Assembly: GCA_027021705.1 (NCBI GenBank) | Contig: JALUTT010000048.1 | Span: forward strand, 64,001 to 128,000 | Length of the DNA stretch: 64,000 nt | Source of the DNA: Anaerolineae bacterium | GTDB lineage: Bacteria > Chloroflexota > Anaerolineae > S140-20 | Direction of reading: 5' to 3' | Part shown: positions 1-64,000 of the stretch, in pieces | How positions within the stretch are numbered: position 1 is the stretch's first letter | Layout: each line of letters begins with the position of its first letter | Position numbers and translations under genes: made by a program | Notes under the pieces: model-generated | What the model saw: the letters and a program-made list of their open reading frames with translations, nothing else | Database searches by the model: none | Told to the model about the DNA's origin: nothing

Positions 1-1698
1 GGGTCCCAGCGGATGCGCGTCTTTAAGCTCGCCTTTCTGGCCCACCGCTTCTACAATTCGACCAATCCCGATGAGCGAGTGGCAGCTATCGCCGATATGG
101 GAGAAGAGATTGCCCGCTTCGACACCTACCTGGTGGGCCTGCGGAACGGCGATCCCGATCTGGGGCTTCGACCGGCGACCAACGCGGCGGTGATAGATGC
201 CCTGGAGCGAAGTGCCGAGGCCTGGCAGCGATACCGGGAGACCCTGATGGACTATCTGGCGGTCCAGGACCCCGACAAGATGTTTGAGCTCCTGGGGCGG
301 ATAGACAATCAGGCCCGCCCGTTAGTGACCCAGGTAGACGCCGTTGTGCAGGCCCTGGAGGTCCAGGTTCAGGCCGATGCCCATCATAGCCAGGTCTTGC
401 TGGGGATTGCCCTGGCGTTGGGCTTGCTGGTGATGGTCGGCGCTTCTCTGACCATCCGGATGATCGGCCGTGACCTGACCCAGTTGACTATGGCCGCTGA
501 GCAGATGGCCGGCGGTGACCTGAACGTGCGGGCGGCAATAGTTCACCAAGACGAGATCGGCATCATCGGGCAGACGTTGAACCGAATAGTTGCGCGCCTG
601 AAACAGACGCTGGAAGGGCTGGAACAACGGGTGGCCGAGCGTACTCGGGAACTGGAGCGCCACTCTGCCTATCTGGAGACCTCGGCCGAGGTGGGCCGTG
701 CAGCCACTTCGATCCTGGATATGGAGAGGCTGATCCACCAGGTGGTTGAGATGATCCGCGATCGCTTTGGCCTTTACGCCGTGGACCTCTTCCTGGTGGA
801 CCCGACGGGAGAGTGGGTGGAGGTGCAGGCCAGCGCCAGTGGGCCGGGCCAGGAGGTGTCGGCTCAGGAGAGACGGCTGCGGGTTGGGGAGGATTCGACG
901 GTGGGCTGGAGCATCGCCAATGCTGCGATGCGGGTCACGCCGGTGGAACGACCCGGTGATGTCGCCGAGGCGGTCCTGCCCCTTCACTTTCGGGACCAGG
1001 TATTGGGCGCGTTGAGGGTTCGGAGCCTGCAACCTGACCTCTTTGATCAGGACTTCACCACCGTGTTGCAGACGATGGCCGATCAGATCGCCATCGCCAT
1101 TAGCAATGCCCGTCTCTTCCAACAAGCTCAAGCGGCCCTGGAGGCGGAGCGTCGGGCCTACGGGGAGATCAGCCGGGAGGCGTGGGCTCAGGTGCTCCAG
1201 GCCCGACCCGATTGGGGATACCTATGCACTGCCCACGGCCTCTACCCGACCGATGGCCCGTGGTCTCCAGAGATGGTCCAGGCCAGGCAGACGGGCCAGA
1301 TCGTCCAGAACGATGGGGAAGTCGTAGCCGTGCCGGTAAAGATTCGAGGGCAGGTGGTGGGCGCGGTGCGGTTCCGCAAGCCGAAGCAAGCGGGAGGGTG
1401 GACGACGGACGAACTGACGCTGGTGAAGACGCTGACGGAGCAGTTGGGGGTGGCCCTGGAGAGTGCCCGCCTGTACCAGGATTCCCAGCGTCGGGCCCTC
1501 CGAGAGCGGCTGACGGGTGAGGTCACAGCCCGCATCCGCGAGACATTGGACCTGGAGATGATGCTGAAGACGGCCGCGCAAGAGGTTCGCCAGGCCCTGG
1601 GGCTGCCGGAGGTAGTGATCCGGCTGACGGGCCAACCGGGCAACGGTGCCGGAACCGGGGACGTGGCTTCTGGGGCCACGGAGGAGGTGGAGCCGTGA
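1..1698 (+). CDS. Membrane sensor: NarX/PilJ-like extracellular domain, TM, HAMP, GAF, truncated GAF, half-GAF tail; no output domain (5' partial)
   Basis: Frame is open from base 1 and reads GSQRMRVFKL, resembling the NarX/PilJ P-box (AG-S-x-R-M). TM segment VLLGIALALGLLVMVG, HAMP (DEIGIIGQTLNRIV) and GAF end motif QTMADQIAIAISNARL follow. Confidence 0.8.
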   Translation, partial: GSQRMRVFKLAFLAHRFYNSTNPDERVAAIADMGEEIARFDTYLVGLRNGDPDLGLRPATNAAVIDALERSAEAWQRYRETLMDYLAVQDPDKMFELLGRIDNQARPLVTQVDAVVQALEVQVQADAHHSQVLLGIALALGLLVMVGASLTIRMIGRDLTQLTMAAEQMAGGDLNVRAAIVHQDEIGIIGQTLNRIVARLKQTLEGLEQRVAERTRELERHSAYLETSAEVGRAATSILDMERLIHQVVEMIRDRFGLYAVDLFLVDPTGEWVEVQASASGPGQEVSAQERRLRVGEDSTVGWSIANAAMRVTPVERPGDVAEAVLPLHFRDQVLGALRVRSLQPDLFDQDFTTVLQTMADQIAIAISNARLFQQAQAALEAERRAYGEISREAWAQVLQARPDWGYLCTAHGLYPTDGPWSPEMVQARQTGQIVQNDGEVVAVPVKIRGQVVGAVRFRKPKQAGGWTTDELTLVKTLTEQLGVALESARLYQDSQRRALRERLTGEVTARIRETLDLEMMLKTAAQEVRQALGLPEVVIRLTGQPGNGAGTGDVASGATEEVEP

Positions 1699-3422
1699 GG
1701 GACCTCAACAAGCTTCAAGCCATATCCACAGAGGTACAGGCTCCTGATGAGGGAGAGCAGGGAGGAGGGCTTGGGAAGATGCCGCTCTTTGAAGAGGTGA
1801 CATCCTTTCCTCCCTTCCTGCTCATTGTGGTCTTCATCGTCCTGGTCTCCGAGGCGATCGTGAGCCTTCTGTTCGCCAGCCTGCCCGTGCAGGGAGTGCT
1901 TGCCCGGCTCGTCCTTCACACCTTGGTGCTGATCGGACTGATCAGTCCCGTTCTCTACCTACCGGTGGTCCGCCCGCTCGTCCGGCGGATGGCCGAGTAC
2001 AGGCAGATGGTGGAGAGGATGCAGCGGTTCGTTAATGCCGTTGAGCAGGCAGCCGAAGCCATCGTTATCACCAACCGCGAGGGGGTGATCGAGTACGTCA
2101 ATCCCGCCTTTGAGCGGGTCACGGGCTATCGCGCAGAAGAGGCGGTGGGGAAGACGCCGCGCATCCTGAAATCGGGCCAGCACCCGCCGGGGTTCTACGA
2201 GAAGCTCTGGGAGACCATCACCGCCGGCGAGGTCTTCCAGGCCGTCTTCGTGAACAGGCGGAAGGATGGGGAGCTATACTACGAGGACCGGATGATCGCC
2301 CCGATGAGGGATGCAAAGGGACAGATCACCCACTTCATCGCGACGGGCCGGAACATCACCCGGCGCAGGGAGTTGGAGGAGCGGCTGAACGCGGTCTACC
2401 GGCTGGGCCAGGAGCTGACGTTGCTCCACGACGAGGCGGCCATCATCTATCGAGCGCTGGAGGCTGCTGTCCAGGTGCTCCGGTGCGAGATCGCCGGCTA
2501 CGCCTCGGTGGACGAGACGACGAAGACGCTGACCTATCATTACCGCTTGATCCAGGGTCAGGTCGAGGCGGTCAGCTTCTCCCTGCCCCTGACCGCCAGG
2601 GAGGAGATCGGGGTGATCGCCGCCCAGAGCGGTCAGATCGTCAGGACCTCTGACGTGAGCTCCGACACCTCCTTCGCGCTCGTTCCGGAGGCGCTCTCCC
2701 ATCGTGCTGGGTTGTGTGTGCCGATGAAGGTAGGAGGACAGGTGATCGGTGTGTTGGGTGTCGCCAGATTTGAACCGGAGCCCTTTACGGCAGCCGACGA
2801 ACGGTTGCTACAGACCTTGGCCGACCAAGCTGCCGTGGCTCTGGAGAATGCCCGGCTTGTTGCCGAAGCCCAGGAGGCCCTGGAGGCCCTGCGCCGTGCT
2901 TACGGCGAACTGAGTCGGGAGGCCTGGGCCGGCTTGCTCCGCGTCCGGCCCGACCTAGGCTTCCGAAGCACGGAGCAGGGGGTTACCAGCGCGGAGGATG
3001 TGTGGCGACCAGAGATGGAAGAGGCCATCCGGGAGGGGAAGACGGTTCAGGCCAACGGTACCGGTGGGGATACCCGGCTCCCCCTCGCCATCCCCATCAA
3101 GGTACGAGGGCAGGTCGTGGGGGTGTTGGACACCTACAAGCCCAATGACGCAGGCGTGTGGACTCCGGAGGAGGTCACGCTGCTGGAGACGATCGCCGAG
3201 CAGTTGGGTGTGGCCCTGGAAAGCGCCCGGCTGTTCGAAGAGACCCGGCGTCGGGCCTGGCGGGAGCAACTCATCAGTCAGATCACCGCCCGCATCCGGG
3301 AAGCCAGCGATGTCGAGGGGGTGTTGCGGACGGCGGCCGAGGAGCTGGGCAGGGCCTTGAACGCTGCCCGTTCCCACGTCGCCCTCCAGGTGCCCGAAGA
3401 CTCGGAGTCCGCAGGTTCGTGA
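1695..3422 (+). CDS. 2-TM, PAS, GAF, truncated GAF, half-GAF tail sensor; no output domain
   Basis: GTGA overlap with the upstream stop. PAS IEYVNPAFERVTGY..PRILKSGQH..NRRKDG; GAF LCVPMKVGGQVIGVL..LADQAAVALENARL. Confidence 0.85.
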   Translation: MRDLNKLQAISTEVQAPDEGEQGGGLGKMPLFEEVTSFPPFLLIVVFIVLVSEAIVSLLFASLPVQGVLARLVLHTLVLIGLISPVLYLPVVRPLVRRMAEYRQMVERMQRFVNAVEQAAEAIVITNREGVIEYVNPAFERVTGYRAEEAVGKTPRILKSGQHPPGFYEKLWETITAGEVFQAVFVNRRKDGELYYEDRMIAPMRDAKGQITHFIATGRNITRRRELEERLNAVYRLGQELTLLHDEAAIIYRALEAAVQVLRCEIAGYASVDETTKTLTYHYRLIQGQVEAVSFSLPLTAREEIGVIAAQSGQIVRTSDVSSDTSFALVPEALSHRAGLCVPMKVGGQVIGVLGVARFEPEPFTAADERLLQTLADQAAVALENARLVAEAQEALEALRRAYGELSREAWAGLLRVRPDLGFRSTEQGVTSAEDVWRPEMEEAIREGKTVQANGTGGDTRLPLAIPIKVRGQVVGVLDTYKPNDAGVWTPEEVTLLETIAEQLGVALESARLFEETRRRAWREQLISQITARIREASDVEGVLRTAAEELGRALNAARSHVALQVPEDSESAGS

Positions 3423-3509
3423 TGCGGTTCTCCTGGGCTTGCCAGCGTGGCGATCCGGCGGGTGGGGAGATCGCGGATTGACCCGGAGCACCGGAAGAAG
3501 GTACAGGGT

Positions 3510-5243
3510 ATGACGATGCAAGAAGAGATCCAGGAGCTGCAGGTAGAACTGGCCGCATGGCGCGAACGATTGGTTCGCGGTCTGTTGCGCGCCAGCCTGG
3601 TGGTGGGGGCTCTCGCCCTGGTCGCCGGCCTGATCAACGCCGTCACGGCTCGGGCCGTTCTGCTGGTCGTCATCTACGTGGCGGCCTACCTGGCGATGCT
3701 GGTCATCACCTTTGCCTCCCGTCTGCCCTACCTCCTGCGGGCCGGCGTCTTCCTGTTCCTCCTCTACGGGTTGGGGCTGGTGGGCCTGCTGGAAAGCGGG
3801 CTGAGCGGCGATGGACGGGTCTTCCTGCTCACCTTCCCCGTCGTGGCGACAGCCCTCCTGGGCCAGCGGGCCGGCATAGTCAGCCTGGGGCTGAGCCTGG
3901 TGACCCTGATAGGGGTGGGATGGGGGATGACCACAGGACTCCTGGACATCTCTGTGGAACAGATGGCCAACTCCACCGATCCCACCGCTTGGTTCAGCGG
4001 CAGTGTGGTCTTCTTGCTCCTGGCCCTGGCGATGCTTATCCCCACCGCTCACCTCTTGCGGGGGCAGGTCTTTGCCGCCCAGTTTGCCCGGCAGAACCGG
4101 GCCCTTCAGGAGGCCCAGGCCGCCCTTGCCGAAGTCCACCGCCAGCAGGAGGAGGCCAACGAGCGGTTGCGCCAGGCGCTGGAGGAGAGCGCACAGCGGG
4201 CTGGTCAGCTTCAGGTCATCACCGAATTGAGCCACGCCATCGCTCAGATCCGGGACCTGGATCGCCTGCTGTCGGAGGTCACCCACCTCATCGCCGATCA
4301 CCTGGGCTTCTACCACGTCGGCATCTTCCTGCTGGACGAGTCCGGTCGTTACGCGGTGCTCCAGGCAGCCAACAGTGAGGGTGGACAGCGTATGCTGGCC
4401 CGGGGGCACAAGCTGGAAGTTGGCGTTCAGGGCATCGTCGGGTACGTTACGGGGACGGGGAGACCCCGCATCGCCCTGGACGTGGGGGCCGATGCTGTCC
4501 ACTTCGATAACCCCGATCTGCCGGAGACCCGTTCGGAGGTGGCCCTGCCCCTTCGGATCGGGGAAGAGGTGATCGGGGCGTTGGATGTGCAGAGCAAAGA
4601 GACGGCGGCCTTTACCCAGATGGACGTCGTCGTCCTGCAGATGCTGGCCGATCACGTAGCCATCGCCATTGAGAATGCCCGGCTTCTCCGGCGGGTTCAG
4701 GAGGCGCTGCAGGAGGCCCGGGAGGCCCAGCGGCGCTACGTGGAGCGGGAGTGGTCGCTCTACCTCCGGCGTAGGCCCCGCCTCGAGGCCGCCTATGTGC
4801 CTATGGCCGCCCCGTCAGAGCCACCGCCGCGCACCGCTATTGAAGAAGCCCTGCGTAAAGGGGAGATGGTAGCCCTCTCGGGTGACGGTCGCCCCGCCTT
4901 CCTGGCCGTGCCCATCAAGCTGCGGGGGCAGGTCATCGGGGTCATAGACCTGCAGACAGCCGAGGAGGGCCGTCCCTGGACCGAGGATGAGATCGCGCTG
5001 GTCCGGGCCATCAGTGATCAGATGGCCTTGGCCCTGGAGAACGTGCAGCTCTTTGAGCAGACGGTGCGCCGGGCCGAGCGGGAGCATCTGGTCACCCAGA
5101 TCAGTGGGAAGATCCGCGCCTCGACCAATCTGGAGGCGATTGTGCAGACGGCTGCTCAGGAGCTGGCGCGCGCCCTGGGGACATCGCGGGTCCTGGTCCG
5201 CCTGGGGGTGGAGGAGGATGGGAAGCGGGGCATTGAGGGGTGA
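3510..5243 (+). CDS. Multi-TM membrane sensor with GAF, truncated GAF and half-GAF tail
   Basis: About 6 hydrophobic helices, then GAF GFYHVGIFLLD..TRSEVALPL..IGALDVQS. Start uncertain (GTG 3447, ATG 3510 or 3516). Confidence 0.8.
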   Translation: MTMQEEIQELQVELAAWRERLVRGLLRASLVVGALALVAGLINAVTARAVLLVVIYVAAYLAMLVITFASRLPYLLRAGVFLFLLYGLGLVGLLESGLSGDGRVFLLTFPVVATALLGQRAGIVSLGLSLVTLIGVGWGMTTGLLDISVEQMANSTDPTAWFSGSVVFLLLALAMLIPTAHLLRGQVFAAQFARQNRALQEAQAALAEVHRQQEEANERLRQALEESAQRAGQLQVITELSHAIAQIRDLDRLLSEVTHLIADHLGFYHVGIFLLDESGRYAVLQAANSEGGQRMLARGHKLEVGVQGIVGYVTGTGRPRIALDVGADAVHFDNPDLPETRSEVALPLRIGEEVIGALDVQSKETAAFTQMDVVVLQMLADHVAIAIENARLLRRVQEALQEAREAQRRYVEREWSLYLRRRPRLEAAYVPMAAPSEPPPRTAIEEALRKGEMVALSGDGRPAFLAVPIKLRGQVIGVIDLQTAEEGRPWTEDEIALVRAISDQMALALENVQLFEQTVRRAEREHLVTQISGKIRASTNLEAIVQTAAQELARALGTSRVLVRLGVEEDGKRGIEG

Positions 5244-5285
5244 GGTGACGAGGGCCGAGGGATGGGGTGAGGGGGAGCCACCGGT

Positions 5286-5358
5286 CGTCAACGAATGCGG
5301 GGAATGGGCCACCGCCGGCATCGGGCCTGTTCGTTTATTCGTTGGACATTCGTTGACG
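5286..5358. repeat. ~73-bp intergenic hairpin element (ACGAAT/ATTCGT family)
   Basis: cgtcaacgaatg (5286-5297) is the reverse complement of cattcgttgacg (5347-5358). A related element lies at 61175-61251. Confidence 0.7.
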
Positions 5359-5384
5359 GTGTACTATAGGAAGGGGAGACAACG

Positions 5385-6659
5385 ATGTTCCGAAGTGCCC
5401 GAACGATGAGGTTGCTGGTCGTTCTGTTCCTGCTCCTGCCTTTCGTCAGCGCTTGCCGTTCGGAACCACCGCCGCCGGCCGAGGTAACGATCGGGGTGAT
5501 CTACCCCTTCAGCGGGAGTCTGGAGGCCACAGGGGCTGACATCCGCCATGGCATCGAACTGGCCGTTGAGATCATCAACGGGGAGTTCAAGCTGGAGATG
5601 CCCCTGGCCTGGACGGCGGGCCTCCCCAACTTGCGGGGGGCGAAGGTGAAGGTCATTTACGCCGACCACGCAGGCGATCCCGACCAAGGAGTCGAGGCAG
5701 CCCGGCGGTTGATCGAGGAGGAGAAGGTGGTGGCTCTGGTGGGGTGCTACAACAGTAGCGTGACCGCTCCCGTCAGTCAGGTGGCCGAGGCGGCCAGTGT
5801 GCCCTTTTTGAACCCCGACTCCACGTCGCCCACCCTGACCCAACGGGGGTTCCGCTGGTTCTTCCGCACCACCGCCGATGATGCTATCTTCGTGCGCAAC
5901 TTTTTCGACTTCCTGGCCGATCTGCAGCAGGAGCGGGGCATAGCCCTCGGTTCGGTAGCCATCGTCTACGAGAACACCCTCTTTGGCACCGGCGTCGGGC
6001 AGTTGGAGCGCCGGTACGCCCAGGAGGCCGGACTCAAGGTCGTGGCCGATGTCCCCTACTCGGCCAACGCGACCAGCGTGGAGGCCGAGGTCCAGCGGAT
6101 CATCGCTTCCGGTGCCTCCCTGGTGATGCAGAGCTCCTACGCCCAGGATGCGATCCTGTATATGCAGACCTACAAGGCGATGGGCTACCGTCCCCAGGCG
6201 CTCCTGGCGATGGATGCCGGCTTCATCAGCCCGGTCTTCATCGAGACGCTGGGGGACGATGCCAATTACATCCTCAGCCGGGAGGTTTGGGCTCCAGACC
6301 TGGGGGAGACCCGGCCCCTGATCCGTCAGGTCAACACGCTCTTCCGGGGGCGCTACGGGACCAATATGACGGGCAACTCGGCCCGCGCCTTCACGGGCCT
6401 CATCGTCCTGGCCGATGCCATCAACCGGGCCGGCTCGACAGAACCCGAGGCTATCCGCCAGGCCCTTCTGGAGACCGACATCCCGGCCGAGCAGTTGATC
6501 ATGCCCTGGAAGGGCGTCCGTTTCGATTCCGAGACCGGTCAGAACACCCTGGCCCAGGGCATCATCGTCCAGATTCAGGACCGGGCTTACTACACCGTTT
6601 GGCCCTGGGACCTGGCAACGCGGGAGTTGATCTGGCCGATGCCCGATTGGGAGGAGTGA
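5385..6659 (+). CDS. LivJ/LivK-like amino-acid-binding lipoprotein (no permease adjacent)
   Basis: Lipobox VSAC; TIGVIYPFSG; VALVGCYNSSVT; FFRTTADD. SD-like aggaagggg upstream. Confidence 0.85.
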   Translation: MFRSARTMRLLVVLFLLLPFVSACRSEPPPPAEVTIGVIYPFSGSLEATGADIRHGIELAVEIINGEFKLEMPLAWTAGLPNLRGAKVKVIYADHAGDPDQGVEAARRLIEEEKVVALVGCYNSSVTAPVSQVAEAASVPFLNPDSTSPTLTQRGFRWFFRTTADDAIFVRNFFDFLADLQQERGIALGSVAIVYENTLFGTGVGQLERRYAQEAGLKVVADVPYSANATSVEAEVQRIIASGASLVMQSSYAQDAILYMQTYKAMGYRPQALLAMDAGFISPVFIETLGDDANYILSREVWAPDLGETRPLIRQVNTLFRGRYGTNMTGNSARAFTGLIVLADAINRAGSTEPEAIRQALLETDIPAEQLIMPWKGVRFDSETGQNTLAQGIIVQIQDRAYYTVWPWDLATRELIWPMPDWEE

Positions 6660-6662
6660 GCG

Positions 6663-8933
6663 ATGGCTGAGCGACCCGCACGATCCCGCCGCCGGCGCAG
6701 TCTGGCACGGCGACTCGCCCAGGCCCTTGTCCTGACCACGGTGCTCCCGCTGCTGGTCGTGGGCGTGATGCTGGTCCTGGTCAGCCGTAATGTCCAGATC
6801 CAACACGTGATCGCCCTCCACCAGGAGATCGCCGAGGAGGCGGCTCTCACCATCTCGTCCTACTTGGACAACGCCGAGAACGTGCTAAGCGCCTTCGCCC
6901 ACACCCACGATCTCACGGCTCTGGACCTGCCCTCTCAGCAGTCTGCCCTGGAGGAGCTTCTGTTCAGCCAGCCGGATGTGTTTGAGGACCTGGCCCTGCT
7001 GGACCGCTCCGGTCGGGAGGTAGTGCGGGTTTCGCACTTCCACACCTTCTTGCCCGATGAGTTGGAGGACCGGGCCGAGACCGAGGCCTTTCAGCAGGCC
7101 ATCAAGGGCGAGGTTTACACGGCTGGGGAAGCCTACATCTCGCCCTACAGCTCCCTGCCGGTGATGACGATGGCGGTTCCCGTCCTTTCCGAGGCAGGTG
7201 AGCCTGTTGGCGTCCTGATCGCCGAGGTCAGCCTCAAGACGATGTGGGACACCGTGGCTCGTGTCCAGGCGGGGCTGGCCGGCTATGCCTATATTGTGGA
7301 CCGGTCGGGACACATTGTGGGGCACACGCGGGTGAGCCGCTACTTCCGGCTTCAAGAACGGGACCTGACCTTCATCCCGCTGGTCCGGGATCTGGTGGAG
7401 GGTCGGGAGCCGGTATCTCACCTCTACAAGGGGCTGGAGGGCGAGCGGGTCATCGGGGTTCTGGCACCCATTGAGGGTACCAATTGGGCGGTCGTCGTCG
7501 AGGTCCCCACCCGTGAGGCTTTCGCCAGCCTGCGGCGTATGGTCTACCTGTTCATCGGCACCCTGGTGGTAGCAGCGTTGATGGCCGGTGGGTTGGGGCT
7601 TCTGCTGCCCCGGCGCATCATCCGCCCACTCCGCCTGCTGCAGGAGGGCGCTGCGGCCATTGGGGCCGGACGGCTGGAGCACGTCATCCAAGTGCGGACC
7701 AACGACGAGCTAGAGGACCTGGCCGAGGCCTTCAACACGATGGCGGCCCGGCTGCAGGAGAGTCGGGCCCAACTGGAGCGCTGGGGCCAGGAGTTGGAAC
7801 GGCAGGTAGAGGAGCGGACGGCCGAACTGGCCGAGGCCTCGGAGCGCCTCCACCGCCGCGCCGACCAGCTTCAGGCCATCGCCGAGGTCGGGCGTGCCAT
7901 CACCCTGGTCAGTGACCTGGACCAGATGCTCACCCAGATCACCCAACGCATCAGCGAGCGCTTTGGCTTCTACCACGTGGGAATTTTCCTGCTAGACGAG
8001 GTGGGAGAGTACGCCATCTTGCGGGCGGCGAATAGCGAGGGGGGGCAACGGATGCTGGCCCGGGGGCACCGGCTGAAGGTGGGCGAGAAGGGCATCGTGG
8101 GCTACGTTACCAGCACTGGCGAGCCTCGTATCGCCCTCGATGTCGGTGAGGATGCCGTCTGGTTCGACAACCCAGACCTGCCCCTCACCCGCTCCGAGTT
8201 GGCCCTGCCCCTAAGGGTGGGTGGCGAGATCATTGGGGCCTTGGACGTGCAGAGCACCGAGGAGGCCGCGTTCACCGAGGAAGATGTCGCCGTGCTCAGC
8301 ATGCTGGCCGACCAGGTGGCCGTCGCCATCCAGAATGCCCGCCTGCTCGCCCGCACTCAGCAGGCCCTGGCCGAGGTGGAGGAGACCCATCGCCAGTACC
8401 TGCAGCGGGAGTGGCGGGAGATCACAGCCCAGCGCGGACCGTTGGTCTACGAGTACACCCGCGCCGGGACGCCTCCTGTGAGGGAAACCCTCCTTCCCGA
8501 GATGAAGCGGGCGATGGAGGAGGGCGAGGTCGTTGCCGTGCCCATCTCCGATGGGGATGGTGGGGATGGGGCGACCGCGGGATCGGCCTTGGCCGTCCCC
8601 ATCAAACTGCGAGGGCAGGTCATCGGTGTGATAGACCTGCAGGAGATTGGAGATGGTCGGCAGTGGACGGAGGAGGAGATCGCCCTCGTGCAAGCCATTA
8701 GCGATCAGATGGCCCTGGCAGCGGAAAACGTCCGCCTGTTGGAGGAGACGGAACGCCGTGCTGTGTGGGAGCATCAGGTCCAGGCGATCACCTCCAAGAT
8801 CCGCCGTTCGCCCGATCTGGCGACCATTCTCCAGACGGCAGTGGAAGAGTTGGGGCGGGTCCTGAGAGCCGACCGAGCCCTCGTTCGTCTGAGAGTAGAG
8901 ACTCCAGAGACGGACCAAGAGCTGGAGGAGTGA
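6663..8933 (+). CDS. TM, dCache, TM, HAMP, GAF, truncated GAF, half-GAF tail sensor
   Basis: Cache-like motifs YISPYSSLPVMTMAVPV and GYAYIVDRSGHIVGH; HAMP DELEDLAEAFNTM; conserved GAF AANSEGGQRMLARGH. Confidence 0.85.
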   Translation: MAERPARSRRRRSLARRLAQALVLTTVLPLLVVGVMLVLVSRNVQIQHVIALHQEIAEEAALTISSYLDNAENVLSAFAHTHDLTALDLPSQQSALEELLFSQPDVFEDLALLDRSGREVVRVSHFHTFLPDELEDRAETEAFQQAIKGEVYTAGEAYISPYSSLPVMTMAVPVLSEAGEPVGVLIAEVSLKTMWDTVARVQAGLAGYAYIVDRSGHIVGHTRVSRYFRLQERDLTFIPLVRDLVEGREPVSHLYKGLEGERVIGVLAPIEGTNWAVVVEVPTREAFASLRRMVYLFIGTLVVAALMAGGLGLLLPRRIIRPLRLLQEGAAAIGAGRLEHVIQVRTNDELEDLAEAFNTMAARLQESRAQLERWGQELERQVEERTAELAEASERLHRRADQLQAIAEVGRAITLVSDLDQMLTQITQRISERFGFYHVGIFLLDEVGEYAILRAANSEGGQRMLARGHRLKVGEKGIVGYVTSTGEPRIALDVGEDAVWFDNPDLPLTRSELALPLRVGGEIIGALDVQSTEEAAFTEEDVAVLSMLADQVAVAIQNARLLARTQQALAEVEETHRQYLQREWREITAQRGPLVYEYTRAGTPPVRETLLPEMKRAMEEGEVVAVPISDGDGGDGATAGSALAVPIKLRGQVIGVIDLQEIGDGRQWTEEEIALVQAISDQMALAAENVRLLEETERRAVWEHQVQAITSKIRRSPDLATILQTAVEELGRVLRADRALVRLRVETPETDQELEE

Positions 8934-9890
8934 GTGGTGTCTTCCTCGCTTACCTGGGAAGCTTTTGCTCGGATGCCTTTGCCGGAAGTTGCGACGCTGG
9001 TCGGTCAGAGGCTGCGCAGCCTTCTGGTCGTCGCCGATGGCACGCAGCGCTGGTTCGTCTGCGAGAAGAAGTCGGGTAATGTCTTGTCCCAGACCTACTG
9101 GAGCGAGTACATGGAGGTGGTCAGCCGCCAGTATGCTGCCTTGCTGCACCTCCTTTTCACCCACGGCGTTCCTACCATCTTCGAGCCGCTGGTGATGCCC
9201 GTGGGGCGGAGCGAGGAGGAACTGAAGCGAGGGCTGGCCAACCTACCGCGCATTGTGGCCGACAAACCGTTCCGAGAGCTTTACGAGGAACTGGACATCC
9301 GGGTTCGCTTCTACGGCCCTTGGATGTCACTTCTGGAGGAGGTGGGACGACCGGACTTATGGGAGGTCTTGAACCGTCTGACCGAGGAAACGGCTCATCA
9401 CTGGCGTCACCGGCTCTTCTGGGGGATCTACATACCGGGGATCTCTCCCCAAGAAGAGATGGTCCGCTTCACGGTGGAGCGGGCTCGATCTGGGGCGGGG
9501 TCTGTGAGCCGAGAACAGTTGGTGGTTGCCTATTACGGTGAGCCTGTTGAACCTGTGGAAGTCGCGATCCTGTTGGCGGGACAGCCCCGGGCTGCCAGCT
9601 ATCTTCCCCCCTTTCTGGGGGATGATGCCGACTTTTACTTCACCGTCAACTCCCCGCTGGGGATGGACGCGCTGCAGTTGCGGGCCATCCTTTACGACAA
9701 GCTGTTCGCCCGTCGAGAGGCGGCCCGAGAGTACACGCGCCTCTCCCCCCAGGGGTTGGCGGAGATCCGTGAACTTTACGAACAGAATAGAGGGCACACG
9801 CTGGGCATAGGCCGCTGGTCGGAAACGGGTCAGTTCTGGTACCCGCTCCCTCAGGTGAACCTCCCTCCCACGCTCATGCCGGGGACGTAG
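8934..9890 (+). CDS. Rv3378c-like diterpenyl transferase/diterpene synthase (cis-prenyltransferase fold)
   Basis: Collinear motifs match Rv3378c as recalled: DGTQRWF (DGTRRWF), LFTHGVPTIF (LFEHGIETVI), VRFYG, HRLFWG, YYGEPV (YYGEYV), FYFTV (LYFTV), LRAILYD (LRRILYD). Confidence 0.85.
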   Translation: MVSSSLTWEAFARMPLPEVATLVGQRLRSLLVVADGTQRWFVCEKKSGNVLSQTYWSEYMEVVSRQYAALLHLLFTHGVPTIFEPLVMPVGRSEEELKRGLANLPRIVADKPFRELYEELDIRVRFYGPWMSLLEEVGRPDLWEVLNRLTEETAHHWRHRLFWGIYIPGISPQEEMVRFTVERARSGAGSVSREQLVVAYYGEPVEPVEVAILLAGQPRAASYLPPFLGDDADFYFTVNSPLGMDALQLRAILYDKLFARREAAREYTRLSPQGLAEIRELYEQNRGHTLGIGRWSETGQFWYPLPQVNLPPTLMPGT

Positions 9891-9960
9891 GAGGTAGGTG
9901 GCGGGGCGCAAGGGGCTAGTTGCAAGTTGCAAGGAGTAGGTGGCAAGTCGGGGGCGGGAG
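9891..9960 (+). repeat. Degenerate heptamer tandem repeat
   Basis: agttgca-agttgca-aggagta-ggtggca-agtcggg run between the two terpene genes. Confidence 0.45.
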
Positions 9961-10013
9961 CCCCATGAGTTGTCGTTTTGCCGGGAGTTGTACAACAAAA
10001 GGAGGCGCGGAAA

Positions 10014-11543
10014 ATGGCACGGATAGACCTCGTTGCGGAAGCGGAGGCGTTGCTCAAGGCGATGGACATGGGGGATATGGGACCCTCAATCTACGATGCG
10101 GCTTGGGTGGCCCGTCTGAAGGACCCGGGGAGTGGAGAACCGCTCTTCCCGGGGGTTCTGGAATGGATTCGCCAGTCCCAGCATCCCGATGGGAGCTGGG
10201 GGAGCGAAGTCGAGTACTACCCGGATCGGATTATCTCGACGCTGGCGGCCCTCGTAGCCTTGATGGAGCACAGCCCGCGCGCGGGGAATGGTCGGGCAAT
10301 TGGGCGAGGGCTGGCTTATCTGGAGAAGACGTGGCCGTTGGTTCAGGGGGTTCCCCATCTCACTGTGGGATTTGAGGTCATTGTCCCCACCTTGTTGGAG
10401 GAAGGGGGGCGGCTGGGATTACCTTTGAACGGCTGGATGACGGAGGCGCAGCGGATGCGTCTCGAGCGGTTGCGGCGGATACCGCCAACGATGATCTACT
10501 CGCCTAAAAGCACCATCTCCTTCTCGCTGGAGTTCTTGGGAGATTACCTGGATGTCGCTCGGGCGAGGGAAACTCTGTTGTTGCCCAATGGTTCCATTGC
10601 CAATGCGGTTGCCAGCACTGCTTACTTTGCCGCTCGAACTTACGAGGAGAAGACGCTGATTTATCTTGACCATCTGCTTTCTGCTCAGGGGGAGCACAAT
10701 GTTCCCTTTGTGCATCCCTTCGAAGTCTTCGAGCGGAACTGGGTGCTTTACAATCTTCATTTGGCTGGACTATTGGACCAGGTGGTCCATGCTGCTCGTC
10801 CCCACCTAATGTATCTTTACAAGGCTTGGGAGGAGGACGGCTTGAGTTTCTCTGCTGAGTGCCCGTTAAAGGATTTGGACGATACTGCGATAGGCTACTT
10901 GCTCCTGAAGTCTTATGGCTTCGATGTTGATGCTCAAGCGTTTGCTCTTTACGAGAGGGATGATTTCTTTGAATGTTATCCTTTTGAAATGCACACAAGC
11001 GTGGGCACCAATGCGCATACTCTCCACGCATTAACAGTTTTCCCTCGTAAGCAGCAAGAGGAGGTTAAGGCTAAAGTCTTCTCTTACCTTCAGTCTCAGA
11101 AGGTACAAGGAGCATATTGGTTTGACAAGTGGCATGTTTCACCTTACTATGCGACTGCTCAGGTGATCTTTGCGGTTGTCTTGCTCGAGAGGGAGTGGGT
11201 TGAGGATAGTATTCTCTGGATTGAAAGTACTCAGCGCTTGGATGGGGGATGGGGGTTCTATGGGGTATCTACGGTGGAAGAAACAGCACTGGCTTTGCAG
11301 GGGCTCTTGGCCTATGCTAATGCTGGTGGGAATGTGGCGTCGGAGGTGATCCATCGGGGTGCTTCTTTCCTTCACCGAGCTTTGGAAACCGATGCGAGAT
11401 TACCGGCGCTCTGGATTGGAAAAGGGTTGTATCGTCCTATTCATATCATTCGTTCTTCTATCCTTAGCGCTTTAGCAATGTATGAAGCTTGGTGTCCAAG
11501 GAGTCAGAAGCTGGTTGGAGGCTCAGCCTTTTCACAGGTGTGA
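10014..11543 (+). CDS. Class II diterpene cyclase (Rv3377c/copalyl-diphosphate-synthase-like)
   Basis: SIYDAAWVARL; QW-like repeats QHPDGSWG and QRLDGGWG; catalytic DxDD motif DLDDTA; WFDKWHVSPYYAT; EETALAL; LWIGKGLY. SD aaggagg before ATG 10014. Confidence 0.9.
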   Translation: MARIDLVAEAEALLKAMDMGDMGPSIYDAAWVARLKDPGSGEPLFPGVLEWIRQSQHPDGSWGSEVEYYPDRIISTLAALVALMEHSPRAGNGRAIGRGLAYLEKTWPLVQGVPHLTVGFEVIVPTLLEEGGRLGLPLNGWMTEAQRMRLERLRRIPPTMIYSPKSTISFSLEFLGDYLDVARARETLLLPNGSIANAVASTAYFAARTYEEKTLIYLDHLLSAQGEHNVPFVHPFEVFERNWVLYNLHLAGLLDQVVHAARPHLMYLYKAWEEDGLSFSAECPLKDLDDTAIGYLLLKSYGFDVDAQAFALYERDDFFECYPFEMHTSVGTNAHTLHALTVFPRKQQEEVKAKVFSYLQSQKVQGAYWFDKWHVSPYYATAQVIFAVVLLEREWVEDSILWIESTQRLDGGWGFYGVSTVEETALALQGLLAYANAGGNVASEVIHRGASFLHRALETDARLPALWIGKGLYRPIHIIRSSILSALAMYEAWCPRSQKLVGGSAFSQV

Positions 11544-11561
11544 GCATAGGAGAACCAGAAT

Positions 11562-14500
11562 ATGAGGGAGAGATTAGTAGAAGCGCTAACGGTCCAACCA
11601 GATGACCTGTTGCGGATCCGGCCATTGCTGGAAGTTATGCTTAAAGGGTTAATTGTGGCTACAGCGGCAGGTACGGTGGTTTTCGTTGGGGCTGCCGTGA
11701 TAGGTCAGCGTGGGTTCTGGGTGCTCAGCGGGCTTAACCTGCTTATGCTGATCGTGATGATTGGCATAGGGAGGCTGAACCAGCGAGGGCATACCAATGC
11801 GGCCATCCATACTCTGCTAGCAGTGATTACCCTTTACGTCACTGTAGCATCACCGCCGGGTTTCCTAGTGGCTGGACCGGAGCTAGCAGTCTATGCCGTA
11901 CCGATTACTGCTGCGGGGTTGCTGCTTACACCAGCGGCTGCGGGCTTCTGGGCGGTGATCACCACGATAGCCGCCTTGGCTCGCATGATAGTAGTCACCC
12001 TGTTCCTCGATGTGGTGGTCAGTCCCATAGCCCTCACCCTAGGGGTCATCGTGCTTTATTTGCTGGCCCTCTCCACCTGGCTCTTCGCCCGTTCCCTTCA
12101 GCAGGCCAACCGGAACCTGCGCCGGCGGATCGGGCAGATCCAGACGGGGGCCGAGATCAGCCGGGTGGTCACGGCAGCCCTCGAGCCCGGCCTGATCCAA
12201 TGGCCGGCCGTCCAGTTGATCCAGACCGGCTTCGGTTACTACCACGTCGGCTTCTACGTCCTCGACCCTGAAGGGCGTTGGGCCGTCCTCACGGAGGCGG
12301 CCGGCGAAGCTGCCGATCGTATGAAGCAGGAAGAGCATCGCCTGCCCTTGGACGGCTCTACCGTCGTCGCCGCCGCCTTCGCCCAACGGGCCCGCCAGAT
12401 GCTCGTCCTCGGCGAGGAAGGGCCATACAGCCCCAACGGACGCCCTCTTCAGCCCAACGATCGCTTCCTACCCCAGACCCGGGCGGAGTTGGCGCTGCCC
12501 CTCCAGGTGGGGGAGCGGCTCCTGGGCGTGCTGGATGTGCACAGCACCCAGCCTCTCCCCTTCCCCGACGAGGAGATCGAGGCCCTGGAGGGCATCGTGG
12601 GGCAGGTCGCCGTGGCCCTGGAGAATGCCCACCTCTTCGAGGACCTTCACCAACGCCACCAGGAGCTGCGGGAACTCCATCAGCAGACGGAGCGCCGGGC
12701 TCGCTACCTGGAGGCTACCGCCGAGTTGGCCCGGGCGGTCAGTTCGCTGCTCGATCTGCAAGCTCTGCTGGATCGGGCGGTTAACCTCATCAGCGAGCGG
12801 TTCGGCTTCTACCACGCCGGTATCTTCCTGGTGGACGAGGCCGGCGAGTGGGCCGTGCTCCAGGCGGCCAACAGCGAGGGCGGACAGCGTATGTTGGCCC
12901 GGGGGCACAAGCTGCGCGTGGGTGAGCAAGGCATCGTCGGCTGGGTCACCCACGCCGGAGAACCCCGCATTGCCCTGGACGTGGGTGAGGATGCCGTTCA
13001 CTTCGACAATCCCGACCTGCCCAACACCCGCTCGGAGATGGCTCTCCCCCTCAGGGTGGGAGACCGGGTGATCGGAGCCCTGGACATCCAGAGCACCCGA
13101 GAGGCCGCCTTCAGCGAGGAAGACGTGGCGGTCCTCCAGACTTTGGCCGACCAGATCGCCATCGCTATCGAGAATGCCCGCCTCTTCCAAGAGACCCAGA
13201 GGGCCCTGGAGGAGGTGCAGACCCTGCACCGCTACTACCTGGCCCAGGCGTGGGAGCAGTTCACCCGGCAGCGCAGAGACCTCAGCGCGGAATACCGCCG
13301 CCTGGGCGTGCCCCCTCTGGAGAGAGCGTGGTCTCCCGAAATGGAGATAGCCCTGGCTCAGGAGCGCCCTGTGGTCTTGACAGACCTGGAAGCGGAGCTA
13401 CTGGGCGGGGATGGACAGGAGGGGAATCGGGACGACGGAACCGATGGTCGCTCTGCGCTGCCGGCCCGTTCTGTCCTAGCCGTCCCCATCAAGCTGCGCG
13501 GCGAGGTAATCGGTGTCCTGGACTTGCAGGCGACAGAGGAGTCCCGCCGCTGGACCGACGAAGAGGTGGCGATGGTCGCCGCCGTGGCCGACCAGATGGC
13601 CCTGGCTCTGGAGAACGCCCGGCTTCTGGAGGCCGAGCGGGATCAGCGCCAAGTCTCCGAAGCGCTGCGGGAGGCCGCCGTGGCCCTGAGCAGCACCCTG
13701 GAGTTCGACGATCTGGTCCAACGCATCCTGGAGCAGATCAGCCGGGTCGTCCCCGGCGATGCCAGCAACCTGATGCTCATCGAGGGAGACGAGGTGCGGG
13801 TCGTGGGGCGCCGGGGTTACGAGCACTTCCAGTTTGTGGACCTCCTGCGTGAGCGCCGGGTTCCTCGGGATACCCTCAACACCCTGCGCAAGATGGCAGA
13901 GACAGGCCGTCCCGTCGTCATCCCGGACACGGCTTCCGATCCCGACTGGCGTCTCCTACCCGGTTCGGAGTGGATCCGCTCTTACGTGGGAGCGCCCATC
14001 CAGGTTCGGGGGGAGATCATCGGCCTCCTGAACGTGGATAGTGCGACACCGGGCTTTTTCACCCAGGAGCACGCTGACCGACTGGCGGCTTTCGCTGCCC
14101 AGGCAGGCATCGCCCTTCAGAACGCCCGGCTCTTCGAAGAGACCCGACGACACGCCCGTGAGGTCCGCCAGCTCTACCAGTTGGGTATGGCCCTTAGCGC
14201 CACCCTGGACCTGGAAGAAGCGCTCCAGACGGTGGCCGATGGGGCTCGGGAACTCCTCGAGGCGTCCAGCGCGGCGGTCTACTACTGGGATGAAGGGACG
14301 CAGCGTTACACCTACCGCTTTAGCCTGGGGGAGACTCACCTCGATGCCGAGGGCCTTTTCCAGGAACCCCGCCCCGGTGGGATGACCGAGACGATCCATC
14401 GTACGGGCGAGCCTGTCCTGGTCGAAGACGTCCGTCTGGATCCCCGGGTTGCCTCTCACGTCGTAGAGGCGGGGGTCCGCTCCTTCGTCGGCGTCCCCAT

Positions 14501-16373
14501 CCAGGTGGGCGGGCGTCGCATCGGTGTGGTCTTCGCCAATGGAGAGCAGCCCGGTCAGTTTGGCGAGCACGAGCAGAACCTGCTCACCTTCCTGGCCAGC
14601 CAGGCGGCCATCGCCTTGCAAAATGCCCGTCTCTTCGAGGAAGTCCAGACCCGCGCCCGCCACGAGCACGCCTTGCGCGAGATCACCGCGGTCATCAACA
14701 CCAGCGAGAGTTTGGTGGAGGAACTCCCCGTCATCGCCGGACACCTCCGGCAGTTGGTGCCCGTGGACACCCTCGCCCTGACCATCTACGTACCGGGGGA
14801 GTCCGAGTACACCCTCTTCGCCGTGGAGGTGAGCGGGGAAAGGACTCCCTTTGCCCAGAGGGGTGCCCGACTCCCGGTAGAGGGCACCGGCCCTGGGTGG
14901 GTCCTCACCCACGGCGAGCCGTGGATAGACGACGATCTCCGCCAGCAGCTTTCCTTTGTCGAGGATGAGCACGTCCTTGCCCAGGGATTGCGCTCCCGGG
15001 CGATCCTTCCCCTCCGGGTCGGCGAACGGGTCATCGGCACCCTCAACCTTGCCAGCACCCAGCCCGGGGTGTTTACCGAAACCGATCTTCCTCCCCTGCG
15101 GCTGATCGCCGGTCAGATGGCCCTGGCCCTGGAGCGGGTCCGCCTCTTCGAGGAGACTCAGCAGCGGGCCCGAGATCTGGACAAGCTCTACCAGGCGACG
15201 CGGGTCATCAGCACTGAACTGGACTTGGAGCCGCTGGCGGAGAAGCTGGCAGAAGAGGCTCGGAATCTGGTGGAGGCCCATTACAGCGGCATCCTGATCT
15301 TCCATCCCAATCCGGACCAGCCGGTCTATTTCAAGACGGCCGGCGTGGACCTCGATCGCTTCCAGTTGTCGGGTCGGCCCGAGGGCAAAGGGGTGTTGGC
15401 CGCCATCCTCGAGGGGGAGGCGGTCCGGCTGGACGACATCTCGAAGCACCCCCGTTCCGTCGGTCTGCCGCCGGAGCACTTCCCCCTCAAGCGGCTGTTG
15501 GGCTTGCCTATCGTCTACCACGGTCAGGTGCGGGGCATCTTGTTGGCAGGACGTGATGCCAATGGTGCTCCTTTCACCGAGGCGGACTTCTCCTTGCTCC
15601 AGGCTCTGGCAGCTTCGGCGGCCGTCGCCGTGGAGAATGCTCGGCTCTTCCTCAAGACCCAGGAGGCGTTGGCGGAGACGGAGGTTCTCTACCGGGCCAG
15701 CCGGGCCATCGCTGTGGCCCAGACGCCCGAGGACGTGTTGCGGGCCTTCACCGATCACATCGTCACACCGGAGATTGGCCGTTGCGTCCTGGCCCTGATA
15801 GATCCTGGCAGCCCGCCGGACCAACGGGAAGTAGAGATCGTCGCTGCGTGGGAGCCGGGGGTGGAACGACCGGCTGTGGTTGGAAACCGCTGGAACGCTT
15901 CTCAGATCCCCTTAATAGACCGGATCGGCCAGGATCCTCTGGTCATCTCCGACGTGGAGACCGCCTCAGAGATGGACGAGGTCTCCCGCCACATCTTCCT
16001 AGACATCCTGGGGATTAGGGCGTTCATCGCCATCCCCATGCTGGTCGGTGAGCGGCTGCTGGGCTGGCTGCTGGTCGAATCCCTGGAGGGGCCTTACGAG
16101 TTCAGCGAGCGGGAGAGGCGGCTCTACGAGGCCCTGGCCGGACAGGCTGCCGTCGCTCTGGAGCGCCAGCGTCTCTTCGAAGAGGCTCAGAGGCGGGCTC
16201 GCCGCGAGCGGCTGATCCGGGAGATCACCACCAAGGTGCGTGCCGCCACCGATGTGGACACGATCCTGCAGACCGCCCTTCAGGAGATCAGCCAGGCGTT
16301 AGGGACCACCCACGCGGCGATCCGCTTGGGAGTCCAAAGCCCAGAGTTTGGAAATGGAGGCTCGGAGAGGTAG
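11562..16373 (+). CDS. Large membrane sensor: ~6 TM plus 8 GAF units (one truncated) and half-GAF tail; no output domain
   Basis: Hydrophobic N-terminus, eight repeats ending in ENARLF-like motifs, C-terminus ITTKVRAATDVDTILQTALQEISQALGTTHAAIRL. Confidence 0.88.
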   Translation: MRERLVEALTVQPDDLLRIRPLLEVMLKGLIVATAAGTVVFVGAAVIGQRGFWVLSGLNLLMLIVMIGIGRLNQRGHTNAAIHTLLAVITLYVTVASPPGFLVAGPELAVYAVPITAAGLLLTPAAAGFWAVITTIAALARMIVVTLFLDVVVSPIALTLGVIVLYLLALSTWLFARSLQQANRNLRRRIGQIQTGAEISRVVTAALEPGLIQWPAVQLIQTGFGYYHVGFYVLDPEGRWAVLTEAAGEAADRMKQEEHRLPLDGSTVVAAAFAQRARQMLVLGEEGPYSPNGRPLQPNDRFLPQTRAELALPLQVGERLLGVLDVHSTQPLPFPDEEIEALEGIVGQVAVALENAHLFEDLHQRHQELRELHQQTERRARYLEATAELARAVSSLLDLQALLDRAVNLISERFGFYHAGIFLVDEAGEWAVLQAANSEGGQRMLARGHKLRVGEQGIVGWVTHAGEPRIALDVGEDAVHFDNPDLPNTRSEMALPLRVGDRVIGALDIQSTREAAFSEEDVAVLQTLADQIAIAIENARLFQETQRALEEVQTLHRYYLAQAWEQFTRQRRDLSAEYRRLGVPPLERAWSPEMEIALAQERPVVLTDLEAELLGGDGQEGNRDDGTDGRSALPARSVLAVPIKLRGEVIGVLDLQATEESRRWTDEEVAMVAAVADQMALALENARLLEAERDQRQVSEALREAAVALSSTLEFDDLVQRILEQISRVVPGDASNLMLIEGDEVRVVGRRGYEHFQFVDLLRERRVPRDTLNTLRKMAETGRPVVIPDTASDPDWRLLPGSEWIRSYVGAPIQVRGEIIGLLNVDSATPGFFTQEHADRLAAFAAQAGIALQNARLFEETRRHAREVRQLYQLGMALSATLDLEEALQTVADGARELLEASSAAVYYWDEGTQRYTYRFSLGETHLDAEGLFQEPRPGGMTETIHRTGEPVLVEDVRLDPRVASHVVEAGVRSFVGVPIQVGGRRIGVVFANGEQPGQFGEHEQNLLTFLASQAAIALQNARLFEEVQTRARHEHALREITAVINTSESLVEELPVIAGHLRQLVPVDTLALTIYVPGESEYTLFAVEVSGERTPFAQRGARLPVEGTGPGWVLTHGEPWIDDDLRQQLSFVEDEHVLAQGLRSRAILPLRVGERVIGTLNLASTQPGVFTETDLPPLRLIAGQMALALERVRLFEETQQRARDLDKLYQATRVISTELDLEPLAEKLAEEARNLVEAHYSGILIFHPNPDQPVYFKTAGVDLDRFQLSGRPEGKGVLAAILEGEAVRLDDISKHPRSVGLPPEHFPLKRLLGLPIVYHGQVRGILLAGRDANGAPFTEADFSLLQALAASAAVAVENARLFLKTQEALAETEVLYRASRAIAVAQTPEDVLRAFTDHIVTPEIGRCVLALIDPGSPPDQREVEIVAAWEPGVERPAVVGNRWNASQIPLIDRIGQDPLVISDVETASEMDEVSRHIFLDILGIRAFIAIPMLVGERLLGWLLVESLEGPYEFSERERRLYEALAGQAAVALERQRLFEEAQRRARRERLIREITTKVRAATDVDTILQTALQEISQALGTTHAAIRLGVQSPEFGNGGSER

Positions 16374-16454
16374 TCCCGGAGTCCTCGTCCTGGTGTGGTG
16401 AGCCGAGGACAAGAGTAGGAAGTTCAGAGTTCTGAGGTACAGGTGAGGGGAAAA

Positions 16455-19400
16455 ATGGCCGACTCAACCCACTCAGCCCACCCACAAGACCTCCTCGACC
16501 GGCTCCTGTCCATCGTCGCTGGGATAGACGAGGGGGAGCAGCGTGAGGCCCTGCAGCAGCCGTTGGAGGCGCTGCGGAAGGCGCTTGCCGTCTCCTCGGA
16601 TCGGAGCCGTCGCCTCTACGAGGCCAGTCGGGCGATCAGCCTGGCCGCCGATATGGCTGAGGTGGGACGGGCTCTGATGGACTTCATCGCGACCTGTGAC
16701 GTGGATGTGGGCCGGCTCTTTCTCTTCCGGGCGGATCCGTCTGGTGAGCCGGTTGAGATCGAGATGCGCGAGGGATGGAAGCGGAGCGGTGAGCCCTCTC
16801 AGGTTCCCTACGGCACCCGTTTCCCGCTGGCCGATTACCCTCTGCGTGAGGCTATGCAGCCTGACCAGGTCTTCATCTGCTCCGATGTGGGGACGGATCC
16901 CCGGTTGAATGAGACCATCCGGGCGATGATGCTCGCCTCCGAACTGCACTCCTTCATCATCGTCCCGATGACGGTGGAGAGGCGGTGGTTGGGTGCCATT
17001 CTCGTAGGACGGGAGGTCCCCTCCACGTATGATGAAGGGTTGGTCTACGCCCTCTGGACGCTGGCCGGACAGGCTGCGGCCACGCTGGAGAACCGCCAGC
17101 TCCTGGCCGACTTCCAAGGAACAGCCGAGCAGATGGTCCTGCTCAACCAAATCCTCCAGACGGCTACGACGACCCTAGACCTCCGGGAGGCCCTCGATTC
17201 CATTGCCCGACAGACGGCCCTGGCGCTGAACAGGATGTGCGGCATCTTTCTTCTCGAGGAAGATGGCGAGCACCTGCGGGTGGGCTGCTTGTGGGGACCC
17301 GATGGCCATACCCACACGTCTGAGGAGGCCCTCGTCTTCCCTCTCTCAGAGAATCCCGGTATGGAGGCAGCCGTTCGGGAGCAGAAGACCCAGGTCCTTG
17401 ACCAGGTTCAGACCCGTGCCCGGGGAACAGCCCGCCACCTGGCCCAACTCTCCCGGGCGGAGACGGCCGTCTACGCCCCCTTGCTGACCCGAGAGCGTGT
17501 GGTGGGGGTGCTGGAGGTCTCCGCCCCCGTCGGCCATCCCCCCTTCACGCCGGAGCAGATCGGCACGGTCTCCACCATTGCCCGCCAGATGGGTATCGTG
17601 GTGCAGAATGCTCGACTCTTCCAGGAAACCCAGGCCGCTCTGGAGGAGACAGACCTGCTCCTGGAGACCAGCCGGGCCCTGGCCCTCGCCCTGACCCCCC
17701 AGGAGGTGGCCGATCTCCTGGCAGAGCGCTTGATGGCCACAGGCGTTGACCGTTGTAGCGTGGTTCTCTGCGATACCTACGGAGAGGATGGGCTCCCTCA
17801 GTGGGCGGAGGTGATGGCCATCGGCGACGTGGACCCGGAGAGGCGAAAGCTGGGCCTGCACTACCGCTATCCCATCGAAACCTACCCTACGATACAGAAG
17901 TTCCTCCGTGCTCCAGAAGCCTTCGTGGTGACCGATGTGCGCACCGATCCCCGCCTCACCGAGGAGGAGCGAATCTATATGGAAAATATCGGGGGGGTGG
18001 CTTTCATCGCCGTCCCGATGGTGCGCCGGGGACAGGTCCTGGGCTACATCTTCGCCGAACACAGCCATCCCTATACCTTCAGTCAGCGGGAGCTTTCCCT
18101 GTACCAGGCGATGGCCGATCAGGCAGCCGTGACGCTGGCCAACATGCGTCTCTTCGAGCGGGTTCAGCAAGGGTGGCGCGAGACCGAGGTCCTCTATCAG
18201 GTTGGCCGCTCCTTGGTCGCTGCCTCTTCCTTGGAGGAACTGCTGGAGTGTGCGGCCCAACCGGCCATCGAGGCAGGGGCGTCGGCCGCCAGCCTCTACC
18301 TCTTCGACCCGAATGAGGCGGAGCAACCGGAGTGGGGCATCCTGGCCGCCCACTGGCAGCGCGAGGGTGATCCTCCCTTCCCCGTGGGTACTCGGCTCTA
18401 CTTGGCCGATTTCCCCTTCACCCAGCTCTTCCTGGCGGATCCCCAGACCCCTTACCTGATCGGGGATATGGAGGCGGCCGAGCAGGTGGATGAGACTACC
18501 CGGGATGTGGCCCTGCAACTGGGGGTGCGAGCGCTGGTTGTCATCCCCTTGGTGACCCGGGAGCGTCGGATTGGTATCCTGGCCATTCCCTGGGATGAGC
18601 CCCACCAATTCAGTGAGGAAGAGGAGCGGCTCTATCGGGCGCTGGGACCGTTGGCAGCGCCGGTCACGGAGAGCTTGCGCCTACTGGAGGACACACGGCG
18701 TCGGGCACTCCAGTTCCAGACCGTGACGGAGGTTGCCCAGGCGGCCAGTACCATCCTGAACCTGGATGAGTTGCTCTCCCAGTCGGTGGAGTTGATCAGG
18801 GAGCGCTTTGACCTCTACTATGCCGGTATCTTCCTGGTGGATGAATACGGGCAGTGGGCGGTGCTGCGGGCGGGCACCGGCGAGGCCGGCCGGGCGCAGA
18901 TCGAGGCCGGTCACCGGCTGGAGGTGGGGGGCAACTCGATGATCGGCTGGTGCACGGCCCACGGAAAGCCCCGGGTAGCCCTAGACGTGGGGAAGGAGGC
19001 CGTGCGCTTTGAGAACCCCTACCTGCCCGATACCCGCTCGGAGATGGCCCTGCCCCTCATCAGCCGGGGGCAGGTGATCGGTGCGATGACCATCCAGTCC
19101 ACCCAGGTCGCTGCCTTCACCGACGAGGATGTCACAATCCTCCAGGCTCTGGCCGACCAGTTGGCCGCGGCCATTCAGAATGCCCGTCTCTTCGAGCAGA
19201 CCCAGCAGGCCCTGCAGGAGGTCAGCCGGGTTCACCAGCGTTACATCCGTGAGGCCTGGGAGGAGTACACAGCCCATCGTCAGCGTCCGACAGGCTACTT
19301 CCTGGGCCCCGACGGCATCACGGCTGCCGACGTCTGGCGACCGGAGATGGCCTTGGCGGTGGAGCGGGAGGACCTGCTGATCCTCTCCGAGGCCGACGAC

Positions 19401-22400
19401 GAAGTAGTTGGCGGGAAGAACGGAGATGAACGCCCCAAGGCAGCCCTGGCTGTGCCCATTAAGCTGCGCGATCAGGTGATCGGGGCGCTGGACTTCTTCG
19501 AGCCCGATGAGGCCCGGGAATGGGATGAGGATGACATCGCCATCGTAGAGGCGGTGGTGGATCAGGTTGCCCAGGCTCTGGAGAGCGCCCGCCTCTTCGA
19601 GAAAACCCAGACCCAGGCCAGCCGGCTGGCCCTCCTGAACGAGATCACAGCCCGCCTGAGCACGGCCCTGGATCGGGATGAACTCTTCCGTATCTTGAGT
19701 CAGGAACTGGGCCGCATCCTTCCTTTCCACCAGCTCCACATCGCCCTCTACGACCCTCAGCGGGATTCCGAGCACTGCCGGCTGATCCCTCTAGGGAAGG
19801 AAGCCTTCCACGCGGTGCAGACCTTCCCCGTCGAGGATAGCCTGATGGGAGAGGTGTTGCAGAGCGGTCGTCCTCTGTTGTTGAAAGACCTCGCCCTCTC
19901 GTCGGAAGAGATGGGGTCGAACCACCAAGACCGCCGCTATCTCCTCCAGACGGGCGTTCGCTCGGCGATCTTCGTCCCCCTGGGAACCCATGGGCGCCAA
20001 CTAGGGGTGCTGAGCGTGGGCCATGCAGAGGCCGGCTTCTACACCCAGGATGACCTGGCCCTCTTCCAGCAGGTTGCTGCTCAGGTGGCCGTTGCCCACG
20101 AGAACGCCCGCCTCTTCCACGAGACGCGGCGTCGGGCCCGTCAGTTGCAGGACCTCTACGATGCCGGGCTTGCCCTCTCCTCCATCGCCTCGCTGGAGGA
20201 GGTGATGGAGCGGGTTGCTCAAGCGGCTCAGAAGCTGACCCAGGCCAGCCTGACCACGGTCTTCGTCTACGATGAGGACCTGGGTCGCTATCGTCGGGCC
20301 GCCGCGGCCGACGCGCCGGAGCGGCTGGCCTCCTCGCCGGTCATCTACCCCCGTCGGGGAGGCTTCACCGACAAGATCGCCCGCAGCGGTCGCCCCCTCG
20401 TCGTCCCCGATGTCGAGGCCGATCCCGACGTGAACCCGGGTGCTCTGGAGTCGGGGATGCACTCCCTGGTGGGAATTCCGATGCAGATGATGGGACAGGA
20501 GGCCATCGGGGTCATCTTCTGTGCCCATACCGAGAAGCATTACTTCACCGAGGAGCACGTGGAGACCCTCTCCTTCCTGGCCGTCCAGGCGGCGATCGCG
20601 CTGCAGAACGCCCGATCCTTCGCCCAAGTGGAACGCCGGCGGCTGCAACTGGAGACCGCGGCCGAGGTCGCCCGGGTGACCACCGCCGTTCTGGACCTGG
20701 ACGAGCTGCTGGAGCGGACGATCAGCCTGCTCCAAGAGCGGTTTGGCCTCTACTATGCGGGCATCTTCCTGCTGGACGAGACGGGGTCGTGGGCGGTGTT
20801 GCGGGCCGGAACCGGAGAGGCTGGTCGTCGGATGGTGGAGCGTGGACACCGGCTGCAGGTAGGCGGCAATTCGATGATCGGCTGGTGCACGGCCCATGGA
20901 GAGCCCCGCGTGGCCCTGGACGTGAGCAAGGAACGGGTGCGCTTCATCAACCCGCTGTTGCCCGACACCCGCTCGGAGATGGCCCTGCCCCTCATCAGCC
21001 GGGGGCGGGTGATCGGCGCGATGACCATCCAGTCCGATCAGACCGAGGCCTTCTCCCGGGCCGACGTCGCCACCATCCAACTGATGGCCGACCAGTTGGC
21101 CAACGCCATCGAGAACGTCCGGCTCTTCCAGGAGACCCAGACCAGCCTGGTGGAGACCGAGGCCCTCTATCGGGCCAGCCGGCGGGTGGGGGAGGCCCAG
21201 TCCATCGAAAGCGTCCTAGAAGGTGCGGCAGAGTTGGCCGAGGTTCTGATCCCGGAGGCCGGCAGCATCTCCATCAGCCTGATTACCCGCTGGGACGAGG
21301 CCGGAGAGCCGACGGCTGCCGACATTCACGTCCTCTCCCTGGGCACGGGCCAGCGGATCCCGCTGCCGACCCTCACCGATTTTCCCATCACCGATCGGGA
21401 GACGGCGAGGATGGTCCTGGGCGAGCCCGAAGCAGTCGTCATCTACGCCGATGCCGACGATCCCACCTGTTCTATGCCCGAGGAGGTGCGGGAGGTGATG
21501 CACAACAGCGGCACCCGGGGAATGGTCACGCTGGGCCTGCTCGCCCGAGGCCGCTCCTTGGGATTCCTCTCCTTCAGCAGTTCGGCGCCACTCACCGAGT
21601 TCCCGGAACGTCACGTCCGGCGTCTCCGCACCCTGGCCGACCAGATCGCGGTGACCCTGGACAACCTGCAGCTCTTCCGGCAGACTACGGAGGCGCTGGA
21701 AGAGACCCAGACCTACTATGACATCAGCCGGCAACTGCTGGAGGCCCAGACGGTGGAAGAGGTGCTGGCGGCTGCGCTGGCCTTTCTGCAGGAGCCGGAT
21801 GTGGACAGTGCCAGCATCTTCCTGGTGGGTGGACCGCCGGAGGCCCTATGGCTGGAGCGGGTTGCGGTCAAGGGCATTCGGGAGAGGACCGAAGCCCCGC
21901 TGGGCGATCGGATCCCGATGGACCTGTATGGACTAGATCGCCTGCTCGCTCCCGGTCGTACGGTTGTGGTCGAGGATGTGGCCCGCGATACCCGGATTAC
22001 GGAGCCGCTGCGGGAGATGTTGACAGAGTTGGGAAAGCGGGCCGTCGTCTTCGTGCCGATGCAGACGGGGCAGCAGCTGGTAGGGACTTTGCTGGTTGCC
22101 CAAAACTATCCCTACCGCTTCTCCAAACGTCAGATCCGGCTCTACGAGGTTGTGGCGGCCCAGACATCGGTAGCCTTGGAGAACCGGCGCCTGCTGGAGG
22201 AGACCCGACGGCGGGCCGTCCAGTTGGAGGCAGCGGCCAAGGTGGGGCGTTCGGCCACCTCCATCCTGGAGCGCGAGCAACTGCTGCCGGCCGTCGTCGA
22301 GTTGATCCGCGACCACTTCGGCTACTACCACGCTCAGATCTTCCTGATAGACGAGACGGGGCGGTGGGCGGAACTCCAGGCCAGCACCGGTGAGATCGGC

Positions 22401-24242
22401 AGGATATTGCTGGAGCGAGGACATGCTCTGGAGGTGGGCAGCGACTCGGTGATCGGCTGGGTGACCCGTTATGGGCAGCCCCGCGTCGCCCGCGTGGGCG
22501 AGGACCGGGTTCACTTCCGCAACGAACTCCTGCCTGATACCCGGGCCGAGTTGGCCATCCCTCTCATCCTGGGAGGCCGCGTCATCGGAGCCTTGGATGT
22601 GCAGAGCACCGACCCCGAAGCTTTCGGCGAGGACGAGGTCGCGGTGCTTCAACTCGTGGCGGACCAGATCACCATCGCCATCGAGAACGCTCGCCTCTAC
22701 GACGAGCAGAAGCGGGTGGCCGAGAAGCTGCGCGAGGTGGATCGGCTGAAGTCTCAGTTCCTGGCCAATATGTCCCACGAGTTGCGGACACCGCTGAACT
22801 CCATCATCGGCTTCTCGCGGGTGATCCTCAAGGGCATTGATGGTCCCCTCACCGACCTGCAGCGGCAAGACCTGGAAGCGATTCACAACAGTGGTCAACA
22901 CCTGCTAGGGTTGATCAACGACATCCTGGACCTCTCCAAGATCGAGGCAGGTCGGATGGAGCTGGTCTTCGAGGAGGTCAACCTCTACGACATCATCGAA
23001 GGCGTGATGGCGACGGCCAAGGCGCTGGTCAAGGACAAGTCCATCGAGCTGCGCAAGGAAGTTGCCGAGGACCTGCCGACCATTATCGCCGACGGCAAGC
23101 GGATCCGTCAGGTGATGCTCAACCTGCTCTCCAATGCGGCCAAGTTCACCGAAGAGGGATACATCTGCTTGCGAGCCCAGGCCGACGACCGCTACGTGAC
23201 CATCAGCATCGAGGACACCGGGATCGGTATCCCGCCGGAGAAGCACGAGGAGATCTTCCAGGAGTTTACCCAGGTGGATGCCTCTACGACACGCCGTTAC
23301 GCGGGAACGGGCCTGGGGCTGCCCATCAGCCGCCACTTCGTCGAGATGCACGGCGGGCGGATCTGGGTGGAGAGCGAACTGGGGAAGGGTTCGACCTTCT
23401 ACTTCACGCTGCCCATCCGTGGACCCAAGCAGGAGGAGGAGCCTTCTGAGGGCGAGGGTGTGGCCGTAGAGGTGGGGAAGAAGCTGATCCTGGTGGTAGA
23501 TGACGACGAGAGCGTCATCACCCTCTACAAGCGCTATCTGGACAAGCGTGATTACCAGGTCGTTGGCCTGACAGAGAGTCAACAGGCACTCCAGTGGGCG
23601 ATGAACCTGAAGCCCTATGCCATCATCCTGGACATCCTAATGCCGCGCAAGGATGGCTGGAGTGTAATCCAGGAATTGAAGTCCACGCCGGAGACCCGGG
23701 ACATTCCCGTGATCATCTGCAGCATCGTGGGTGATACCGGTCGGGGCTTCAGCTTGGGGGCTGCTGACTACTTGGTCAAGCCGATTATGGAAGACGAACT
23801 GCTCAATGCGCTGTCCCGGCTAGACGGACAAGCCCAAGAGAAAGTCCTGATCATTGACGACAACCCTGACGACATCCAGTTGCTGCGCCGCATCCTGGAG
23901 GAGGGGCAGGGGTGCATGGTGCTGGAGGCCAGCAACGGTGCTGACGGCATCGCCCTGATCCAGGCCGAGCGTCCTAATCTGGTCATCTTGGACTTGATGA
24001 TGCCGGAGGTGGATGGCTTCGCCGTGTTGGAGGCGGTTAAGGCCAATCCCTCTACTCGGGATATCCCTATCATCGTGGTGACGGCGAAGGACCTCTCCGA
24101 AGAGGATCGCCAACGGCTTGCAGGACGCACCATCTCTCTGTTGCAGAAAGGGATCTTTCAGCAGGAGGAGCTGCTCGAGGATGTGGCTGAGGCTTTGGCC
24201 CGGTTGACGGCTAACCAATCCCGGTCCCAAGAGCAGGCGTAG
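16455..24242 (+). CDS. Giant cytoplasmic hybrid histidine kinase: 12 GAF units, HisKA, HATPase, two REC
   Basis: H-box FLANMSHELRTPLNSIIG; N-box NLLSNAAKFT; G1 DTGIGI; G2 GTGLGL; REC motifs DILMP and DLMMP. No TM segment evident. Confidence 0.95.
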   Translation: MADSTHSAHPQDLLDRLLSIVAGIDEGEQREALQQPLEALRKALAVSSDRSRRLYEASRAISLAADMAEVGRALMDFIATCDVDVGRLFLFRADPSGEPVEIEMREGWKRSGEPSQVPYGTRFPLADYPLREAMQPDQVFICSDVGTDPRLNETIRAMMLASELHSFIIVPMTVERRWLGAILVGREVPSTYDEGLVYALWTLAGQAAATLENRQLLADFQGTAEQMVLLNQILQTATTTLDLREALDSIARQTALALNRMCGIFLLEEDGEHLRVGCLWGPDGHTHTSEEALVFPLSENPGMEAAVREQKTQVLDQVQTRARGTARHLAQLSRAETAVYAPLLTRERVVGVLEVSAPVGHPPFTPEQIGTVSTIARQMGIVVQNARLFQETQAALEETDLLLETSRALALALTPQEVADLLAERLMATGVDRCSVVLCDTYGEDGLPQWAEVMAIGDVDPERRKLGLHYRYPIETYPTIQKFLRAPEAFVVTDVRTDPRLTEEERIYMENIGGVAFIAVPMVRRGQVLGYIFAEHSHPYTFSQRELSLYQAMADQAAVTLANMRLFERVQQGWRETEVLYQVGRSLVAASSLEELLECAAQPAIEAGASAASLYLFDPNEAEQPEWGILAAHWQREGDPPFPVGTRLYLADFPFTQLFLADPQTPYLIGDMEAAEQVDETTRDVALQLGVRALVVIPLVTRERRIGILAIPWDEPHQFSEEEERLYRALGPLAAPVTESLRLLEDTRRRALQFQTVTEVAQAASTILNLDELLSQSVELIRERFDLYYAGIFLVDEYGQWAVLRAGTGEAGRAQIEAGHRLEVGGNSMIGWCTAHGKPRVALDVGKEAVRFENPYLPDTRSEMALPLISRGQVIGAMTIQSTQVAAFTDEDVTILQALADQLAAAIQNARLFEQTQQALQEVSRVHQRYIREAWEEYTAHRQRPTGYFLGPDGITAADVWRPEMALAVEREDLLILSEADDEVVGGKNGDERPKAALAVPIKLRDQVIGALDFFEPDEAREWDEDDIAIVEAVVDQVAQALESARLFEKTQTQASRLALLNEITARLSTALDRDELFRILSQELGRILPFHQLHIALYDPQRDSEHCRLIPLGKEAFHAVQTFPVEDSLMGEVLQSGRPLLLKDLALSSEEMGSNHQDRRYLLQTGVRSAIFVPLGTHGRQLGVLSVGHAEAGFYTQDDLALFQQVAAQVAVAHENARLFHETRRRARQLQDLYDAGLALSSIASLEEVMERVAQAAQKLTQASLTTVFVYDEDLGRYRRAAAADAPERLASSPVIYPRRGGFTDKIARSGRPLVVPDVEADPDVNPGALESGMHSLVGIPMQMMGQEAIGVIFCAHTEKHYFTEEHVETLSFLAVQAAIALQNARSFAQVERRRLQLETAAEVARVTTAVLDLDELLERTISLLQERFGLYYAGIFLLDETGSWAVLRAGTGEAGRRMVERGHRLQVGGNSMIGWCTAHGEPRVALDVSKERVRFINPLLPDTRSEMALPLISRGRVIGAMTIQSDQTEAFSRADVATIQLMADQLANAIENVRLFQETQTSLVETEALYRASRRVGEAQSIESVLEGAAELAEVLIPEAGSISISLITRWDEAGEPTAADIHVLSLGTGQRIPLPTLTDFPITDRETARMVLGEPEAVVIYADADDPTCSMPEEVREVMHNSGTRGMVTLGLLARGRSLGFLSFSSSAPLTEFPERHVRRLRTLADQIAVTLDNLQLFRQTTEALEETQTYYDISRQLLEAQTVEEVLAAALAFLQEPDVDSASIFLVGGPPEALWLERVAVKGIRERTEAPLGDRIPMDLYGLDRLLAPGRTVVVEDVARDTRITEPLREMLTELGKRAVVFVPMQTGQQLVGTLLVAQNYPYRFSKRQIRLYEVVAAQTSVALENRRLLEETRRRAVQLEAAAKVGRSATSILEREQLLPAVVELIRDHFGYYHAQIFLIDETGRWAELQASTGEIGRILLERGHALEVGSDSVIGWVTRYGQPRVARVGEDRVHFRNELLPDTRAELAIPLILGGRVIGALDVQSTDPEAFGEDEVAVLQLVADQITIAIENARLYDEQKRVAEKLREVDRLKSQFLANMSHELRTPLNSIIGFSRVILKGIDGPLTDLQRQDLEAIHNSGQHLLGLINDILDLSKIEAGRMELVFEEVNLYDIIEGVMATAKALVKDKSIELRKEVAEDLPTIIADGKRIRQVMLNLLSNAAKFTEEGYICLRAQADDRYVTISIEDTGIGIPPEKHEEIFQEFTQVDASTTRRYAGTGLGLPISRHFVEMHGGRIWVESELGKGSTFYFTLPIRGPKQEEEPSEGEGVAVEVGKKLILVVDDDESVITLYKRYLDKRDYQVVGLTESQQALQWAMNLKPYAIILDILMPRKDGWSVIQELKSTPETRDIPVIICSIVGDTGRGFSLGAADYLVKPIMEDELLNALSRLDGQAQEKVLIIDDNPDDIQLLRRILEEGQGCMVLEASNGADGIALIQAERPNLVILDLMMPEVDGFAVLEAVKANPSTRDIPIIVVTAKDLSEEDRQRLAGRTISLLQKGIFQQEELLEDVAEALARLTANQSRSQEQA

Positions 24243-24244
24243 GT

Positions 24245-24300
24245 CCCCGCCGAGGTGGGAAAGGATAGCATCGTTGTGCTTCCACCCCGCCGAGGTGGGA
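24245..24300 (+). repeat. 16-bp direct repeat x2 (ccccgccgaggtggga)
   Basis: Exact copies at 24245-24260 and 24285-24300 in the kinase/PLP-enzyme intergenic region. Confidence 0.8.
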
Positions 24301-24362
24301 TCTACCGGCAACTGGACCTTATCCCCCAAAAGTGCGCGCGGAAGGAAGGAGTCAAAGAAGCC

Positions 24363-26027
24363 ATGGGCAAGAATCACTTTTGGCTGAAGTGCCCGCAATG
24401 CGGCCATCGTTTCCTCTACAAAGGGCTCGTAACAGCCTGCCCTCGTTGCAGCCACGCCTGGCTGGACGTCGAGTACGATTACGACGCTCTGGCCCCCCGT
24501 CTGCGCCAACTGTTGGAGAGCCGCCCCTTTACCAGCATGTGGCGGTATCGGGAACTGCTCCCGGTGCTCCACGACGAGAACATCGTGACGATGGGGGAAG
24601 GCGGAACACCGCTGCTCCACAGCCAGCATCTGGGAATGATGCTAGGGCATCCCTACATCTACGTGAAGGACGAACGGCAGGGACCGACGGGCTCCTTTAA
24701 GGATCGTCAGGCTTCCCTGGCTATCTCCCTTATGAAGGAGAACGGGATCACAGAGGGTGTATTGGCTTCGACGGGCAATGTTGCCATCTCCTACTCCGCC
24801 TACTCAGCCCTGGCCGGCATCAAGCTCTGGGCCTTTGTCACCAGCACGGTGCCGGCCGACAAGATGCGCGAGGTTGCCCTCTATGGCACGGAGGTGATCA
24901 AGGTTACGGCGACCTACGATCAGACCAAGGAAGTGGCGGCCCGCTTTGCTCAGCACAAAGGGCTCTACCTGGATCGAGGCATCCGCGCTTTTGCCAGCCG
25001 ACAAAGTATGAAGACCATCGCCTACGAGATCGCTGAGCAGTTGGGCTGGCGGGCCCCCGACTGGTACATCCAGGCCGTCAGCGGGGGCCTCGGCCCTGTC
25101 GGCGTCTGGCAGGGCTTCGAGGAACTCTACCGGATGGGGCTGATCCCCAACCTGCCCAAGCTGGCCAGCATCCAGGTGACCGGCTGCGCCCCGATGGTCC
25201 ATTCCTTCCGCAAGGGGCTGGCCGAGGTGGAGCCCGTGCTCAACCCGCAGACCCTCATCGCTACGGTGGCGACGGGTAATCCAGGACCGGCCTATCCCTT
25301 CCTGCGGCGCGTCGTGCTGGAGCACGGAGGGGCCTTCGAAGAGGTCACCGACGAAGAAGCGTTCCGGGCGATGCGGGTGATGGCCCGAATGGAAGGGCTT
25401 TCTATGGAACCGGCTGCCGCTATGGCTTTCGCCGGTCTCTTCAAGCTGATCCAGAAGGGGATCATCCGTAAGGATGAGATCGTCGTCGTCAACTGCTCGG
25501 GTCACACCTTTCCCGTGGAGAAGCACCTGCTGGACGAGGAGTGGGTCCACAGCCTGGAACTGCCCTCGGAAATGGTCGCCGAGCCAGGGCCGGCTGTTCT
25601 AAAGGAAGAGGGGCTTCTGGCCTCGCTGGAACGGCTGGACGACCGGGTGCGGAGTGTGGCCATCATTGACGATGAGCCCGATGCCGTCCGCCTGCTGCGG
25701 CGGATCATCCAGGCCAAAGGCGGCTACCAGATCTACGAAGCCTATGATGGTCGCCAGGGCCTCCAGCTCATCCGCGAGAAGCGGCCTGACCTGGTGCTGC
25801 TGGACCTGATGATGCCGGGGATGGACGGCTTTGCCGTCCTGACGGCGATGAAGGAGGACCCTCAGATCGCGACCATCCCGGTGATCGTCATCACGGCCAA
25901 GGACCTGACCACTCAGGAACGGCGTTGGTTAAGCGGGAAGGTGGAGTCCCTGCTGCAGAAAGGATCCTACATGGACCTGGATGCCCTGGATGCGCTGGTT
26001 GGCGAGCTCTCGACGGCGGTAGGCTGA
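24363..26027 (+). CDS. Threonine-synthase-like fold-type II PLP enzyme fused to a C-terminal receiver domain
   Basis: CPQC..CPRC ribbon; GEGGTPL; PLP-lysine motif PTGSFKDR; ASTGN; EPAAA; then REC IIDDEPD..LLDLMMPGMDG..ITAKD. Confidence 0.88.
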   Translation: MGKNHFWLKCPQCGHRFLYKGLVTACPRCSHAWLDVEYDYDALAPRLRQLLESRPFTSMWRYRELLPVLHDENIVTMGEGGTPLLHSQHLGMMLGHPYIYVKDERQGPTGSFKDRQASLAISLMKENGITEGVLASTGNVAISYSAYSALAGIKLWAFVTSTVPADKMREVALYGTEVIKVTATYDQTKEVAARFAQHKGLYLDRGIRAFASRQSMKTIAYEIAEQLGWRAPDWYIQAVSGGLGPVGVWQGFEELYRMGLIPNLPKLASIQVTGCAPMVHSFRKGLAEVEPVLNPQTLIATVATGNPGPAYPFLRRVVLEHGGAFEEVTDEEAFRAMRVMARMEGLSMEPAAAMAFAGLFKLIQKGIIRKDEIVVVNCSGHTFPVEKHLLDEEWVHSLELPSEMVAEPGPAVLKEEGLLASLERLDDRVRSVAIIDDEPDAVRLLRRIIQAKGGYQIYEAYDGRQGLQLIREKRPDLVLLDLMMPGMDGFAVLTAMKEDPQIATIPVIVITAKDLTTQERRWLSGKVESLLQKGSYMDLDALDALVGELSTAVG

Positions 26028-26048
26028 GCCCGGAGAGACGGCACGGTA

Positions 26049-26135
26049 GAACGCGGGGTAGTGGCTCATCTCCATCGGACAGTCAGCGGGGTTGGTTCCC
26101 CCGGCCGATGGGATGGGCCGACTACCCCGTTGTTC
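26049..26135. repeat. Long imperfect stem-loop at the end of the signalling cluster
   Basis: gaacgcggggtagtggctcatctccatcgg pairs imperfectly with ccgatgggatgggccgactaccccgttgttc. Confidence 0.6.
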
Positions 26136-26140
26136 TTGCC

Positions 26141-26169
26141 TTGACACTCCTCGCTTCTTCCCTTACAAT
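26141..26169 (+). promoter_or_regulatory. Sigma70-type promoter for the R-M genes
   Basis: TTGACA (26141-26146), 17 bp, TACAAT (26164-26169). SD aggagg precedes GTG 26221. Confidence 0.75.
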
Positions 26170-26220
26170 TCCATCGGCTGCAGGGAGCCCTTCCAGGGCC
26201 GATGAAGCAGGAGGTTCCTA

Positions 26221-27573
26221 GTGTCTACCGTGATTCAACGGTTTGCGGAACAATCAGCTACCCAGGGTGCAACCCAAGCCCGTGAGGCGCTTGAGGCACG
26301 TTATCTCCCCTACTTTGAGGAACGGCTACGCTTGCGTCAGTTGGTTACCTATGTGCCCAATAAAACTGCGCCCATTCATCGGTGGTTCCAGTACAAAGAG
26401 GGTTTCTCTTTCCGGCTTGTCGAGCTCTTTCTACGCGAGTTCAAGGCGGACCCGGACCGCTATCGGGTCTTTGATCCCTTCGTCGGTTGCGGCACAACCC
26501 CTTTGGTTGCCAAGCAGATGGGCTTCGGAGCGTGGGGTATTGACATCCTGCCGGTAGCCGTTTTCGTCGCCCGGGTGAAGCTCCGTGGCTCAGAGATGTA
26601 CGATCTGTCCCGCTTGCGATCGGAGATCGAGCGGCTGTTGTCCACGCCTTTCCATCCCCCTGCTCTCTCTGCCCCCCAAGACATACAGATTATCCGGTTA
26701 GCCTACGACCCTGCGATCCTTGAAGAGATTCTCTTTTTCAAGGAGGAAATCCTGCGGGTTGAAGATGAGACGCTCCGGGAGTTCCTGCTGCTGGGGCTTA
26801 TGAGCATTCTTGAGAAGGTGAGTTACACCAGCAAAGATGGTCAGTATCTGCGACTACGGCGGGATAAGGAGATACCCGCCGTGCGGGATGTCCTGCGCTC
26901 TCAGTTGGAGATGATGTACGATGATCTGGCCGGCCGACCAGCGCAATTGGAATTCCCCGGCTTTAGGGTGGGAAGGGCTGACGGTCGTGGTGGTAAACGA
27001 TGTTACGTCGCTCAAGCGGATGCTCGCTCCTTTGCCGATGCATTTGACGACTATGCCGACATCATTATCACCTCTCCGCCCTACCTCAATCGCTACGATT
27101 ACAGCCGCATCTACAGCTTGGAGTTGTGCTTACAGTTTGTCAATGAGTTTGAGGAATTAAAGCGGGTGCGTCATAGCCTTTTGCGATCCCACATTGAGTC
27201 CCGCAAACCGCCGACCGACGATGTCCATCACCCGGCTTTGGTGGAGATACTGGACAACTTGGCAGGACAGGACCTGAACAACCCGCGTATCCCGGTGATG
27301 ATCAAAGGGTACTTTGAAGATATGAACCAGGTACTGGGGCAACTGGCTCAGGTATGCCGCTCGGGGGCACGGGTGGCGTTGGTCGTCGCCAATGCTCGGT
27401 TCCACGGCGAGCTCATCCCCGTTGACCTCTTGCTCTCTGATTTGGCGAGGGAGAACGGATTTGAGGTCGAGCGCGTCATCATCACACGCTACAAGGGCAA
27501 CTCCAGCCAGCAGATGGGACGTTTCGGTCGCGTGGCAGTGCGAGAGAGCATCCTCATTTGGAGGCGAGCTTAG
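26221..27573 (+). CDS. Amino-DNA methyltransferase (likely N4-cytosine), type II R-M
   Basis: Motif I FDPFVGCGTT precedes motif IV TSPPY; HRWFQYKEGFS near the N-terminus. Confidence 0.9.
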   Translation: MSTVIQRFAEQSATQGATQAREALEARYLPYFEERLRLRQLVTYVPNKTAPIHRWFQYKEGFSFRLVELFLREFKADPDRYRVFDPFVGCGTTPLVAKQMGFGAWGIDILPVAVFVARVKLRGSEMYDLSRLRSEIERLLSTPFHPPALSAPQDIQIIRLAYDPAILEEILFFKEEILRVEDETLREFLLLGLMSILEKVSYTSKDGQYLRLRRDKEIPAVRDVLRSQLEMMYDDLAGRPAQLEFPGFRVGRADGRGGKRCYVAQADARSFADAFDDYADIIITSPPYLNRYDYSRIYSLELCLQFVNEFEELKRVRHSLLRSHIESRKPPTDDVHHPALVEILDNLAGQDLNNPRIPVMIKGYFEDMNQVLGQLAQVCRSGARVALVVANARFHGELIPVDLLLSDLARENGFEVERVIITRYKGNSSQQMGRFGRVAVRESILIWRRA

Positions 27574-27576
27574 ACG

Positions 27577-28818
27577 ATGGCTCGACGTCGCCACAGGAAG
27601 CGGATTGCTGAGCAGCAAACCGGCTATCTGGCAGAGCAACCGCTGCCATCCTTTGCCAGTACCCCCGACGAGATCCAGCGTGCGGTAGAGCGCAACTCCA
27701 TCAAGCGTGGCCTTTTCTTCATCCAAAACCTGGTGAGCCTGAATTTCTCCGCCCTCATCCGGCGCGTTGAGCAGCTCGCCCGGGAGTACGATAAAGAGGA
27801 ATGGGCCGAGAAGGCGTCTTGGCTCTGGATTGAGACCGATGCCCTGAAGGCACTGGACGCCTGTCAGCCCCCTGTGCCCTACCCCTGCTACTTCTGCACG
27901 CCTGATATCCTGATCCAGCATCCAGAGCTCGTGATGTACTATCGCAACGTGGCGATGGTCTCGCGAAAGGTGATGAACGACATGGGGCTGAGCACTAGCA
28001 TGTATGAGGCTGGTCAGGTGCCACCCCCAGACGTCGCGCTCGATCTGGCCCGGCATTTCAACCGCATGATCAGTGCCCTGGTGGTCACCAACCCCGTGAC
28101 GCCTCGGCGTCACCTGGAGATGGCCTACGCCAATCTGGGCGCAAGCTTCGATGGTTCCTGGCGCAACGAGGTAGGCAGACTGGCCTATGTTGAGGTCATC
28201 ACGCCTCTGCTGCTCCACCTGCACAGTCTGGGCCATCTGCACAGCGTGGTCTACACCCTCAAGGGGCCGGTCTTCGCGTCCGGCGGTGAGACTCTCCATT
28301 CCCGTGCGTCTCAAGAGTTGATCGTGGACGAGCAGACCGATCTGGAGGTAGCGCTGAGGCATCTGGAGGAGCAGCGGGTGGTATACCGGGAGGTCCGGCT
28401 GCGGAACGGGAACCGCCTTCTCCTAAATCGCCAAATCACCTGGTACGGTGCCGATGGCGAAGCCTACCGGATCGGCCCCGATTTGCTCTCGTCGGGCGAC
28501 GGGGCAGACATCTTGTGGGGAGGCGAATTGAAGGGCGGAGCTGACCCCGCCGGCTCGGATGAGCACTGGAAGACCGCGACGCGAACTTTCGAGCGGATCC
28601 TGTTGGCCTGCGAACGCACAGGTCGTCCAAAGCCACCTCTTTCATTCATTGCGACCATTCTGGTCGAGCGGGTGGCACGCGAGGCTGCCGACTGGTTGAA
28701 AGAGGGTAAGTTGGTCTCGGTGTACAACCTCACACAAATCGCCGAGGATCCTGCCAAACAGCAGCAGTTCCTGAATGACCTCACCACGTTCCTTGGCTAT
28801 CCGGCCCCCGCCGGATAG
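27577..28818 (+). CDS. Type II restriction endonuclease, BsoBI/AvaI- or XcyI-like
   Basis: PD...ELK catalytic motif and GELKGGADPAGSDEHWKTA (BsoBI-like); starts 3 bp after the MTase stop. Confidence 0.75.
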   Translation: MARRRHRKRIAEQQTGYLAEQPLPSFASTPDEIQRAVERNSIKRGLFFIQNLVSLNFSALIRRVEQLAREYDKEEWAEKASWLWIETDALKALDACQPPVPYPCYFCTPDILIQHPELVMYYRNVAMVSRKVMNDMGLSTSMYEAGQVPPPDVALDLARHFNRMISALVVTNPVTPRRHLEMAYANLGASFDGSWRNEVGRLAYVEVITPLLLHLHSLGHLHSVVYTLKGPVFASGGETLHSRASQELIVDEQTDLEVALRHLEEQRVVYREVRLRNGNRLLLNRQITWYGADGEAYRIGPDLLSSGDGADILWGGELKGGADPAGSDEHWKTATRTFERILLACERTGRPKPPLSFIATILVERVAREAADWLKEGKLVSVYNLTQIAEDPAKQQQFLNDLTTFLGYPAPAG

Positions 28819-28859
28819 CCCTGTATCGGCTGACATCGTTTGCCAGGAGGTAACTGTTC

Positions 28860-28954
28860 ACCCTCCCGCAGGTTAGGCGCGTTTCCGACGCGAAACCGTG
28901 CTCAAATAGCCCATCGGGGCCGAAATCGCCCTCGACCGGTGACCTGCGGGAGGG
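28860..28954. mobile_element. MITE/REP-like element, subfamily A
   Basis: Terminal inverted repeats ccctcccgcaggt / acctgcgggaggg; near-identical inverted copy at 61367-61463. Confidence 0.7.
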
Positions 28955-28983
28955 CAGGCTGAATGGATACGCTAGGAGGTCCT

Positions 28984-30750
28984 ATGCACCGCATCCATCG
29001 CCACCTTTTTATCCTGCTGGTTGTCCCGTTTCTCCTCGCCGCCTGCGCCCGGCCCACCCCCGAGACCCGGGTGGAAGTCGTCAAAGAAACGGTGATCGTT
29101 ACCCGCGTGGTGCGGGAGACCGTTGAGGTAACCCGGCGGGTGGATGTCACCACGACGCCGCTCCCGGCCCCTTCTAAGGTCACCCTGGACCTGAACTTCG
29201 GGGCCGACGTGACCACGCTGGACCCCCAAACGGCCGAGGACCCCGATTCCATTGACGTGATCGAGAACCTCTTCGTGGGGCTGACCCGCTACAACCCAGA
29301 GACGGGCAGGGTGGAGCCGGCCCTGGCCGACAGTTGGGACATCTCCGACGACGGCCTTACCTGGACCTTCCGTCTGCGGGACGATGTGACCTGGGTGCGC
29401 TACAATCCGGTGGACGATGCCGTCGAGCAGATCCGCCCTGTGGTCGCCGCTGACTTCTTGAACGGCCTGCGTCGCCTCTGTCACCCGACCAATACCTCCT
29501 ACTACGCCGGCGTGGTTGCTCCCTTCATCAAGGGTTGTCAGTCGCTGCGCGATAAGGCCCCGGCGGAGTTCCGGGAGGAAGATTGGGACCTGCTGGGCGT
29601 GGAGGCCCCTGAGGACAACCTCCTGGTCATCGAACTGGAAGTCCCCTTCTCCCCCTTCCTCTCGGTGCTGACGATGTGGCCCCTGCGCCCCATCCCCCAG
29701 GAGGTGATAGACCGCTTTGGCGAGCGCTGGATTGAGCCGGGCGTCATCCTGACCAACGGCCCCTTCCTGCTCCGCCAGTGGGTGCACGGGACCCGGATGA
29801 CGCTGGAGCGCAACCCCTTCTGGCCGGCCGACTGGCCGGGCAACGTGGAGGTGGTTCAGATCTACTTCCACGATCCGGTCACGGCGGCTGCTTGGTGGCA
29901 GGAGGGCCGGCTGGACCTCCTGGCAACGGATCAGGTGGGAACGCCTGATCTGGTGGCGACGCCGACGGCTTTCTTCTTCGCCTTTGCCTACGACAAGGAA
30001 CCCTTCGACAACGTCGGAGTCCGGCGGGCCTTCTCGGCCGCGCTGGACCGGGAGGCGCTGGTCCGGGAGGCTCTGAAGGGAGCCGGTCTGCCCATGCGCC
30101 ACCTCACTCCCCCCGGGCTCTTCGGTGCTCCCCCCCGCGACGAGGTAGGCGTGGGCTTCGACCCCCAGTTGGCCCGCAAGGCGCTGGAGGAGGCCGGCTA
30201 CCCCGACTGCCAGGAATTCCCCCAGGTCACCCTCGCGGTGCTGAAGGACTCTCCCTCCTGGGCAGCGGCCGTGGAGTTCGCCATCGCCCGCTGGCAAGAG
30301 GTGCTGGGCTGCCCTGCCGACCGGTTCCAGGTCGTGTCCCAGGACTGGGACACCCTGTTGACCATGGTCTCACCCGACGCGGAGACCGAGGCCCGTCCCC
30401 ACCTGTGGACCTACGGCTGGGAGGCCGACTACCCCGACGCCAACAACTGGCTGGGCGACCTGCTCTGGTGCGAGGTGCCGGTCAACCAGCTCAAGCGGCC
30501 CTGTGAGGAGACGGACGACCTGATCGTCCAGGCGCGGGTGGAGCGAGACCCGGACAAGCGGCTGGAGCTCTATCGGCAGATCGAGGAGCAGTTCTTCGGA
30601 CCCGAGGGGGAGTTCCCCATCATCCCCCTCTGGGTGGGCGTCCAACCGGTGGCCCGGCAGTCCTGGCTGACCTACTCCCCGGCCGTCTTCGGTGGGGAGC
30701 GGTACGACCTCTACCGGCTGGACTGGAAGGCCAAGCTGGCGGGGCCTTAG
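28984..30750 (+). CDS. Peptide ABC transporter substrate-binding lipoprotein (OppA-like)
   Basis: Lipobox LLAAC; TLDPQ; LFVGLT; LADSWDISDDGLTWTFRLR; NGPF; WEADYPD. SD aggagg. Confidence 0.9.
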   Translation: MHRIHRHLFILLVVPFLLAACARPTPETRVEVVKETVIVTRVVRETVEVTRRVDVTTTPLPAPSKVTLDLNFGADVTTLDPQTAEDPDSIDVIENLFVGLTRYNPETGRVEPALADSWDISDDGLTWTFRLRDDVTWVRYNPVDDAVEQIRPVVAADFLNGLRRLCHPTNTSYYAGVVAPFIKGCQSLRDKAPAEFREEDWDLLGVEAPEDNLLVIELEVPFSPFLSVLTMWPLRPIPQEVIDRFGERWIEPGVILTNGPFLLRQWVHGTRMTLERNPFWPADWPGNVEVVQIYFHDPVTAAAWWQEGRLDLLATDQVGTPDLVATPTAFFFAFAYDKEPFDNVGVRRAFSAALDREALVREALKGAGLPMRHLTPPGLFGAPPRDEVGVGFDPQLARKALEEAGYPDCQEFPQVTLAVLKDSPSWAAAVEFAIARWQEVLGCPADRFQVVSQDWDTLLTMVSPDAETEARPHLWTYGWEADYPDANNWLGDLLWCEVPVNQLKRPCEETDDLIVQARVERDPDKRLELYRQIEEQFFGPEGEFPIIPLWVGVQPVARQSWLTYSPAVFGGERYDLYRLDWKAKLAGP

Positions 30751-30768
30751 TGCATAGGGAAGGAGGAT

Positions 30769-31380
30769 ATGGGCAGGCGTAGACGTCCTCCCATTCCGGT
30801 GACGCTGGTCTTACCAGCCGAGCCGCCGACCCAGGAGGAGATTGATGCCATCTTGATGGCCGCCGACGCCATCGTTGGCCAGGCAGGCCGGAGCGGACTG
30901 GTGCTCATCCTCAACGGGTCACGTAGCAAGAAGGTGCGGGAATGGGAGTGGGATAAGCTGCCGGACTACGGGGTGCTCAAACACCTGACGGCTGAGCAGA
31001 TCGCCCGCAAGGTGGATTGGTGCATCCACCACCGCTGGCTCCGGCTGGAACACAATCCCAACGGCATCCCCTTGCTCTACCACTCGGCGAAGGGGTGGGA
31101 ACAGGTCAAACGTCTCTGGGTGAAGCGACTGCTGGGGTGGTTTGGGGCCTGGCAGGAGGCCGGTCAGCCCAAAAAGGTCTGGCCTCGCCTAGAGACCATC
31201 CACCGGGAGATCAAGCTGATGCTCCTGGCCGCTATCCGGGATCAAGAACGGCACGATCTCGTTCCCGTCCTTCGGGCCTGGTTTCCCCACGAGGTGCGGG
31301 CGGTGCGCAAGGCGATCAACCGGACCCTGCAGGACTTGGGGTATCAGCCCCTTCTCCATCCCCGTTCGAAGCGGCGGTAA
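30769..31380 (+). CDS. Stand-alone RQC (winged-helix) domain protein
   Basis: ILMAADAIVGQAGRSGLVLILNGSRSKKV..YGVLKHLT..VDWCI pattern of RQC-minor proteins. Confidence 0.65.
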   Translation: MGRRRRPPIPVTLVLPAEPPTQEEIDAILMAADAIVGQAGRSGLVLILNGSRSKKVREWEWDKLPDYGVLKHLTAEQIARKVDWCIHHRWLRLEHNPNGIPLLYHSAKGWEQVKRLWVKRLLGWFGAWQEAGQPKKVWPRLETIHREIKLMLLAAIRDQERHDLVPVLRAWFPHEVRAVRKAINRTLQDLGYQPLLHPRSKRR

Positions 31381-32809
31381 CGGCGATGGCCTCGCGGTAG
31401 ACGGCGACGATCTCGGCGGTCTTGTGGGCCCAGGTCTGGTCGGCCACGGCGTCGGCGATGCGCCGGCGCTCGGCCATGGTGACCGGTCGGTGGAGCATCC
31501 GCAGGACCGCCTCGGCCAGTTCCCGACTGAAGGGCTCCTCGTCCTGGGGCAAGGGCTTCCCCCTCGCGTCCACGGCAATAGGGCGCACCAGCTCGGCCAG
31601 GCCGGCGGCCCGCAGCTCCGCCGGCACGAAGGTCGGCGGCCCGCCTCGGTCCGTGGCGATCACCCGCAGCCCTGAGGCCAGCGCTTCGATGAGCACCAGC
31701 CCGAAGGGCTCCTCCACCGAGGGCAGGACGAAGAGGTCGGCCACGTTCATCAGCCGGCTCACATCCTCGTAGCGGGCCTTGCCCGGCAGCAGCACCTCCC
31801 CTTCCAGCCCCAGCCTGTGCACCAGCGCCTCCAGCCGCGCCCGTGCCTCCGGCGGTCCCTCCCCCACGATCAGCGTCGCCACCGGTTCGGGGAAGGCCCG
31901 GTGGTAGTGGGCCGCCGCCCGGATGAGGTAGGGCAGCCCCTTGTAGTCGGCGAACTTGCTGACGCAGAGGACGATCCGGGCCTTGGGATTGGGCAGCCGG
32001 ATGCGGTAGTGGGCGAAGAGCGCAGCCCGGTCCACGGACTGCAGGCGGAAGAGGCGGTGGTTGTAACCGTTTCCGATGACCCGGACCCGGCTCGCCTCCA
32101 CGCCGAAAGCCTGGACCGCCTGCTCGCCCGTGCGCGGGGAGATGGGCATCACCCGCTCGACCGACTGGACGCCGGGGCGGACCAGGGGGCCGAAGCGGGG
32201 GGCGTCCAGGAGCAGCTTGTAGGCCGTGCCGTGGACCGTCGTCACAATGGGCAGCCAGGGGGCGGCCAGACGGGCGATGGGGTTGAGGAGCCAGAGGTGG
32301 TTGACGTGGATGAGGTCGGGCCGGAAGTCCAGCGCCAGCCGGCGAATCTTGCCGTAGAAGGCCCGCAAGTAGGTGTTGAGCTGGGCCTCGGTCAGGTCCC
32401 GGAAGGGGCGGGAGGGGTAGGGCATCTGGAGGGACATCCCCGAGATGGGGAAGGGAACGTCGCCCTGGGGGTTCGCCTCGTCCTCGCTGAAGAGGAGGGT
32501 GTGGACGTGGTCATCGGGGAGGCCGCCGACCTCGTCGCCCCGGATGGGGTGGTAGGCCCCCGCCAGGACGGTCACCTGGTGGCCGGCCCGTTGCAGTTCC
32601 CCGACCACCTCGCGCAGGTAAACGCCGCTGCCCGTCTGGCCGGGCCGTTGGGAGAGGAGCATCAACACCCGCAGGGGGGCCTCGGGTGTCAGCCGGGCGA
32701 CGCGGTCCTGCCAGAGGCGGGCTGCCCGGCGGACCACCGGATCGTCAGCAGCCCGCTGCCAAGCGGTGGTAAACGCTTTCAGGTCCTCGGTGGTGATGGA
32801 AGAGGCCAT
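31316..32809 (-). CDS. Glycosyltransferase family 4 (GT-B)
   Basis: GSGVY; PDLIHVNHLW; KGL; DLFVLPSVEEPFGLVLIEALASG. Confidence 0.9.
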   Translation of the reverse strand: MASSITTEDLKAFTTAWQRAADDPVVRRAARLWQDRVARLTPEAPLRVLMLLSQRPGQTGSGVYLREVVGELQRAGHQVTVLAGAYHPIRGDEVGGLPDDHVHTLLFSEDEANPQGDVPFPISGMSLQMPYPSRPFRDLTEAQLNTYLRAFYGKIRRLALDFRPDLIHVNHLWLLNPIARLAAPWLPIVTTVHGTAYKLLLDAPRFGPLVRPGVQSVERVMPISPRTGEQAVQAFGVEASRVRVIGNGYNHRLFRLQSVDRAALFAHYRIRLPNPKARIVLCVSKFADYKGLPYLIRAAAHYHRAFPEPVATLIVGEGPPEARARLEALVHRLGLEGEVLLPGKARYEDVSRLMNVADLFVLPSVEEPFGLVLIEALASGLRVIATDRGGPPTFVPAELRAAGLAELVRPIAVDARGKPLPQDEEPFSRELAEAVLRMLHRPVTMAERRRIADAVADQTWAHKTAEIVAVYREAIAVTAASNGDGEGADTPSPAGSG

Positions 32810-32823
32810 AGGGATGCCCACGA

Positions 32824-35800
32824 CTACCGCCGACGGCTGCGGCCCATCGAGCTCCGCCGCGATGATCCCCCGCTGCTGCTCCGACGGCGGGAAGCGCCAC
32901 CGCTGCTGCGCCGTCGGGAGGAGCCACCTCCCCACGAGGACCCGCCACCTCCGAAACCGGAGCCCCAGCCAAATCCTCCTGAGGACCGTCGCCTCTCCCT
33001 TCGCTGCTTCCGCTCCCGCTCCGCTTGGGTCCGCTCGATGCGCTGACGGGCCTGGCGCTCGGCGGCCAGAGCGTAGCGTTTCGCATCGTTGGCTTGGTCT
33101 CGTATCCGCGTCAGCATTTCGCGGGAGACGGGGGTCTTGGGCAAGACCGGCAGGATGGAGCGAGCCCGCCGCAGCGATCCGACACCCGCCCGACCGGCAT
33201 CGGGGTGGTTGACGACCCGCTCCGCGCTGCGGATCGCCCGCTGGGCTGAGCGGACGGCGGTCCTGGCCGCTTGAAGGAGCCGGTCGTAGGCTTTGCGATC
33301 CACGTTGAGGCGCTGCTCGGCCTGGGCTGCCTGCTTCTCAACCGTCTCGTAGGCGGCGACGGCGGCCTGCAGCGCCTCTGCCAGCGCTTGGTCCTCCAGC
33401 CCTGCCAAGGCGGCCCGGGCCTTTTGGGCTTGGGAGAGGCCACGCTGCACCTGCCGAACCAGCTTGTTGAGCTCCGGCGTCTGGACCACCGCCGGCAGCG
33501 CTTCCGCTTCGGCCAGGCAGTCCTTTGCCCGCTTCCCTACCTGTTTGACCTTCGCTTCCAGTTTCTCCTGGAGTTCGTTGATCGCCTGGACCTGTTCCAC
33601 GGCGGCAGCGTAGGCGGCCGTCGCCTGTTGTCGGGCTGCCATCTGGGCGTCCACCGCAGCGATGAACTCGCGGGCTTTCGCCAGCCGCCGCGCTTCCTCC
33701 AGCTGACGGCGGGCCTGGGCGATCTGTTGGTCCACCGCCGGCCCGATCTTGACGTCCTCCCGGTCCCGGAAGGCGATGGCCTTCTCCACCTCGGCCTCGG
33801 TGAGGCGAAGGGCCTCCTGGATGGTACGTTCGGCCGTCTGCACCTCCTCCAGACGCTGTACGAGGGCTTGGAGCTGCCGTTCCGTCCGCGCCAGGTCGGC
33901 CTTCGCCTGGGTCAGTTCCGCTTCGGCCTCGGTGAGCTTCTGCTCCTCCAGGCTGTTGAGGCGGGCGATCTGCCGGAGCCGGCCCTCGCGCAGCTCCTGG
34001 AGGGTCTGGGTGGCCTGTTCCAGCCCTGCGGCGACGTCGGCCCAGTTGCCTTCGGGATAGCTTTGGAGGGCCTGCCAGGCGGGGAGCACCGTCTCCTGGC
34101 GGTACTGCTCCAGACGGGCCACTTCTTTCTGGAGTTGGTCGAGGGCGGCCTGGTTCTGCTGGTGCAGCGCCTGCCAGGCTTGGGCATCGGCCAGGGCCTG
34201 CTGGCTGTCGGCCTCCAGTTCTTCGATCCAAGAGGCGGCGGCCTGGTAATTGCCCGCCTCGATCTCCCGGATGATGGCTTGCAGGTCCGCCTCGACCTCC
34301 TCGAGCATCTTGGCCAGGTTGGGGGGGCGGTATCCCTGGGTGGTGATGGCTTCGATCTGGGGCTGCCGGCGGTTGTGGGCTTCGACGGCTGCGACGAAGG
34401 CCCTGACCGTCTCCAGGTCTCGCCGGACGGCGTCGGCCTGCCGGATGGTGCGCAGGAAGCGCCCGGCCTGCAGGTCGGCCTTCGCCTGGGTCAGGCGTCG
34501 GTCAAGAGCCGCGAAGACCTTCCGCCGGCTCATCACGAAAGGGGAGGGCACCTCCTCTTCGGCGGCCTGGCGCTGGGCTTTGGCCTCGGCGAGCCGCTCC
34601 GGGGCCTCCTGCTGAGCGGCCTGGAGGCGGGCGATCTGGCCCTTGACGTAGTCAATGTAGCCCAGGATCCCCTCGGCGTCGGTCTTGGAGGGGTCCACCA
34701 CCATCAGTTCGACCTTGAGGGGGGTGCCGACCATCTCCCGCCGCAGGTCGTCCAACTGCTTGGCCAATTGCACGTCGTCCGGCTCCCGCTCCAGCACCAG
34801 CAGGGGGTCGAGGAGGGCGCGGAGTTCGTCGTCGGTGAGGTTGCGGATCTCCTCCCGGCTGCCGACGAGGGTGAGGTAGAGCATCTCCCAGTCTCGCACC
34901 TGCGTCTCCAGGGAGCGCCCCTCTTGCAAGGTCGGGTCAATCAGCTTCTGGCGCAGGTCGAAGGCGTCGCTCAGGGCTTCCTGGCTGCGCCGCAGGGCCT
35001 CCCGGACATCGGCGCGGAGCTCCTCTTCGTGCTCGCCCCCGTAGGCGCTGAAGAGCTGGTAGAGCATCGTCTCCTCGGGCCTCTCCCCTTGTAGCACCTG
35101 GTTGCAGGCGTTCAGCAGGTTCGAGGTGCGGGACCGCAGGACCTCCAGGTGGCGCCGGAGGGCTCGGCGGCGCTGGAACTGCTGCCAGGCGGGGCGGATG
35201 ACCCGGGGGGTGAGCAGGTAGCCGCCGGCACCCAGGACGCCGAGGCCCAGGAGGCCGAGGAGCAGCTTGCCCAGTGGAGTAGGGGATGGGGCGGGAGAGG
35301 GAACCGGCGACGGAACGGGGGAGGGGACGGGGGAGGGCTGAGCCACCGTTGCCGGCCGGTAGATCTCGAAGGCGGTGGTCAGTGCCTGGACGAAAGCGCC
35401 AGTGGGGTCACCGGCGGCGATGGCGTTGCGCATCTGCCCCTTGACGCGGGCCACGGCGGCATCGGTGTCCAGGGGGGAGCCGAAGAGCCGCTCGCCGAAG
35501 GTCACGCTGTAGGCCCAGCTCCGGTCGGCGGCGGTGCTGGCCTCGAAAGCGATGCCGTTCCGGTCGAAGCTGTCGGGCTGGTTCAGGTCGCGCAGGCCGG
35601 CCTCGGCCTCGGCCTGATCCAGGAAGGCGAACCAATCCTCCTCGCTCTCCGGGCGGTAGTCGGTCAGGAGGATGAAGACGCGGAAGCCTTCATCGGCCCA
35701 GGGACGGGCGGCCTGGCAGATCGCCTCGACGTCCACCGGCCGGTCCGTCTCCAGGCGGAGGTCGGCGTAGGGGCAGGTGGGCTGGGCCTGGACGCGGGCG

Positions 35801-35874
35801 GCCGCACCTGCCACGACGACGGCGACCAGCAGCAGGACCAGGGCCTTCCAGCCCCGTGGAGTTCGTTGGATCAC
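32824..35874 (-). CDS. Membrane-anchored protein: signal peptide, TPM-like domain, Pro/Ser linker, TM, long coiled coil, Gly/Ser/Arg tail
   Basis: N-terminal hydrophobic signal, PSPV repeats, TM LLLGLLGLGVLGAGGYLL, long Ala/Glu/Gln heptad region, GGGGSSWGGGSSRRRSS tail. GTG overlaps the upstream TGA. Confidence 0.65.
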   Translation of the reverse strand: MIQRTPRGWKALVLLLVAVVVAGAAARVQAQPTCPYADLRLETDRPVDVEAICQAARPWADEGFRVFILLTDYRPESEEDWFAFLDQAEAEAGLRDLNQPDSFDRNGIAFEASTAADRSWAYSVTFGERLFGSPLDTDAAVARVKGQMRNAIAAGDPTGAFVQALTTAFEIYRPATVAQPSPVPSPVPSPVPSPAPSPTPLGKLLLGLLGLGVLGAGGYLLTPRVIRPAWQQFQRRRALRRHLEVLRSRTSNLLNACNQVLQGERPEETMLYQLFSAYGGEHEEELRADVREALRRSQEALSDAFDLRQKLIDPTLQEGRSLETQVRDWEMLYLTLVGSREEIRNLTDDELRALLDPLLVLEREPDDVQLAKQLDDLRREMVGTPLKVELMVVDPSKTDAEGILGYIDYVKGQIARLQAAQQEAPERLAEAKAQRQAAEEEVPSPFVMSRRKVFAALDRRLTQAKADLQAGRFLRTIRQADAVRRDLETVRAFVAAVEAHNRRQPQIEAITTQGYRPPNLAKMLEEVEADLQAIIREIEAGNYQAAASWIEELEADSQQALADAQAWQALHQQNQAALDQLQKEVARLEQYRQETVLPAWQALQSYPEGNWADVAAGLEQATQTLQELREGRLRQIARLNSLEEQKLTEAEAELTQAKADLARTERQLQALVQRLEEVQTAERTIQEALRLTEAEVEKAIAFRDREDVKIGPAVDQQIAQARRQLEEARRLAKAREFIAAVDAQMAARQQATAAYAAAVEQVQAINELQEKLEAKVKQVGKRAKDCLAEAEALPAVVQTPELNKLVRQVQRGLSQAQKARAALAGLEDQALAEALQAAVAAYETVEKQAAQAEQRLNVDRKAYDRLLQAARTAVRSAQRAIRSAERVVNHPDAGRAGVGSLRRARSILPVLPKTPVSREMLTRIRDQANDAKRYALAAERQARQRIERTQAERERKQRRERRRSSGGFGWGSGFGGGGSSWGGGSSRRRSSGGASRRRSSSGGSSRRSSMGRSRRR

Positions 35875-36284
35875 GCTTTCCCCCTTTCTTGGTCCGGCAG
35901 CTTGCTCCACAACTTGTGTCGAATGAAGGTAAGGAATTCTCGGATGGCTTCTTCAGCGTTGTCACTTATATGGCTCTCCACAACGTTGTCTTCACGGCCG
36001 TCATGGAAGTGTTTGGGAAATGTTGCTATGTGGCGCCATCGGTGGTGGGGCGCGTTGTCATGGCGATAACAGTCGTTTGCCGGGGTCAAGCGACGCTCCC
36101 AGTGATAAGAATAGCGCCCTGTAACGGAGATAAAGATATCGAGGAAAGAGCCTTCCACTATCTCAAGACGCAACTTGACGGGATCGCCCGTAGGCAGTGT
36201 CATAATCTGAGCATTGACCACAATGTCTGCGAACTCACTCAGGGCGATGGCTCTCAGAGTTCTGTAGGTCTCGGAGATAGGCAT
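35871..36284 (-). CDS. DUF6516 (TumE-like) putative toxin
   Basis: YSYHW...RHDNAPHH...TFPKHFHDG signature. Confidence 0.7.
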   Translation of the reverse strand: MPISETYRTLRAIALSEFADIVVNAQIMTLPTGDPVKLRLEIVEGSFLDIFISVTGRYSYHWERRLTPANDCYRHDNAPHHRWRHIATFPKHFHDGREDNVVESHISDNAEEAIREFLTFIRHKLWSKLPDQERGKA

Positions 36285-36561
36285 CCAGCTCCTCCAAGCG
36301 GGCTGTCAGGTTCTCGACGACGATAAGGTCCTCCCAGGCGGGGTGCTCCGTCACCATCCCTTGGGCGATTTTGGCTTCCAAATCTGTAGCCGATTCTGCG
36401 CCATATCGAGCTAGGATGCCCAGACGTATCTGGAGGATCTGTCGCTTCTTTTCCCGCAGGAAGCTGATCAGTGCTTGGCGGAACAGATCGTCTTCGTCGA
36501 GCCCTAGCGATGTGGCGATTTTCGTGATCGTAGTAGGGGCAGAGGTAGATGCCATCGTCAC
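36235..36561 (-). CDS. Small putative antitoxin upstream of the DUF6516 gene
   Basis: 108-aa helical protein (ARYG..DLEAKI..EHPAWEDLI) overlapping the toxin-like gene start. Confidence 0.55.
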   Translation of the reverse strand: MTMASTSAPTTITKIATSLGLDEDDLFRQALISFLREKKRQILQIRLGILARYGAESATDLEAKIAQGMVTEHPAWEDLIVVENLTARLEELDAYLRDLQNSESHRPE

Positions 36562-36765
36562 TTCACCTCGACAAAGCTAGACCTTCACGGACTGCTGTCA
36601 ACGGATTAGGAGAGCGGATTGAACGGAGAGAAGTGATCCCATAGGAGACGGTCTGGCCGATAAGTACCGATGCTCTCTCAAACGGATTTTGACAGGCCAC
36701 CTACGGAGTCGTCGTCTTCCATCCGCTCAAGCGGATTCTATGGGAGACGACCCAACCCACTCTAG

Positions 36766-38244
<1,479 letters not shown>

Positions 38245-38314
38245 CGACCGCCGGTGGCCGGTGGCCGACCGCCGAACAGAGGGGGCACCGAGGGCTGAGG
38301 GTCGAGGGGCAGGG

Positions 38315-38430
38315 GACAAGGGCCAAGGGACCAAGGGACCACCCGACCACCTGACCAAGGACCAAGGAACCACGCGACCAAGGGACCACTCGACCACCTG
38401 ACCAAGCGACCACTCGACTACTTGACCACC
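38315..38430 (+). repeat. Degenerate 8-bp tandem repeat (GACCAnnn)
   Basis: gaccaagg/gaccacct/gaccactc units, about a dozen in tandem between eno and degV. Confidence 0.75.
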
Positions 38431-38446
38431 AGAGAGGGGGGGAATC

Positions 38447-39295
38447 GTGATCAAGATCGTGACCGATGCCGATGCCAGCCTCCCAGAAGCGGAGATGGAC
38501 CGCTACGACATCACGACCATTCCGCTCTGGGTGCACTTCGGTGAGGAGACCTACCGGGAGGGCATAGACCTCACGGCCGATGAGTTCTACGCCCGGCTCA
38601 CGGCGTCGAAGGCGCTGCCGACTACCTCCCAGCCCTCGGCGGGGCAGTTCGTCGAGATCTACCGGCCTCTTCTGGAAGCCGGCCACGAGATCGTCTCCAT
38701 CCACCTGTCCGGCGACCTCAGCGGCACCTGCCTCTCCGCTCATCAAGCCATCGAGATGCTGGGAGGCGATGTGCCCATCAGTGTCGTGGACTCACGCACC
38801 GTCTCCGTGGCCGAGGCGCTGCTGGTGCGGCAGGCGGCCCTCTGGGCCGAGGCCGGCCGGGATCGGAAGACCATCGCTGCCGATCTGGAGCGGGTCACGG
38901 ACCGGGTGACCGTCTTCTTCACCGTCGAGACCCTGGAGTACCTGGCCAAAGGGGGGCGCATTGGCAAAGCCGCCGCGCTGATGGGCACCGTCCTCCGGGT
39001 GCAGCCGATCCTGTCCATCCAGGGAGGAATCATCGTCCCGGTCGAGCGCCCCCGCACCCGCCGACGGGCGGTCGCCCGTCTCCGGGAGTTGGTCCTGGAG
39101 CGGACGGGGGAGAACCAGGAGGTCTGGATGGGGATCGCCCACGCCCGCTGTCTGGACGAAGCGGAAGCGCTGGCCCAGTTCTTCCGCGAGACCCTATCGC
39201 CGGCCTTTCTCTTCATCCACGAGCTAGGGCCGGGGATCGGCACCCACGGGGGGCCGGGGACGCTGGGGGTAGCTCTTTACCACCCGGCGGAGTGA
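38447..39295 (+). CDS. degV: DegV family fatty-acid-binding protein
   Basis: IVTDADA; PTTSQPS; HLSGDLSGT; LEYLAKGGRIG; THGGPG. Confidence 0.92.
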   Translation: MIKIVTDADASLPEAEMDRYDITTIPLWVHFGEETYREGIDLTADEFYARLTASKALPTTSQPSAGQFVEIYRPLLEAGHEIVSIHLSGDLSGTCLSAHQAIEMLGGDVPISVVDSRTVSVAEALLVRQAALWAEAGRDRKTIAADLERVTDRVTVFFTVETLEYLAKGGRIGKAAALMGTVLRVQPILSIQGGIIVPVERPRTRRRAVARLRELVLERTGENQEVWMGIAHARCLDEAEALAQFFRETLSPAFLFIHELGPGIGTHGGPGTLGVALYHPAE

Positions 39296-39323
39296 GCTGG
39301 ACGACCAGGGAGCATCGTCTCAA

Positions 39324-39351
39324 GAGGCCGTCCTGGCGCCAGGACGGCCTC
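39324..39351. terminator. Perfect 28-bp palindrome after degV (terminator or operator)
   Basis: gaggccgtcctggc|gccaggacggcctc. Confidence 0.55.
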
Positions 39352-39490
39352 CGCGTGTTTATGAAATTCTTATCTCTCCTCGACCGATGTTTATCCCTTT
39401 TTTGCCCGGAGGCGGTATGATAGAGGCAGGTCCTTTCTCCAGGCGCGCTTGTGAGCCGCCCCCTGGAATAGAGCAAAAGGAGGGAGAAGA

Positions 39491-40813
39491 ATGAAACGAG
39501 TCCGGCTTGCTCTCATCACGCTGGTCCTGGCGGCTTTGCTGGTCACTGCCTGCGGTGGTGGGGCTGCTGCGCCCACCAAGGCTCCGGAGCCGACCAAGCC
39601 TGCGGCCGAGCAGCCCACCAAGGCCCCTGCCGCCGAGACCAAGACCATCGTCCTGGGCTTCACCGCCTCCCAGACGGGCAAGTACACGAAGGAGTCTAAG
39701 GAGCAGGTTCAGGGCTTGCAGCTCTGGCTAGAGGAGGTGAATGCCGCCGGAGGCATCGAGCTGCCCGATGGGACGAAGGTCAAGATCGAGATCGTCTCCT
39801 ACGATGACGAGAGCACCAAGGAGCGCGTGCAGCAGCTTTACACCAAGCTCATCACCGAGGACAAGGCCGATCTCCTCATCAGCCCCTACTCCAGTGGCCT
39901 GACCGATGCTTCGGCCGTCATCGCGGAGCAGTACGAGAAGATCATGATCACCACGGGCGCTGCCTCCGACGCCACCTACGAGAAGGGGTATCAGCACATC
40001 TTCCAGGTCTACACACCGGCCAGCCGCTACCTGACCGGTGCGCTGGATGCCCTCAAGAAGTGGGACCCTAACGCCAAGAAGGTGGCCATTGTCTACGAGA
40101 AGACGAAGTTCGCCACCGCCGTGGCGACGGCGGCCAAGGAGTATGCGGAGGCCCAGGGCTTCGAGGTCGTTCTCTTCGAGGGCTACGAGAAGGACACGAC
40201 GGACTTCGGCCCTTTCATCAACAAGATTGAGGCGGCCAAGCCCGACGCCATCATCGGCGGTGGTCACTTCCAGGATGGCTCCACCTTCGCCAAGCAGCTC
40301 TATGAGAAGAAGACCGCCGTCAAGATGGTCGCGGTGCTGGTGGCTCCCGCCGTGCCAGAGTTCGCCGACCTGGGCGACGCGGCGGTGGGCATCGTCGGTC
40401 CCAGCCAGTGGGAGTCCCTGGCCAAGTACTCGCCGGAGGCGGCCAAGGCGGCCGGCCTGGAGTGGTATGGCCCCACCATTGACGACTTCGTCAGCGCCTA
40501 CAAGGGCAAGTACGGCTATGAGCCCGGCTACCACGCCGCTGGTGGCTACGCGGCCGGCCTGGTGCTCCAGAAGGCCATCGAGGACGCCGGCTCCCTCGAC
40601 ACGGCCGCCATCAAGAGCGCCCTGGAGAAGATGGACGTGATGATCTTCTTCGGCCGCATCAAGTTCGACACCGGGGATGCCCACGGCAAGCAGTTGGGCC
40701 ACGACATGGTCTACCTCCAGTGGCAGAAGGACGCTAGCGGCAACCTGGTGCGCCAGATCGTCTGGCCGGAGGCGGCCAAGACCGCTGAACCCATCTATCC
40801 GTTGGAGCGCTAA
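39491..40813 (+). CDS. Branched-chain amino acid ABC transporter substrate-binding lipoprotein
   Basis: Lipobox LVTAC; YDDES; LISPYSSG; heads a livHMGF-like operon. Confidence 0.9.
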   Translation: MKRVRLALITLVLAALLVTACGGGAAAPTKAPEPTKPAAEQPTKAPAAETKTIVLGFTASQTGKYTKESKEQVQGLQLWLEEVNAAGGIELPDGTKVKIEIVSYDDESTKERVQQLYTKLITEDKADLLISPYSSGLTDASAVIAEQYEKIMITTGAASDATYEKGYQHIFQVYTPASRYLTGALDALKKWDPNAKKVAIVYEKTKFATAVATAAKEYAEAQGFEVVLFEGYEKDTTDFGPFINKIEAAKPDAIIGGGHFQDGSTFAKQLYEKKTAVKMVAVLVAPAVPEFADLGDAAVGIVGPSQWESLAKYSPEAAKAAGLEWYGPTIDDFVSAYKGKYGYEPGYHAAGGYAAGLVLQKAIEDAGSLDTAAIKSALEKMDVMIFFGRIKFDTGDAHGKQLGHDMVYLQWQKDASGNLVRQIVWPEAAKTAEPIYPLER

Positions 40814-40824
40814 CCCAACCCCAA

Positions 40825-40858
40825 GGGCGGACCCCGACCGGTGTGCCGGGGTCCGCCC
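40825..40858 (+). other. Intercistronic stem-loop after the binding-protein gene
   Basis: gggcggacccc ... ggggtccgccc. Confidence 0.6.
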
Positions 40859-40946
40859 CTATCCCTTTGGTCTCTCGAAAAGACGGAGTCCCTGACCGCT
40901 TCCGTGAGTTCCCACAACGCTTTCCGCTCCCACTGAGGAGGTTCCT

Positions 40947-41810
40947 ATGCCCCCACCGGACGTGATCCTCGCCTCGGTTCTCGACGGTCTGCTGCTTGGC
41001 TTCGTCTACGGGCTGGCGGCGATGGGGCTCACCCTCATCTGGGGGGTGATGGAGGTGATCAACCTGGCCCACGGGCCGGTGATCACGCTGGGGATGTTTG
41101 GCCTCTTCTTCCTCTTCCAGGAGCTAGGGCTGCATCCTTACCTGGCCCTGCCGTTGGTCGTGGTGGGCGGCCTGTTGCTGGGGCTGCTCATCTACGGCGT
41201 CGCCGTTCATCGGGTCTTGGACGCCCCCCATCTCTCCACGCTGCTGGCTACCTTCTCCGTCAATATGATGATCATCGGGCTGGGTACGGCGGCCTTCACG
41301 ACGACGCCCCGCAACGTGGACTTCAGCCTGGGCGCAGTGGAGATCGGCCCCTTGCGGCTGCTGGGGACGCGGGTGGTGGCAGCTCTGGCTGCTGTTCTCT
41401 TCACCCTTGCCCTCTACGCCTTCCTCTACCGCACCCGGACTGGGAAGATGGTGCGGGCCGTGGCCAACAACCGGGCGGCGGCTGAGCTGATGGGCATTCC
41501 CTCTACCCGCATCCTTGCCCTGAGCTTCGGCATCGGCACGCTGCTGGCGACCGGAGCCGGGGGGCTCATCGCTACTCTCTTCCCTTTCAACATCTTCACC
41601 GGTGGCGTCTACGAACTGAAGAGCTTCGTCATCTGTGTCCTGGGCGGGCTGGGGAATCCCACCGGAGCCCTGTTGGGCGGCATCATCCTGGGCTTTATCG
41701 AGGGGTTCATCCCCCCCTTCCTGCCCGTCGGCTGGACGCCGGTGATCGAATTCGTCCTCTTCGTCGTCATCCTGCTGATCCGTCCCAGTGGCCTTCTAGG
41801 AGCACGCTGA
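40947..41810 (+). CDS. livH: Branched-chain amino acid ABC permease
   Basis: AMGLTLIWGVMEVINLAHG; RAVANNRAAAELMGI; VLGGLG. Confidence 0.88.
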   Translation: MPPPDVILASVLDGLLLGFVYGLAAMGLTLIWGVMEVINLAHGPVITLGMFGLFFLFQELGLHPYLALPLVVVGGLLLGLLIYGVAVHRVLDAPHLSTLLATFSVNMMIIGLGTAAFTTTPRNVDFSLGAVEIGPLRLLGTRVVAALAAVLFTLALYAFLYRTRTGKMVRAVANNRAAAELMGIPSTRILALSFGIGTLLATGAGGLIATLFPFNIFTGGVYELKSFVICVLGGLGNPTGALLGGIILGFIEGFIPPFLPVGWTPVIEFVLFVVILLIRPSGLLGAR

Positions 41811-41811
41811 G

Positions 41812-42780
41812 ATGAAGCGATTGAAGGCACCTGCCCTCTGGATTATTCTGGCTGCCGTCGCCGTGGCGGGCATCTGGCCGCTCCTCAACCGCTCGGCGAC
41901 GCTGCGCGAGGACATGTTCCTCATCCTGATGTTCGTCACCCTGGCCTCCAGCCTCAACATCCTGCTGGGCTACACCGGCTACGTCAACTTCGGCCACATC
42001 GTCTTCTTCGGACTGGGGGGCTACATCGGTTTCTACCTCATCTCCCAGCAAGGGTGGCACCTGATCCCAGCGGCGTTGGCCGCGGCTCTGGTCACGACGT
42101 TGCTGGCCGCGCTGGTGGGCGGGGCGGTGTTACGGCTGCGGGGTGCCTACTTCGCACTAGCCACCCTTGGAATCAACGAAGCCACCCGTGCTTTCGTCAC
42201 CAACTTCAAGCCCTTTGGCGAGGCCACCGGTCTTTCGCTCCACTTCTCCCGCTACCAGGAGTACGGGGGGCCGGCCAGTGCTCTCTGGTTCACCTACGCC
42301 CTGCTGGTCATCGTCACCCTCGTCACCCTGCTGGTCAGCTATCTGGTGAAAACCTCAAAGTTTGGCCTGGGGCTGATGGCCATCCGGGAGGACGAGGATG
42401 CGGCGATGGTCCTGGGCATCCACGCTCCTAGGGCGAAGACCATCGCCTTCGCGCTCTCGGCCTTCTTCCCCGCCATCGTCGGGACTCTCTTCTTCTTCAA
42501 GAACGGCAACATCGAGCCGGGCGACGCCTTCCGGTTGCACATGTCCATCGAGGGGATCGTGATGATTATGCTAGGCGGCTTCGGCACGGTGACCGGCCCG
42601 GTGATCGGCTCGGCCGTCTACGAACGGCTACGGGGCTACTTGCTGACCACCCCCCTCTTCAAGGACCTGCAACTCTTCTTCGCCGGGATGCTGCTTCTGA
42701 TCATCATCCTCTTCGTCCCCAGCGGGTTCATCGGGTGGCTGCGGGAGCGCTCCGCCCGCCTGCGGGAGGTGCTGCAATGA
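41812..42780 (+). CDS. livM: Branched-chain amino acid ABC permease
   Basis: GYTGYVNFGH; LRLRGAYFALATL; AIREDEDAA. Confidence 0.88.
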   Translation: MKRLKAPALWIILAAVAVAGIWPLLNRSATLREDMFLILMFVTLASSLNILLGYTGYVNFGHIVFFGLGGYIGFYLISQQGWHLIPAALAAALVTTLLAALVGGAVLRLRGAYFALATLGINEATRAFVTNFKPFGEATGLSLHFSRYQEYGGPASALWFTYALLVIVTLVTLLVSYLVKTSKFGLGLMAIREDEDAAMVLGIHAPRAKTIAFALSAFFPAIVGTLFFFKNGNIEPGDAFRLHMSIEGIVMIMLGGFGTVTGPVIGSAVYERLRGYLLTTPLFKDLQLFFAGMLLLIIILFVPSGFIGWLRERSARLREVLQ

Positions 42781-43571
42781 CCGACCAAGTGATCCTGCAG
42801 ATCGAAGAGGTGACCAAGCGCTTCGGCGGGCTGGTGGCCGTCAACCAGGTCTCTTTCGAGATCCGGCAAGGAGAGATTCTGGGACTGATCGGCCCCAACG
42901 GGGCTGGGAAGACAACCCTCTTCAACGTTATCAACGGCGTCTATGCGCCTGACGAGGGGCGGGTCATCTTCCGAGGTGAGGTGATCAGCGGCCTGCCCTC
43001 CTACGAGGTGGCGCGGAAGGGGATCGCCCGGGCCCACCAGGTAGTGCGTCCCCTCAACGAGCTGACGGTCCTGGAGAACGTGGTGGTCGGAGCGGCCTAC
43101 GGACGGCGCAACCTCCCGCTGGGTGAGGCGGCCCGGGTGGCCGACGAGGTGCTGGAATTCGTGGGGCTGGCCCCTAAGCGCCATCTGTTGGCCGGCAAGC
43201 TGAACGTAGCAGAGAAGAAGCGGTTGGAGATGGCCCGGGCCCTGGCCGCCCAGCCTTACCTGATCTTGCTGGACGAGGTGCTGGCCGGCCTGAACCCTGG
43301 GGAGGTCGCCGCAATGCTCGACGTCGTGCGCCAGATCCGCGAACGGGGGATCACCATCCTGATGATCGAGCACCTGATGCACGCGGTGATGAATGTCTCC
43401 GACCGCATCGTCGTCCTCGACTACGGGAGCAAGATCGCTATGGGCACGCCTCAAGAGGTAGCCAACGATCCCAAGGTCATCGAAGCTTACCTGGGCGATC
43501 CCAAGATGGCTCAGCACCTGCTAGAGGAGCAGGGAGAAAACGAGGAGGGAGGCGCTGATGGTCATTCTTGA
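42777..43571 (+). CDS. livG: ABC ATP-binding subunit
   Basis: GLIGPNGAGKTT; LLDEVLAGL; IEH; VIEAYLG. Confidence 0.9.
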   Translation: MTDQVILQIEEVTKRFGGLVAVNQVSFEIRQGEILGLIGPNGAGKTTLFNVINGVYAPDEGRVIFRGEVISGLPSYEVARKGIARAHQVVRPLNELTVLENVVVGAAYGRRNLPLGEAARVADEVLEFVGLAPKRHLLAGKLNVAEKKRLEMARALAAQPYLILLDEVLAGLNPGEVAAMLDVVRQIRERGITILMIEHLMHAVMNVSDRIVVLDYGSKIAMGTPQEVANDPKVIEAYLGDPKMAQHLLEEQGENEEGGADGHS

Positions 43572-44268
43572 GGTCGAGAACCTGGCTTCCGGCTATGGGG
43601 AAGTGCAGATCCTGTGGGGGGTCTCCCTGCAGCTGCAGCCGGGACAGCTCACCACGCTGGTAGGCTCCAACGGTGCGGGGAAGACGACGCTGCTGCGGAC
43701 GGTGATGCGCCTGATCAGGCCCTGGGGGGGGCGGGTCCTCTTCGACGGGCGAGATGTCACCAACCTGCCTCCCCACGCTAAGGCGGAGATGGGGCTGGTC
43801 CTGATCCCGGAGGGCCGGCAGCTCTTCACCGAGATGACGGTGGAAGAGAACTTGGAGATGGGGGCGATCCCCTCGCGGGCCCGGATTCACTTTCAGCGTA
43901 ACCTGGAGTGGGTCTACGAACTCTTCCCTCGCCTCAAGGAGCGGCGGACCCAGAAGGCCGGTACCCTCTCCGGCGGTGAGCAGCAGATGCTGGCCATCGC
44001 CCGAGGACTTATGGCCGACCCGGTGGTGCTGATGCTCGACGAACCCTCCTTGGGATTGGCCCCTCTCCTGGTGATCAACCTCTTTGACGTGATCCGTCGC
44101 CTTAAGGAGGAAGGGCTGACGATGCTCCTGGTAGAGCAGAACGTCCACCTGGCGCTGGCGATAAGCGACTATGCCTACGTTCTCAGCGAGGGCCGGATCG
44201 AGATCGAGGGGGAGGCAGCCACGGTGCGCCAGATGGACCAGGTACGCCGGGCCTACCTGGGTCTGTGA
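43558..44268 (+). CDS. livF: ABC ATP-binding subunit
   Basis: GSNGAGKTT; LSGGEQQMLAIAR; LDEPSLGLAP; VEQN. Confidence 0.92.
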   Translation: MVILEVENLASGYGEVQILWGVSLQLQPGQLTTLVGSNGAGKTTLLRTVMRLIRPWGGRVLFDGRDVTNLPPHAKAEMGLVLIPEGRQLFTEMTVEENLEMGAIPSRARIHFQRNLEWVYELFPRLKERRTQKAGTLSGGEQQMLAIARGLMADPVVLMLDEPSLGLAPLLVINLFDVIRRLKEEGLTMLLVEQNVHLALAISDYAYVLSEGRIEIEGEAATVRQMDQVRRAYLGL

Positions 44269-44316
44269 GGCTCTACCTGAGGGCAGGGCTTTTCAGCGCT
44301 CTAACCCTTTGGGGGA

Positions 44317-44412
44317 ACCCTCCCGCAGGTCCTCCCCACGGTCTGAAGTGCGTCATGGGCCGCCTCTGGCAAGCTATGGCGATGCCGGGCACCGCGGGAC
44401 CTGCGGGAGGGT
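44317..44412. mobile_element. MITE/REP-like element, subfamily B
   Basis: TIRs accctcccgcaggt / acctgcgggagggt; direct copy at 45224-45317. Confidence 0.7.
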
Positions 44413-44492
44413 AACGTTTGACATTGAAAAGCCCTAACCTGAGGGATAGGAGGGTTGCAGATCAGCGTGGGCGACCGCTCGGTCGTCCACGT

Positions 44493-45179
44493 TTATGCTT
44501 CAAACTGGTAGCCGATCCCCTGCTCTGTCCAGATGTGGCGGTGGGACTCGTCTTCCTCCAGCTTGCGACGCAGCCGGCCGATGTAGACCCGCAAGTACTC
44601 AATCGCATCTTCGTACTCCGGCCCCCATACCTCCCGCAGCAGCCAGCGGTGGGGCAGCACCCGGCCCGGATGGCGCACCAGGGCCAGCAGCAGGTTGAAC
44701 TCCGTTGGCGTCAGGTCCAGCCGCTCCCCCCGGTGGAAGGCCAGGTGCTGCTCTGGGTCTACCTCCACGTCACCCACCCGAATGGTCCCCATCCCCGGCG
44801 GGCTCTCCACCCACCGCGTCCGTCGCAGGACGGCGCGCACCCGGGCGATCAGTTCCCCCACGCTGAAAGGCTTGGTCAGGTAGTCATCGGCCCCCTGTTC
44901 CAAGACCGTGATCTTGTCCCCTTCTTCATCCAGTGCCGTGAGCACGATGATGGGGATGGTGGAGCGGCGGCGCACACGCCGTAGTACCTCGAAACCATCC
45001 ATCCGGGGCATCAGCAGGTCCAGGACGATGAGATCGAGGGGCTCCGTCTCGAAGAGCCGGAGAGCCTCCAGACCATCGGCGGCCTCCAGGACCCGATAGC
45101 CCCGGGCGACCAGGTTGCGGCGCATAAAGTGGCGCAGCGTCTGCTCATCGTCCACGACCAGCACCGTCGCTTGTTGCAT
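44493..45179 (-). CDS. OmpR-family (KdpE-like) response regulator, no adjacent kinase
   Basis: LVVDDE; LDLLMP; GADDYLTKPF; LTPTEF; EVWG; LRVYIGRLRRKLE. Confidence 0.9.
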   Translation of the reverse strand: MQQATVLVVDDEQTLRHFMRRNLVARGYRVLEAADGLEALRLFETEPLDLIVLDLLMPRMDGFEVLRRVRRRSTIPIIVLTALDEEGDKITVLEQGADDYLTKPFSVGELIARVRAVLRRTRWVESPPGMGTIRVGDVEVDPEQHLAFHRGERLDLTPTEFNLLLALVRHPGRVLPHRWLLREVWGPEYEDAIEYLRVYIGRLRRKLEEDESHRHIWTEQGIGYQFEA

Positions 45180-45223
45180 CGCCTTTTGTCCTCCCGGTAG
45201 AGCTATGCTATAATCCAGGGGCT

Positions 45224-45317
45224 CTCCCGCAGGTCCTCCCCACGGCCTGAAGCGCGTCATAGGCAGCCTCTGATAAGCTATGGCCGTCGCCGGGCACCGC
45301 GGGACCTGCGGGAGGGT
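45224..45317. mobile_element. MITE/REP-like element, subfamily B
   Basis: ctcccgcaggt...acctgcgggagggt with an interior similar to 44317-44412. Confidence 0.7.
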
Positions 45318-45490
45318 TGGGGCCTATAGGATACCCCATTCATCCCGTCTTGTCCAGTTCGCCCTTGGCCGCTGGGTCACGGGTCCGGCGGGGAGGGGTC
45401 TCGCTGGTGGGGGGCGAGCCTGGGACCCGCCTGGCCTATGAGGCCGGTTCGCCCCCGGTTGCCAGGACAGCATATCACGGAGGGGAGACG

Positions 45491-46837
45491 ATGCTTATCA
45501 CCCACGGCAGGCTGATCACCTTTGGGGAGACGAACGAGATCATCGAGGACGGCGCTCTCTACATCGAGGGAGACCGGATCGCCGACATTGGCCCTACGCG
45601 GGCGTTGAAAGCCCGCTATCCCGAGGCCGAGGAGCTGAACGCCGACGGTCAGTTGGTGATGCCCGGCCTTATCTGTGCCCACACCCATTTCTACGGGGCC
45701 TTCGCCCGGGGGATGGCCCTTGTTGGCGAGCCTCCTCGCACCTTCCCGGAGATCCTGGGCCGGCTCTGGTGGCCTCTGGACCGCTCGTTGCGGGACCTGG
45801 ATGTCCGCTACAGCACCCTCGTCTGCTTGGCCGACGCCATTCGCCACGGCACGACGACGTTGATAGACCACCACGCCAGCCCCTACGCCGTCCACGGGGC
45901 GTTGGATCAGATCGCCGACGCCGTGGAGGAGGCCGGGGTGCGGGCTTGCCTCTGCTACGAGGTGAGCGACCGGGATGGGCCGGATCGGGCCCAGGAGGGC
46001 ATTGACGAGAACGTCCGCTTCATCCGGCGGGTGCAGCAGGGGGAGGCGTCGCCGCTGCTGGCGGCCACCTTTGGGCTGCACGCTTCCCTCACCCTCTCCG
46101 ACGAGACGCTGGCCGAGTGCGCAGCGGCCGGCGCCGAGTTGGGCGTCGGCTTCCACATCCACGTGGCCGAGGACCTAGCCGACCAGGAGGACAGCCTGCG
46201 CAAGAGCGGCAAACGGGTTGTCGAGCGCCTCCAGGCGGCGGGCATCCTGGGGCCTCAGACCGTCGCCGCCCACGCCGTCCACGTGGACGCATGGGAGATG
46301 GCGATCCTGCGGGAGACGGGCACCTGGGTCAGCCACCAGCCCCGCTCCAATATGAACAACGGGGTGGGGGTGGCCGACGTGCCCACGATGCTGCGCGGTG
46401 GGGTTCGCGTCGTGCTGGGCAACGATGGCTTCTCCAACAATATGTTCACGGAGATGAAGACGGCCTACCTGGTGCACAAGCTGCACCGGCGTGACCCCCG
46501 GGTGATGCCGGCCGATCAGGTGCTGGAGGTGGCGGTGGCGAACAACGCCCGGTTGGCCCGGCTCTTCTGGCCGGCTGCCCCTCTGGGAGAGCTCTCCGTT
46601 GGGGCCTACGCCGACGTCATCTTCGTGGACTACCATCCTTACACGCCCCTGACGCCGGGAAACCTTCCCTGGCACATCATCTTCGGCGTGGATGGCTCCC
46701 ACGTGACGACGACCATCGTCGGAGGACAGGTGTTGATGCGGGATCGGGAGCTGTTGACCCTGGACGAGGCGGCCATCGCTGCCCGGGCGCGGGAACTGGC
46801 CCCGGCAGTCTGGGAGCGGTATCGGCAGCAGTTCTGA
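45491..46837 (+). CDS. ssnA: SsnA-like amidohydrolase
   Basis: MPGLICAHTHFY; GTTTLIDHHAS; CYEVSDRDG; FGLHAS; HIHVAED; PRSNMNNGVG. Confidence 0.85.
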   Translation: MLITHGRLITFGETNEIIEDGALYIEGDRIADIGPTRALKARYPEAEELNADGQLVMPGLICAHTHFYGAFARGMALVGEPPRTFPEILGRLWWPLDRSLRDLDVRYSTLVCLADAIRHGTTTLIDHHASPYAVHGALDQIADAVEEAGVRACLCYEVSDRDGPDRAQEGIDENVRFIRRVQQGEASPLLAATFGLHASLTLSDETLAECAAAGAELGVGFHIHVAEDLADQEDSLRKSGKRVVERLQAAGILGPQTVAAHAVHVDAWEMAILRETGTWVSHQPRSNMNNGVGVADVPTMLRGGVRVVLGNDGFSNNMFTEMKTAYLVHKLHRRDPRVMPADQVLEVAVANNARLARLFWPAAPLGELSVGAYADVIFVDYHPYTPLTPGNLPWHIIFGVDGSHVTTTIVGGQVLMRDRELLTLDEAAIAARARELAPAVWERYRQQF

Positions 46838-46872
46838 CGGCTAGGTGGGCCGGCCTAGGAGGATTGGCCCGT

Positions 46873-46901
46873 TTGTCCCAGGCTCCCTTGTGAGGTATAA
46901 T
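46873..46901 (+). promoter_or_regulatory. Sigma70-type promoter
   Basis: TTGTCC (46873), 17 bp, TATAAT (46896-46901). Confidence 0.6.
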
Positions 46902-46971
46902 CCGGGAACGGAAAGGTCGCCGCTCTGAGAAAGGGGGCGGCAACGCTCGTAGCGCGATTGAGGAGTTACCA

Positions 46972-48288
46972 ATGCCTCTGGAAACCATCCCTCTACCGCC
47001 TTCGTTGAAGGAGCGTCTAGGGGAAGAGGTCGCTCAGGAGTTGGCTCAATGGCTGACCGCGATGTGGGAGGCGCAGAGTGAGCGGCGGTGGCGCTCCTTG
47101 GAGGAAGGCCAGGATCAGTTGAAAGCTGCCTTGGTCGCTCTCGCAGAGGCTCAGCGCCGGACCGAAGCCGGATTACAGCGATTAGAGGTGGCTGTTGAGC
47201 AGCTGGCGGAGGCGCAGCACCGGACGGAAGGGCGGCTGGACCGGCTGGGGCAGGTTGTTGCTGAGCTGGCGGAGGCCCAACGCCGGACCGAGGCGCGGCT
47301 GGAGGAGCTGGCCAAAGCCCAGCAGCGGACGGAAGCGCGGCTGGACCGGCTGGAGCAGGTAGTCGCTGAGCTGGCCGAGGCCCAACGCCGGACGGAAGGG
47401 CGGCTGGACCGGCTGGAGCAGGTAGTCGCTGAGTTGGCAGAGGCCCAGCGCCGGACCGAGGCGCGGTTGGAGGAGCTGGCCAAAGCCCAGCAGCGGACGG
47501 AAGGGCGGCTGGACCGGCTGGAGCAGGTAGTCGCTGAGCTGGCCGAGGCCCAACGCCGGACGGAAGGGCGGCTGGACCGGCTGGAGCAGGTAGTTGCTGA
47601 GTTGGCAGAGGCCCAGCGCCGGACCGAGGCGCGGCTGGAGGAGCTGGCCAAAGCCCAGCAGCGGACGGAAGCGCGGCTGGACCGGCTGGAGGACGCTCTT
47701 GAGCGGCTGGCGGAGGCTCAGCAGCGGACGGAAGAGGAGATCCAGAAGCTGGCCGGAGTCCAGAGCGATATGCAGGCCACCATAGCAGCGATCAAAGGGA
47801 GCTTGCTGGAAATGGTCTACCGCGAGCGGGCGGGAACCTATCTTGGCCCCTTCCTCCGGCGTGTCCAGGTCTTCGCTCCATACAAGCTCGAGGACGAGGT
47901 AGGGCCGCATCTCACCTGGGAGGAGTTCCGCGAGTTCCTGCGGCTCGACTGGGTGGTGAAGGGACGACCCCGGTGGGTGAAAGAAGCCCCCTGGGTCTGG
48001 TTGGCGATGGAAGTCTCCGCCGTGGTGGACCGCCACGATGTGGAGCGGGCGTTGAAGCGGGTCGCCCTCCTGCGGAAAGCCGGGCTGCTGGCGATGCCGG
48101 CCGTCGCCGGAGAGGAGGCGACGAAAGGGGCCGTGGACATGGCCGAGGACGAAGGGGTGGTCGTGGTTGTGGACGGCTGGGCTCGCTTCTGGGAAAAGGC
48201 CTGGGAGCAGGCTCAAAAGGAAGCGTCGAAGTCCGCGAAGGAGCGGGCCGACGGAGGGGATGTCGGGCCGGAAGGCGCAGACGGTTGA
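46972..48288 (+). CDS. Tandem-repeat coiled-coil protein with C-terminal restriction-endonuclease-like domain
   Basis: AQRRTE..L repeats, then LDWVVKG..LAMEVS..DVERA..AVAG, a DUF3782/DUF1626-like architecture. Confidence 0.65.
   Translation: MPLETIPLPPSLKERLGEEVAQELAQWLTAMWEAQSERRWRSLEEGQDQLKAALVALAEAQRRTEAGLQRLEVAVEQLAEAQHRTEGRLDRLGQVVAELAEAQRRTEARLEELAKAQQRTEARLDRLEQVVAELAEAQRRTEGRLDRLEQVVAELAEAQRRTEARLEELAKAQQRTEGRLDRLEQVVAELAEAQRRTEGRLDRLEQVVAELAEAQRRTEARLEELAKAQQRTEARLDRLEDALERLAEAQQRTEEEIQKLAGVQSDMQATIAAIKGSLLEMVYRERAGTYLGPFLRRVQVFAPYKLEDEVGPHLTWEEFREFLRLDWVVKGRPRWVKEAPWVWLAMEVSAVVDRHDVERALKRVALLRKAGLLAMPAVAGEEATKGAVDMAEDEGVVVVVDGWARFWEKAWEQAQKEASKSAKERADGGDVGPEGADG
47149..47730 (+). 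repeat. Coding tandem repeat of 63-bp and 42-bp units
   Basis: 21-aa and 14-aa units arranged as (21,21,14)x3 plus one 21. Confidence 0.9.
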
Positions 48289-48412
48289 GCGTCCTGGCGT
48301 GGCCGATCCCGCTTCTGGGGGATAAGAGGCTGCCCCCGGCGGTGCAAGGGCTGTCGGCACCACCGGGGGCGTTTGCTCCAGCTATTTCTCCAACGTCAAC
48401 CAGGGAGGAACC

Positions 48413-49129
48413 GTGACACCGAACCGAAGCCATCCACTACAGCACTCCGACGGACGTCGTTACACCATCGCCGTCCTGGGGGGGACGGGCAAGGAAGGGC
48501 CGGGGCTGGCCCTGCGTTGGGCAAAGGCCGGCTACCCTGTCATCGTCGGCTCCCGCCAGCAGGCGAAGGCGGAACGGGTGGCCGCTGCGCTGAACGAGCG
48601 GCTGGACACCGGCTCCCCTTCCAATGGACAGCCGGTGCGGGGGATGGTGAACGCCGAGGCCGCCCGCCAGGCCGACGTCGTGGTCCTGACGGTGCCCTAC
48701 GCGGCTCACCGCCCCCTGCTGGAGAGCCTGCGCGGTCTCCTGCAGGGCAAGGTCGTCGTGGACGTCACCGTTCCCCTCCGCCCCCCTCAGGTGGACCGTG
48801 TGCACCTGCCCGAGGGGGGCAGCGCCACCGCCGAGGCTCAAGCTATCCTGGGCGACGGCGTGCGGGTGGTGGCTGCTTTCCAGAACATCAGTGCGGCTCA
48901 TCTGAAGGACCCAGACCATCCCATTGACTGTGACGTGCTGGTCTGCGGGGATGACGACGAGGCCCGGCAGATCGCCATCGCCCTGGCCGAGGCCGCAGGG
49001 ATGCGCGGCCTCGACGCCGGCCCCCTCGCCAATGCCGTAGCCATCGAGAGCTTGACACCGGTGCTCATCTACATCAACAAACGGTACAAGGTCCGAGGGG
49101 CAGGCATCCGCATCACAGGAATCGGGTGA
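48413..49129 (+). CDS. npdG: NADPH-dependent F420 reductase
   Basis: GGTGKEGPGLALRW; GSR; LTVPY; VVAAFQNISA; ESLTPVLIYINKRY. Confidence 0.9.
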   Translation: MTPNRSHPLQHSDGRRYTIAVLGGTGKEGPGLALRWAKAGYPVIVGSRQQAKAERVAAALNERLDTGSPSNGQPVRGMVNAEAARQADVVVLTVPYAAHRPLLESLRGLLQGKVVVDVTVPLRPPQVDRVHLPEGGSATAEAQAILGDGVRVVAAFQNISAAHLKDPDHPIDCDVLVCGDDDEARQIAIALAEAAGMRGLDAGPLANAVAIESLTPVLIYINKRYKVRGAGIRITGIG

Positions 49130-49144
49130 CAGGGCAGCCGGGCT

Positions 49145-49951
49145 ATGGGGCGGAAGAGGGAGAGCAAGGGCTGGGAAGGGGATGGGGGGAGGTCGGTGAC
49201 GCTGACTGCTGTCCCCGGTATCCCCCTCATCCGACCGGGCGATGACCTGGCCGCCATCATCCTGGAGCGGATGGCGGCGGCCGGCCTAGCCTTCCAGCCG
49301 GGCGACATCCTCGTCGTCTGCCAGAAGGTGATCTCCAAGGCGGAGGGCCGGTTGGTCCGCCTGGCCGAGGTCATCCCCTCGCCAGAGGCGCTGGCCCTGG
49401 CGGCCAGAGCCCGCAAGGACCCCCGCCTGGTGGAACTGATCCTACAGGAGTCGCGGGCTGTGCTGCGAGTGCGGCCCGGGCTGATCATCGTTGAGCACCG
49501 GCTGGGCTGGGTCTGTGCCAACGCCGGGATTGACCGCTCCAACGTAGCGGAACCGGAGGACGACGGCTGGGTCCTGCTGCTGCCGGAGGACCCAGACCGG
49601 TCCGCCCAGACGCTGCGCCGGCGTCTCCACGAGGCGACGGGCATCCCGGTGGCGGTCATCGTCAACGACACCCACGGCCGCCCCTTCCGCCTGGGGGCCG
49701 TGGGGGTGGCCATCGGGGTGGCCGGCCTGGCCCCCGTGGCCGACCTGCGGGGGCAGCCGGACCTCTTTGGGCGGGCCTTGCAGACGACGACGGTGGGGCT
49801 GGCCGACGAGGTGGCCTCGGCTGCCTCGATGGTGATGGGGCAGGCGGACGAGGGCCGTCCCGTCGTCCTGGTGCGGGGGCTGACCTACCCGCCGGGCGAG
49901 GGGGCTGCCCGGGACCTTCAGCGCTCCTCGGAGAAGGACCTGTTCCGATAG
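49145..49951 (+). CDS. cofE: Coenzyme F420-0:L-glutamate ligase
   Basis: PGDDL; QKVISKAEGR; CANAGIDRSN; LLPEDPD; DTHGRPFRLG; MGQADEG. Confidence 0.92.
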   Translation: MGRKRESKGWEGDGGRSVTLTAVPGIPLIRPGDDLAAIILERMAAAGLAFQPGDILVVCQKVISKAEGRLVRLAEVIPSPEALALAARARKDPRLVELILQESRAVLRVRPGLIIVEHRLGWVCANAGIDRSNVAEPEDDGWVLLLPEDPDRSAQTLRRRLHEATGIPVAVIVNDTHGRPFRLGAVGVAIGVAGLAPVADLRGQPDLFGRALQTTTVGLADEVASAASMVMGQADEGRPVVLVRGLTYPPGEGAARDLQRSSEKDLFR

Positions 49952-49966
49952 GAGGCCGGACGGACG

Positions 49967-50833
49967 GTGCGGCATCGGGATGACTGGCAGGCGGTGGTGG
50001 TCGGCCTGGCACCGGCGGGCCTCATCGGGTTAACCTTCATCGTCCTTCCCGTCGCCTTTTCCCTCTACCTGACCCTCTGGGATTGGCCTCTCATCGGGCC
50101 GGGACGGCGCTTCATCGGACTGGCCAACTTCGTCCGCCTGCTCCGCGATCCCCACTTCTGGCAGGCGTTCCGGGTGACGGTCCTCTACGTCCTGGGCAGC
50201 GTTCCTATGGAGACGGCCCTGGCCCTCCTGCTGGCCCTCCTGCTCCGCCGCCCGTCGCCCCGGCGAGCCCTCTATCGGATGGCGCTCTTCCTGCCCGTTG
50301 TCCTCTCCTCGGTCGTCGTGGCCCTCTTCTGGAAGTGGGCCTATCAGCCTCAGATCGGGCCGATCAACCGGCTCCTGCGCCTGCTGGGGTTGCCCGGGCC
50401 GGGCTGGTTGGCCGATCCCCACTGGGCCTTGCCGGCCCTCGTCCTGATCCACCTTTGGCGTTTCGCCGGCTACCACGCTGTGCTCTTCATCGCCGGCCTG
50501 CGGACCATCCCCTCGGTCTACTATGAGGTGGCCCTGCTGGACGGCGCAGGACGCTGGGCCTGTTTCCGCCACGTCACTTGGCCCCTCCTCTGGCCCACGA
50601 CGGCCTTGGTGCTCATCACCGGCACCATCTTCGCCTTTCAGCTTTTCGGCCCCGTCTACGTCCTCACCGGTGGCGGGCCGGTGCGCAGCACGACGACGCT
50701 GGCCTTCTACCTCTACGAGCGGGCCTTTGGCTTTCGGGAGATGGGCTACGGGGCGGCCATCGGCTGGGCCCTCTTCCTGGTCCTCTTCCCCTTGGTTGCC
50801 CTGCAGTTTCGCGTGAGGCGTGAGCCAGTGTAG
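49967..50833 (+). CDS. Carbohydrate ABC transporter permease
   Basis: FIGLANF; EAA-like loop YYEVALLDGAG; TGGGP. Confidence 0.88.
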   Translation: MRHRDDWQAVVVGLAPAGLIGLTFIVLPVAFSLYLTLWDWPLIGPGRRFIGLANFVRLLRDPHFWQAFRVTVLYVLGSVPMETALALLLALLLRRPSPRRALYRMALFLPVVLSSVVVALFWKWAYQPQIGPINRLLRLLGLPGPGWLADPHWALPALVLIHLWRFAGYHAVLFIAGLRTIPSVYYEVALLDGAGRWACFRHVTWPLLWPTTALVLITGTIFAFQLFGPVYVLTGGGPVRSTTTLAFYLYERAFGFREMGYGAAIGWALFLVLFPLVALQFRVRREPV

Positions 50834-50842
50834 GGGGTAGGT

Positions 50843-51679
50843 GTGATGGAACAACCTCCGAACTCCAACCGTCTGCCCTCAGGACCTGACCGCCGGGGCC
50901 TCACAGGCTACGGCGTCGGTTTTGGGGAGTTGGTGCTGGTCGTTGCAGCAGGGATCGCGCTGGCTCCGCTGGGGTGGGCTTTGGCGTTGGCCGTCAGCGC
51001 TGGCCCTTCTCCCTGGAGCGCTTTCTTCCGGGCCCTGGCCGCCGCGCCGCTGGCCCGCTACCTGCTCAACAGCCTGCTGGTATCCGGCGTCACGGCGCTG
51101 GGGCAGGTGGCGGTGGCGACGCCGGCCGCCTACGTCTTCGCCCGGCTCCGCTTTCCTGGCCGCGATGGGCTCTTTGCCCTCTACCTGGGCACGCTCATCA
51201 TCCCCCATCACGTGACGCTGCTGCCCGCCTTCCTGTTGATGCGCTGGCTGGGCTGGCTGGACCACTACCAAGCCCTCGTCGTGCCGGCCCTGGCTCACCC
51301 TTTCGCCCTCTTCGTCCTGCGACAGTTCTTCCTCAGCGTGCCCCCAGAGCTGGAGGATGCGGCGCGGATGGATGGCTGCTCCCGCTGGATGGTCCTCCTC
51401 CGGGTGCTCTTGCCCCTCTCCCGGCCGGCTCTGGTCACGGTGGGGCTTTTCAGTTTCCTCTGGTCCTGGAACAGCTTTCTCTGGCCCCTCGTTGTGCTGC
51501 AGACACCGACCCGCTACACCTTGCCTGTCGGGCTGGCGATGCTCCAGAGCGAGGTGGGCACCGACTGGCCGGTGCTGATGGCCGCAGCCCTCATCGCCGC
51601 CACGCCGGTCTTGCTCCTCTTCCTGTTCGCCCAGCGTTCCCTGGTGCACAGCATCACCTTCGCCGAAGGGTCTACGTAG
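50843..51679 (+). CDS. Carbohydrate ABC transporter permease
   Basis: LLNSL; AYVFARLRFPGR; ELEDAARMDG; WNSFLWP. Confidence 0.88.
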   Translation: MMEQPPNSNRLPSGPDRRGLTGYGVGFGELVLVVAAGIALAPLGWALALAVSAGPSPWSAFFRALAAAPLARYLLNSLLVSGVTALGQVAVATPAAYVFARLRFPGRDGLFALYLGTLIIPHHVTLLPAFLLMRWLGWLDHYQALVVPALAHPFALFVLRQFFLSVPPELEDAARMDGCSRWMVLLRVLLPLSRPALVTVGLFSFLWSWNSFLWPLVVLQTPTRYTLPVGLAMLQSEVGTDWPVLMAAALIAATPVLLLFLFAQRSLVHSITFAEGST

Positions 51680-51785
51680 CGCGGAGACGACCGGCATAGG
51701 TGGTCAGGTTTCTGGGAGAGCGGTATAATGGGCTCTGGCTTAAGCGCTTTACTTCACAAGAATATGCGATTAGGAGGGTGCGAAA

Positions 51786-53948
51786 GTGGGCGTTGAAAAG
51801 AGTGCACTTCACCCCTTTCAAGCGGCTTCAGCACGCCTGGTGGAGTGGCTAAACCGTCATCCGCTCCCGGAACCCGCGATAATCATCCTGACGTCCGTCG
51901 TTGTCGGCGTGGGTGCTGGCTTCGGGGCCGTGGTCTTCCGCTGGCTCATTGCCACCATCAAGCGGCTGGCCTTTGAGGGTGTTGGGGAGATGGTCGGTTT
52001 TCCTGCCCCTCCGGCCCTGATCCTCATCCCGGCAGCCGGCGGGTTGCTCTTCGGTCCCCTCATCTACTTCTTCGCCCGCGAGGCCAAAGGGCACGGCGTC
52101 CCAGAGGTGATGGAAGCGGTGGCCCTGCGGGGTGGGCGGATTCGCCCCCGCGTGGCTGTGGTCAAGTCCCTGGCCTCATCGCTCTGCATCGGCACCGGGG
52201 GCTCTGTGGGACGCGAGGGACCCATCGTCCAGATCGGGTCCGCCCTGGGCTCGACGGTAGGGCAACTTCTGGACCTCTCCGACGATCGGATCCGCAGCTT
52301 GGTCGCCTGTGGTGCGGCTGGGGGCATCGCCGCTACCTTCAACGCCCCCATCGCCGGCGCCCTCTTCGCCCTAGAGATCATTTTGGGACAGTTTCAGGCT
52401 ACCTACTTCGGCGCAGTCGTCATCTCGGCCGTGACCTCCGACGTGATCGCCCAACTCTTCCTGGGCGAGGAGCGCGCCTTTCTGGTGCCTCCCTACTCCT
52501 TGGTCAGCCCTTGGGAGTTGCTCCTGTACGCCCTGTTGGGGGTTCTGGCAGCTTTCGTTGCCGTGGGCTTCTCTCGGCTCCTCTACGTAGCCGAGGACCT
52601 TTTCGACGCCTGGCACTTCCCTGAGTACTTGAAGCCGGTGATCGGTGGAGCGCTCCTGGGGCTCTTGGGCCTTTTGGCCCCCCGCCTCGGCGGAGGCTTT
52701 CCCCGCATCTTCGGTGTCGGCTACGACTCCATCAGTGATGCCCTCTTCGGTCGGTTGGCTATGACGACAGCCCTCTTGCTGCTGGTGCTGAAGCTCCTGG
52801 CCACCTCTCTGACCTTGGGCTCTGGAGGTTCCGGCGGTGTCTTCGCCCCTTCGCTCTTCATGGGGGCTATGCTGGGTCAGACCTTTGGCACGGTGGTCCA
52901 TCGCCTGTTCCCCCAGGTCACAGCACCGCCGGGGGGGTACGCACTGGTGGGGATGGCTTCCGTCTTCGCCGGGGCAGCCCACGCGCCGATCACTGCCATC
53001 ATCATCCTCTTCGAGATGACGGGGGACTACAACATCATCCTCCCCTTGATGTTCGGCACGGTCGTGAGCACCTTGATCAGCCGCGGCCTCAGCTACGAGT
53101 CCATCTACACGCTGAAGTTGGTCCGGCGGGGAGTGCACCTGCGCCAGGGACAGGATATTGACGTGATGCAGGCGGTGACGGTGGGCGAGGCGATGAGCAC
53201 CCAGGTGGACACGGTGCCGCCCGACATGAGCCTCCAAGAGTTGGCCCGGGCTTTCACCGAGACCCATCACCACGGCTTCCCGGTGACCGATGAGGAGGGG
53301 AATCTGCTGGGGATCGTCAGCATCCGGGACCTGGAGGAGGCTATGGCTCGGGGGCCGATAGACGGGCTGACGGTGGCCGACATCGCCACGATGGACAACC
53401 TGGTCGTGGCCTACCCCCACGAGCCGATGTGGGTGGCGCTGCGCCGCCTGGGAAGCCGGGACCTGAGCCGCCTGCCGGTGCTGGAGGCGGAAGGATCGCG
53501 CAAGCTGGTGGGGGTCGTCCGCCGCAGCGACATCATCCGGGCCTACAACGCCGCCATCCTGGCGCGAGCGCAGCAGCAACATCGGGTGGAGCAGTTGCGC
53601 TTGGGCCGGCTGGATGGGGTCCGCTTTATGGAATTCGACGTGGCGCCGGGAGCGCCGGTGGCGGGCAAGGCGCTGCGCGACCTGAAGCTGCCGGAGAACT
53701 GCCTGGTCGTCTCGGTGCGCCGGGGGCGCAAGCTCTACGTCGCCCAGGCCCATACGGTGCTGCTGCCGGGGGACCACGTGACGATCTTCGCGCCCGACGA
53801 GTGTTCCCCGGAGTTGGCCCGCCTCTTGACCGGCCGGCCTGGCCTCTCCCTCTCGGAGTCGGAGGAGGAAAAGGAGGCGGTGTTGGAGGAGGCCCCTGAA
53901 GGGGAGCGGGAATCGGCAAGAGAACCCTCGGGCGAGGTGGGAACGTAG
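51786..53948 (+). CDS. ClC chloride channel/antiporter with CBS pair and TrkA-C domain
   Basis: GHGVPEV; GGSVGREGP; GGVFAP; CBS HHGFPV; terminal VSVRRG..LLPGD. Confidence 0.92.
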   Translation: MGVEKSALHPFQAASARLVEWLNRHPLPEPAIIILTSVVVGVGAGFGAVVFRWLIATIKRLAFEGVGEMVGFPAPPALILIPAAGGLLFGPLIYFFAREAKGHGVPEVMEAVALRGGRIRPRVAVVKSLASSLCIGTGGSVGREGPIVQIGSALGSTVGQLLDLSDDRIRSLVACGAAGGIAATFNAPIAGALFALEIILGQFQATYFGAVVISAVTSDVIAQLFLGEERAFLVPPYSLVSPWELLLYALLGVLAAFVAVGFSRLLYVAEDLFDAWHFPEYLKPVIGGALLGLLGLLAPRLGGGFPRIFGVGYDSISDALFGRLAMTTALLLLVLKLLATSLTLGSGGSGGVFAPSLFMGAMLGQTFGTVVHRLFPQVTAPPGGYALVGMASVFAGAAHAPITAIIILFEMTGDYNIILPLMFGTVVSTLISRGLSYESIYTLKLVRRGVHLRQGQDIDVMQAVTVGEAMSTQVDTVPPDMSLQELARAFTETHHHGFPVTDEEGNLLGIVSIRDLEEAMARGPIDGLTVADIATMDNLVVAYPHEPMWVALRRLGSRDLSRLPVLEAEGSRKLVGVVRRSDIIRAYNAAILARAQQQHRVEQLRLGRLDGVRFMEFDVAPGAPVAGKALRDLKLPENCLVVSVRRGRKLYVAQAHTVLLPGDHVTIFAPDECSPELARLLTGRPGLSLSESEEEKEAVLEEAPEGERESAREPSGEVGT

Positions 53949-54248
53949 GAGGCCCTTGCAGGGCCGAATGTAGCCGAACGGAGGAGGCCCTTGGAGGGCC
54001 GAACTGGGCCGACCCGGGGTGGGGTGGGGGCGTAGGAGGCCCTTGAAGGGCCGGCTCGGGGTGGGGTGGGGACGTAGGAGGCCCTTGCAGGGCCGACGTA
54101 GCCGAACGGAGGAGGCCCTTGGAAGGCCGGCTCGGGGTGGGGTGGGGACGTAGGAGGCCCTTGCCGGGCCGAACGTAGCCGAACGTAGGAGGCCCTTGGA
54201 AGGCCGGCTCGGGGTGGGATGGGGACGTAGGTGGCCCTTGCAGGGCCG
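53944..54248 (+). repeat. Array of 8 GTAG/GGAG-type REP-like hairpins
   Basis: Core cg(t/g)aggaggcccttg(c/g/a)agggccg, each with GGCCCT/AGGGCC arms, separated by two recurring spacer types. Confidence 0.85.
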
Positions 54249-54400
54249 ACCTTGCCGAGCCGAGTGTAAAAGGGATCGGGTGGCGGGGGTGGGGACGGGC
54301 ATTGAGAGGGGGGAAAACCCATCCCCACTGCCCGCCGCGTGGGAAAGACGGCCCTGGCCGCCGAGCCATCCTCTGGTCGGTTGGCCGGGGCCGCGCTTTG

Positions 54401-55990
54401 CTAGCCTGAGCCGGAGGCACTGCTCCCCGCCGTGACCTGGAAGATGACGGCGTCGTCGTCGCGGTAGACCTCGACCAAATTGGGGTCCTCAGCCGCCTTC
54501 TCTAGGAAGGCTTTGTGGGCCAGGTCGGTGAAGACGTAGTGGGCCCCGAAGCGCTCGCTGATGACCTGGGAGGGGCGCTCCACTCGGCCCTGGGTGATCT
54601 CCACCCAGAGATCGTAGAGCTCCGCATCGTAGCGCTGCATGTAGGTCGGATCCAGGCCCACGATGTAGGTGTTGTGGGTGTTGTAGAAGAAGAGGCGGGG
54701 GAAATCATCCCAGTCGGTCTGGAAGACGCGGCTGCCGGCCGGTGTGTGGGCCTGAAGCCAGGCGGCGGCCTCAGCATAGCGCTCGTAGGGTTTGGAGCGT
54801 TGCAAGCTCTCCCGAGAGGCTTGCAGGTTGGAGGGCAGCGTTAGCAGCAGGATCGCCCCCATCAAGCCGATGGAGATTCGGTGGCGCCAGCGGTGGCCCT
54901 GTGCCTCCCACCGTCGGATGAGAGGGCTCCAGGCGAGGGCAGCAAAGGCCAGGGCAAAAGCGGGGAAGTACTCCACGAAGCGCCGGGATTTGAAGAGCAT
55001 AAAGCCAAAGAGCAGGGTGAGCAGCAGGCCCGTCGCCGTTGGGGCGTCCATACGCCGGTCGTGGAGGCCCAGGGCGAGGATGCCGGACAGAAAGGCGATC
55101 AGGGCCAGCCCGGAGTTCTCCAACAACTGGGTGGTCTTGTAGGGATACCACTCGCTGCCCACACCGGGGGCTGTCGGGTTGAGCACCTTGGGGCCGAGAT
55201 GATGGTAGATGAAGAGGAGGTTGTTGGGGAAGTAGGGATGGATGAGCAGGCCCAGCGCCACTCCCAGGCCGACGTAGGCCAGGGGCCGCCATTCCAGTTG
55301 TCCGTCGGACAGCCAGCGGGCGACCCCATAGGCCCCTGCCACCAGCAGGATCATAGGAAAGCCGTTGTAGAGCCACACGTAGAAGAAGGCCAAGGGGACC
55401 AACCGGCGGTGTCGGCCCGTGAGAAGCCAGTGCCACGCCACTATCAGCGCGGCCAGGGAGAGGGACTGCGCCCGGGGCATGCTCATCCGGTAGATGAACG
55501 CCTCGGAGACCACCAGCAGGCCGGCCGTCCACAGGGCGGCGTAGGGGACGCGCTGCCTTCGCAGCAGCCACCAGAAGCTCAGGAAAGCCACGGCGGGGAA
55601 GAGGACGCTGGCCATCTTAGCCCCCAACCGCAGGTCGCCGAAGGTGAAGGGGATGAGAAGGACGTGGAAGAGGAAGTGGTGATCCACAAAGCGGTCGGCG
55701 TTCAGCACGGTGAGCGCGAGCCAGTCAAAAGGTAGTCGCCACCCCTCTGTGCGCATCAGGTAGGCCATCTTGATGTGGTAGTAACCATCGTTGCCCACCA
55801 AGTTGGGCGTGGCGAATTGGACAGCAGTTAGAAAGAGGACCAAGGCGCTGAAAAGGGCTGTCCCTGTCAGCAGAGGGTATTGGTCAGGGTGTGACACACG
55901 CAGCCCAAGGGTCGTTGACGGTGCTCGTTGGCCTCCCTCGGCGAAGACCGTCGGCCTCGGTGTGGAGGCAGCGTACTTCCTGCTTCTCAT
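54401..55990 (-). CDS. Polytopic membrane protein, probable GT-C glycosyltransferase
   Basis: First-loop DGYYH motif, about 10 TM helices and a soluble C-terminal domain. Start uncertain. Confidence 0.55.
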   Translation of the reverse strand: MRSRKYAASTPRPTVFAEGGQRAPSTTLGLRVSHPDQYPLLTGTALFSALVLFLTAVQFATPNLVGNDGYYHIKMAYLMRTEGWRLPFDWLALTVLNADRFVDHHFLFHVLLIPFTFGDLRLGAKMASVLFPAVAFLSFWWLLRRQRVPYAALWTAGLLVVSEAFIYRMSMPRAQSLSLAALIVAWHWLLTGRHRRLVPLAFFYVWLYNGFPMILLVAGAYGVARWLSDGQLEWRPLAYVGLGVALGLLIHPYFPNNLLFIYHHLGPKVLNPTAPGVGSEWYPYKTTQLLENSGLALIAFLSGILALGLHDRRMDAPTATGLLLTLLFGFMLFKSRRFVEYFPAFALAFAALAWSPLIRRWEAQGHRWRHRISIGLMGAILLLTLPSNLQASRESLQRSKPYERYAEAAAWLQAHTPAGSRVFQTDWDDFPRLFFYNTHNTYIVGLDPTYMQRYDAELYDLWVEITQGRVERPSQVISERFGAHYVFTDLAHKAFLEKAAEDPNLVEVYRDDDAVIFQVTAGSSASGSG

Positions 55991-56089
55991 CTCCTTCCCT
56001 TCCGAGCCCGTGGAGCGGCTGGGTTGGCTGACCGTGTGGCCCCTACCCGGCGGTGGGGGGAAGGTCTAGACTCTTCCTGGACGGCGGCC

Positions 56090-57583
56090 CTATGGGACAC
56101 TGTTCTCATTCTCGTTGTCGTTCTCGTTCCCGTTGCCATTCTCGTTTCCGTTCTCGTTGTCGTTGTCATCGGAGGGCGTCGGGGTAGGCGTGTAGGTGTA
56201 GGTTGGGGTGGGTGTCGGCGTTGGCGTCGGCGTGTAGGTGTAGGTTGGAGAGGGCGTCGGCGTCGGTTCTGGGCTCGCCGTGTAGGTTGGTGTCGGGGTG
56301 TAGGTGGGCGTTGGCGTGGGCGTCGGCGTGTGGACGGACTCCGACGTCTCCGTGGGCTCCGGTGTCTCCGACGGTTCCGGCGTCTCCGTCTCCCCGGGCC
56401 TGGGCGTATGGGTGGGTTCCGGAGTTTCCGTGGTCTCGGGGGTCTCCGACGGTTCTGGCGTCTCCGTCTCCTCGGGCCTAGGTGTATGGGTGGGTTCCGG
56501 AGTTTCCGTGGTCTCTGTGGGCTCCGGCGTCTCCGTCGGCTTCCCTTCCGGCGTCTGTTCCATCTCCGGGGTCTCCGTAGGCTCCCCCTCGGCCAGGGTC
56601 TCAGGCGTGGGCGTCGCCGTCAGGGTGAGCGTGGGTTGCCCCGTGGGCGAGGGCGTCGGCGTCACCGAAGGGGTGGCCGTCGGCGTCCCCGTCGGCGAGG
56701 GGGTGGCCGGTGAAGGGGATGGGGTCTCGGCGGCCGGCGGAAGGGTCTCCGGCGGCGAGGTCGTTGGCATCACCGTCTGCGTCGGTGTGGGCGAGCCCGT
56801 CGGCTTCGATGGTGTGGCTTCCTCGCCGGGCGTGGCCGTCGGTGTCTCGGTGGGCGGGATCGGAGGTGGCTCGACCTGCAACTGAAGGGCCAGCAGCCGG
56901 CCTGGCCCCTCGATCCGGGCACGGACCTTCACCCGTGCGCCCACGACGGGCTCCCCCTCCACCTCTGTCTCCGCGCCCACCTGGACCGACAGCCCGCTGA
57001 CCGTCCAGGTGCTCGCCCCGAGCGCTTCGATCTCCCCTTCAAACCGGACGACGACAGGCCGTCCGGTGGGGAGCAGCGCTTCCACCTCCTTCCGCCGTTC
57101 CTGGGCGAAGCGGGCCAAGAGCTGGGCGCGGGCGGCCGGGCTGAAGGCCAGGAAGAGCTGCACTTCCTCGCTGGCCCGCTTGACCGGGTAGAGGGGGTCG
57201 CCGGGTAGGCTCTCGGAGGCCAGGACGACGCTCAGGCTGCTGCCGATCACGACAACGACCAAAAGCATCGCCACGGCGGTCCGCCAGGCCGGCGCCGGGG
57301 AGAGGAGCCCCCCCAGGAGCCGACCGATGCGCTCCAGCAGGGTGGGGGGTGGAGCCGCTTGCTTCTTCGCCGCCAGCGCGGCCAGCATCCGCTCCCGTCC
57401 GGCTTGGACCGCTTCCGGTCGGGCCTGGGGACGGGGCAGGGCGCGGATCTCGGCCATCAAGGTGAGATACGGGCGGAGGGCGTCGGCCTGCTCGGGGTAG
57501 CGGGCCAGACATTCCTCGACACTCGCCCCGGCGCGAAGCTGGAGGAGGCATTCTTCCAAGAGGGTTTCGATGTCACGGCTCAT
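56090..57583 (-). CDS. Putative anti-sigma factor: TM, DUF5667, DUF5666, Pro/Thr/Glu-rich stalk, Asn/Glu tail
   Basis: LEECL..VEECLARYP; SLPGDPLYPVKRASE; WTVSG; PT/ETPE repeats. Overlaps the sigma gene stop. Confidence 0.75.
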   Translation of the reverse strand: MSRDIETLLEECLLQLRAGASVEECLARYPEQADALRPYLTLMAEIRALPRPQARPEAVQAGRERMLAALAAKKQAAPPPTLLERIGRLLGGLLSPAPAWRTAVAMLLVVVVIGSSLSVVLASESLPGDPLYPVKRASEEVQLFLAFSPAARAQLLARFAQERRKEVEALLPTGRPVVVRFEGEIEALGASTWTVSGLSVQVGAETEVEGEPVVGARVKVRARIEGPGRLLALQLQVEPPPIPPTETPTATPGEEATPSKPTGSPTPTQTVMPTTSPPETLPPAAETPSPSPATPSPTGTPTATPSVTPTPSPTGQPTLTLTATPTPETLAEGEPTETPEMEQTPEGKPTETPEPTETTETPEPTHTPRPEETETPEPSETPETTETPEPTHTPRPGETETPEPSETPEPTETSESVHTPTPTPTPTYTPTPTYTASPEPTPTPSPTYTYTPTPTPTPTPTYTYTPTPTPSDDNDNENGNENGNGNENDNENENSVP

Positions 57584-58133
57584 AGCACTTCTCTTTGTTC
57601 AGGGCGCGGCGGAGGGCGGCCAATGCTCGGTGTTGCAGCGCTTTGACAGCGCCTTCGGTCTTGGCCAGGATGGCGGCGACCTCGGCGTTGCTTCGGTCCT
57701 CGACGAACTTCAGCAGGATCACTTGACGCTGATCCTCGGTCAGGTGACGCAGGGCCTTCGCCAGACATTCCCGGGTGAGCGTCCGCTCGGCCACCTGGGC
57801 CGGCTGGCTCTCGTCGTCTTCGGCGACCAGGCGCTCCTCCAGCGGCAGTGACGGAGCCCGCTCCAGACGGCGGTGGCGGTCTATGATCAGGTTCCGGGCG
57901 ATGGTGTAGAGCCAGGAGAGGAGAGGCCGATCCTGGACCTGGAAGGTGTGGATCTTCTCCACCAGACGCACGAAGACGTCGGCCGTCAGGTCCTCGGCGG
58001 CTTCAGCATCTCCTACCCGGTAGAAGATGTAGGTATAGATGGTGGGCTGGTAGCGCTCATAGAGCTCGGCGAAGGCCTCTGGGTCCCCTTGCTGAGCCCG
58101 CCGCACCAACCGGGCTTCGCGTTCCGAGATCAC
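57573..58133 (-). CDS. ECF sigma-70 factor
   Basis: AQQGDPEAFAELYERY; AEDLTADVF; WLYTIARN; GAVKALQHRA. Confidence 0.92.
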   Translation of the reverse strand: MISEREARLVRRAQQGDPEAFAELYERYQPTIYTYIFYRVGDAEAAEDLTADVFVRLVEKIHTFQVQDRPLLSWLYTIARNLIIDRHRRLERAPSLPLEERLVAEDDESQPAQVAERTLTRECLAKALRHLTEDQRQVILLKFVEDRSNAEVAAILAKTEGAVKALQHRALAALRRALNKEKCYEP

Positions 58134-58263
58134 CGCTCGTCCCCCCTCACCCTGTCTAACGTCGAAGGGGTGTGGAAGATACGGGGAACCTGTGGTACAA
58201 TCCGGCAACGATCAGGGATTTTCAACGCTTTCCTTTCCAGGATTGAAGCGGTTGAGGCGTTCT

Positions 58264-58797
58264 ATGGATTGGCAGGTCTTGGGCAATGCGTTGCTCATCT
58301 TCGTGCTGAGGGTTACCGATGTCTCGATAGCGACCGTTCGGACGATCCTCATCATCCGGGGGAAGCGAGGCGCTTCGGCAGCCCTGGGCTTCGTCCAGGC
58401 GACCATCTTCGTCCTGGCGGTCGGACGGGCGGTCCAGGACATCGGCAATCTGTGGAATGTGCTGGGATACGCCGGCGGGTTCGCCGTGGGCACGCTGGTT
58501 GGGATGTGGATTGAAGAGAAGCTGGCCCTGGGCTACGTCCACGTGCGGGTCTTCGCCCGAAAGCGGGGCCGGGAACTGGCCTCCTTGCTGCGGGACGCCG
58601 GCTACGGCGTCACCGAAACCCTCTCCGAAGGGCTGGAGGGGTACGTGGACACCATAGACATCCTGGTCCAGCGCAAGGTGCTGCCCCAGCTCTTGGCCCA
58701 GATCCGGGAGCACAACCCGGCGGCGATGGTCACGGTCGAGGAGACGCGCTCTGTCTACCGGGGGTACATGCCCCGCCTCGGGCGCAACGGGGGGTAG
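58264..58797 (+). CDS. DUF5698/DUF2179 (UPF0316-like) membrane protein
   Basis: LRVTDVSIATVRT; GYAGGFAVGT; EEKLALG; GYGVT. Confidence 0.8.
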   Translation: MDWQVLGNALLIFVLRVTDVSIATVRTILIIRGKRGASAALGFVQATIFVLAVGRAVQDIGNLWNVLGYAGGFAVGTLVGMWIEEKLALGYVHVRVFARKRGRELASLLRDAGYGVTETLSEGLEGYVDTIDILVQRKVLPQLLAQIREHNPAAMVTVEETRSVYRGYMPRLGRNGG

Positions 58798-58809
58798 CCC
58801 CGCGACCCC

Positions 58810-59592
58810 TCACCCCTTCAACCAGGCCGTCAGCGCTGCCAGGTCCTCCAGCACCAGGTCGGGCCGAACGGGGCTGGTCTCCAGGTCCTCGCGGCGGGCG
58901 ACGCCGGAGAGCAGCAGGATGGTGAAGAGGCCCATTCGCTGCCCGCCCAGGATGTCCGTCTCCAGCCGGTCGCCCACCATCGCCGTCTCCTCCGGCGAAG
59001 CGCCCAGCCGGGCCAGCGCCTCCTCGAAGAGGGGGGTCTCCGGCTTGCCGATGATGATGGGCCGGGTGTCCGTCGCCGTCTCCAGGGCGGCCAGGATCGC
59101 CCCGTTGCCGGGCAGGAGCCCCCGCTCGCCGGGCCAGGTGCGGTCGGGGTTGGTGCCGATGAAGGCGGCCCCGGCCCGGATGAGGAGGGTCGCCTGGGCC
59201 AGCTTCTCGAAGGTCAGCCCCCGGTCCCAGCCGACGACGACGTAGCGGGCGCCGTCGGCGCTCAGGACGAAGCCGGCCTCCGTCAGCGCCCGGCGCAGCC
59301 CCTCCTCGCCGATGATGTAGACGGGGGTGCCGGGAGGGGCCTGACGTCGCAGAAAGCTGGCCGTCGCCTGGGCCGAGGTGAGCACCGTTTCAGGAGGCAC
59401 GTGGACGCCGAAGCGGGCCAGTTGGTCTACGTACTGCTCCGGGGTCTTGCTGGCGTTGTTGGTTGCCATGATGTAGCGGATGCCCCGCTCGTGCAGCAGG
59501 GCGAAGAAGTCCACCAGCCCTGGGGCCGGCTCCTCGCCTCGCCAGAGCACACCGTCCATATCCAGGATCAACGCTCGTATCCGATTCTTCAC
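58810..59592 (-). CDS. HAD-IIA family hydrolase (NagD-like)
   Basis: LDMDGVLW; TNN; TNPD; IGKP; MVGDRLETDI. Confidence 0.9.
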   Translation of the reverse strand: MKNRIRALILDMDGVLWRGEEPAPGLVDFFALLHERGIRYIMATNNASKTPEQYVDQLARFGVHVPPETVLTSAQATASFLRRQAPPGTPVYIIGEEGLRRALTEAGFVLSADGARYVVVGWDRGLTFEKLAQATLLIRAGAAFIGTNPDRTWPGERGLLPGNGAILAALETATDTRPIIIGKPETPLFEEALARLGASPEETAMVGDRLETDILGGQRMGLFTILLLSGVARREDLETSPVRPDLVLEDLAALTAWLKG

Positions 59593-60230
59593 GGCTGGCT
59601 CCTCGTGGTCGGTTGTGGGGGGTGCATTGCCTGTTGCCACGCGGCCCACTCCTCCGGCGTGTCGAAGTCGGCCAGCAGGAGGGGCGAGTCCACCTCGACC
59701 AGGGCGACCTGGTCGGCATAGCGCTGGAGAAGCCCCCGTCCTCCCCGGTCGCCCTGGACCCGACCCAGTTCGTCGAAGAGGGGGCGGGCGAAGAGGACAG
59801 GGGTGCCACGCCGGCCCCGGTAGGCCGGAGCGACGATGAGAGCATCACCCTGCCGGAAGCGGGCGATCAGCCGGTCCAGCAGCGCGGCGGTGAGGCCGGG
59901 CTGGTCGGCCTGGAGGAAGAGGGCGGCGTCGGCCTCCGGGGGCAGGGCGGCGAGGCCGGCGCGGACGGAGGTGCTGAGCCCCTGGGGCCAGTGGGGGTTG
60001 TGGACGATCTGGAGGGGGCGGTCGCCGAGGGCCTCGCGCATCGCCGGGAGGCGGCTGCCCAGCACGACGATGACGGGGCGGGCCTGGGAGGCCAGGGTCA
60101 CGTCGGCGATGTGGGCCAGCAGGGGCTTGCCCTGCCAGGCCAGCAGTTGTTTGGGCCGGCCGAAGCGGCGGGAAGCGCCGGCGGCCAGGATGACGGCGGC
60201 GACCTGGGGGAGGTCGTTTCGCGTAGTCAC
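59589..60230 (-). CDS. mocA: Molybdenum cofactor cytidylyltransferase-like protein (MocA/YgfJ)
   Basis: VILAAGASRRFGRPKQL; GLSTS; ADQP; GDRGGR; DFDTPEE. True start is likely GTG 60230, not the ORF-track start. Confidence 0.82.
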   Translation of the reverse strand: MTTRNDLPQVAAVILAAGASRRFGRPKQLLAWQGKPLLAHIADVTLASQARPVIVVLGSRLPAMREALGDRPLQIVHNPHWPQGLSTSVRAGLAALPPEADAALFLQADQPGLTAALLDRLIARFRQGDALIVAPAYRGRRGTPVLFARPLFDELGRVQGDRGGRGLLQRYADQVALVEVDSPLLLADFDTPEEWAAWQQAMHPPQPTTRSQP

Positions 60231-61060
60231 AATCCTCGCCTCCACACTTGAAGGACCGGGTGCTCCCGCCCCAGGGCGACCCGAACCACCCGCTCGATGG
60301 GGCCGCTCTCCAGAAGCGCTTGGGCGATGGTGCCCGCCGCCTCCTCGACAGGGAGAGGACCGCCGTCGCCCCCGGCCTGCTCCTGGGTGAGCAGCACCGC
60401 GACCCGCTGGTGCTCCCGGACCCCCTTCAGCCCCCCGGCCGGATGGGCCAACAGCCGGGCCACCCGTTCCGGCGTCATCGGCACGCCCACCGGTTCCCCC
60501 AGCAGCGATGCCGCCACCTCGGCCCGGTGGACCCATTGGGCCTCCAGGGGCCGGCCCACCACCTCCAGCGAGGCGACCAGGACGACCCGCCCGGCGCTGG
60601 CGGGGATGACCGGCTCGTGGGGGGCCGGGGCTTTCAGCCCCTTCCGGCGGGCCCCATCGGCCTCGACCAGCAGCGTCACGCCGGGCAGCGCCTGGGCCAG
60701 CCGGTCCACCAGGGCAGGGGGGAAGCCCGTCAGCTTGATGGGGCGCACCGGCACCCTTTCCTCGTCGTGCAGCAGGCCGGGCGGGAGGGGTTCCGCTCGG
60801 CGGCGGTGGGCGGCGACCACCCGGCGGGCCTGGGCCAGCAGGCCGGGGAGCCGTTCCAGGGGATCGCCCCGCTCTCCCGTCAGCAGGAGGGCCAGGCCGG
60901 GCTCCAACCGGGGCTCCAGGATTTGCGTCGTCGTCGTGAAGAGGACGGGGGCCAGGCCGCTCAGTTCGGCCATCAGTCGCCAGGCGGCCGTCGTCTTGCC
61001 GCCGGCCCCGACGAAGGCGACCCGGTCCCCCGGGTGAACCTGCAAGGCTTCTGCCAGCAT
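60227..61060 (-). CDS. yqeC: YqeC selenium-dependent molybdenum hydroxylase accessory protein
   Basis: VGAGGKTT; TTTT; LVEADGAR..KAPAPHEPVIP; HP.GGLK. Confidence 0.85.
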   Translation of the reverse strand: MLAEALQVHPGDRVAFVGAGGKTTAAWRLMAELSGLAPVLFTTTTQILEPRLEPGLALLLTGERGDPLERLPGLLAQARRVVAAHRRRAEPLPPGLLHDEERVPVRPIKLTGFPPALVDRLAQALPGVTLLVEADGARRKGLKAPAPHEPVIPASAGRVVLVASLEVVGRPLEAQWVHRAEVAASLLGEPVGVPMTPERVARLLAHPAGGLKGVREHQRVAVLLTQEQAGGDGGPLPVEEAAGTIAQALLESGPIERVVRVALGREHPVLQVWRRGL

Positions 61061-61174
61061 CGTCGGCCCTTTCTCGGTATCTCGCCTCCCGATTATAGCA
61101 CACGACCAGGGGAGAGACCAGGCTTTCTTGACTGGTGATTACCCACGAGTGAGCGAGAGAGTGGTCCGTAGCGG

Positions 61175-61251
61175 GCCGTCCACGAATTTCTCACAAATGC
61201 ACGAATGAGGCGGTCCTTAATTCGTGTATTCGTGCCCCATTCGTGGACGGC
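61175..61251. repeat. Hairpin element (CACGAAT/ATTCGTG family)
   Basis: gccgtccacgaat (61175-61187) / attcgtggacggc (61239-61251), with internal cacgaat/attcgtg subrepeats. Confidence 0.75.
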
Positions 61252-61292
61252 TGGTCTCCCTATCTCCAAAGATATGGGTAATCACCGCTTTC

Positions 61293-61320
61293 TTGACACC
61301 CTTTTGCCCTGCGGTACAAT
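61293..61320 (+). promoter_or_regulatory. Sigma70-type promoter
   Basis: TTGACA (61293-61298), 16 bp, TACAAT (61315-61320). Confidence 0.65.
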
Positions 61321-61366
61321 AGGGGCGGCCGGCGACCAGGCCCGTCAGCACGGGAGAGAGCACGTA

Positions 61367-61463
61367 ACCCTCCCGCAGGTCACCGGTCGAGGGCGCTTTC
61401 AGCCCCGATGGGCTACTTGAAGCACGATTTCGCGTCGGAAACGCGCCTAACCTGCGGGAGGGT
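61367..61463. mobile_element. MITE/REP-like element, subfamily A (inverted relative to the 28860 copy)
   Basis: accctcccgcaggt...acctgcgggagggt; interior is the near reverse complement of 28861-28954. Confidence 0.7.
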
Positions 61464-61493
61464 GAACCGTTACGATAGCACAAGGATTCCCCA

Positions 61494-62675
61494 ATGCTTA
61501 AGCGAATCGAGCTGAAGAACTGGCGTAGCGTTCGGGAGCAGGGGCTGAAGTTGGGTCCGGTCAACCTCCTGATCGGCCCCAACGCTGCCGGGAAGTCCAA
61601 CGTTGTGGACGCCTTGCGTCTGTTGGCCGAGGCCATCCGGTCTGATCTGGAGACGGCGGTCACCCGTCGGGGAGGGCTGGAGAGCGTTCGATTTCGGGGC
61701 GCGTCGGAGGGCGAGGAGGTCACGATCTCCATTGACTACTTCGTGCCCGATCCCAGCGCTCCCCACAGCCGGTCGGACATGCGTTACAGCCTCACCATTG
61801 CCCAGGAACCGGAGAGCGGACGTCCTGCTGTGGCCCGAGAGGAACTGCGCGTCAAGGTGCGCCGGAACGAACCCGGTACACAGCGGTTGTGGTTTCGCTC
61901 CCAATGGGGGAAAGGGCGTGCCCTGCGGGATGTGAAGACGGATCAGCGCGAAGCCTTTGACACCGGCGACCCCGGCATCCTTGCCCTCAAAGCCCTGGGG
62001 TTCTTGGCGACGTTTCCCCGCATTCGTGCCCTGCGGGAGTTCATCGAAGGGTGGCAGTTCCTGAGCGTGGACCTGGGGGCGATCCGTCAGCCCCGGCGGG
62101 ATGAGCGGGCTACGCGCTTGGATGGCAAGGCGGCCAATCTGGCCAACGTCCTACGCACGATGCGTAGCTTCAACGCCTCCGGTCTGGAACGCATTCTGGA
62201 CAACTTACGTTACCTTTTGACCCACGTTTCCGATGTGGTCACCGACGTAGAGCACGGTCGGGTGCTCCTCTACCTCGTTGAGCAGCCCTTTGGCTCTTCC
62301 TTCGATGTGCAAGTCATCTCCGATGGCACCCTCCGTCTCCTGGCCCTCTTGACGGCCCTGGAGACGATGCCTGAGCACGGCCTGCTCTGCGTGGAGGAGC
62401 CGGAGCATGGCCTGCACCCGCTGGTCTTTGGCCCCCTGCTGGACATCGTGCGGGAGTACTGTCCTACCGACGGCAGCCGACAGGTCCTGCTGACCACCCA
62501 CAGCCCCGATCTGGTGGATGCTGCCCGGCCGGAGGAGGTCATCGTGGTGGAGCGGAACGAGGAGGGGGCCTCGGAGTTCGAACACCTCTCGGCCCGGCGG
62601 CTCCGCAGGTGGCTCCAGGACTTCCGCCTGGGTGAGCTCTGGCGGATGCGGCAGATCGGGGGGGTGCCCCGATGA
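61494..62675 (+). CDS. ABC-type AAA ATPase (AAA_21-like)
   Basis: Walker A GPNAAGKS; signature SDGTLR; Walker B VEEPEHGLHP; TTHSP. Confidence 0.88.
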   Translation: MLKRIELKNWRSVREQGLKLGPVNLLIGPNAAGKSNVVDALRLLAEAIRSDLETAVTRRGGLESVRFRGASEGEEVTISIDYFVPDPSAPHSRSDMRYSLTIAQEPESGRPAVAREELRVKVRRNEPGTQRLWFRSQWGKGRALRDVKTDQREAFDTGDPGILALKALGFLATFPRIRALREFIEGWQFLSVDLGAIRQPRRDERATRLDGKAANLANVLRTMRSFNASGLERILDNLRYLLTHVSDVVTDVEHGRVLLYLVEQPFGSSFDVQVISDGTLRLLALLTALETMPEHGLLCVEEPEHGLHPLVFGPLLDIVREYCPTDGSRQVLLTTHSPDLVDAARPEEVIVVERNEEGASEFEHLSARRLRRWLQDFRLGELWRMRQIGGVPR

Positions 62676-63250
62676 GCAGGCCATCCCCGTGGACGGTGGT
62701 GCTGATCGTAGAGGACGACTCCGATGGCCATACGTTGAAGGCTTTGGTCGAACGGCTGGGCCTCGCCATCCGCCTGGATTGGCTCCCGGCTAACGGCATC
62801 GGGAACATCAAGCGACGGGGAGGTCTTTTGATCGCGCTGGCCCGGGACCGCATACGCGATGGGCGTGGATGTGTGGCCGTTCTCCTGGACCGGGATGGTA
62901 AGGATGTGACCCGGTCGGAGCCCCATCGTACCATTCGCAGGCTTTGCAGGCAGGAAAAGGTTCCCCTGCTCCTGGCTGTTGAGGCCCTGGAAGCTTGGCT
63001 GCTGGCCGATGCTGGCTGTGCAGGGTGGTTGGGCATAACCTCGCCATCTAACGCCGATAGCGTGGCCCATCCCAAGAAGCAAGTTGAGCGGGCCTATCGC
63101 CGACGAACGGGCCGTTCCTATAACCGCCGGGCTCGGCGCATCTTGGCTGAGAAGGCCGATGGTTCAGCACCTGAGCGCAGTCCATCGTTACGACAGGCAT
63201 TGGCGCACCTAAGCGATTCCCCTTGTGGTGAGATCAGCCTGGCGCGATAG
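62672..63250 (+). CDS. DUF4276-like TOPRIM-fold protein
   Basis: LIVEDDSD; LLDRD; EALEAWLLAD; HPK; SPS. ATGA overlap with the ATPase stop. Confidence 0.7.
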   Translation: MSRPSPWTVVLIVEDDSDGHTLKALVERLGLAIRLDWLPANGIGNIKRRGGLLIALARDRIRDGRGCVAVLLDRDGKDVTRSEPHRTIRRLCRQEKVPLLLAVEALEAWLLADAGCAGWLGITSPSNADSVAHPKKQVERAYRRRTGRSYNRRARRILAEKADGSAPERSPSLRQALAHLSDSPCGEISLAR

Positions 63251-63265
63251 TCAAGGAGGTAGCCG

Positions 63266-64000
63266 ATGGAGCCTGACCGTACCCACGTTGAATCCCCGCC
63301 CCCGGCCCTGCTTATCCGCCGGGGCACGCTGGTGACCGCCGAGGGGCTTCTCCAGGCCGATCTGCTGATCCAGGGGGAGCGCATCGCCGCCGTCGGCACG
63401 GACCTGAGCGCCCCACCCGGCGCCCGCGTCGTGGATGCCGAAGGCCACTACCTGCTCCCCGGCATCATTGACGCCCATACCCACATCCAACTGGACACCG
63501 GCATCTACCAGACCCCCGATGACTGGCTCATCGGCACCCGGGCCGCCGCCTGCGGTGGCGTCACGACGGTGATAGACTTCGCCACCCAGTTCCGAGGCCA
63601 GACGCTGCGCCAGGCCGTGGAAGCGCGGCTGGCGGAGATCGGCCGGCGGGCGGTGGTGGACTACGCCCTCCACGTGATGGTGACCGACCTGCCGCCGGGC
63701 CGGGTCGAAGAACTGGGCGACCTGGTGGAGATGGGCACGCCCAGCATCAAGCTCTACACCACCTACCGGCCCAACTACTACGCCGATGACGCAACCCTCC
63801 TCTATCTCCTCCGGGCCGCCGCCGAGCGGGGCATCCTCACCCTCGTCCACTGCGAGAACGACGCCCTGGTGACGGCGGCCACCCAAGCCCTCGTCGAGAC
63901 GGGACGGACGGGATGGGCCTACCACGGACGGTCCCGCCCCGCCCTGGCCGAGCAGGAGGCGACGGCCCGGGTGCTCTTCCTGGCCGAGGCGGCCGGCGCC
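63266..64000 (+). CDS. Dihydropyrimidinase/hydantoinase-family amidohydrolase (3' partial; absent from the ORF track)
   Basis: Read from DNA: SD aaggaggt; LLIRRGTLVT; LLPGIIDAHTH; AAACGGVTTVIDF; SIKLY; VHCEN. Confidence 0.88.
   Translation, partial: MEPDRTHVESPPPALLIRRGTLVTAEGLLQADLLIQGERIAAVGTDLSAPPGARVVDAEGHYLLPGIIDAHTHIQLDTGIYQTPDDWLIGTRAAACGGVTTVIDFATQFRGQTLRQAVEARLAEIGRRAVVDYALHVMVTDLPPGRVEELGDLVEMGTPSIKLYTTYRPNYYADDATLLYLLRAAAERGILTLVHCENDALVTAATQALVETGRTGWAYHGRSRPALAEQEATARVLFLAEAAGA

Follow-up and report, generated by a model that had tools for sequence, protein, structure and literature searches.

Organization of the cluster

A signaling cluster of about 43.5 kb, comprising 19 genes on one strand (contig C48:46576-90027), is found in a hydrothermal-vent Chloroflexota bacterium of the class Anaerolineae. 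The window, that is, the whole stretch of 64,000 nucleotides that was analyzed, contains in its positions 1-26027 the 3' 26 kb of the cluster, and the upstream remainder lies outside it. Ten sensors without an output domain are encoded there, along with two histidine kinases and a threonine-synthase-like enzyme with a receiver (g10). The gene content, the domain architectures, the intact catalytic motifs, the conservation, the co-occurrence and the insertion described in the following sections were all established by computation.

The ten genes of positions 1-26027 (g1 to g10) are all placed on the + strand, with intergenic spacings of -4, 24, 141, 3, 0, 87, 18, 69 and 12 bp, in agreement with an earlier note on this DNA, which had recognized ten co-directional and mostly tightly spaced genes. 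The same note had counted only one kinase and had regarded the enzyme-fused receiver as the only separate one. Both claims are artefacts of the window edge, since genes on the same strand run on for 17.4 kb upstream of it, where a second kinase (u1, dCache-HAMP-GAF-HisKA-HATPase) and a stand-alone REC are encoded, together with a ParA-like ATPase, a DUF6989 membrane protein and five further output-less sensors. Terminator-like sites are absent between the cluster genes (three were found in 20 kb versus 10.3 expected), and the genes are presumably co-transcribed. No RNA run was found to contain this DNA.

The first three genes encode sensors. The gene g1 (1..1698) is clipped at its 5' end by the window edge; the full gene starts at C48:63803, 198 nt before the window, and encodes 631 aa with a PilJ/4HB input (a NarX-type four-helix bundle) followed by HAMP, GAF, reduced GAF and a C-terminal stub, as assigned by Pfam and by the stub alignment. 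The sensor g2 (1695..3422, 575 aa) has three predicted TM segments and the order PAS-GAF-reduced GAF-stub (Pfam, TM scan), and g3 (3447..5243, 598 aa) has a MASE11 membrane input in front of GAF, reduced GAF and stub (Pfam, alignment). These are followed by g4 (5385..6659), a periplasmic binding protein (Peripla_BP_6 in Pfam and NCBIfam), and by the sensor g5 (6663..8933, 756 aa), which is composed of dCache_1, HAMP, GAF, reduced GAF and stub (Pfam, alignment). The g4 protein is probably the ligand-binding partner of g5: a matching pair of binding protein and sensor is also present in the genome G001 (reciprocal best hits), where the g5 ortholog is 44% identical over the full length.

The middle of the stretch is occupied by an Rv3378c homolog (g6, 8934..9890), which has no Pfam match and was assigned through PDB 3wqk/4cmv, and by a class II diterpene cyclase (g7, 9978..11543) with squalene-hopene cyclase and terpene synthase folds (Pfam) and a DLDDT motif. 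The sensor g8 (11562..16373, 1603 aa) has six predicted TM segments, eight GAF domains and the stub (Pfam, TM scan), and its six-TM input domain is distantly MASE6-like. A strain-variable patch of low GC content (10500..12090, GC 0.46-0.58) covers the 3' two thirds of g7 and the TM-encoding 5' part of g8. The last two genes encode the cytoplasmic hybrid kinase g9 (16443..24242, 2599 aa), with 12 GAF domains followed by HisKA-HATPase-REC-REC (Pfam), and the ThrC-REC fusion g10 (24255..26027, likely start at 24363), with an N-terminal zinc ribbon, a PALP domain and a C-terminal REC (Pfam, NCBIfam).

The sensor module, the kinase and the ThrC-REC enzyme

The inputs of the sensors are unrelated to each other (dCache, four-helix bundle, PAS, MASE11, multi-TM or none). 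The alignment of all ten reveals a shared C-terminus, arranged as GAF, long helix, reduced GAF, long helix and a stub of about 55 residues. This stub corresponds to the first helix and strand of one more GAF domain that is truncated, and it aligns to positions 1-26 to 1-31 of the GAF profile, and to positions 2-27 to 2-30 of a GAF profile built in this analysis. The view that the five sensors of positions 1-26027 combine diverse inputs with no kinase, cyclase or HTH output stands: Pfam models of kinases, cyclases, phosphodiesterases and HTH domains gave no match in them, and the catalytic and HTH models gave none in their last 85 residues even at E <= 5. Across the ten cluster sensors there is no output of an enzymatic or DNA-binding kind, and a His-containing DHp is likewise absent. 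The GAF proteins of this genome amount to 78 ORFs with 195 domains, 64 of which ORFs continue for at least 189 residues beyond the last GAF. The ten cluster sensors end 59-74 residues past it and, besides them, only four small ORFs end near the last GAF (7-68 residues). All ten stub proteins of the genome are located within this cluster.

The last 340 aa of g2 were modeled by AlphaFold (pLDDT 90) as a GAF domain, a 52-aa helix, a small beta/alpha domain, a 46-aa helix and a short helix. The best Foldseek matches of this C-terminus are the dimeric tandem-GAF regulatory segments of PDE2A/5/6 and CyaB2 (E 6.5e-10 to 3e-9), with TM-scores of 0.35-0.40 that are low because the relative orientation of the domains differs. 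Accessory sensors of the NreA/NreB type have GAF as their only cytoplasmic module, lack an output and are encoded alongside a kinase, a combination that is also found here.

The kinase g9 matches HisKA (5.3e-22) and HATPase_c (7.6e-32) in Pfam, and its core is 61-74% identical across 45 orthologs. In the 46 aligned cores (g9 and its orthologs) the H-box His (SHELRTPL), the G-box glycines (DTGIGI/GGTGLGL) and several Asn residues are invariant, and one of these Asn columns is read here as the N-box Asn. Residues 753-1103 of g9 are an internal copy of the GAF/reduced-GAF/linker module of the sensors, being 43-55% identical to stand-alone stub-sensor C-termini and to the internal modules of other kinases.

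The enzyme g10 matches PALP at 4e-64 and Response_reg at 4.2e-22 (Pfam). Among nine ThrC-REC proteins with 54-72% identity, the PLP lysine in GSFKDR and the receiver residues D437, D481 (LLDLMMP), T511 and K533 are invariant. The best PDB matches of the PLP domain are the threonine synthases 2zsj, 1uim, 6cgq and 2d1f (E 1.5e-49 to 5e-43), and the protein is predicted to be a threonine-synthase-like enzyme with a fold-type II PLP domain. The scores of g10 fall under both of the curated NCBI equivalog cut-offs (262.3 bits against 303 for NF006050 and 163.6 bits against 167.1 for TIGR00260). Other ThrC homologs are present in this genome at about 35% identity. No ThrC-receiver fusion is described in the literature searched.

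Between the receiver of g10 and the second one of g9 the identity is 48%. The kinase g9 would phosphorylate g10 and thereby alter the activity of the enzyme. A hybrid kinase classically needs an Hpt protein to reach the terminal receiver, and for this reason the position of the only Hpt gene of the genome, at C34 and outside the cluster, counts against a transfer from g9 to g10. An EamA-family protein is encoded at most 5 kb downstream of ThrC-REC in 45 of the 80 loci surveyed in other species, and its ortholog in this genome is placed on another contig (C97). Since an EamA-type exporter lies beside the enzyme in most relatives, the end product of g10 may be an exported amino-acid-like compound.

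Conservation and a possible route of signaling

The neighborhood survey of ThrC-REC fusions that the earlier note had recommended covered 80 loci from other Chloroflexota species, with an upstream flank of 10 kb or less inspected per locus, and it confirmed a conserved arrangement. A kinase lies directly upstream of ThrC-REC in 63 loci, of which 61 encode kinases with GAF domains and 55 hybrid kinases, and in 35 the gene immediately downstream is a REC-kinase. The upstream flank contains one or more stub sensors in 38 loci. Full clusters are present in G001, G005, G012, G033 and G011. The frame formed by sensors, a multi-GAF hybrid kinase and ThrC-REC recurs across Anaerolineae families and is syntenic between genera. 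The array of G005 reaches about 19 sensors, and kinases do not gain GAF domains in step with the number of sensors. Sensors are found upstream of 25 of the 33 kinases bearing TM segments, which presumably have inputs of their own, and the pattern in which a cytoplasmic kinase needs sensors is based on a small set (8 of 8 loci) and on crude TM calls.

In a sample of 41 genomes, stub modules occur in 13 of the 14 genomes with an orthologous kinase and in none of the 27 without it, counts that overstate independence, since the compared genomes are relatives. The best E-value of the stub is <= 3e-35 in the 13 genomes and >= 1e-24 in all others, thresholds that were chosen after viewing the gaps in the score distributions. 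The stub module and ThrC-REC are found together in 12 genomes, the stub module alone in one (G027, 84% complete), ThrC-REC alone in two and neither in 26. The complete genome of G016 encodes the kinase and ThrC-REC with no stub sensors, so that the sensors appear to be an optional elaboration.

The preferred reading, of moderate confidence, is that the stub sensors act through shared GAF kinases on the phospho-control of g10, and that the genes g6-g7-g8 were inserted later. That many sensors would contact a shared kinase and signal through it is deduced from the order of the genes, from their co-occurrence and from homology. Each sensor would be a dimeric receptor in which a helical GAF spine replaces the transmitter domain. 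The state of the sensor would reach the shared kinases, namely the 12-GAF hybrid g9 and perhaps the upstream u1, by association with their homologous GAF/helix module, and many inputs together would set one kinase activity. Then, g9 would phosphorylate the receiver of g10 and the phosphorylation would switch a PLP-dependent amino-acid reaction directly, not through transcription.

The sensors might, on the other hand, be antagonists or decoys of the kinases, truncated paralogs of their input arm. In non-productive heteromers they would keep the kinase inactive until ligand binding, as RetS does with GacS, and the overall logic would be inhibitory, not additive. Such a role would fit the homology of the sensors to the kinases' own GAF/reduced-GAF/linker module, their truncation at the very point at which another GAF and, after it, the transmitter would come, the missing His-containing DHp and the strict co-occurrence with the kinase family. 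However, contact with the kinase is as inferential here as in the preferred reading, the approximately 19 sensors in the G005 array seem a large number for pure inhibitors, and the sign of the regulation is not readable from sequence. Antagonism is regarded as unlikely.

A further explanation, in which no signal passes from the sensors to the kinases, is a shade less probable. They would serve ParA or other partners (in localization or as a membrane scaffold) or buffer GAF ligands, and their place next to the kinases would reflect nothing more than common regulation or a history of duplication. Genes for a ParA-like ATPase do recur in the clusters, but in just 10 of the 80 loci, a count limited by the 10-kb flank. 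GAF domains bind ligands in other proteins, according to the excerpted text of PMC8199190. The pair of kinase and ThrC-REC exists with no sensors in G016 and G026; yet no stub sensors occur without the orthologous kinase among the 41 genomes and, in G031, the sensors stay with the giant kinase on one contig when ThrC-REC is placed on another.

The terpene genes and the relation to known systems

The pair g6-g7 is homologous to M. tuberculosis Rv3378c/Rv3377c. The g6 protein matches the Rv3378c structures PDB 3wqk/4cmv over residues 9-294 (E 6e-23, about 30% identity) and belongs to the family of Rv3378c (tuberculosinol synthase/tuberculosinyl-adenosine transferase), whose homologs are so named by JGI. 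It retains the Asp of DGT(R/Q)RWF, which is presumably the catalytic D34 of Rv3378c. The best solved relative of g7 is a 501-aa cyclase (PDB 6vpt, E 1.3e-66), and g7 has DLDDT where 6vpt has a DxDTT-type motif. With the transferase gene first, its Asp conserved and a class II cyclase with a DxDD-type motif beside it, the pair has the form of an Rv3378c/Rv3377c-type cassette, and homology of about 30% would not fix its product. The transferase-cyclase order is found in three of the five Chloroflexota loci examined; in larger stretches both genes are present in G310, G193 and G364, and only the cyclase in G093 (in the gene set used).

The earlier note had taken small-molecule synthesis to be embedded in the system, and a chemoreceptor-like array with terpenoid synthesis as an integral and conserved part has accordingly to be weighed. 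The gaps around the pair within the cluster are 0, 87 and 18 bp, and a contig from an independent study (run X2) spans the g5-g6-g7 junctions. Moreover, in another Anaerolineae family (f36) the cassette always adjoins a histidine kinase and a receiver, and g8 shares a homologous TM domain with these cassette-following kinases (hhalign probability 96.3%, E 1.6e-9). However, neither g6 nor g7 occurs in any of the 80 ThrC-REC loci or in G001 (same family), G005, G011, G012 or G033; in G001 the giant kinase directly follows the g5 ortholog. The contigs of runs X2 and X3 diverge at the low-GC patch, and the GC content and this strain variation indicate a recent insertion. The cluster has neither an MCP signaling domain nor CheW or CheA. 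The integral role is thus contradicted for the system as a whole and is, overall, very unlikely: the terpene pair is a lineage-specific insertion and not part of the conserved system, and the link to terpenes is local, confined to the cassette and one sensor. The sensor g8 arrived together with the cassette. The insertion would have brought the terpene genes and the membrane input domain that accompanies them elsewhere, with this domain grafted onto the GAF-stub module of the array in g8.

The possibility that the sensors are decaying kinase remnants with no collective function, suggested by the GAF richness of the genome, is hardly credible in view of ten intact reading frames all cut at one structural point, a stub retained at 16-52% identity in an alignment of 69 sensors that represent dozens of species and a frame syntenic between genera.

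The preferred reading, in which the sensors act through shared kinases on g10, can be extended to mixed sensor-kinase assemblies positioned by ParA, an exported amino-acid product and a g8 that senses the self-made terpene, an extension that is unlikely to hold. If it did, the cluster would be the third bacterial machine with many receptors and one kinase, after the chemoreceptor arrays and the stressosome, and its direct output would be the phospho-control of an amino-acid-making PLP enzyme. The exported product would perhaps be a signal between the cells of these filamentous bacteria, and g8 would be tuned to a terpene lipid, possibly a terpene-nucleoside, from the adjacent cassette. On this view, the cassette and sensor paired in f36 would form a circuit driven by a lipid autoinducer, and a role in signaling would fall to the environmental relatives of the tuberculosis 1-TbAd genes.

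Chemoreceptor arrays are built from MCP, CheW and CheA and are positioned in some species by the ParA-like ATPases ParC/PpfA. The analogy to them drawn in the earlier note holds for the diverse input domains joined to one conserved cytoplasmic module, the HAMP between the membrane and this module and the encoding of the receptors beside one kinase and a ParA-like ATPase. It fails for the components, as no MCP signaling domain, CheW, CheA, CheR or CheB was found by Pfam in the cluster proteins scanned. The cluster instead has a tandem GAF with a stub as common module, a HisKA-type hybrid kinase and an enzyme rather than a motor as output, and its many-to-one pattern is one of gene organization. 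The stressosome, composed of RsbR paralogs, RsbS and the kinase RsbT, has sensors with variable inputs that are thought to gate a single kinase. In both systems the sensors are paralogs that differ in their N-terminal inputs and agree in a conserved C-terminal module; on the other hand, the cluster has no STAS domains (the sensor C-termini are of the GAF type) and no Ser/Thr kinase, and its sensors are mostly membrane proteins.

Accessory GAF proteins provide another comparison. In the excerpted texts, NreA modulates the co-encoded NreB/NreC (PMC8199190) and CvnF8 acts on the co-encoded kinase CvnA8 (PMC13343842). Both are single small soluble proteins having GAF as sole cytoplasmic module, with no output of their own, and act on a histidine kinase encoded nearby. 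The cluster differs in its up to ten (elsewhere about 19) large receptors with own inputs and a shared stub. RetS controls GacS by direct heteromeric contact through homologous domains; the stub sensors are proposed to contact a kinase likewise, but they lack the transmitter domains that RetS keeps. As in PDE2A/PDE5/PDE6 and CyaB2, two GAF-type domains are joined by long helices; in those proteins the last helix enters a catalytic domain, whereas the sensors end about 55 residues later.

The terpene genes resemble the 1-tuberculosinyladenosine locus Rv3378c-Rv3377c of M. tuberculosis in the transferase gene followed by the cyclase, but the identity of g6 is only about 30% and the host is an environmental vent bacterium. 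As far as the excerpted text of PMC11476799 goes, its authors' initial searches for orthologs outside mycobacteria failed.

A description of the array system was not found in the literature searched, as the earlier note had surmised, and the layout is common to many Anaerolineae and apparently unstudied. The PLP domain of g10, with its GSFKDR lysine retained, is most like those of bacterial threonine synthases. CheB, PleD/WspR and RpfG are response regulators that have an enzyme as output, and g10 likewise has a receiver fused to an enzyme, placed in its case at the C-terminus. The residues expected of a two-component phosphorelay, judged from the alignments, are present in the H-box and G-boxes of g9 and in the receiver Asp, acidic pair, Thr and Lys of g10, and the cluster is a new form of two-component signaling.

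Extent and gene content of the cluster

The first 26,027 nucleotides of the window hold ten genes on the + strand, separated by intergenic gaps of -4 to 141 bp, and the gene list of the earlier note was confirmed by the Pfam architectures. These are g1 (PilJ/four-helix-bundle-HAMP-GAF-GAF), g2 (PAS-GAF-GAF), g3 (MASE11-GAF-GAF), g4 (a Peripla_BP_6 binding protein), g5 (dCache-HAMP-GAF-GAF), g6 (no Pfam family), g7 (squalene-hopene cyclase / terpene synthase folds), g8 (six predicted TM segments and eight GAF domains), the 2599-aa kinase g9 (12 GAF-HisKA-HATPase-REC-REC) and g10 (PALP and REC), a fusion of a threonine-synthase-like PLP enzyme with a receiver, here called ThrC-REC. The observation was right, though the window truncates the cluster. 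The window is C48:64001-128000 of an assembly of 5.19 Mb and 183 contigs, in which the + strand gene run extends upstream past the window edge, with a stand-alone receiver (C48:46576-46959), a 904-aa dCache-HAMP-GAF-HisKA-HATPase kinase (u1), a ParA-like ATPase, a 920-aa dCache-HAMP-GAF-GAF sensor, a six-TM GAF-GAF sensor, a dCache-HAMP-GAF sensor, a soluble 4-GAF protein and a 984-aa multi-TM HAMP-GAF-GAF sensor, all on the + strand. The presence of only one kinase, as had been claimed, was an effect of the window edge, since this upstream part adds u1 and the free receiver. The whole unit, which is bounded upstream by an inositol-1-phosphate synthase gene on the opposite strand, covers about 43.5 kb and 19 genes, including two kinases and the free receiver.

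Between two of the upstream sensors lies a + strand gene for a 219-aa DUF6989 multi-TM protein (L001:9946-10605, that is C48:53946-54605), which has a clear homolog in the cluster of the relative G005. A 317-aa ORF (L001:9666-10619) considered as a second g6-like gene is no g6 paralog: it is a spurious Arg/Gly/Pro-rich frame overlapping the DUF6989 gene. Promoter and terminator scans inside the cluster gave matches at chance level only, and Rfam gave no match anywhere in the window.

Downstream of g10, a near-consensus promoter (TTGACA-17-TACAAT, 11/12 match; window 26141-26169) precedes a type II restriction-modification pair assigned by Pfam, a DNA methylase (26221-27573) and a BsoBI-like endonuclease (27577-28818). 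The GC content of this region (26141-28818) is lower, 0.56-0.61, and the pair sits at the place that in relatives, after ThrC-REC, is taken by a REC-kinase and/or an EamA exporter. The remaining content of the window is housekeeping genes. Two long overlapping ORFs (32824-35910, - strand, 1028 aa; 33271-35094, + strand, 607 aa), each at most a candidate gene, have no Pfam match and lie in a stretch of 69-70% GC. At 61494-63250, an ATPase of the AAA_21/AAA_15 type (AbiEii/OLD-like) and, after it, a 192-aa ORF without a family may form a small defence pair.

The C-terminal module of the sensors and its presence in kinases

A GAF profile built from the cluster and run over all ORFs of the same genome detected 195 domains in 78 ORFs. 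Space for an output domain, at least 189 residues beyond the last GAF, is present in 64 of the 78; all ten cluster sensors end 59-74 residues past the last GAF, and outside the cluster just four small ORFs end near it (7-68 residues). Catalytic or DNA-binding models match none of the cluster sensors, whose unassigned stretches are all too short to conceal such a domain; the proposal that the sensors lack a catalytic output was thereby borne out.

The sensors have a C-terminal module in common and nothing else. Alignments of the ten C-termini and of 69 sensors from many species contain one common module. It starts in the last part of a full GAF and continues through a long linker bearing an 'AW' motif into a reduced GAF limited to profile positions ~64-145; a consensus stretch (ALENARLxEETQRRAxRERxxxxITxxxRxxxDxxxILQTAVxELGxAL) comes next, and then a short low-complexity tail. 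The last part of the module, the stub, has a weak match to the Pfam GAF model over the model's first 26-31 positions (E 0.003-0.09, four of the ten tails scanned) and to the cluster-derived profile over positions 2-30. It is the beginning of another GAF domain, cut after the first helix and strand. For the 340 C-terminal residues of g2, AlphaFold (69-row alignment, pLDDT 90) predicts, in order, a GAF, a 52-residue helix, a small four-strand/one-helix domain, a 46-residue helix and a 15-residue helix. Foldseek groups this model with dimeric regulatory segments of the tandem-GAF type, those of PDE2A/5/6 and CyaB2.

Two other readings of the stub were considered. Complementation of a split GAF, in which the stub would complete the first GAF of the next protein, was rejected because TM segments open the proteins after most sensors and because the first GAF of g9 seems to own its N-terminal helix: the residues preceding its profile match, which begins at HMM position 20, look, in our reading, like a typical GAF start. 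A degenerate DHp/H-box was rejected because the stub matches the start of the GAF profile as well as the inter-GAF linkers of g9.

Besides the stand-alone sensors, the stub module is present inside kinases. Residues 753-1103 of g9 comprise a GAF, a reduced GAF and a linker, after which a complete GAF follows. Identity of this segment is 43-45% with the C-terminal ends of separate stub sensors in other species and 49-55% with modules inside other cluster kinases. As the same module is found within kinases, the sensors look like the input arm of these kinases minus the transmitter. GAF domains are reported to form dimers in which their N- and C-terminal helices pair as parallel coiled coils (PMC8199190); given this and the module common to both partners, a sensor-kinase heteromer formed through the GAF module is a reasonable mechanism to propose. 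Receptors without transmitter domains would then act on a single shared kinase, with a metabolic enzyme and an exporter, instead of a transcription factor, as the end point of the signal. A complex prediction with two copies each of the kinase DHp-CA core and the stub module scored 0.00 against a mark of 0.32, the partner's own fold being uncertain, and speaks neither for nor against such contact. A complementary pattern, in which sensors would accompany TM-less kinases and be missing beside TM-bearing ones, was considered: sensors are present with 8 of 8 TM-less kinases and with 25 of 33 TM-bearing ones, numbers too small, on TM calls too crude, to count.

Conservation in Chloroflexota and the output enzyme

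Full-length ThrC-receiver fusions were detected with g10 in 13 of 40 relatives of the same class (38 families), and the neighbourhoods were examined for ten of the 13. The relative G001, from the same family, repeats the frame: a receiver, a GAF-kinase and ParA come first, then nine stub-type sensors, interspersed with a binding protein, and finally an 8-GAF hybrid kinase and ThrC-REC. At least 12 sensors lie within a 40 kb neighbourhood in G005, at least ten in the neighbourhood of G012, at least four in G033 and two in G011; the kinase and ThrC-REC are located apart in G031 and G016. The largest array among the genomes compared is that of G005 (C1:24000-75000), with about 19 high-scoring stub modules in a row over ~50 kb beside the kinase and ThrC-REC. 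Between the present genome and G001, identity amounts to 47% for u1, 62% for ParA, 36% for the binding protein, 44% for g5, 60% for the C-terminal part of g9 and 69% for g10. The match of the interior sensors is restricted to their GAF modules, so the input repertoire turns over fast on a fixed chassis.

A pattern scan with one genome per species returned at least 585 stretches encoding ThrC-REC, and the best 80 of these, which were analysed, are all from Chloroflexota (Anaerolineales, Thermoflexales, Ardenticatenales, Aggregatilineales, Caldilineae). Immediately 5' of ThrC-REC, 63 of these 80 loci have a kinase, which carries GAF domains in 61 and is a hybrid in 55. At least one stub sensor lies in the upstream flank (up to 10 kb) in 38/80, ParA is present in 10/80 and a REC-kinase immediately 3' of ThrC-REC in 35/80.

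Co-occurrence was assessed in 41 genomes with profiles of the stub module and of the kinase core. The best stub scores are bimodal, with 13 genomes at E <= 3e-35 and every other genome at E >= 1e-24; ortholog-level kinase matches of at least 318 bits occur in 14 of the 41, the next matches being at most 303 bits. All 13 stub genomes are within the 14 kinase genomes, and stub sensors occur in none of the 27 kinase-less ones, counts that are descriptive only, because the thresholds were set after the gaps had been seen and the genomes are related. Stub and ThrC-REC are both present in 12 genomes and both absent from 26; ThrC-REC occurs alone in two (G016, G026) and the stub in one (G027, 84% complete), in which the kinase is present. 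Wherever contigs are long, high-scoring stub modules share a contig with ThrC-REC or the kinase. Conserved co-occurrence in other genomes was found both in the best 80 loci and in the 41-genome comparison.

The output enzyme g10, whose likely true start is window position 24363, has an N-terminal CxxC...CxxC zinc ribbon, the GSFKDR PLP lysine and an ASTGN loop, and the Asp, Thr and Lys of its receiver are invariant in the alignment. Its orthologs are 54-72% identical across families. The closest solved proteins are threonine synthases (2zsj, 1uim, 6cgq, 2d1f); g10 scores under the NCBI curated threonine-synthase cut-offs, and other ThrC homologs exist in its genome. On these comparisons, g10 is a specialised ThrC paralog. 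Three genomes have a second, diverged ThrC-REC with 50-55% identity to g10 (G012:C91:13147-17059, G002:C133, G001:C136); the one in G012 adjoins a separate kinase of its own and a stub-like ORF. Over 45 orthologs, identity in the kinase core is 61-74%, with all catalytic motifs kept. No Hpt gene was found in the cluster; the sole one in the genome (C34:22257-22538) directly adjoins a 3-GAF histidine kinase (C34:22607-25084), far from the cluster. An EamA-family membrane protein is encoded within 5 kb downstream of ThrC-REC in 45 of the 80 loci (Pfam confirmed on one example). In the present genome the ortholog lies apart from signalling genes, on contig C97. The family includes RhtA and EamA of E. 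coli, which export amino acids, and the frequent neighbour suggests that an amino-acid-like product is exported.

The reading in which many sensors converge on one kinase is consistent with every comparative result, and at the protein level it stands as a hypothesis. If true, a whole bacterial class would pool many environmental inputs by an unstudied route, and the range of two-component signalling designs would be widened. The system is a concrete test case for the passage of signals between proteins by GAF/helix spines. Neither ThrC-receiver fusions nor arrays of output-less GAF sensors turned up in our literature search, in which most subscription journals were not covered and absence is no proof.

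The terpene gene pair and its mycobacterial relatives

Small-molecule synthesis by g6 and g7 had been regarded as embedded in the system. This does not hold for the system, as neither gene occurs at any of the 80 related loci or in G001, whose giant kinase directly follows the g5 ortholog; a local link to the sensor g8 stands. The terpene genes are an inserted add-on linked locally to one sensor. The GC content drops to 0.46-0.58 over window 10500-12090 (3' part of g7 and 5' part of g8), a strain-variable patch, and the main contigs of two other vent metagenomes diverge exactly in this patch (same length, diverged), with a minor variant there matching the window. The placement of the pair is no assembly chimera, because a contig of an independent study (run X2) spans g4-g5-g6 and the 5' part of g7; the g7-g8 junction is spanned only by the probable source run. 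A promoter-like site (10/12) lies at 11122-11150 within g7, upstream of g8.

Homologs of g6 were detected by six-frame search in 22 of 401 sampled Chloroflexota genomes, 12 of them among the 24 genomes of another Anaerolineae family, f36. The cassette of this family is ordered as an acetyltransferase-like gene (Acetyltransf_6-like, 345 aa), g6-like, g7-like, a six-TM PAS-HisKA-HATPase kinase, a single receiver and a GT87 glycosyltransferase. The core, a g7-like gene and then the kinase, is found at the four loci L119-L122 (G310:C3, G093:C8, G193:C20, G364:C12); the gene set used here has no g6-like and acetyltransferase-like ORFs for G093 and no receiver match after the kinase for G310, and GT87 was Pfam-checked in G364 only. 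Between the six-TM domain of the cassette kinases and the N-terminal domain of g8, hhalign detects homology (probability 96.3%, E 1.6e-9, 176 columns). The domain is not exclusive to the cassette, since closer copies head the hybrid kinases of three cassette-less ThrC-REC clusters (L109, L107, L043). In the simplest reading, the cassette and its sensor input domain would have arrived together, the input domain then being joined to the GAF-stub module of the array. The same input domain is placed on a DHp-CA transmitter in one lineage and on a GAF-stub in another, which gives indirect support to the idea of a stub module acting in place of a transmitter.

In a word-indexed protein collection, g6 homologs are few and form 12 clusters, one of them a 93% identical Chloroflexi MAG protein, and several carry the JGI names tuberculosinol synthase or adenosine tuberculosinyltransferase. 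A 2024 paper states that its authors' first attempts at finding orthologs beyond mycobacteria failed (PMC11476799). No description of Rv3378c homologs in Chloroflexota was found in our literature search, which left most subscription journals uncovered. The g6 protein aligns over its full length with the M. tuberculosis Rv3378c structures 3wqk/4cmv (E 6e-23) and retains the Asp of the DGT(R/Q)RWF motif. Among solved structures, g7 is closest to the 501-residue cyclase 6vpt (E 1.3e-66) and next to the plant copalyl-diphosphate synthases; the motif of g7 is DLDDT, whereas 6vpt has a DxDTT-type sequence. We take 6vpt to be Rv3377c, and the mycobacterial locus presumably has the transferase and then the cyclase, as in g6-g7. 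The f36 operon, which recurs in the family, is a relative of the terpene-nucleoside locus of tuberculosis in environmental bacteria and is coupled there to two-component signalling. Environmental Chloroflexota carry close relatives of both genes for the tuberculosis lipid 1-TbAd, there linked to membrane sensor kinases, which bear on the origin of the mycobacterial locus and on the role of such lipids outside the host.

Follow-up and report, generated by a model that had tools for sequence, protein, structure and literature searches.

Several described systems resemble parts of the gene array reported here. In tandem GAF modules, such as those of PDE2A, PDE5, PDE6, the cyanobacterial CyaB2 and the Cph2 phytochrome, each GAF is whole within one chain and a continuous helix leads from α5 of one domain into α1 of the next. 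In chaperone-usher pili (Pap, Fim) the incomplete fold of a pilin is completed by the terminal extension of its neighbour, and the polar chain so formed has distinct members at its two ends. Open-ended (runaway) 3D domain swapping also exchanges an element between chains, through a hinge without closure on the own chain, and in classical swapping the chains are identical and a closed monomer form exists. Finally, chemoreceptor arrays couple many receptors with varied inputs (some of them with PilJ, dCache or HAMP domains) to CheA, and many bacterial genomes contain sensor proteins without a recognisable output.

The DNA analysed, called here the window, is a stretch of 64,000 nucleotides from an Anaerolineae genome. 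The initial annotation had described in it five sensors that end in the first piece of a GAF domain (the tail), and six proteins with a short GAF lacking that piece (the socket, or head), one of them a kinase with no tail, and had proposed that tails complete sockets in trans. All these parts were recovered, within ~40 nt of the positions first given (Table 1). The array GAFs have the same fold as those of tandem modules, and the same continuous helix, but their pieces appear to be divided between different proteins. The array is not a member of the chaperone-usher family and the likeness is in the way of working: pilins have an Ig-like fold, act in the periplasm or at the cell surface and build fibres, whereas here the fold is GAF, the location cytoplasmic, the presumed purpose signalling and the donated piece would be C-terminal and made of two helices and a strand. 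No pilin, chaperone or usher family was found in the array by Pfam. Unlike classical swapping, the putative exchange would involve different gene products with matched residues, for which a closed form is seemingly impossible. As in chemoreceptor arrays, many varied inputs apparently serve one kinase; however, Pfam detected no MCP signalling domain, CheW or CheA in the array, and coupling would go through the split GAF. Published accounts of GAF pieces shared between proteins, or of a circularly permuted GAF, were not found in those parts of the literature that were searched.

Table 1. Array features located in the window (positions counted from its first nucleotide; scores are profile bit scores).
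Feature	Position	Strand	Description
S1 sensor	1-1698	+	PilJ-like N-terminus, HAMP, full GAF, short GAF, tail (Pfam)
S1 socket	1126-1491	+	head profile 70 bits
S1 tail	1492-1635	+	α1-α2-β1 of GAF; tail profile 66 bits; 20 residues from C-terminus
S2 sensor	1695-3422	+	transmembrane region, PAS, GAF, short GAF, tail
S2 socket	2868-3251	+	68 bits
S2 tail	3252-3395	+	74 bits
S3 sensor	3447-5243	+	MASE11, GAF, short GAF, tail
S3 socket	4695-5069	+	52 bits
S3 tail	5070-5216	+	74 bits
S4 sensor	6663-8933	+	dCache, HAMP, GAF, short GAF, tail
S4 socket	8355-8756	+	profile match; used for AlphaFold2 one-chain model
S4 tail	8757-8900	+	tail profile; in AlphaFold2 model
S5 sensor	11562-16373	+	membrane N-terminus, two full GAFs, short GAF, five full GAFs, tail
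S5 socket	13194-13637	+	63 bits; internal, full GAF next
S5 tail	16194-16337	+	after full GAF; partner chain of two-chain model
Hybrid histidine kinase, soluble	16443-24242	+	5 full GAFs, short GAF, 6 full GAFs, HisKA, HATPase_c, two receiver domains
Kinase socket	19200-19610	+	acceptor chain of two-chain model

Against a GAF profile of 162 positions, for which the window supplied 8 full GAFs, the six short GAFs matched only the last part (start at positions 92-110, end at 161-162) and the tails only positions 6-39, weakly (iE 0.01 to 3); from the end of the tail to the stop codon there are 8-20 residues. Neither short GAFs nor tails form a complete GAF, with α1, α2 and β1 included, in one chain. 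Pfam GAF models (PF01590, PF13185, PF13492) scored above the curated cut-off in all six proteins, and S1 to S4 have two GAF-matched stretches each, the second one being the short GAF. In S1, whose gene starts 198 nt before the window (reconstructed full ORF, 631 aa), the socket consists of a head helix with an invariant Trp, β2, the PEM helix, β3-β5 and α5. Neither NCBIfam nor Pfam gave a named family beyond GAF for the module. Residues 20-133 of the S4 model align to solved GAF domains (2xss_A, Z 10.1, rmsd 2.6, 83 residues aligned; 3e0y_A, Z 8.6, rmsd 2.5, 104 aligned) and in the solved structures these alignments start near residues 40-50; Foldseek alone gave weak matches (best E 5e-4, Cph2 4bwi, TM ≤0.49). 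The profile positions and fold-comparison ranges, together with the joined relatives and the two-chain model described below, support the tail as the α1-α2-β1 part absent from the short GAF, the two complementing each other as one GAF fold.

The first description of this locus was right about the five sensors of the window, although the array is larger, with five further tail-bearing sensors upstream that bring their number to ten. A six-frame translation of the whole genome (22,547 ORFs of ≥100 aa) was searched with the profiles and gave at least 179 GAF domain matches spread over 73 ORFs. The head profile had 10 matches of ≥15 bits and the tail profile another 10 (60-74 bits for nine of them, 19 bits for the tenth), and every one of them fell within positions 50789-88239 of contig C48, where the genes of the array run in one direction. 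Its first gene codes for a sensor with a divergent tail and no socket, and its last for the hybrid kinase with HisKA (aa 2103-2170), HATPase_c (2217-2325) and two Response_reg domains by Pfam. None of the ten tail-bearing sensors has an output domain. Nine of the ten appear membrane-anchored, with similar distances from anchor to socket. The cluster also contains a gene for a ParA/MinD-like ATPase.

In eight of the ten sensors the tail comes directly after the socket; in U920 and S5, as in many relatives, it is placed after a complete GAF, and in S5 it sits five domains past the socket. This last arrangement would fit a register shifted within one chain, in which the domains after the short GAF are read one piece later, an idea that fails for the proteins with two or three heads and one tail, for the tail-only proteins and for the kinase. 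Nor do the five GAFs after the S5 socket pair by homology with the five before that of the kinase; actually, S5 GAFs 2-8 resemble kinase GAFs 5-11 in the same order.

A single search, restricted by protein length, retrieved 495 relatives at E≤1e-20, and a sample of 121 genomes spread over the phylum Chloroflexota contained 14 with arrays. Strong tails (≥35 bits) were present in 66 of 166 proteins, always 3-50 residues from the C-terminus with the exception of two internal copies in P0141; ordinary GAF N-termini gave ≤31 bits. None of six tail-bearing relatives tested had an output domain, while nine of ten head-only relatives were hybrid kinases. In each of the nine clusters that were mapped first, the array ended with the kinase, which had a socket only. 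As the clusters share ancestry, a single inheritance may account for this pattern of first and last genes. Short GAFs and tails were equally numerous in most clusters: 10:10 in G000, 12:12 in G073, 11:11 in G049, G097 and G085, 7:7 in G142, and 5:5 in G018, G133, G115 and G036 (in the last one the contig end cuts the last ORF). G001 had 9:8, with the surplus head in a truncated ORF, G012 had 8:9, with a further head recognised by eye, and G005 had 20:19, with two tail-only sensors and a kinase with two sockets. G045 was unbalanced, with 14 short GAFs versus 11 tails in the stretch examined and 2-4 more tail matches on other contigs. In some kinases (those of G005, G012b, G045 and G032) HisKA is immediately preceded by two or three tandem short GAFs, for which several donors would be needed, and this counts against a simple chain.

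There are natural relatives in which tail and body are joined in normal GAF order. P0141 has the tail, a linker of 7 residues and the body, and the GAF profile sees there a whole GAF (positions 20-157). In P0186 and four relatives the two are about 25 residues apart; the AlphaFold2 model of P0186 aa 583-788, made with an alignment of only 6 rows, was all helix with a mean pLDDT of 48.9.

In the one-chain AlphaFold2 model of the S4 module (pLDDT 88.1) a single helix of 45 residues (106-150) goes through the junction between socket α5 and the tail helix, where there is no Gly, no Pro and no linker, and the tail strand is left unpaired. Completion within one chain looks excluded in this model because the last socket helix continues directly into the tail helix. 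This bears on circular permutation in cis, the alternative already considered in the initial annotation, in which the tail would fold back and complete its own socket. Such a permutation would explain why the tail so often follows the socket immediately and why every GAF element is present in a permuted order, but a linker for folding back is absent, and in the two-chain model α2' is antiparallel to α5, so the start of α1' is at ~24 Å (an estimate) from the end of α5. Tails that follow complete GAFs are also at odds with it and, with own-socket covariation at background as shown below (z 1.0 and -0.8), we regard folding in cis as extremely improbable.

A model of two chains, the kinase socket (aa 920-1078) and the S5 tail, gave ipSAE values of 0.73, 0.76 and 0.76, against 0.00 for the best of 3 in the controls; of 157 solved complexes 116 reach the mark used for passing, as do 2 of 215 mismatched pairs (rough counts; own alignments used). 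The runs shared ≥95% of contacts and the partner had a pLDDT of ≥84. The tail strand was placed between socket strands β2 and β5, the β1 slot, with tail residues 44-47 in contact with socket residues 33-35 (β2) and 96-100 (β5), and tail residues 25-29 in contact with α5 residues 123-130. The pass may reflect the resemblance to solved GAF domains. The pLDDT of the socket was 80-82 with the tail and fell to 52-55 with unrelated partners.

On the other hand, the S4 socket was modelled by AlphaFold2 with high confidence (blocks 83-97) despite the unpaired tail strand, and therefore the socket may be stable alone as a mini-domain. It could be argued from this that the pieces do not join at all and that the tail is a helical hairpin ending the rod, for dimerisation or capping. 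Tails after full GAFs (15 of 66 tail proteins have no head) and the tandem sockets without a tail between them are favourable to that explanation. We consider it unlikely nonetheless, as it leaves unexplained the fall in socket pLDDT in the two-chain runs, the joined natural forms, the equal counts of sockets and tails and the covariation between consecutive genes at the modelled contacts.

Covariation was tested at 25 modelled contact pairs in nine clusters, by permutation within genomes and with a 6-letter alphabet. For the tail and the socket of the next gene (68 pairs) z was 9.4 and none of 500 permutations reached the observed value. The other combinations were at background: own socket, 63 pairs, z=1.0 (79/500); previous gene, 55 pairs, z=1.3 (51/500); next gene but one, 63 pairs, z=0.65 (123/500). 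Of the three highest-ranked pairs in the full set of 8990 column pairs, two were modelled contacts, and z exceeded 3 in 5 of the 25 contacts versus 2% of all pairs. The covarying pairs are chemically sensible by residue type, with R-E (15), K-E (6), Q-R (8) and E-R (4) at socket 100 and tail 44, and G-F (9) and R-E (6) at socket 98 and tail 46. The signal for the next gene persisted in each half of the data, with a 20-letter alphabet and after the removal of any single genome. In six held-out clusters, several of which share a family with clusters of the first set, it was found again (z=6.7, 0/500), with own, previous and next-but-one sockets at -0.8, -1.1 and -1.4. Divergent sockets, mostly of family f29, escaped detection, and because of this the two tests used 68 and 37 pairs rather than all of them. 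A direct-coupling analysis of 140 C-terminal modules (effective number 116) gave as top pairs alignment artefacts in gappy columns. The permutation results indicate that the tail of protein i probably contacts the socket of protein i+1.

Two other ways of joining the pieces can be weighed with the same data. All tails might compete for the kinase socket or sockets, the sensor sockets being empty or otherwise used, and in fact the kinase socket takes a canonical tail in the two-chain model and some kinases have two or three sockets. Since the next-gene specificity was seen at all positions of the array, not only in the last pair, and tails and sockets are equal in number in most clusters, such a hub is in our opinion very unlikely. 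The exchange could instead take place between copies of the same sensor, producing homo-oligomers. A dimeric state is expected of sensors with HAMP domains, and a weak own-pair signal appeared with the 20-letter alphabet (z=2.3, 4/300). With the 6-letter alphabet the own pairs were at background in both data sets and, as the models suggest, a parallel dimer would have its sockets level, beyond the reach of a straight tail. Furthermore, the tail-only and socket-only end members would be unexplained. We consider the homo-oligomers very unlikely as well.

The computation gives both pieces and their places, their complementarity, the linker-free junction, the matching counts in most clusters and the covariation with the next gene. 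From the complementarity, the junction without linker and the next-gene covariation, a plug-and-socket chain in trans, as first proposed, is computationally supported, and the two-chain model and the joined relatives point in the same direction. Docking on the kinase is likewise suggested by the next-gene signal, its held-out repeat and the final position of the kinase in the nine clusters. We think it probable that tail and short GAF each make up one half of a single GAF, the halves being distributed over consecutive array proteins. A middle sensor consists of an input domain, a full GAF, the socket (a GAF without α1-α2-β1) and the tail (α1-α2-β1). Its last socket helix would pass unbroken into the first tail helix, so that the tail projects outward, unable to fill the socket of its own chain. 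Instead it would fill the socket of the next gene's protein, with the strand entering between β2 and β5 and the second tail helix packing against α5 of the acceptor. The result would be a polar head-to-tail assembly from the tail-only sensor of the first gene to the socket-only hybrid histidine kinase of the last, and thus inputs as different as PilJ-like, PAS, MASE11, dCache and membrane modules would be physically coupled to one kinase. Such complexes would form in cells, perhaps with all links existing at the same time, and the signal would travel along the continuous α5-α1' helix into the reconstituted GAF.

With a straight helix at the junction, the acceptor comes to lie one domain lower than the donor. 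The chain is therefore impossible as a rigid rod standing perpendicular to the membrane, because acceptors would sit lower and yet 9 of 10 sensors look anchored at similar distances; the rods would rather lie along the membrane. A more specific possibility, to which we give somewhat less than even chances, is that gene order is assembly order and that the array forms a polar filament of sensor dimers along the membrane, with a tail-only start, a kinase end and a residue code for each link. Each sensor would give the opening third of a GAF to the product of the next gene, and tail 44 versus socket 100 and tail 46 versus socket 98 would be the code positions fixing each link. In cytoplasmic signalling this filament would be the equivalent of what donor-strand exchange is for pili, and in it one kinase would sum a dozen inputs in series.

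If sensors are indeed joined through split GAFs, this would be a new way to wire signalling proteins, in which subunit order could be predicted from gene order, and the arrays would offer protein engineering a natural set of orthogonal split-domain connectors whose specificity code can be read. A large class of output-less sensors in Anaerolineae and related Chloroflexota would then reach their kinase via a shared domain.

The window opens with 24 kb of co-directional genes on the + strand, tightly spaced or overlapping, that encode five sensors (S1 to S5) followed by a soluble hybrid histidine kinase of 2599 residues with twelve GAF-type domains, HisKA, HATPase_c and two receivers. No enzymatic or DNA-binding output domain was found in S1-S5. 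All six have a single divergent short GAF (the socket), in which a conserved head helix with a Trp occurs together with the motifs PEM and AVPIKLRGQVIG, and the sensors each end in a conserved stretch of ~48 residues (the tail), RRAxRE...ITxKIR...DL..IL.TA..EL...L....VRL, with the stop codon 8-20 residues past it. The initial annotation had described both pieces, and correctly, since, compared with a GAF profile made from eight of the window's full GAFs, the short ones matched the last third only and the tails positions 6-39 only. The window covers contig C48:64001-128000, and the array extends beyond it into the 20 kb inspected upstream, where a small kinase and a ParA/MinD-like ATPase precede it and are followed by U920, a sensor that has a full GAF and a divergent tail but lacks the short GAF, and then by four further sensors with the usual layout. 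Across the whole genome, a six-frame census gave 179 GAF domain matches in 73 ORFs, with just 10 heads and 10 tails, all within this array.

Several other features were found in and around the arrays (see table). The protein encoded immediately 3' of the kinase is possibly a response regulator with an enzyme output for the sensor array, and the periplasmic binding protein might be a ligand-delivery partner of S4. The methylase-like and endonuclease genes after the array look unrelated to it. By blastp bits, GAF domains 2-8 of S5 resemble GAF domains 5-11 of the kinase with the order kept, so that S5 has the appearance of a kinase-core copy that breaks off after the first strand of the following GAF. 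Small kinases of similar kind to the upstream one precede the arrays of two related clusters (G001 and G018).

Features of the array, its surroundings and related clusters (window positions unless a contig or locus is named)
Feature	Location	Strand	Description
Small histidine kinase and ParA/MinD-like ATPase	contig C48:47212-50783		Cache-HAMP-GAF kinase
S1		+	input modules PilJ-like, HAMP
S2		+	input module PAS
S3		+	input module MASE11
Binding protein gene	5385-6659	+	Peripla_BP_6, just 5' of S4
S4		+	input modules dCache, HAMP
Two genes between S4 and S5	8934-9890 and 9978-11543	+	one product of 318 aa with no Pfam or NCBIfam match, the other terpene or squalene-hopene cyclase-like
Low G+C region	10-12 kb		G+C 0.54 vs ~0.65 in flanks
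S5		+	input through membrane N-terminus
S5 and kinase, region of similar GAF domains	11562-24242	+
Kinase	16443-24242	+	socket, no tail
PALP-receiver gene	24255-26027	+	PLP-dependent enzyme domain (PALP) fused to receiver domain
Methylase-like and endonuclease genes	26221-28818	+	DNA methylase-like and BsobI-like restriction endonuclease
Tandem-socket kinase, G005	L002:4133-5434
Tandem-socket kinase, G012	G012:C91:14750-16645
Tandem-socket kinase, G045	G045:C528:43666-47538
Tandem-socket kinase, G032	G032:C330:12757-16791
Truncated ORF, G001	G001:C52:49973-52099		709 aa, ends inside head helix of own short GAF

A tail profile separated true tails (at least 40 bits) cleanly from ordinary GAF N-termini (at most 31 bits). 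In a set made up of 150 representatives and 16 local proteins, 66 of the 166 had a strong tail, always at the C-terminus with the exception of two internal copies in one protein. None of the six tail-bearing relatives tested had an output domain, and nine of ten head-only relatives were hybrid kinases with an architecture like that of the window kinase. Among proteins of 415-1323 residues, a search at E<=1e-20 retrieved 495 relatives; they come from assemblies of Anaerolineae and Chloroflexi and are named only "GAF domain-containing protein" or "PAS domain S-box-containing protein". Among the matches listed, 115 were new relatives, 98 with head and tail, nine with tail only and eight with head only. 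Judged by sequence, the tail and short GAF pieces are a family of their own.

That the tail is the piece that the socket lacks, as had been proposed, is supported by natural relatives, by fold comparison and by modelling. In P0141 the order is that of a normal GAF, tail, seven residues and body, and the GAF profile reads the stretch as a whole domain; P0186 and four relatives keep this order, with about 25 residues separating tail and body. An AlphaFold2 model of the S4 module (30-row alignment, pLDDT 88.1, pTM 0.70) aligned through its residues 20-133 to solved GAFs from about their residue 40-50 on, the best match being 2xss_A (Z 10.1, rmsd 2.6, 83 residues aligned). Furthermore, two-chain models of the kinase socket (aa 920-1078) with the S5 tail, a check suggested in the initial annotation, gave ipSAE values of 0.73, 0.76 and 0.76 vs 0.00 for the best of three controls; among solved complexes 116 of 157 reach the mark applied, among mismatched pairs 2 of 215, counts that are rough as the alignments here were self-built. 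Contact agreement between runs was at least 95%, partner pLDDT at least 84, and the confidence of the socket was 80-82 with the tail vs 52-55 with unrelated partners. The model places the tail strand between socket residues 33-35 (b2) and 96-100 (b5), in the b1 slot of the GAF sheet, and the second tail helix on a5. It speaks for a fit of the pieces rather than for their binding, and its passing score may stem from likeness to solved GAF domains.

A circular permutation, in which the tail completes the socket of its own chain, would account for the same pieces in cis. No glycine, proline or linker occurs where a5 joins the first tail helix, and in the S4 model this junction forms one helix of 45 residues followed by the second tail helix, with the tail strand unpaired with any sheet. 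In the two-chain model tail residue 25 contacts a5 residues 127 and 130, and tail residue 28 contacts 123-130; therefore the second tail helix runs antiparallel to a5 and the first parallel. The start of the first tail helix is estimated at ~24 A from the end of a5. Given the linker-free junction, the models predict that completion of a chain's own socket would require unfolding of the conserved helix, and the same geometry would exclude a reciprocal swap in a parallel dimer. Permutation in cis therefore appears unlikely, and the covariation described below also argues against it.

Covariation was measured over the 25 least-error contact pairs of the two-chain model, with a six-letter alphabet, permutations within genomes and four schemes of pairing tails with sockets along the array; divergent sockets, missed by socket detection, are left out of the pairs. 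Tails paired with the socket of the next gene gave z 9.4 in nine clusters (68 pairs, 0/500 permutations reaching the observed value) and 6.7 in six held-out clusters (37 pairs, 0/500), four of which come from a family already in the first set. The other pairings did not exceed 1.3: own socket 1.0 (63 pairs) and, held out, -0.8 (36 pairs); previous gene 1.3 (55) and -1.1 (30); next-but-one gene 0.65 (63) and -1.4 (35). The next-gene signal was present in each half of the data (z 7.0 and 3.5) and on leaving out one genome at a time (6.0-10.3); with a 20-letter alphabet it was 5.8, and 2.3 for own sockets. The three strongest of 8990 column pairs, kinase 101/tail 40, 98/46 and 100/44, all fall within the modelled interface, the last two being on the contact list, and the covarying residues are sensible (Arg or Lys opposite Glu, Gln or Glu opposite Arg, Gly opposite Phe or Tyr). 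A purely phylogenetic cause is disfavoured, since own pairs, only about 70 residues apart in the same gene and expected to share ancestry most strongly, carry no signal.

Short GAFs and tails were equal in number in ten clusters: 10:10 (G000), 12:12 (G073), 11:11 (G049, G097, G085), 7:7 (G142) and 5:5 (G018, G133, G115 and G036, the last ORF of G036 being cut by the contig end). The ratio was 9:8 in G001, with the surplus head in a truncated ORF, 8:9 in G012, where one head is recognisable by eye only, 20:19 in G005, with two tail-only sensors and two sockets in the kinase, and 14:11 in G045, with three sockets in the kinase and 2-4 further tail matches on other contigs; the truncated contig of G032 could not be counted. 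In clusters of family f29, short GAFs were counted by proxy, as GAF-profile matches on the array strand covering only positions 85 and above. A broken gene or a frameshift in the assembly may explain the truncated ORF of G001. In some terminal kinases two or three short GAFs lie in tandem immediately N-terminal to HisKA, uninterrupted by any tail-like piece. All clusters mapped have a tail-only protein at or near the start and a socket-only kinase at the end, a pattern that may have been inherited once because the clusters are related.

The trans plug-and-socket chain put forward in the initial annotation is therefore supported by several independent computational lines, and we regard its next-gene form as fairly probable. 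The parts of the array are ordinary GAF, HAMP, PAS, Cache and kinase domains. Tandem GAF proteins have a connecting helix that resembles the tail/socket junction, and donor-strand exchange in pili and open-ended domain swapping are similar in principle; in the portion of the literature searched, no description of a GAF domain split between signalling proteins was found. In such a chain the tail of each sensor would enter the socket of the protein encoded next in the array, with the first gene product as donor only and the kinase as acceptor only. A chain perpendicular to the membrane would be impossible for sensors anchored at similar distances; should every link be made simultaneously, the rods would probably run parallel to the membrane. 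Donor and acceptor would be rigidly linked by the continuous a5-a1' helix, which would join the last domain of the former to the rebuilt GAF of the latter, and through it changes in a sensor may travel along the chain as far as the kinase rod with its HisKA domain.

Follow-up and report, generated by a model that had tools for sequence, protein, structure and literature searches.

A recurrent gene module in Anaerolineae joins an Rv3378c-family enzyme and a class II diterpene cyclase to a six-helix membrane domain

Analysis of the window (the whole stretch of 64,000 nucleotides of Anaerolineae DNA considered here) and of related genomes identified a module in which genes for an Rv3378c-family enzyme and a class II diterpene cyclase are followed by a gene that opens with a six-helix membrane domain (6TM); the window carries one copy of it. 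The recurrence of this trio across Anaerolineae suggests that these bacteria perceive a terpenoid of their own making. We tentatively propose that the module may be a synthase-receptor cassette for a self-made diterpenoid, both the product and its binding by the sensor being predictions. The Rv3377c/Rv3378c pair, a halimadienyl-PP synthase and a tuberculosinyl transferase that make 1-TbAd in M. tuberculosis, has been known almost exclusively for producing a virulence lipid in that species; here it is common in Anaerolineae and almost always joined to an unnamed membrane sensor domain heading a two-component kinase. The features of the window are as follows.

13..5243, + strand: three co-directional sensor-GAF genes (Pfam; HAMP-GAF at 13-1698, PAS-GAF at 1695-3422, MASE11-GAF at 3447-5243)
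5385..6659, + strand: periplasmic binding protein, Peripla_BP_6 (Pfam, E 3e-56)
6663..8933, + strand: dCache_1-HAMP-GAF-GAF sensor without output domain (Pfam)
8934..9890, + strand: TBS, Rv3378c-family enzyme (318 aa, GTG start; PDB 3wqk_A, E 6.1e-23)
9891..10013, no strand: spacer between TBS and the cyclase, with the GTTGCAAG direct repeat and the ribosome-binding site of the cyclase, AGGAGG at 10000-10005
10014..11543, + strand: class II diterpene cyclase, Rv3377c (MtHPS) subfamily (509 aa from ATG 10014; PDB 6vpt_A, E 1.3e-66)
10540..12060, no strand: polymorphic low-GC3 allele cassette (GC, GC3 and contig breaks in runs X1-X3)
10872..10883, + strand: DLDD catalytic-acid motif (canonical DxDD; aligned to MtHPS D293-C-D295-T296)
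11562..12125, + strand: six-helix membrane domain, 6TM (kinase N-terminus profile, E 1.7e-17; AF2 pLDDT 88.9)
11562..16373, + strand: 6TM-(GAF)x8 protein, 1603 aa (Pfam, eight GAF stretches; TM segments)
16443..24242, + strand: hybrid kinase, 2599 aa (11-12 GAF, HisKA, HATPase_c, two REC; Pfam and GAF profile)
24255..26027, + strand: PALP (threonine-synthase-like) enzyme with C-terminal REC (Pfam)

The first enzyme, labelled TBS here (window copy P0001), is one that we take to be a cis-prenyltransferase-like diterpene synthase or prenyl transferase. It is a full-length homologue of Rv3378c, in agreement with the earlier note on this DNA: its residues 9-294 align with residues 7-286 of Rv3378c, and in phmmer searches of PDB it matched four distinct Rv3378c chain sequences (chains 3wqk, 3wqm, 3wqn and 4kt8; E 5.5e-23 to 2.9e-22), while searches of Pfam and NCBIfam assigned it to no family. 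That note had also placed its start directly behind the stop of the sensor gene, and the TGA of the dCache_1-HAMP-GAF-GAF gene indeed occupies 8931-8933, followed by the GTG at 8934. TBS keeps 24 of the 27 family columns (those at least 80% conserved in 103 full-length members), and its D35, R39 and Y59 align with D34, R38 and Y51 of Rv3378c, which, together with Y90, we presume to have functional roles. At the position of Y90, P0001 has E96, while Tyr is found in 84% of the 103 members; Glu is also present in P0004, a 92% relative of P0001, and Tyr is kept in P0005. Because of this Glu, the chemistry of the window enzyme may differ or be impaired. Homology at the sequence level confirms that TBS belongs to the Rv3378c family, which does not assure identical chemistry; the predicted nucleophile is either water, which would yield a diterpenol, or a nucleoside, which would yield a terpene nucleoside. 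Two TBS-cyclase fusion proteins were also found (P0020, 803 aa; P0024, 828 aa).

The reading frame of the second enzyme is open from TTG 9978, and its likely true start is ATG 10014, located 8 nt after the AGGAGG; the spacer itself matched no Rfam family. Residues 32-502 of the cyclase match PDB 6vpt_A (E 1.3e-66), which is M. tuberculosis halimadienyl diphosphate synthase according to PMC9585517, and the protein also matches Pfam SQHop_cyclase_C (2e-16). Rv3377c is the nearest solved class II cyclase, as can be seen from the E-value of 1.3e-66 for 6vpt compared with 8e-48 for the next chain, a plant labdadienyl-PP synthase, and 3.4e-34 for a bacterial ent-CPS (5bp8). The claim of a class II cyclase with an intact DxDD motif is borne out, since DLDD, the activating His and the catalytic-base Tyr are all present: in the 6vpt alignment (TTG-start numbering), H347 corresponds to the activating H341 of MtHPS, Y485 to the base Y479, Y334 to Y328, and DKW at 383-385 to the (D/E)KW motif (the roles of the acid Asp, H341, Y328 and Y479 are those given in PMC9585517). 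The position of MtHPS A475 is occupied by Gly, the residue found there in 58.7% of the Rv3377c subfamily according to PMC9814783. Single substitutions alter the product of MtHPS, as stated in PMC9585517; the Tyr kept at the position of Y479 favours a halimadienyl-type product, as a prediction only. At the level of sequence similarity, the matches of the window proteins to Rv3378c and to 6vpt are far beyond chance.

The window pair thus resembles Rv3377c/Rv3378c in having the same two enzyme families side by side, with full-length similarity to both structures, and in retaining the acid Asp, the activating His and the base Tyr of MtHPS. It differs in sequence, with identity of about 30-37%, in the acid motif (DLDD in the window, DCDT in M. 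tuberculosis) and in the Glu of TBS that replaces Y90. It also differs in being tied to a sensor, whereas the M. tuberculosis locus is described as constitutive and largely unregulated in a 2024 study (PMC11476799); according to the same study, orthologues of Rv3377c/Rv3378c outside mycobacteria were sought and not found.

Homologous pairs were found at at least 80 Chloroflexota species loci, and TBLASTN detected the class II cyclase in 69 of 80 loci. Among 67 loci with enough downstream DNA, a 6TM ORF lies within 2 kb downstream in 63 (54 of the starts fall within 300 nt and nine at 0.8-2 kb); it is divergently arranged in one locus and absent from three, in one of which the cyclase is fused straight to the kinase core. 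The linkage is therefore not unique to this genome, because the sensor gene is tied to the pair in 64 of the 67 assessable loci from other species; these counts were made over related genomes, which are not independent samples, and from crude gene calls (longest non-overlapping ORFs). The usual 6TM gene encodes a 6TM-PAS-HisKA-HATPase protein and is accompanied by a single-REC gene (cluster c3, 38 of 80 loci), the canonical response regulator being a bare REC without a known output or DNA-binding domain. Nine loci have no detectable class II cyclase, yet TBS is followed by the 6TM kinase; in four of these an extra gene precedes the kinase, encoding a GGR-like reductase, a radical-SAM/B12 protein, a flavin monooxygenase and one unassigned protein, respectively. 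At the level of whole genomes (301 sampled from the class, E<=1e-10), 25 have both TBS and 6TM, nine have TBS only, 14 have 6TM only and 253 have neither, so that TBS is carried by 34 of 301 genomes; in 17 of the 25 genomes with both, the two lie within 5 kb on one contig. The association is imperfect, as 14 of 39 genomes with 6TM have no TBS and nine of 34 with TBS have no 6TM.

The 6TM domain comprises about 190 residues encoded at the start of the gene after the cyclase. A profile built only from 39 canonical kinase N-termini matches residues 3-188 of the window protein (E 1.7e-17) and the equivalent protein of G005, a genome from another family (E 7e-8), while none of the MASE11, MFS and ABC-permease proteins in the set scored better than E 0.1. 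The domain had no real Pfam match at E<=0.1, and we consider it a previously undescribed sensor domain that accompanies the synthase pair as its conserved partner; comprising at least 209 protein clusters, it constitutes a new sensor-domain family even if the kinase merely regulates the pathway. The AF2 model (pLDDT 88.9, pTM 0.80) found nothing at E<=1e-3 with Foldseek (best E 0.46). Among the 48,161 chains compared with it by VIA, the best four were AC9 (Z 14.3, 177 residues aligned), ImcA (13.4), AC5 (12.4) and Rv1625c (12.1); they align over 148-184 of 200 residues and are followed by a fifth match with Z 8.8, although helical bundles can reach Z of about 13 by shared arrangement alone. 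Through either homology or convergence, the predicted fold resembles that of the 6TM membrane domains of class III adenylyl cyclases.

The membrane domains of these cyclases (AC9, AC5, Rv1625c/Cya) and of ImcA are both the best and the sole outstanding structural matches, and in the model the last helix likewise runs into a cytoplasmic signalling helix. They differ from the 6TM domain in that identity is 10-14%, with no detectable sequence similarity, and in that a histidine kinase or GAF domains, and not a cyclase domain, form the output here. Whether the 6TM fold of membrane adenylyl cyclases senses ligands is still debated; a receptor role has been proposed for their membrane anchors in PMC4821796 and PMC12414865, and according to the former the Rv1625c enzyme becomes ligand-regulated once its anchor is exchanged for CqsS, a 6TM quorum-sensing receptor. 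If the terpenoid is the ligand, the fold would gain a natural case in which the synthase of the ligand is encoded beside the receptor, which would make the question directly testable.

In the window the module is embedded in an array of 41 GAF domains (Pfam and a GAF profile built here), which starts about 17 kb upstream of the window (upstream continuation in L094). The neighbours of the pair are the sensor-GAF proteins, the periplasmic binding protein, the hybrid kinase, the core of which is 36-49% identical to canonical 6TM kinases, and the PALP-REC protein, a possible output of the array that scores 262 bits against the NCBIfam threonine synthase, under the cut-off. Among the 83 loci scanned with the GAF profile, GAF-rich flanks occur only in the window and in G005, where the pair lies between HAMP-GAF and 6TM-GAF genes in a similar array. 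A tree uniting the window clade with G005 was not rejected (p-AU 0.81, lnL 24.5 higher). Two genomes from the same family as the window genome (G001 and G002) have the canonical non-GAF form, and two other genomes (G301 and G072) have 6TM-GAF proteins without a nearby TBS. The question raised earlier of whether homologous pairs recur in GAF clusters therefore has a divided answer: the pair recurs with a sensor, but GAF flanks are found in only one of 82 relatives (G005). The conserved partner is not the GAF system, as had been supposed, but the 6TM domain, which is present in 64 of 67 loci, usually with PAS and no GAF.

The segment 10540-12060, which covers the 3' two-thirds of the cyclase gene, with DLDD and the base Tyr, and almost all of the 6TM domain, differs in composition from its surroundings: GC is 0.46-0.52 versus about 0.65 and GC3 is 0.40-0.64 versus 0.64-0.90, with a drop in GC3 from about 0.75 to about 0.5 across 10540-11900, while TBS and the 5' third of the cyclase have the GC3 of the host. 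In X1, the first of three metagenome runs, the Logan contigs break at 10511-10540 and at 12061-12090, the pieces overlapping by 30 nt at comparable depth (60 vs 74). Two runs of another study, X2 and X3, have main contigs that match the window at about 99% identity in the flanks, turn "same length, diverged" at 10540 or 10639 and join it again at 12019-12061; pieces exactly like the window occur in these runs as well, but only at depth 2-10, compared with 13-22 for the main contigs. These observations show that 10540-12060 is a divergent, strain-level allele cassette, the second allele being known only as "diverged" contig stretches. One pair of loci, L079 and L081, has a similar break within the cyclase (identity of 84% in TBS, 93% in the N-terminal and 51% in the C-terminal part of the cyclase, 72% in 6TM and 85% in the remaining kinase). 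In all 38 locus pairs with TBS identity of at least 70%, no part is less conserved than 6TM (in one instance, 57% next to 81-92%); such quick divergence can reflect relaxed constraint instead of diversifying selection.

In the mechanism that we propose, GGPP would be supplied by a short-chain prenyl synthase encoded elsewhere: as the earlier note had observed, the window has no polyprenyl synthase, and PF00348 is found in the genome only on contigs C120 and C156. The cyclase would protonate GGPP via DLDD to give a bicyclic C20 diphosphate, in which the Rv3378c-like enzyme would exchange the diphosphate for water or a nucleoside. The lipophilic product would enter the membrane, or be released and re-enter it, and be read by the 6TM domain, which in most genomes would drive the PAS-HisKA-HATPase kinase and the single-domain response regulator; in the window, 6TM is fused to eight GAF domains and would feed the 41-GAF array ending in the hybrid kinase with its two REC domains and the PALP-REC protein. 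Both the identity of the product and its role as the ligand of 6TM are inferred.

The linkage of the genes is equally well compatible with plain regulation. In that case the diterpenoid would serve a separate purpose: it could be a lipid of the membrane or envelope, a terpene nucleoside of the antacid type or an O-methyl diterpenol resembling an antibiotic. The 6TM kinase would sense another membrane or environmental cue, such as thickness or fluidity as in DesK, and would tune either production or some linked response without binding the product. We regard this as possible but doubtful. It would account for the tailoring and export genes beside the pair, a composition typical of metabolite clusters, within which regulators are often encoded, and for the 6TM-bearing genomes that have no TBS. 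Yet it leaves unexplained the apparent exchange between strains, by recombination, of the catalytic part of the cyclase together with the sensor domain, as well as the continued linkage of TBS and the 6TM kinase in loci that have no cyclase or have another enzyme in between, and the response regulator has no DNA-binding domain for control of transcription. The tailoring genes in relatives encode ICMT-type methyltransferases (27 loci), FemAB/GNAT-like (34) and GT87-like (30) proteins, and the export genes encode ABC ATPases (34) and MacB-type permeases (17). The reported lack of such genes next to the pair holds for the window, as judged from the Pfam neighbours, but not for the system, since most relatives carry them, so that their absence from the window is a local feature.

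The earlier suggestion that the terpenoid or terpene nucleoside acts as a small-molecule messenger, to which GAF domains of the array would bind, appears very unlikely. GAF domains are small-molecule binders, the pair lies inside an array of them and G005 repeats this layout; however, the single recurrence among 82 related loci and the predominance of PAS-type 6TM proteins lend the idea no specific support, and the membrane is a likelier place for a C20 lipid than the cytoplasm. The evidence is better matched by a lipid that stays in the membrane, where 6TM would sense it, than by a cytoplasmic messenger. It is more improbable still that the terpene genes are a passenger brought into the GAF array by horizontal transfer, or that the contig is chimeric, with no functional tie. 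The local anomaly in GC and GC3 at 10540-12060, the breaks of the X1 contigs at both edges of this segment and the non-GAF form in G001 and G002 could be read in this way, but 6TM is fused in frame to the eight GAF domains, the X1 pieces overlap at comparable depth, pieces identical to the window cover the segment in the runs of the second study, the embedded layout recurs in G005, and TBS and the 5' third of the cyclase have host GC3.

The synthase-receptor reading has precedents in gene layout. In CqsA/CqsS and LqsA/LqsS, where the synthase of a lipophilic autoinducer lies beside a 6-TM sensor kinase, and in agrBDCA, a synthase, a polytopic-membrane receptor kinase and a response regulator are adjacent, as here, the REC domains of the window being located in the hybrid kinase and the PALP-REC protein. 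In agr the hypervariable stretch comprises the 3' part of the synthase, the signal gene and the 5' half of the receptor, to which the window cassette, spanning the 3' two-thirds of the cyclase and the 6TM domain, can be compared. There is no sequence relation to these systems, and the ligand here would be a diterpenoid; to our knowledge, diterpenoids are not known as bacterial autoinducers, and should the terpenoid prove to be the ligand, the module would provide the first bacterial example of a diterpenoid signal paired with its receptor. A more far-reaching version seems rather unlikely to us: a family of diterpenoid cell-cell or self-signalling systems, in which a strain-specific "pherotype" terpenoid, made by an Rv3378c-type enzyme that usually works with a class II cyclase, would be read by a new adenylyl cyclase-like 6TM receptor, the product-determining part of the cyclase and the receptor would be swapped together as in the staphylococcal agr groups, and the window receptor would be wired into the 41-GAF array. 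If so, the 1-TbAd genes of mycobacteria would be an offshoot, without the receptor, of an ancient module for environmental signalling.

The module also offers an entry point for studying what cyclic diterpenoids do in a major uncultured lineage that includes sponge-associated Chloroflexota, suggested in two sources (bioRxiv 10.1101/2025.02.07.637177; PMC7180734) as a possible bacterial source of the cyclic diterpenoids of sponges. A further comparison, made by description only, is with a Chloroflexota cluster that likewise combines a class II cyclase with an Rv3378c homologue. This is Haur_2145-2147 of Herpetosiphon aurantiacus, which we take to encode kolavenyl-PP synthase, kolavelool synthase and an O-methyltransferase. 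According to PMC9814783, Haur_2145 belongs to a different similarity cluster from Rv3377c. Unlike in Herpetosiphon, no methyltransferase adjoins the pair in the window; many Anaerolineae loci, like the Herpetosiphon cluster, do have one, a small membrane protein of the ICMT/PEMT type (cluster c7, 27 of 80 related loci), in many cases encoded directly upstream of TBS.

The window contains a tight, co-directional series of genes on the + strand, which includes the following features:

6663-8933, + strand: dCache_1-HAMP-GAF-GAF gene, the stop of which abuts the GTG at 8934
8934-9890, + strand: P0001, an Rv3378c-like enzyme (TBS) of 318 aa with a GTG start at 8934
ORF open from TTG 9978, likely start ATG 10014, + strand: P0002, class II diterpene cyclase, with AGGAGG at 10000-10005, 8 nt before the ATG
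11562-16373, + strand: 6TM-GAF protein of 1603 aa that starts with about six hydrophobic helices (6TM, six-helix membrane domain) and has eight GAF domains

Residues 9-294 of P0001 align with four distinct Rv3378c chain sequences from PDB (E 5.5e-23 to 2.9e-22), and no family was found for this protein in Pfam or NCBIfam. The best PDB match of the cyclase is 6vpt_A (E 1.3e-66, residues 32-502), followed by class II or bifunctional diterpene synthases of plants (8e-48 and weaker) and by a bacterial ent-CPS, 5bp8 (3.4e-34); 6VPT is the M. tuberculosis halimadienyl diphosphate synthase (MtHPS, Rv3377c), according to PMC9585517. These matches, the intact DLDD motif and the abutting stop and start bear out in all its elements the observation of the earlier note, a diterpene pair inside a sensor operon. 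The window also lacks a GGPP synthase, as the same note had stated: the PF00348 polyprenyl synthases of the source genome lie on two other contigs only, one looking long-chain and the other short-chain (its best named model is the GGPP synthase IdsB, with a score of 264.6 bits that falls short of the cut-off).

Residues of P0002 (numbered from the TTG start) and their MtHPS equivalents in the 6vpt alignment, with roles as given in PMC9585517 and, for the last line, in PMC9814783
DLDD (nt 10872-10883, + strand): D293-C-D295-T296, catalytic acid motif
H347: H341, activates the acid
Y334: Y328, secondary Tyr
DKW: the conserved (D/E)KW motif
Y485: Y479, catalytic base; the Y479F replacement switched the product of MtHPS
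Gly: A475; Gly in 58.7% of the subfamily

In an alignment of 103 full-length family members taken from the search of representative proteins, P0001 keeps 24 of the 27 columns with at least 80% conservation; it has E96 where 84% of members have Tyr, and V191 and S240 where 93% and 82%, respectively, have Pro. Counterparts of Rv3378c D34, R38 and Y51 are retained in the alignment, and E96 aligns to Y90; D34, Y51 and Y90 are those that we take to be catalytic. The same Tyr-to-Glu change is present in P0004, a 92% relative, and leaves room for altered chemistry in both proteins. Judged by their sequences, the TBS and cyclase genes both look functional. No Rfam family reached its gathering score in window positions 5000-27000, and promoter and terminator scans gave nothing beyond shuffled expectation.

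A word-based search identified 12 TBS homologues, and several homologues bear the JGI names 'tuberculosinol/isotuberculosinol synthase' or 'adenosine tuberculosinyltransferase'. Screening 1.84 billion representatives with a profile yielded 455 proteins at E<=1e-3, 156 of them at E<=1e-30. The species-level scan (one genome each) gave 90 confirmed TBS loci; the best 80 of these 90, which were kept, all come from Chloroflexota MAGs, most of them labelled Anaerolineae, and the peptide patterns of the scan favour Chloroflexota, so that other phyla may carry the gene as well. A class II cyclase, found by TBLASTN with that of the window, is present in 69 of the 80 loci and usually starts about 150 nt or less after the TBS gene, while two proteins, P0020 (803 aa) and P0024 (828 aa), combine TBS and class II cyclase in one polypeptide. 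TBLASTN of the flanks with the two synthases of the source genome found a polyprenyl synthase beside the pair in none of the 80 loci. PMC9814783 describes the Rv3377c similarity cluster as 'terrabacterial' and often adjoining Rv3378c homologues, and bioRxiv 10.1101/2025.02.07.637177 reports that bacterial groups around Rv3377c are dominated by Chloroflexota. As these publications cover parts of its distribution, the TBS-cyclase pair as such belongs to a known type; no paper describing its linkage to a sensor was found in a search of open-access text.

Neighbouring genes in the 80 loci were called by a crude rule, keeping the longest ORFs of 90 aa or more that do not overlap, and then clustered. 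The commonest neighbour (62/80) is a protein of about 567 aa encoded directly 3' of the cyclase, PAS-HisKA-HATPase_c by Pfam and with no Pfam domain over residues 1-210, where about six hydrophobic helices form the N-terminus; a 126-aa single REC protein comes next in 38 loci. We refer to this arrangement, the pair beside a 6TM-PAS-HisKA-HATPase kinase, usually with a single REC gene, as the canonical form. The upstream neighbours are less regular than the downstream kinase.

Recurrent neighbours upstream of the pair
ABC ATPase: 34/80 loci
FemAB/GNAT-like protein: 34/80 loci
GT87-like membrane protein: 30/80 loci
ICMT/PEMT-type methyltransferase: 27/80 loci
MacB-type permease: 17/80 loci

An MFS transporter is a further recurrent neighbour, and in the Anaerolinea group genes for nucleoside hydrolase, PfkB kinase and ECF transporter form a block near the pair, which would be of interest if TBS transfers to a nucleoside. 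A PfkB kinase, one or two inosine-uridine nucleoside hydrolases and an ECF transporter were seen upstream of TBS in loci L029, L034, L036, L039, L041, L043, L051, L063, L065, L067 and L080.

Linkage to the 6TM domain was determined independently of the ORF calls, by scanning all six frames with a profile made from 39 canonical kinase N-termini, in 67 of the 80 loci, the other 13 ending too soon downstream of the pair. The 6TM ORF starts within 300 nt downstream in 54 of the 67 loci and at 0.8-2 kb, with one gene between, in nine (the intervening genes encode a sulfotransferase, a methyltransferase, a transposase, a GGR-like reductase, a radical-SAM/B12 enzyme, a flavin monooxygenase or an uncharacterised protein); in one more, L006, the cyclase and 6TM are transcribed divergently from TBS. 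The scan found no 6TM domain in three of the 67: L067 has the kinase without its 6TM part, L059 has neither, and the third is L026. In the latter (L026:745-3168, the same DNA as L091 on G002:C269) the cyclase is fused in frame to HisKA-HATPase_c in a product of 807 aa without 6TM or PAS, followed by REC, which is either a true fusion or a deletion or assembly artefact. Nine loci without a detectable class II cyclase still have TBS followed by the 6TM kinase, and this retained order makes the link of TBS with the sensor the tightest one. Four cyclase-less loci have another gene between TBS and the 6TM kinase (L053:9878-11080, L038:1851-3416, L077:3369-4958 and L064:11012-12112); the four encode a geranylgeranyl-reductase-like flavoenzyme, a B12/radical-SAM enzyme, a flavin monooxygenase and a 366-aa protein without known family. 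Such substitute genes suggest differing prenyl substrates for one transferase-sensor core.

In the window, the canonical-only 6TM profile matches the 6TM-GAF protein at residues 3-188 (E 1.7e-17, profile positions 8-188), and it also matches the corresponding protein of G005, a genome from another family of the class (E 7e-8); for the MASE11, MFS and ABC-permease proteins in that set, E was never better than 0.1. The aligned domains share a PI..A..LL.P..A segment and a helix end SWL(S/A)ARSL. Three 6TM N-termini gave only spurious sub-threshold matches to Pfam at E<=0.1, and the precomputed Pfam annotation of 120 listed relatives has nothing over this region except a spurious TM_PetC in three. 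The search for relatives found at least 209 clusters with generic names only, and the architectures are 6TM-PAS-kinase, 6TM-kinase and 6TM-PAS-kinase-REC. A second, weak 6TM match (G000:C48:54829-55272, E 2e-8) lies at the N-terminal end of a GAF protein of 569 aa (L094:10652-12361) encoded upstream in the same array of GAF genes.

Among 301 evenly drawn genomes of the class (completeness >=80%, E<=1e-10), which are related and hence not independent, 25 have both TBS and 6TM, nine have TBS without 6TM, 14 have 6TM without TBS and 253 have neither, with the window and G005 matching by construction, as the 6TM profile for this count contained their rows. In the 25 genomes with both, the two are at most 5 kb apart on one contig in 17, 8-12 kb apart in two and on different contigs of fragmented assemblies in six. 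6TM-GAF proteins without a nearby TBS were found in genomes G301 and G072.

The AlphaFold2 model of the 6TM domain (23-row alignment; pLDDT 88.9, pTM 0.80) has six long predicted helices, the last extending as a cytoplasmic helix. Foldseek found no match to it in PDB at E<=1e-3; an exhaustive VIA-align search placed four chains far above the rest, each through its 6TM membrane domain.

VIA-align matches of the 6TM model (Z; residues aligned of 200)
6r3q_A, adenylyl cyclase 9: 14.3; 177
8wcn_B, ImcA: 13.4; 184
8sl3_A, adenylyl cyclase 5: 12.4; 184
7yzi_A, Rv1625c/Cya: 12.1; 148
Next match, a designed nanocage: 8.8; 152

Helical bundles can reach such Z by arrangement alone, and we therefore claim resemblance of fold, not homology; the modelled likeness to the membrane anchors of these cyclases is suggestive. 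When the Rv1625c anchor was swapped for the 6TM quorum-sensing receptor CqsS, the enzyme became ligand-regulated, as described in PMC4821796, and abstracts of later papers argue that cyclase membrane anchors are lipid receptors.

In the window the 6TM domain is fused to GAF domains within an array of sensor genes that begins about 17 kb before the window and ends at position 24242; together, G000:C48:47212-64000 (L094) and window 13-26027 form about 43 kb of co-directional DNA. According to a GAF profile made for this analysis, the array encodes 41 GAF domains in 12 proteins, the input modules being dCache, HAMP, PAS, MASE11, 6TM and periplasmic-binding types. Most of its proteins consist of an input module followed by GAF-GAF, without an output domain; the only two kinases stand at its opposite ends, and it also encodes a ParA-like ATPase and a PALP-REC protein. 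The presence of about ten sensor-GAF proteins versus one hub kinase with 11-12 GAFs invites the idea that the former dock on the latter through GAF-GAF contacts. The PALP-REC protein (window 24255-26027), directly 3' of the hybrid kinase, is a threonine-synthase-like PLP enzyme with a C-terminal receiver domain, an unusual enzyme-type response regulator. Just past the array, a lower-GC stretch (window 26221-28818) encodes a likely restriction-modification pair, an N6_N4 DNA methylase fragment match and a BsoBI-like endonuclease.

The recurrence of homologous pairs in GAF clusters, raised by the earlier note, holds in part: the pairs recur widely, but among 82 other loci the GAF profile found GAF-rich flanks in G005 only. 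The gene order there is HAMP-GAF-HisKA, PBP-GAF, NMT1, HAMP-GAF, TBS, cyclase, 6TM-GAF, dCache_3-HAMP-GAF, GAF and MASE11-GAF, and G005 also appears to carry fragments of a canonical copy. In the TBS tree 75 canonical sequences form one clade (SH-aLRT 99), with the window clade (P0001, P0004, P0005) and G005 branching outside it. A constraint tree uniting the latter two, a grouping that was named after tree inspection and involves long branches, was not rejected and even had the higher likelihood (lnL +24.5, p-AU 0.81). The GAF-embedded version is thus a putative second, old module lineage and not a one-off. Vertical inheritance of the window's layout within its own family was considered and dropped, since G001 and G002, of the same family, have the canonical form.

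Whatever its logic, TBS, cyclase and 6TM very probably constitute one functional module. Its most economical reading, which we hold tentatively and put a little below even chances, is a synthase-receptor cassette: TBS and the cyclase would produce a diterpenoid or diterpenyl nucleoside, and the 6TM domain would sense this self-made product within the membrane and signal through the kinase in most genomes and through the GAF array in the window and G005. A rather less probable explanation is that the kinase merely regulates or accompanies the making of a terpenoid with another role; in its favour, most relatives have tailoring and export genes and the co-occurrence of TBS and 6TM is imperfect; against it, TBS and sensor keep their order even in loci lacking the cyclase. 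That the product is a ligand of the GAF domains, along the lines of the signal for the GAF system suggested in the earlier note, is improbable, the canonical partner of the pair being a 6TM-PAS kinase; a passenger or a chimera is more improbable still, with the GAF-embedded arrangement also present in G005. A synthase-receptor cassette would place the sensing step in the 6TM domain, a part of which lies in a segment of unusual composition.

In this segment GC drops from about 0.65 to 0.46-0.52 between approximately 10500 and 11850, and GC3 from 0.64-0.90 to 0.40-0.64 between 10540 and about 11900. Of the Logan contigs of metagenome run X1 (possibly the source sample), one ends at 10540, one spans 10511-12090 and one restarts at 12061, with overlaps of 30 nt and depths of 73.8, 60.2 and 74.4. 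Runs X2 and X3 belong to another study; there the main contigs (depth 17.8/13.5) have a left flank about 1% different and are of the same length and diverged from 10639/10540 on, further main contigs (depth 22/13.3) match the window again from 12061/12019, and window-identical pieces across the segment are present at depth 2-10 only. These patterns imply at least two coexisting alleles of 10540-12060, compared at the level of contigs, to which rare variants and the sequence of the diverged allele are beyond resolution. The segment encodes the cyclase from about residue 176 to its end, including DLDD and the base Tyr, and residues 1 to about 160 of 6TM. No donor of the low-GC allele was found, both cyclase halves being 37-46% identical to every cyclase compared, and a scan of metagenome contigs with P0001 returned the source contig alone.

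A similar break divides the cyclases of two related loci, L079 and L081, which are an independent pair: identity is 84% in TBS, 93% in cyclase residues 1-165, 51% in the remaining cyclase, 72% in 6TM and 85% in the remaining kinase. Across all 38 locus pairs whose TBS proteins are at least 70% identical, no other part is ever less conserved than the 6TM domain (for example, in L039 and L040 TBS is 81% identical, the two cyclase parts 92% and 88%, 6TM 57% and PAS-kinase 83%), a pattern that could partly reflect relaxed constraint on a membrane domain. In the spacer between TBS and cyclase, window 9904-9934 is a direct repeat, GTTGCAAG, to which three separate 31-nt contigs of run X1 map with two differences each and at varied depth; this hints at small-scale variation or at presence of the repeat elsewhere.
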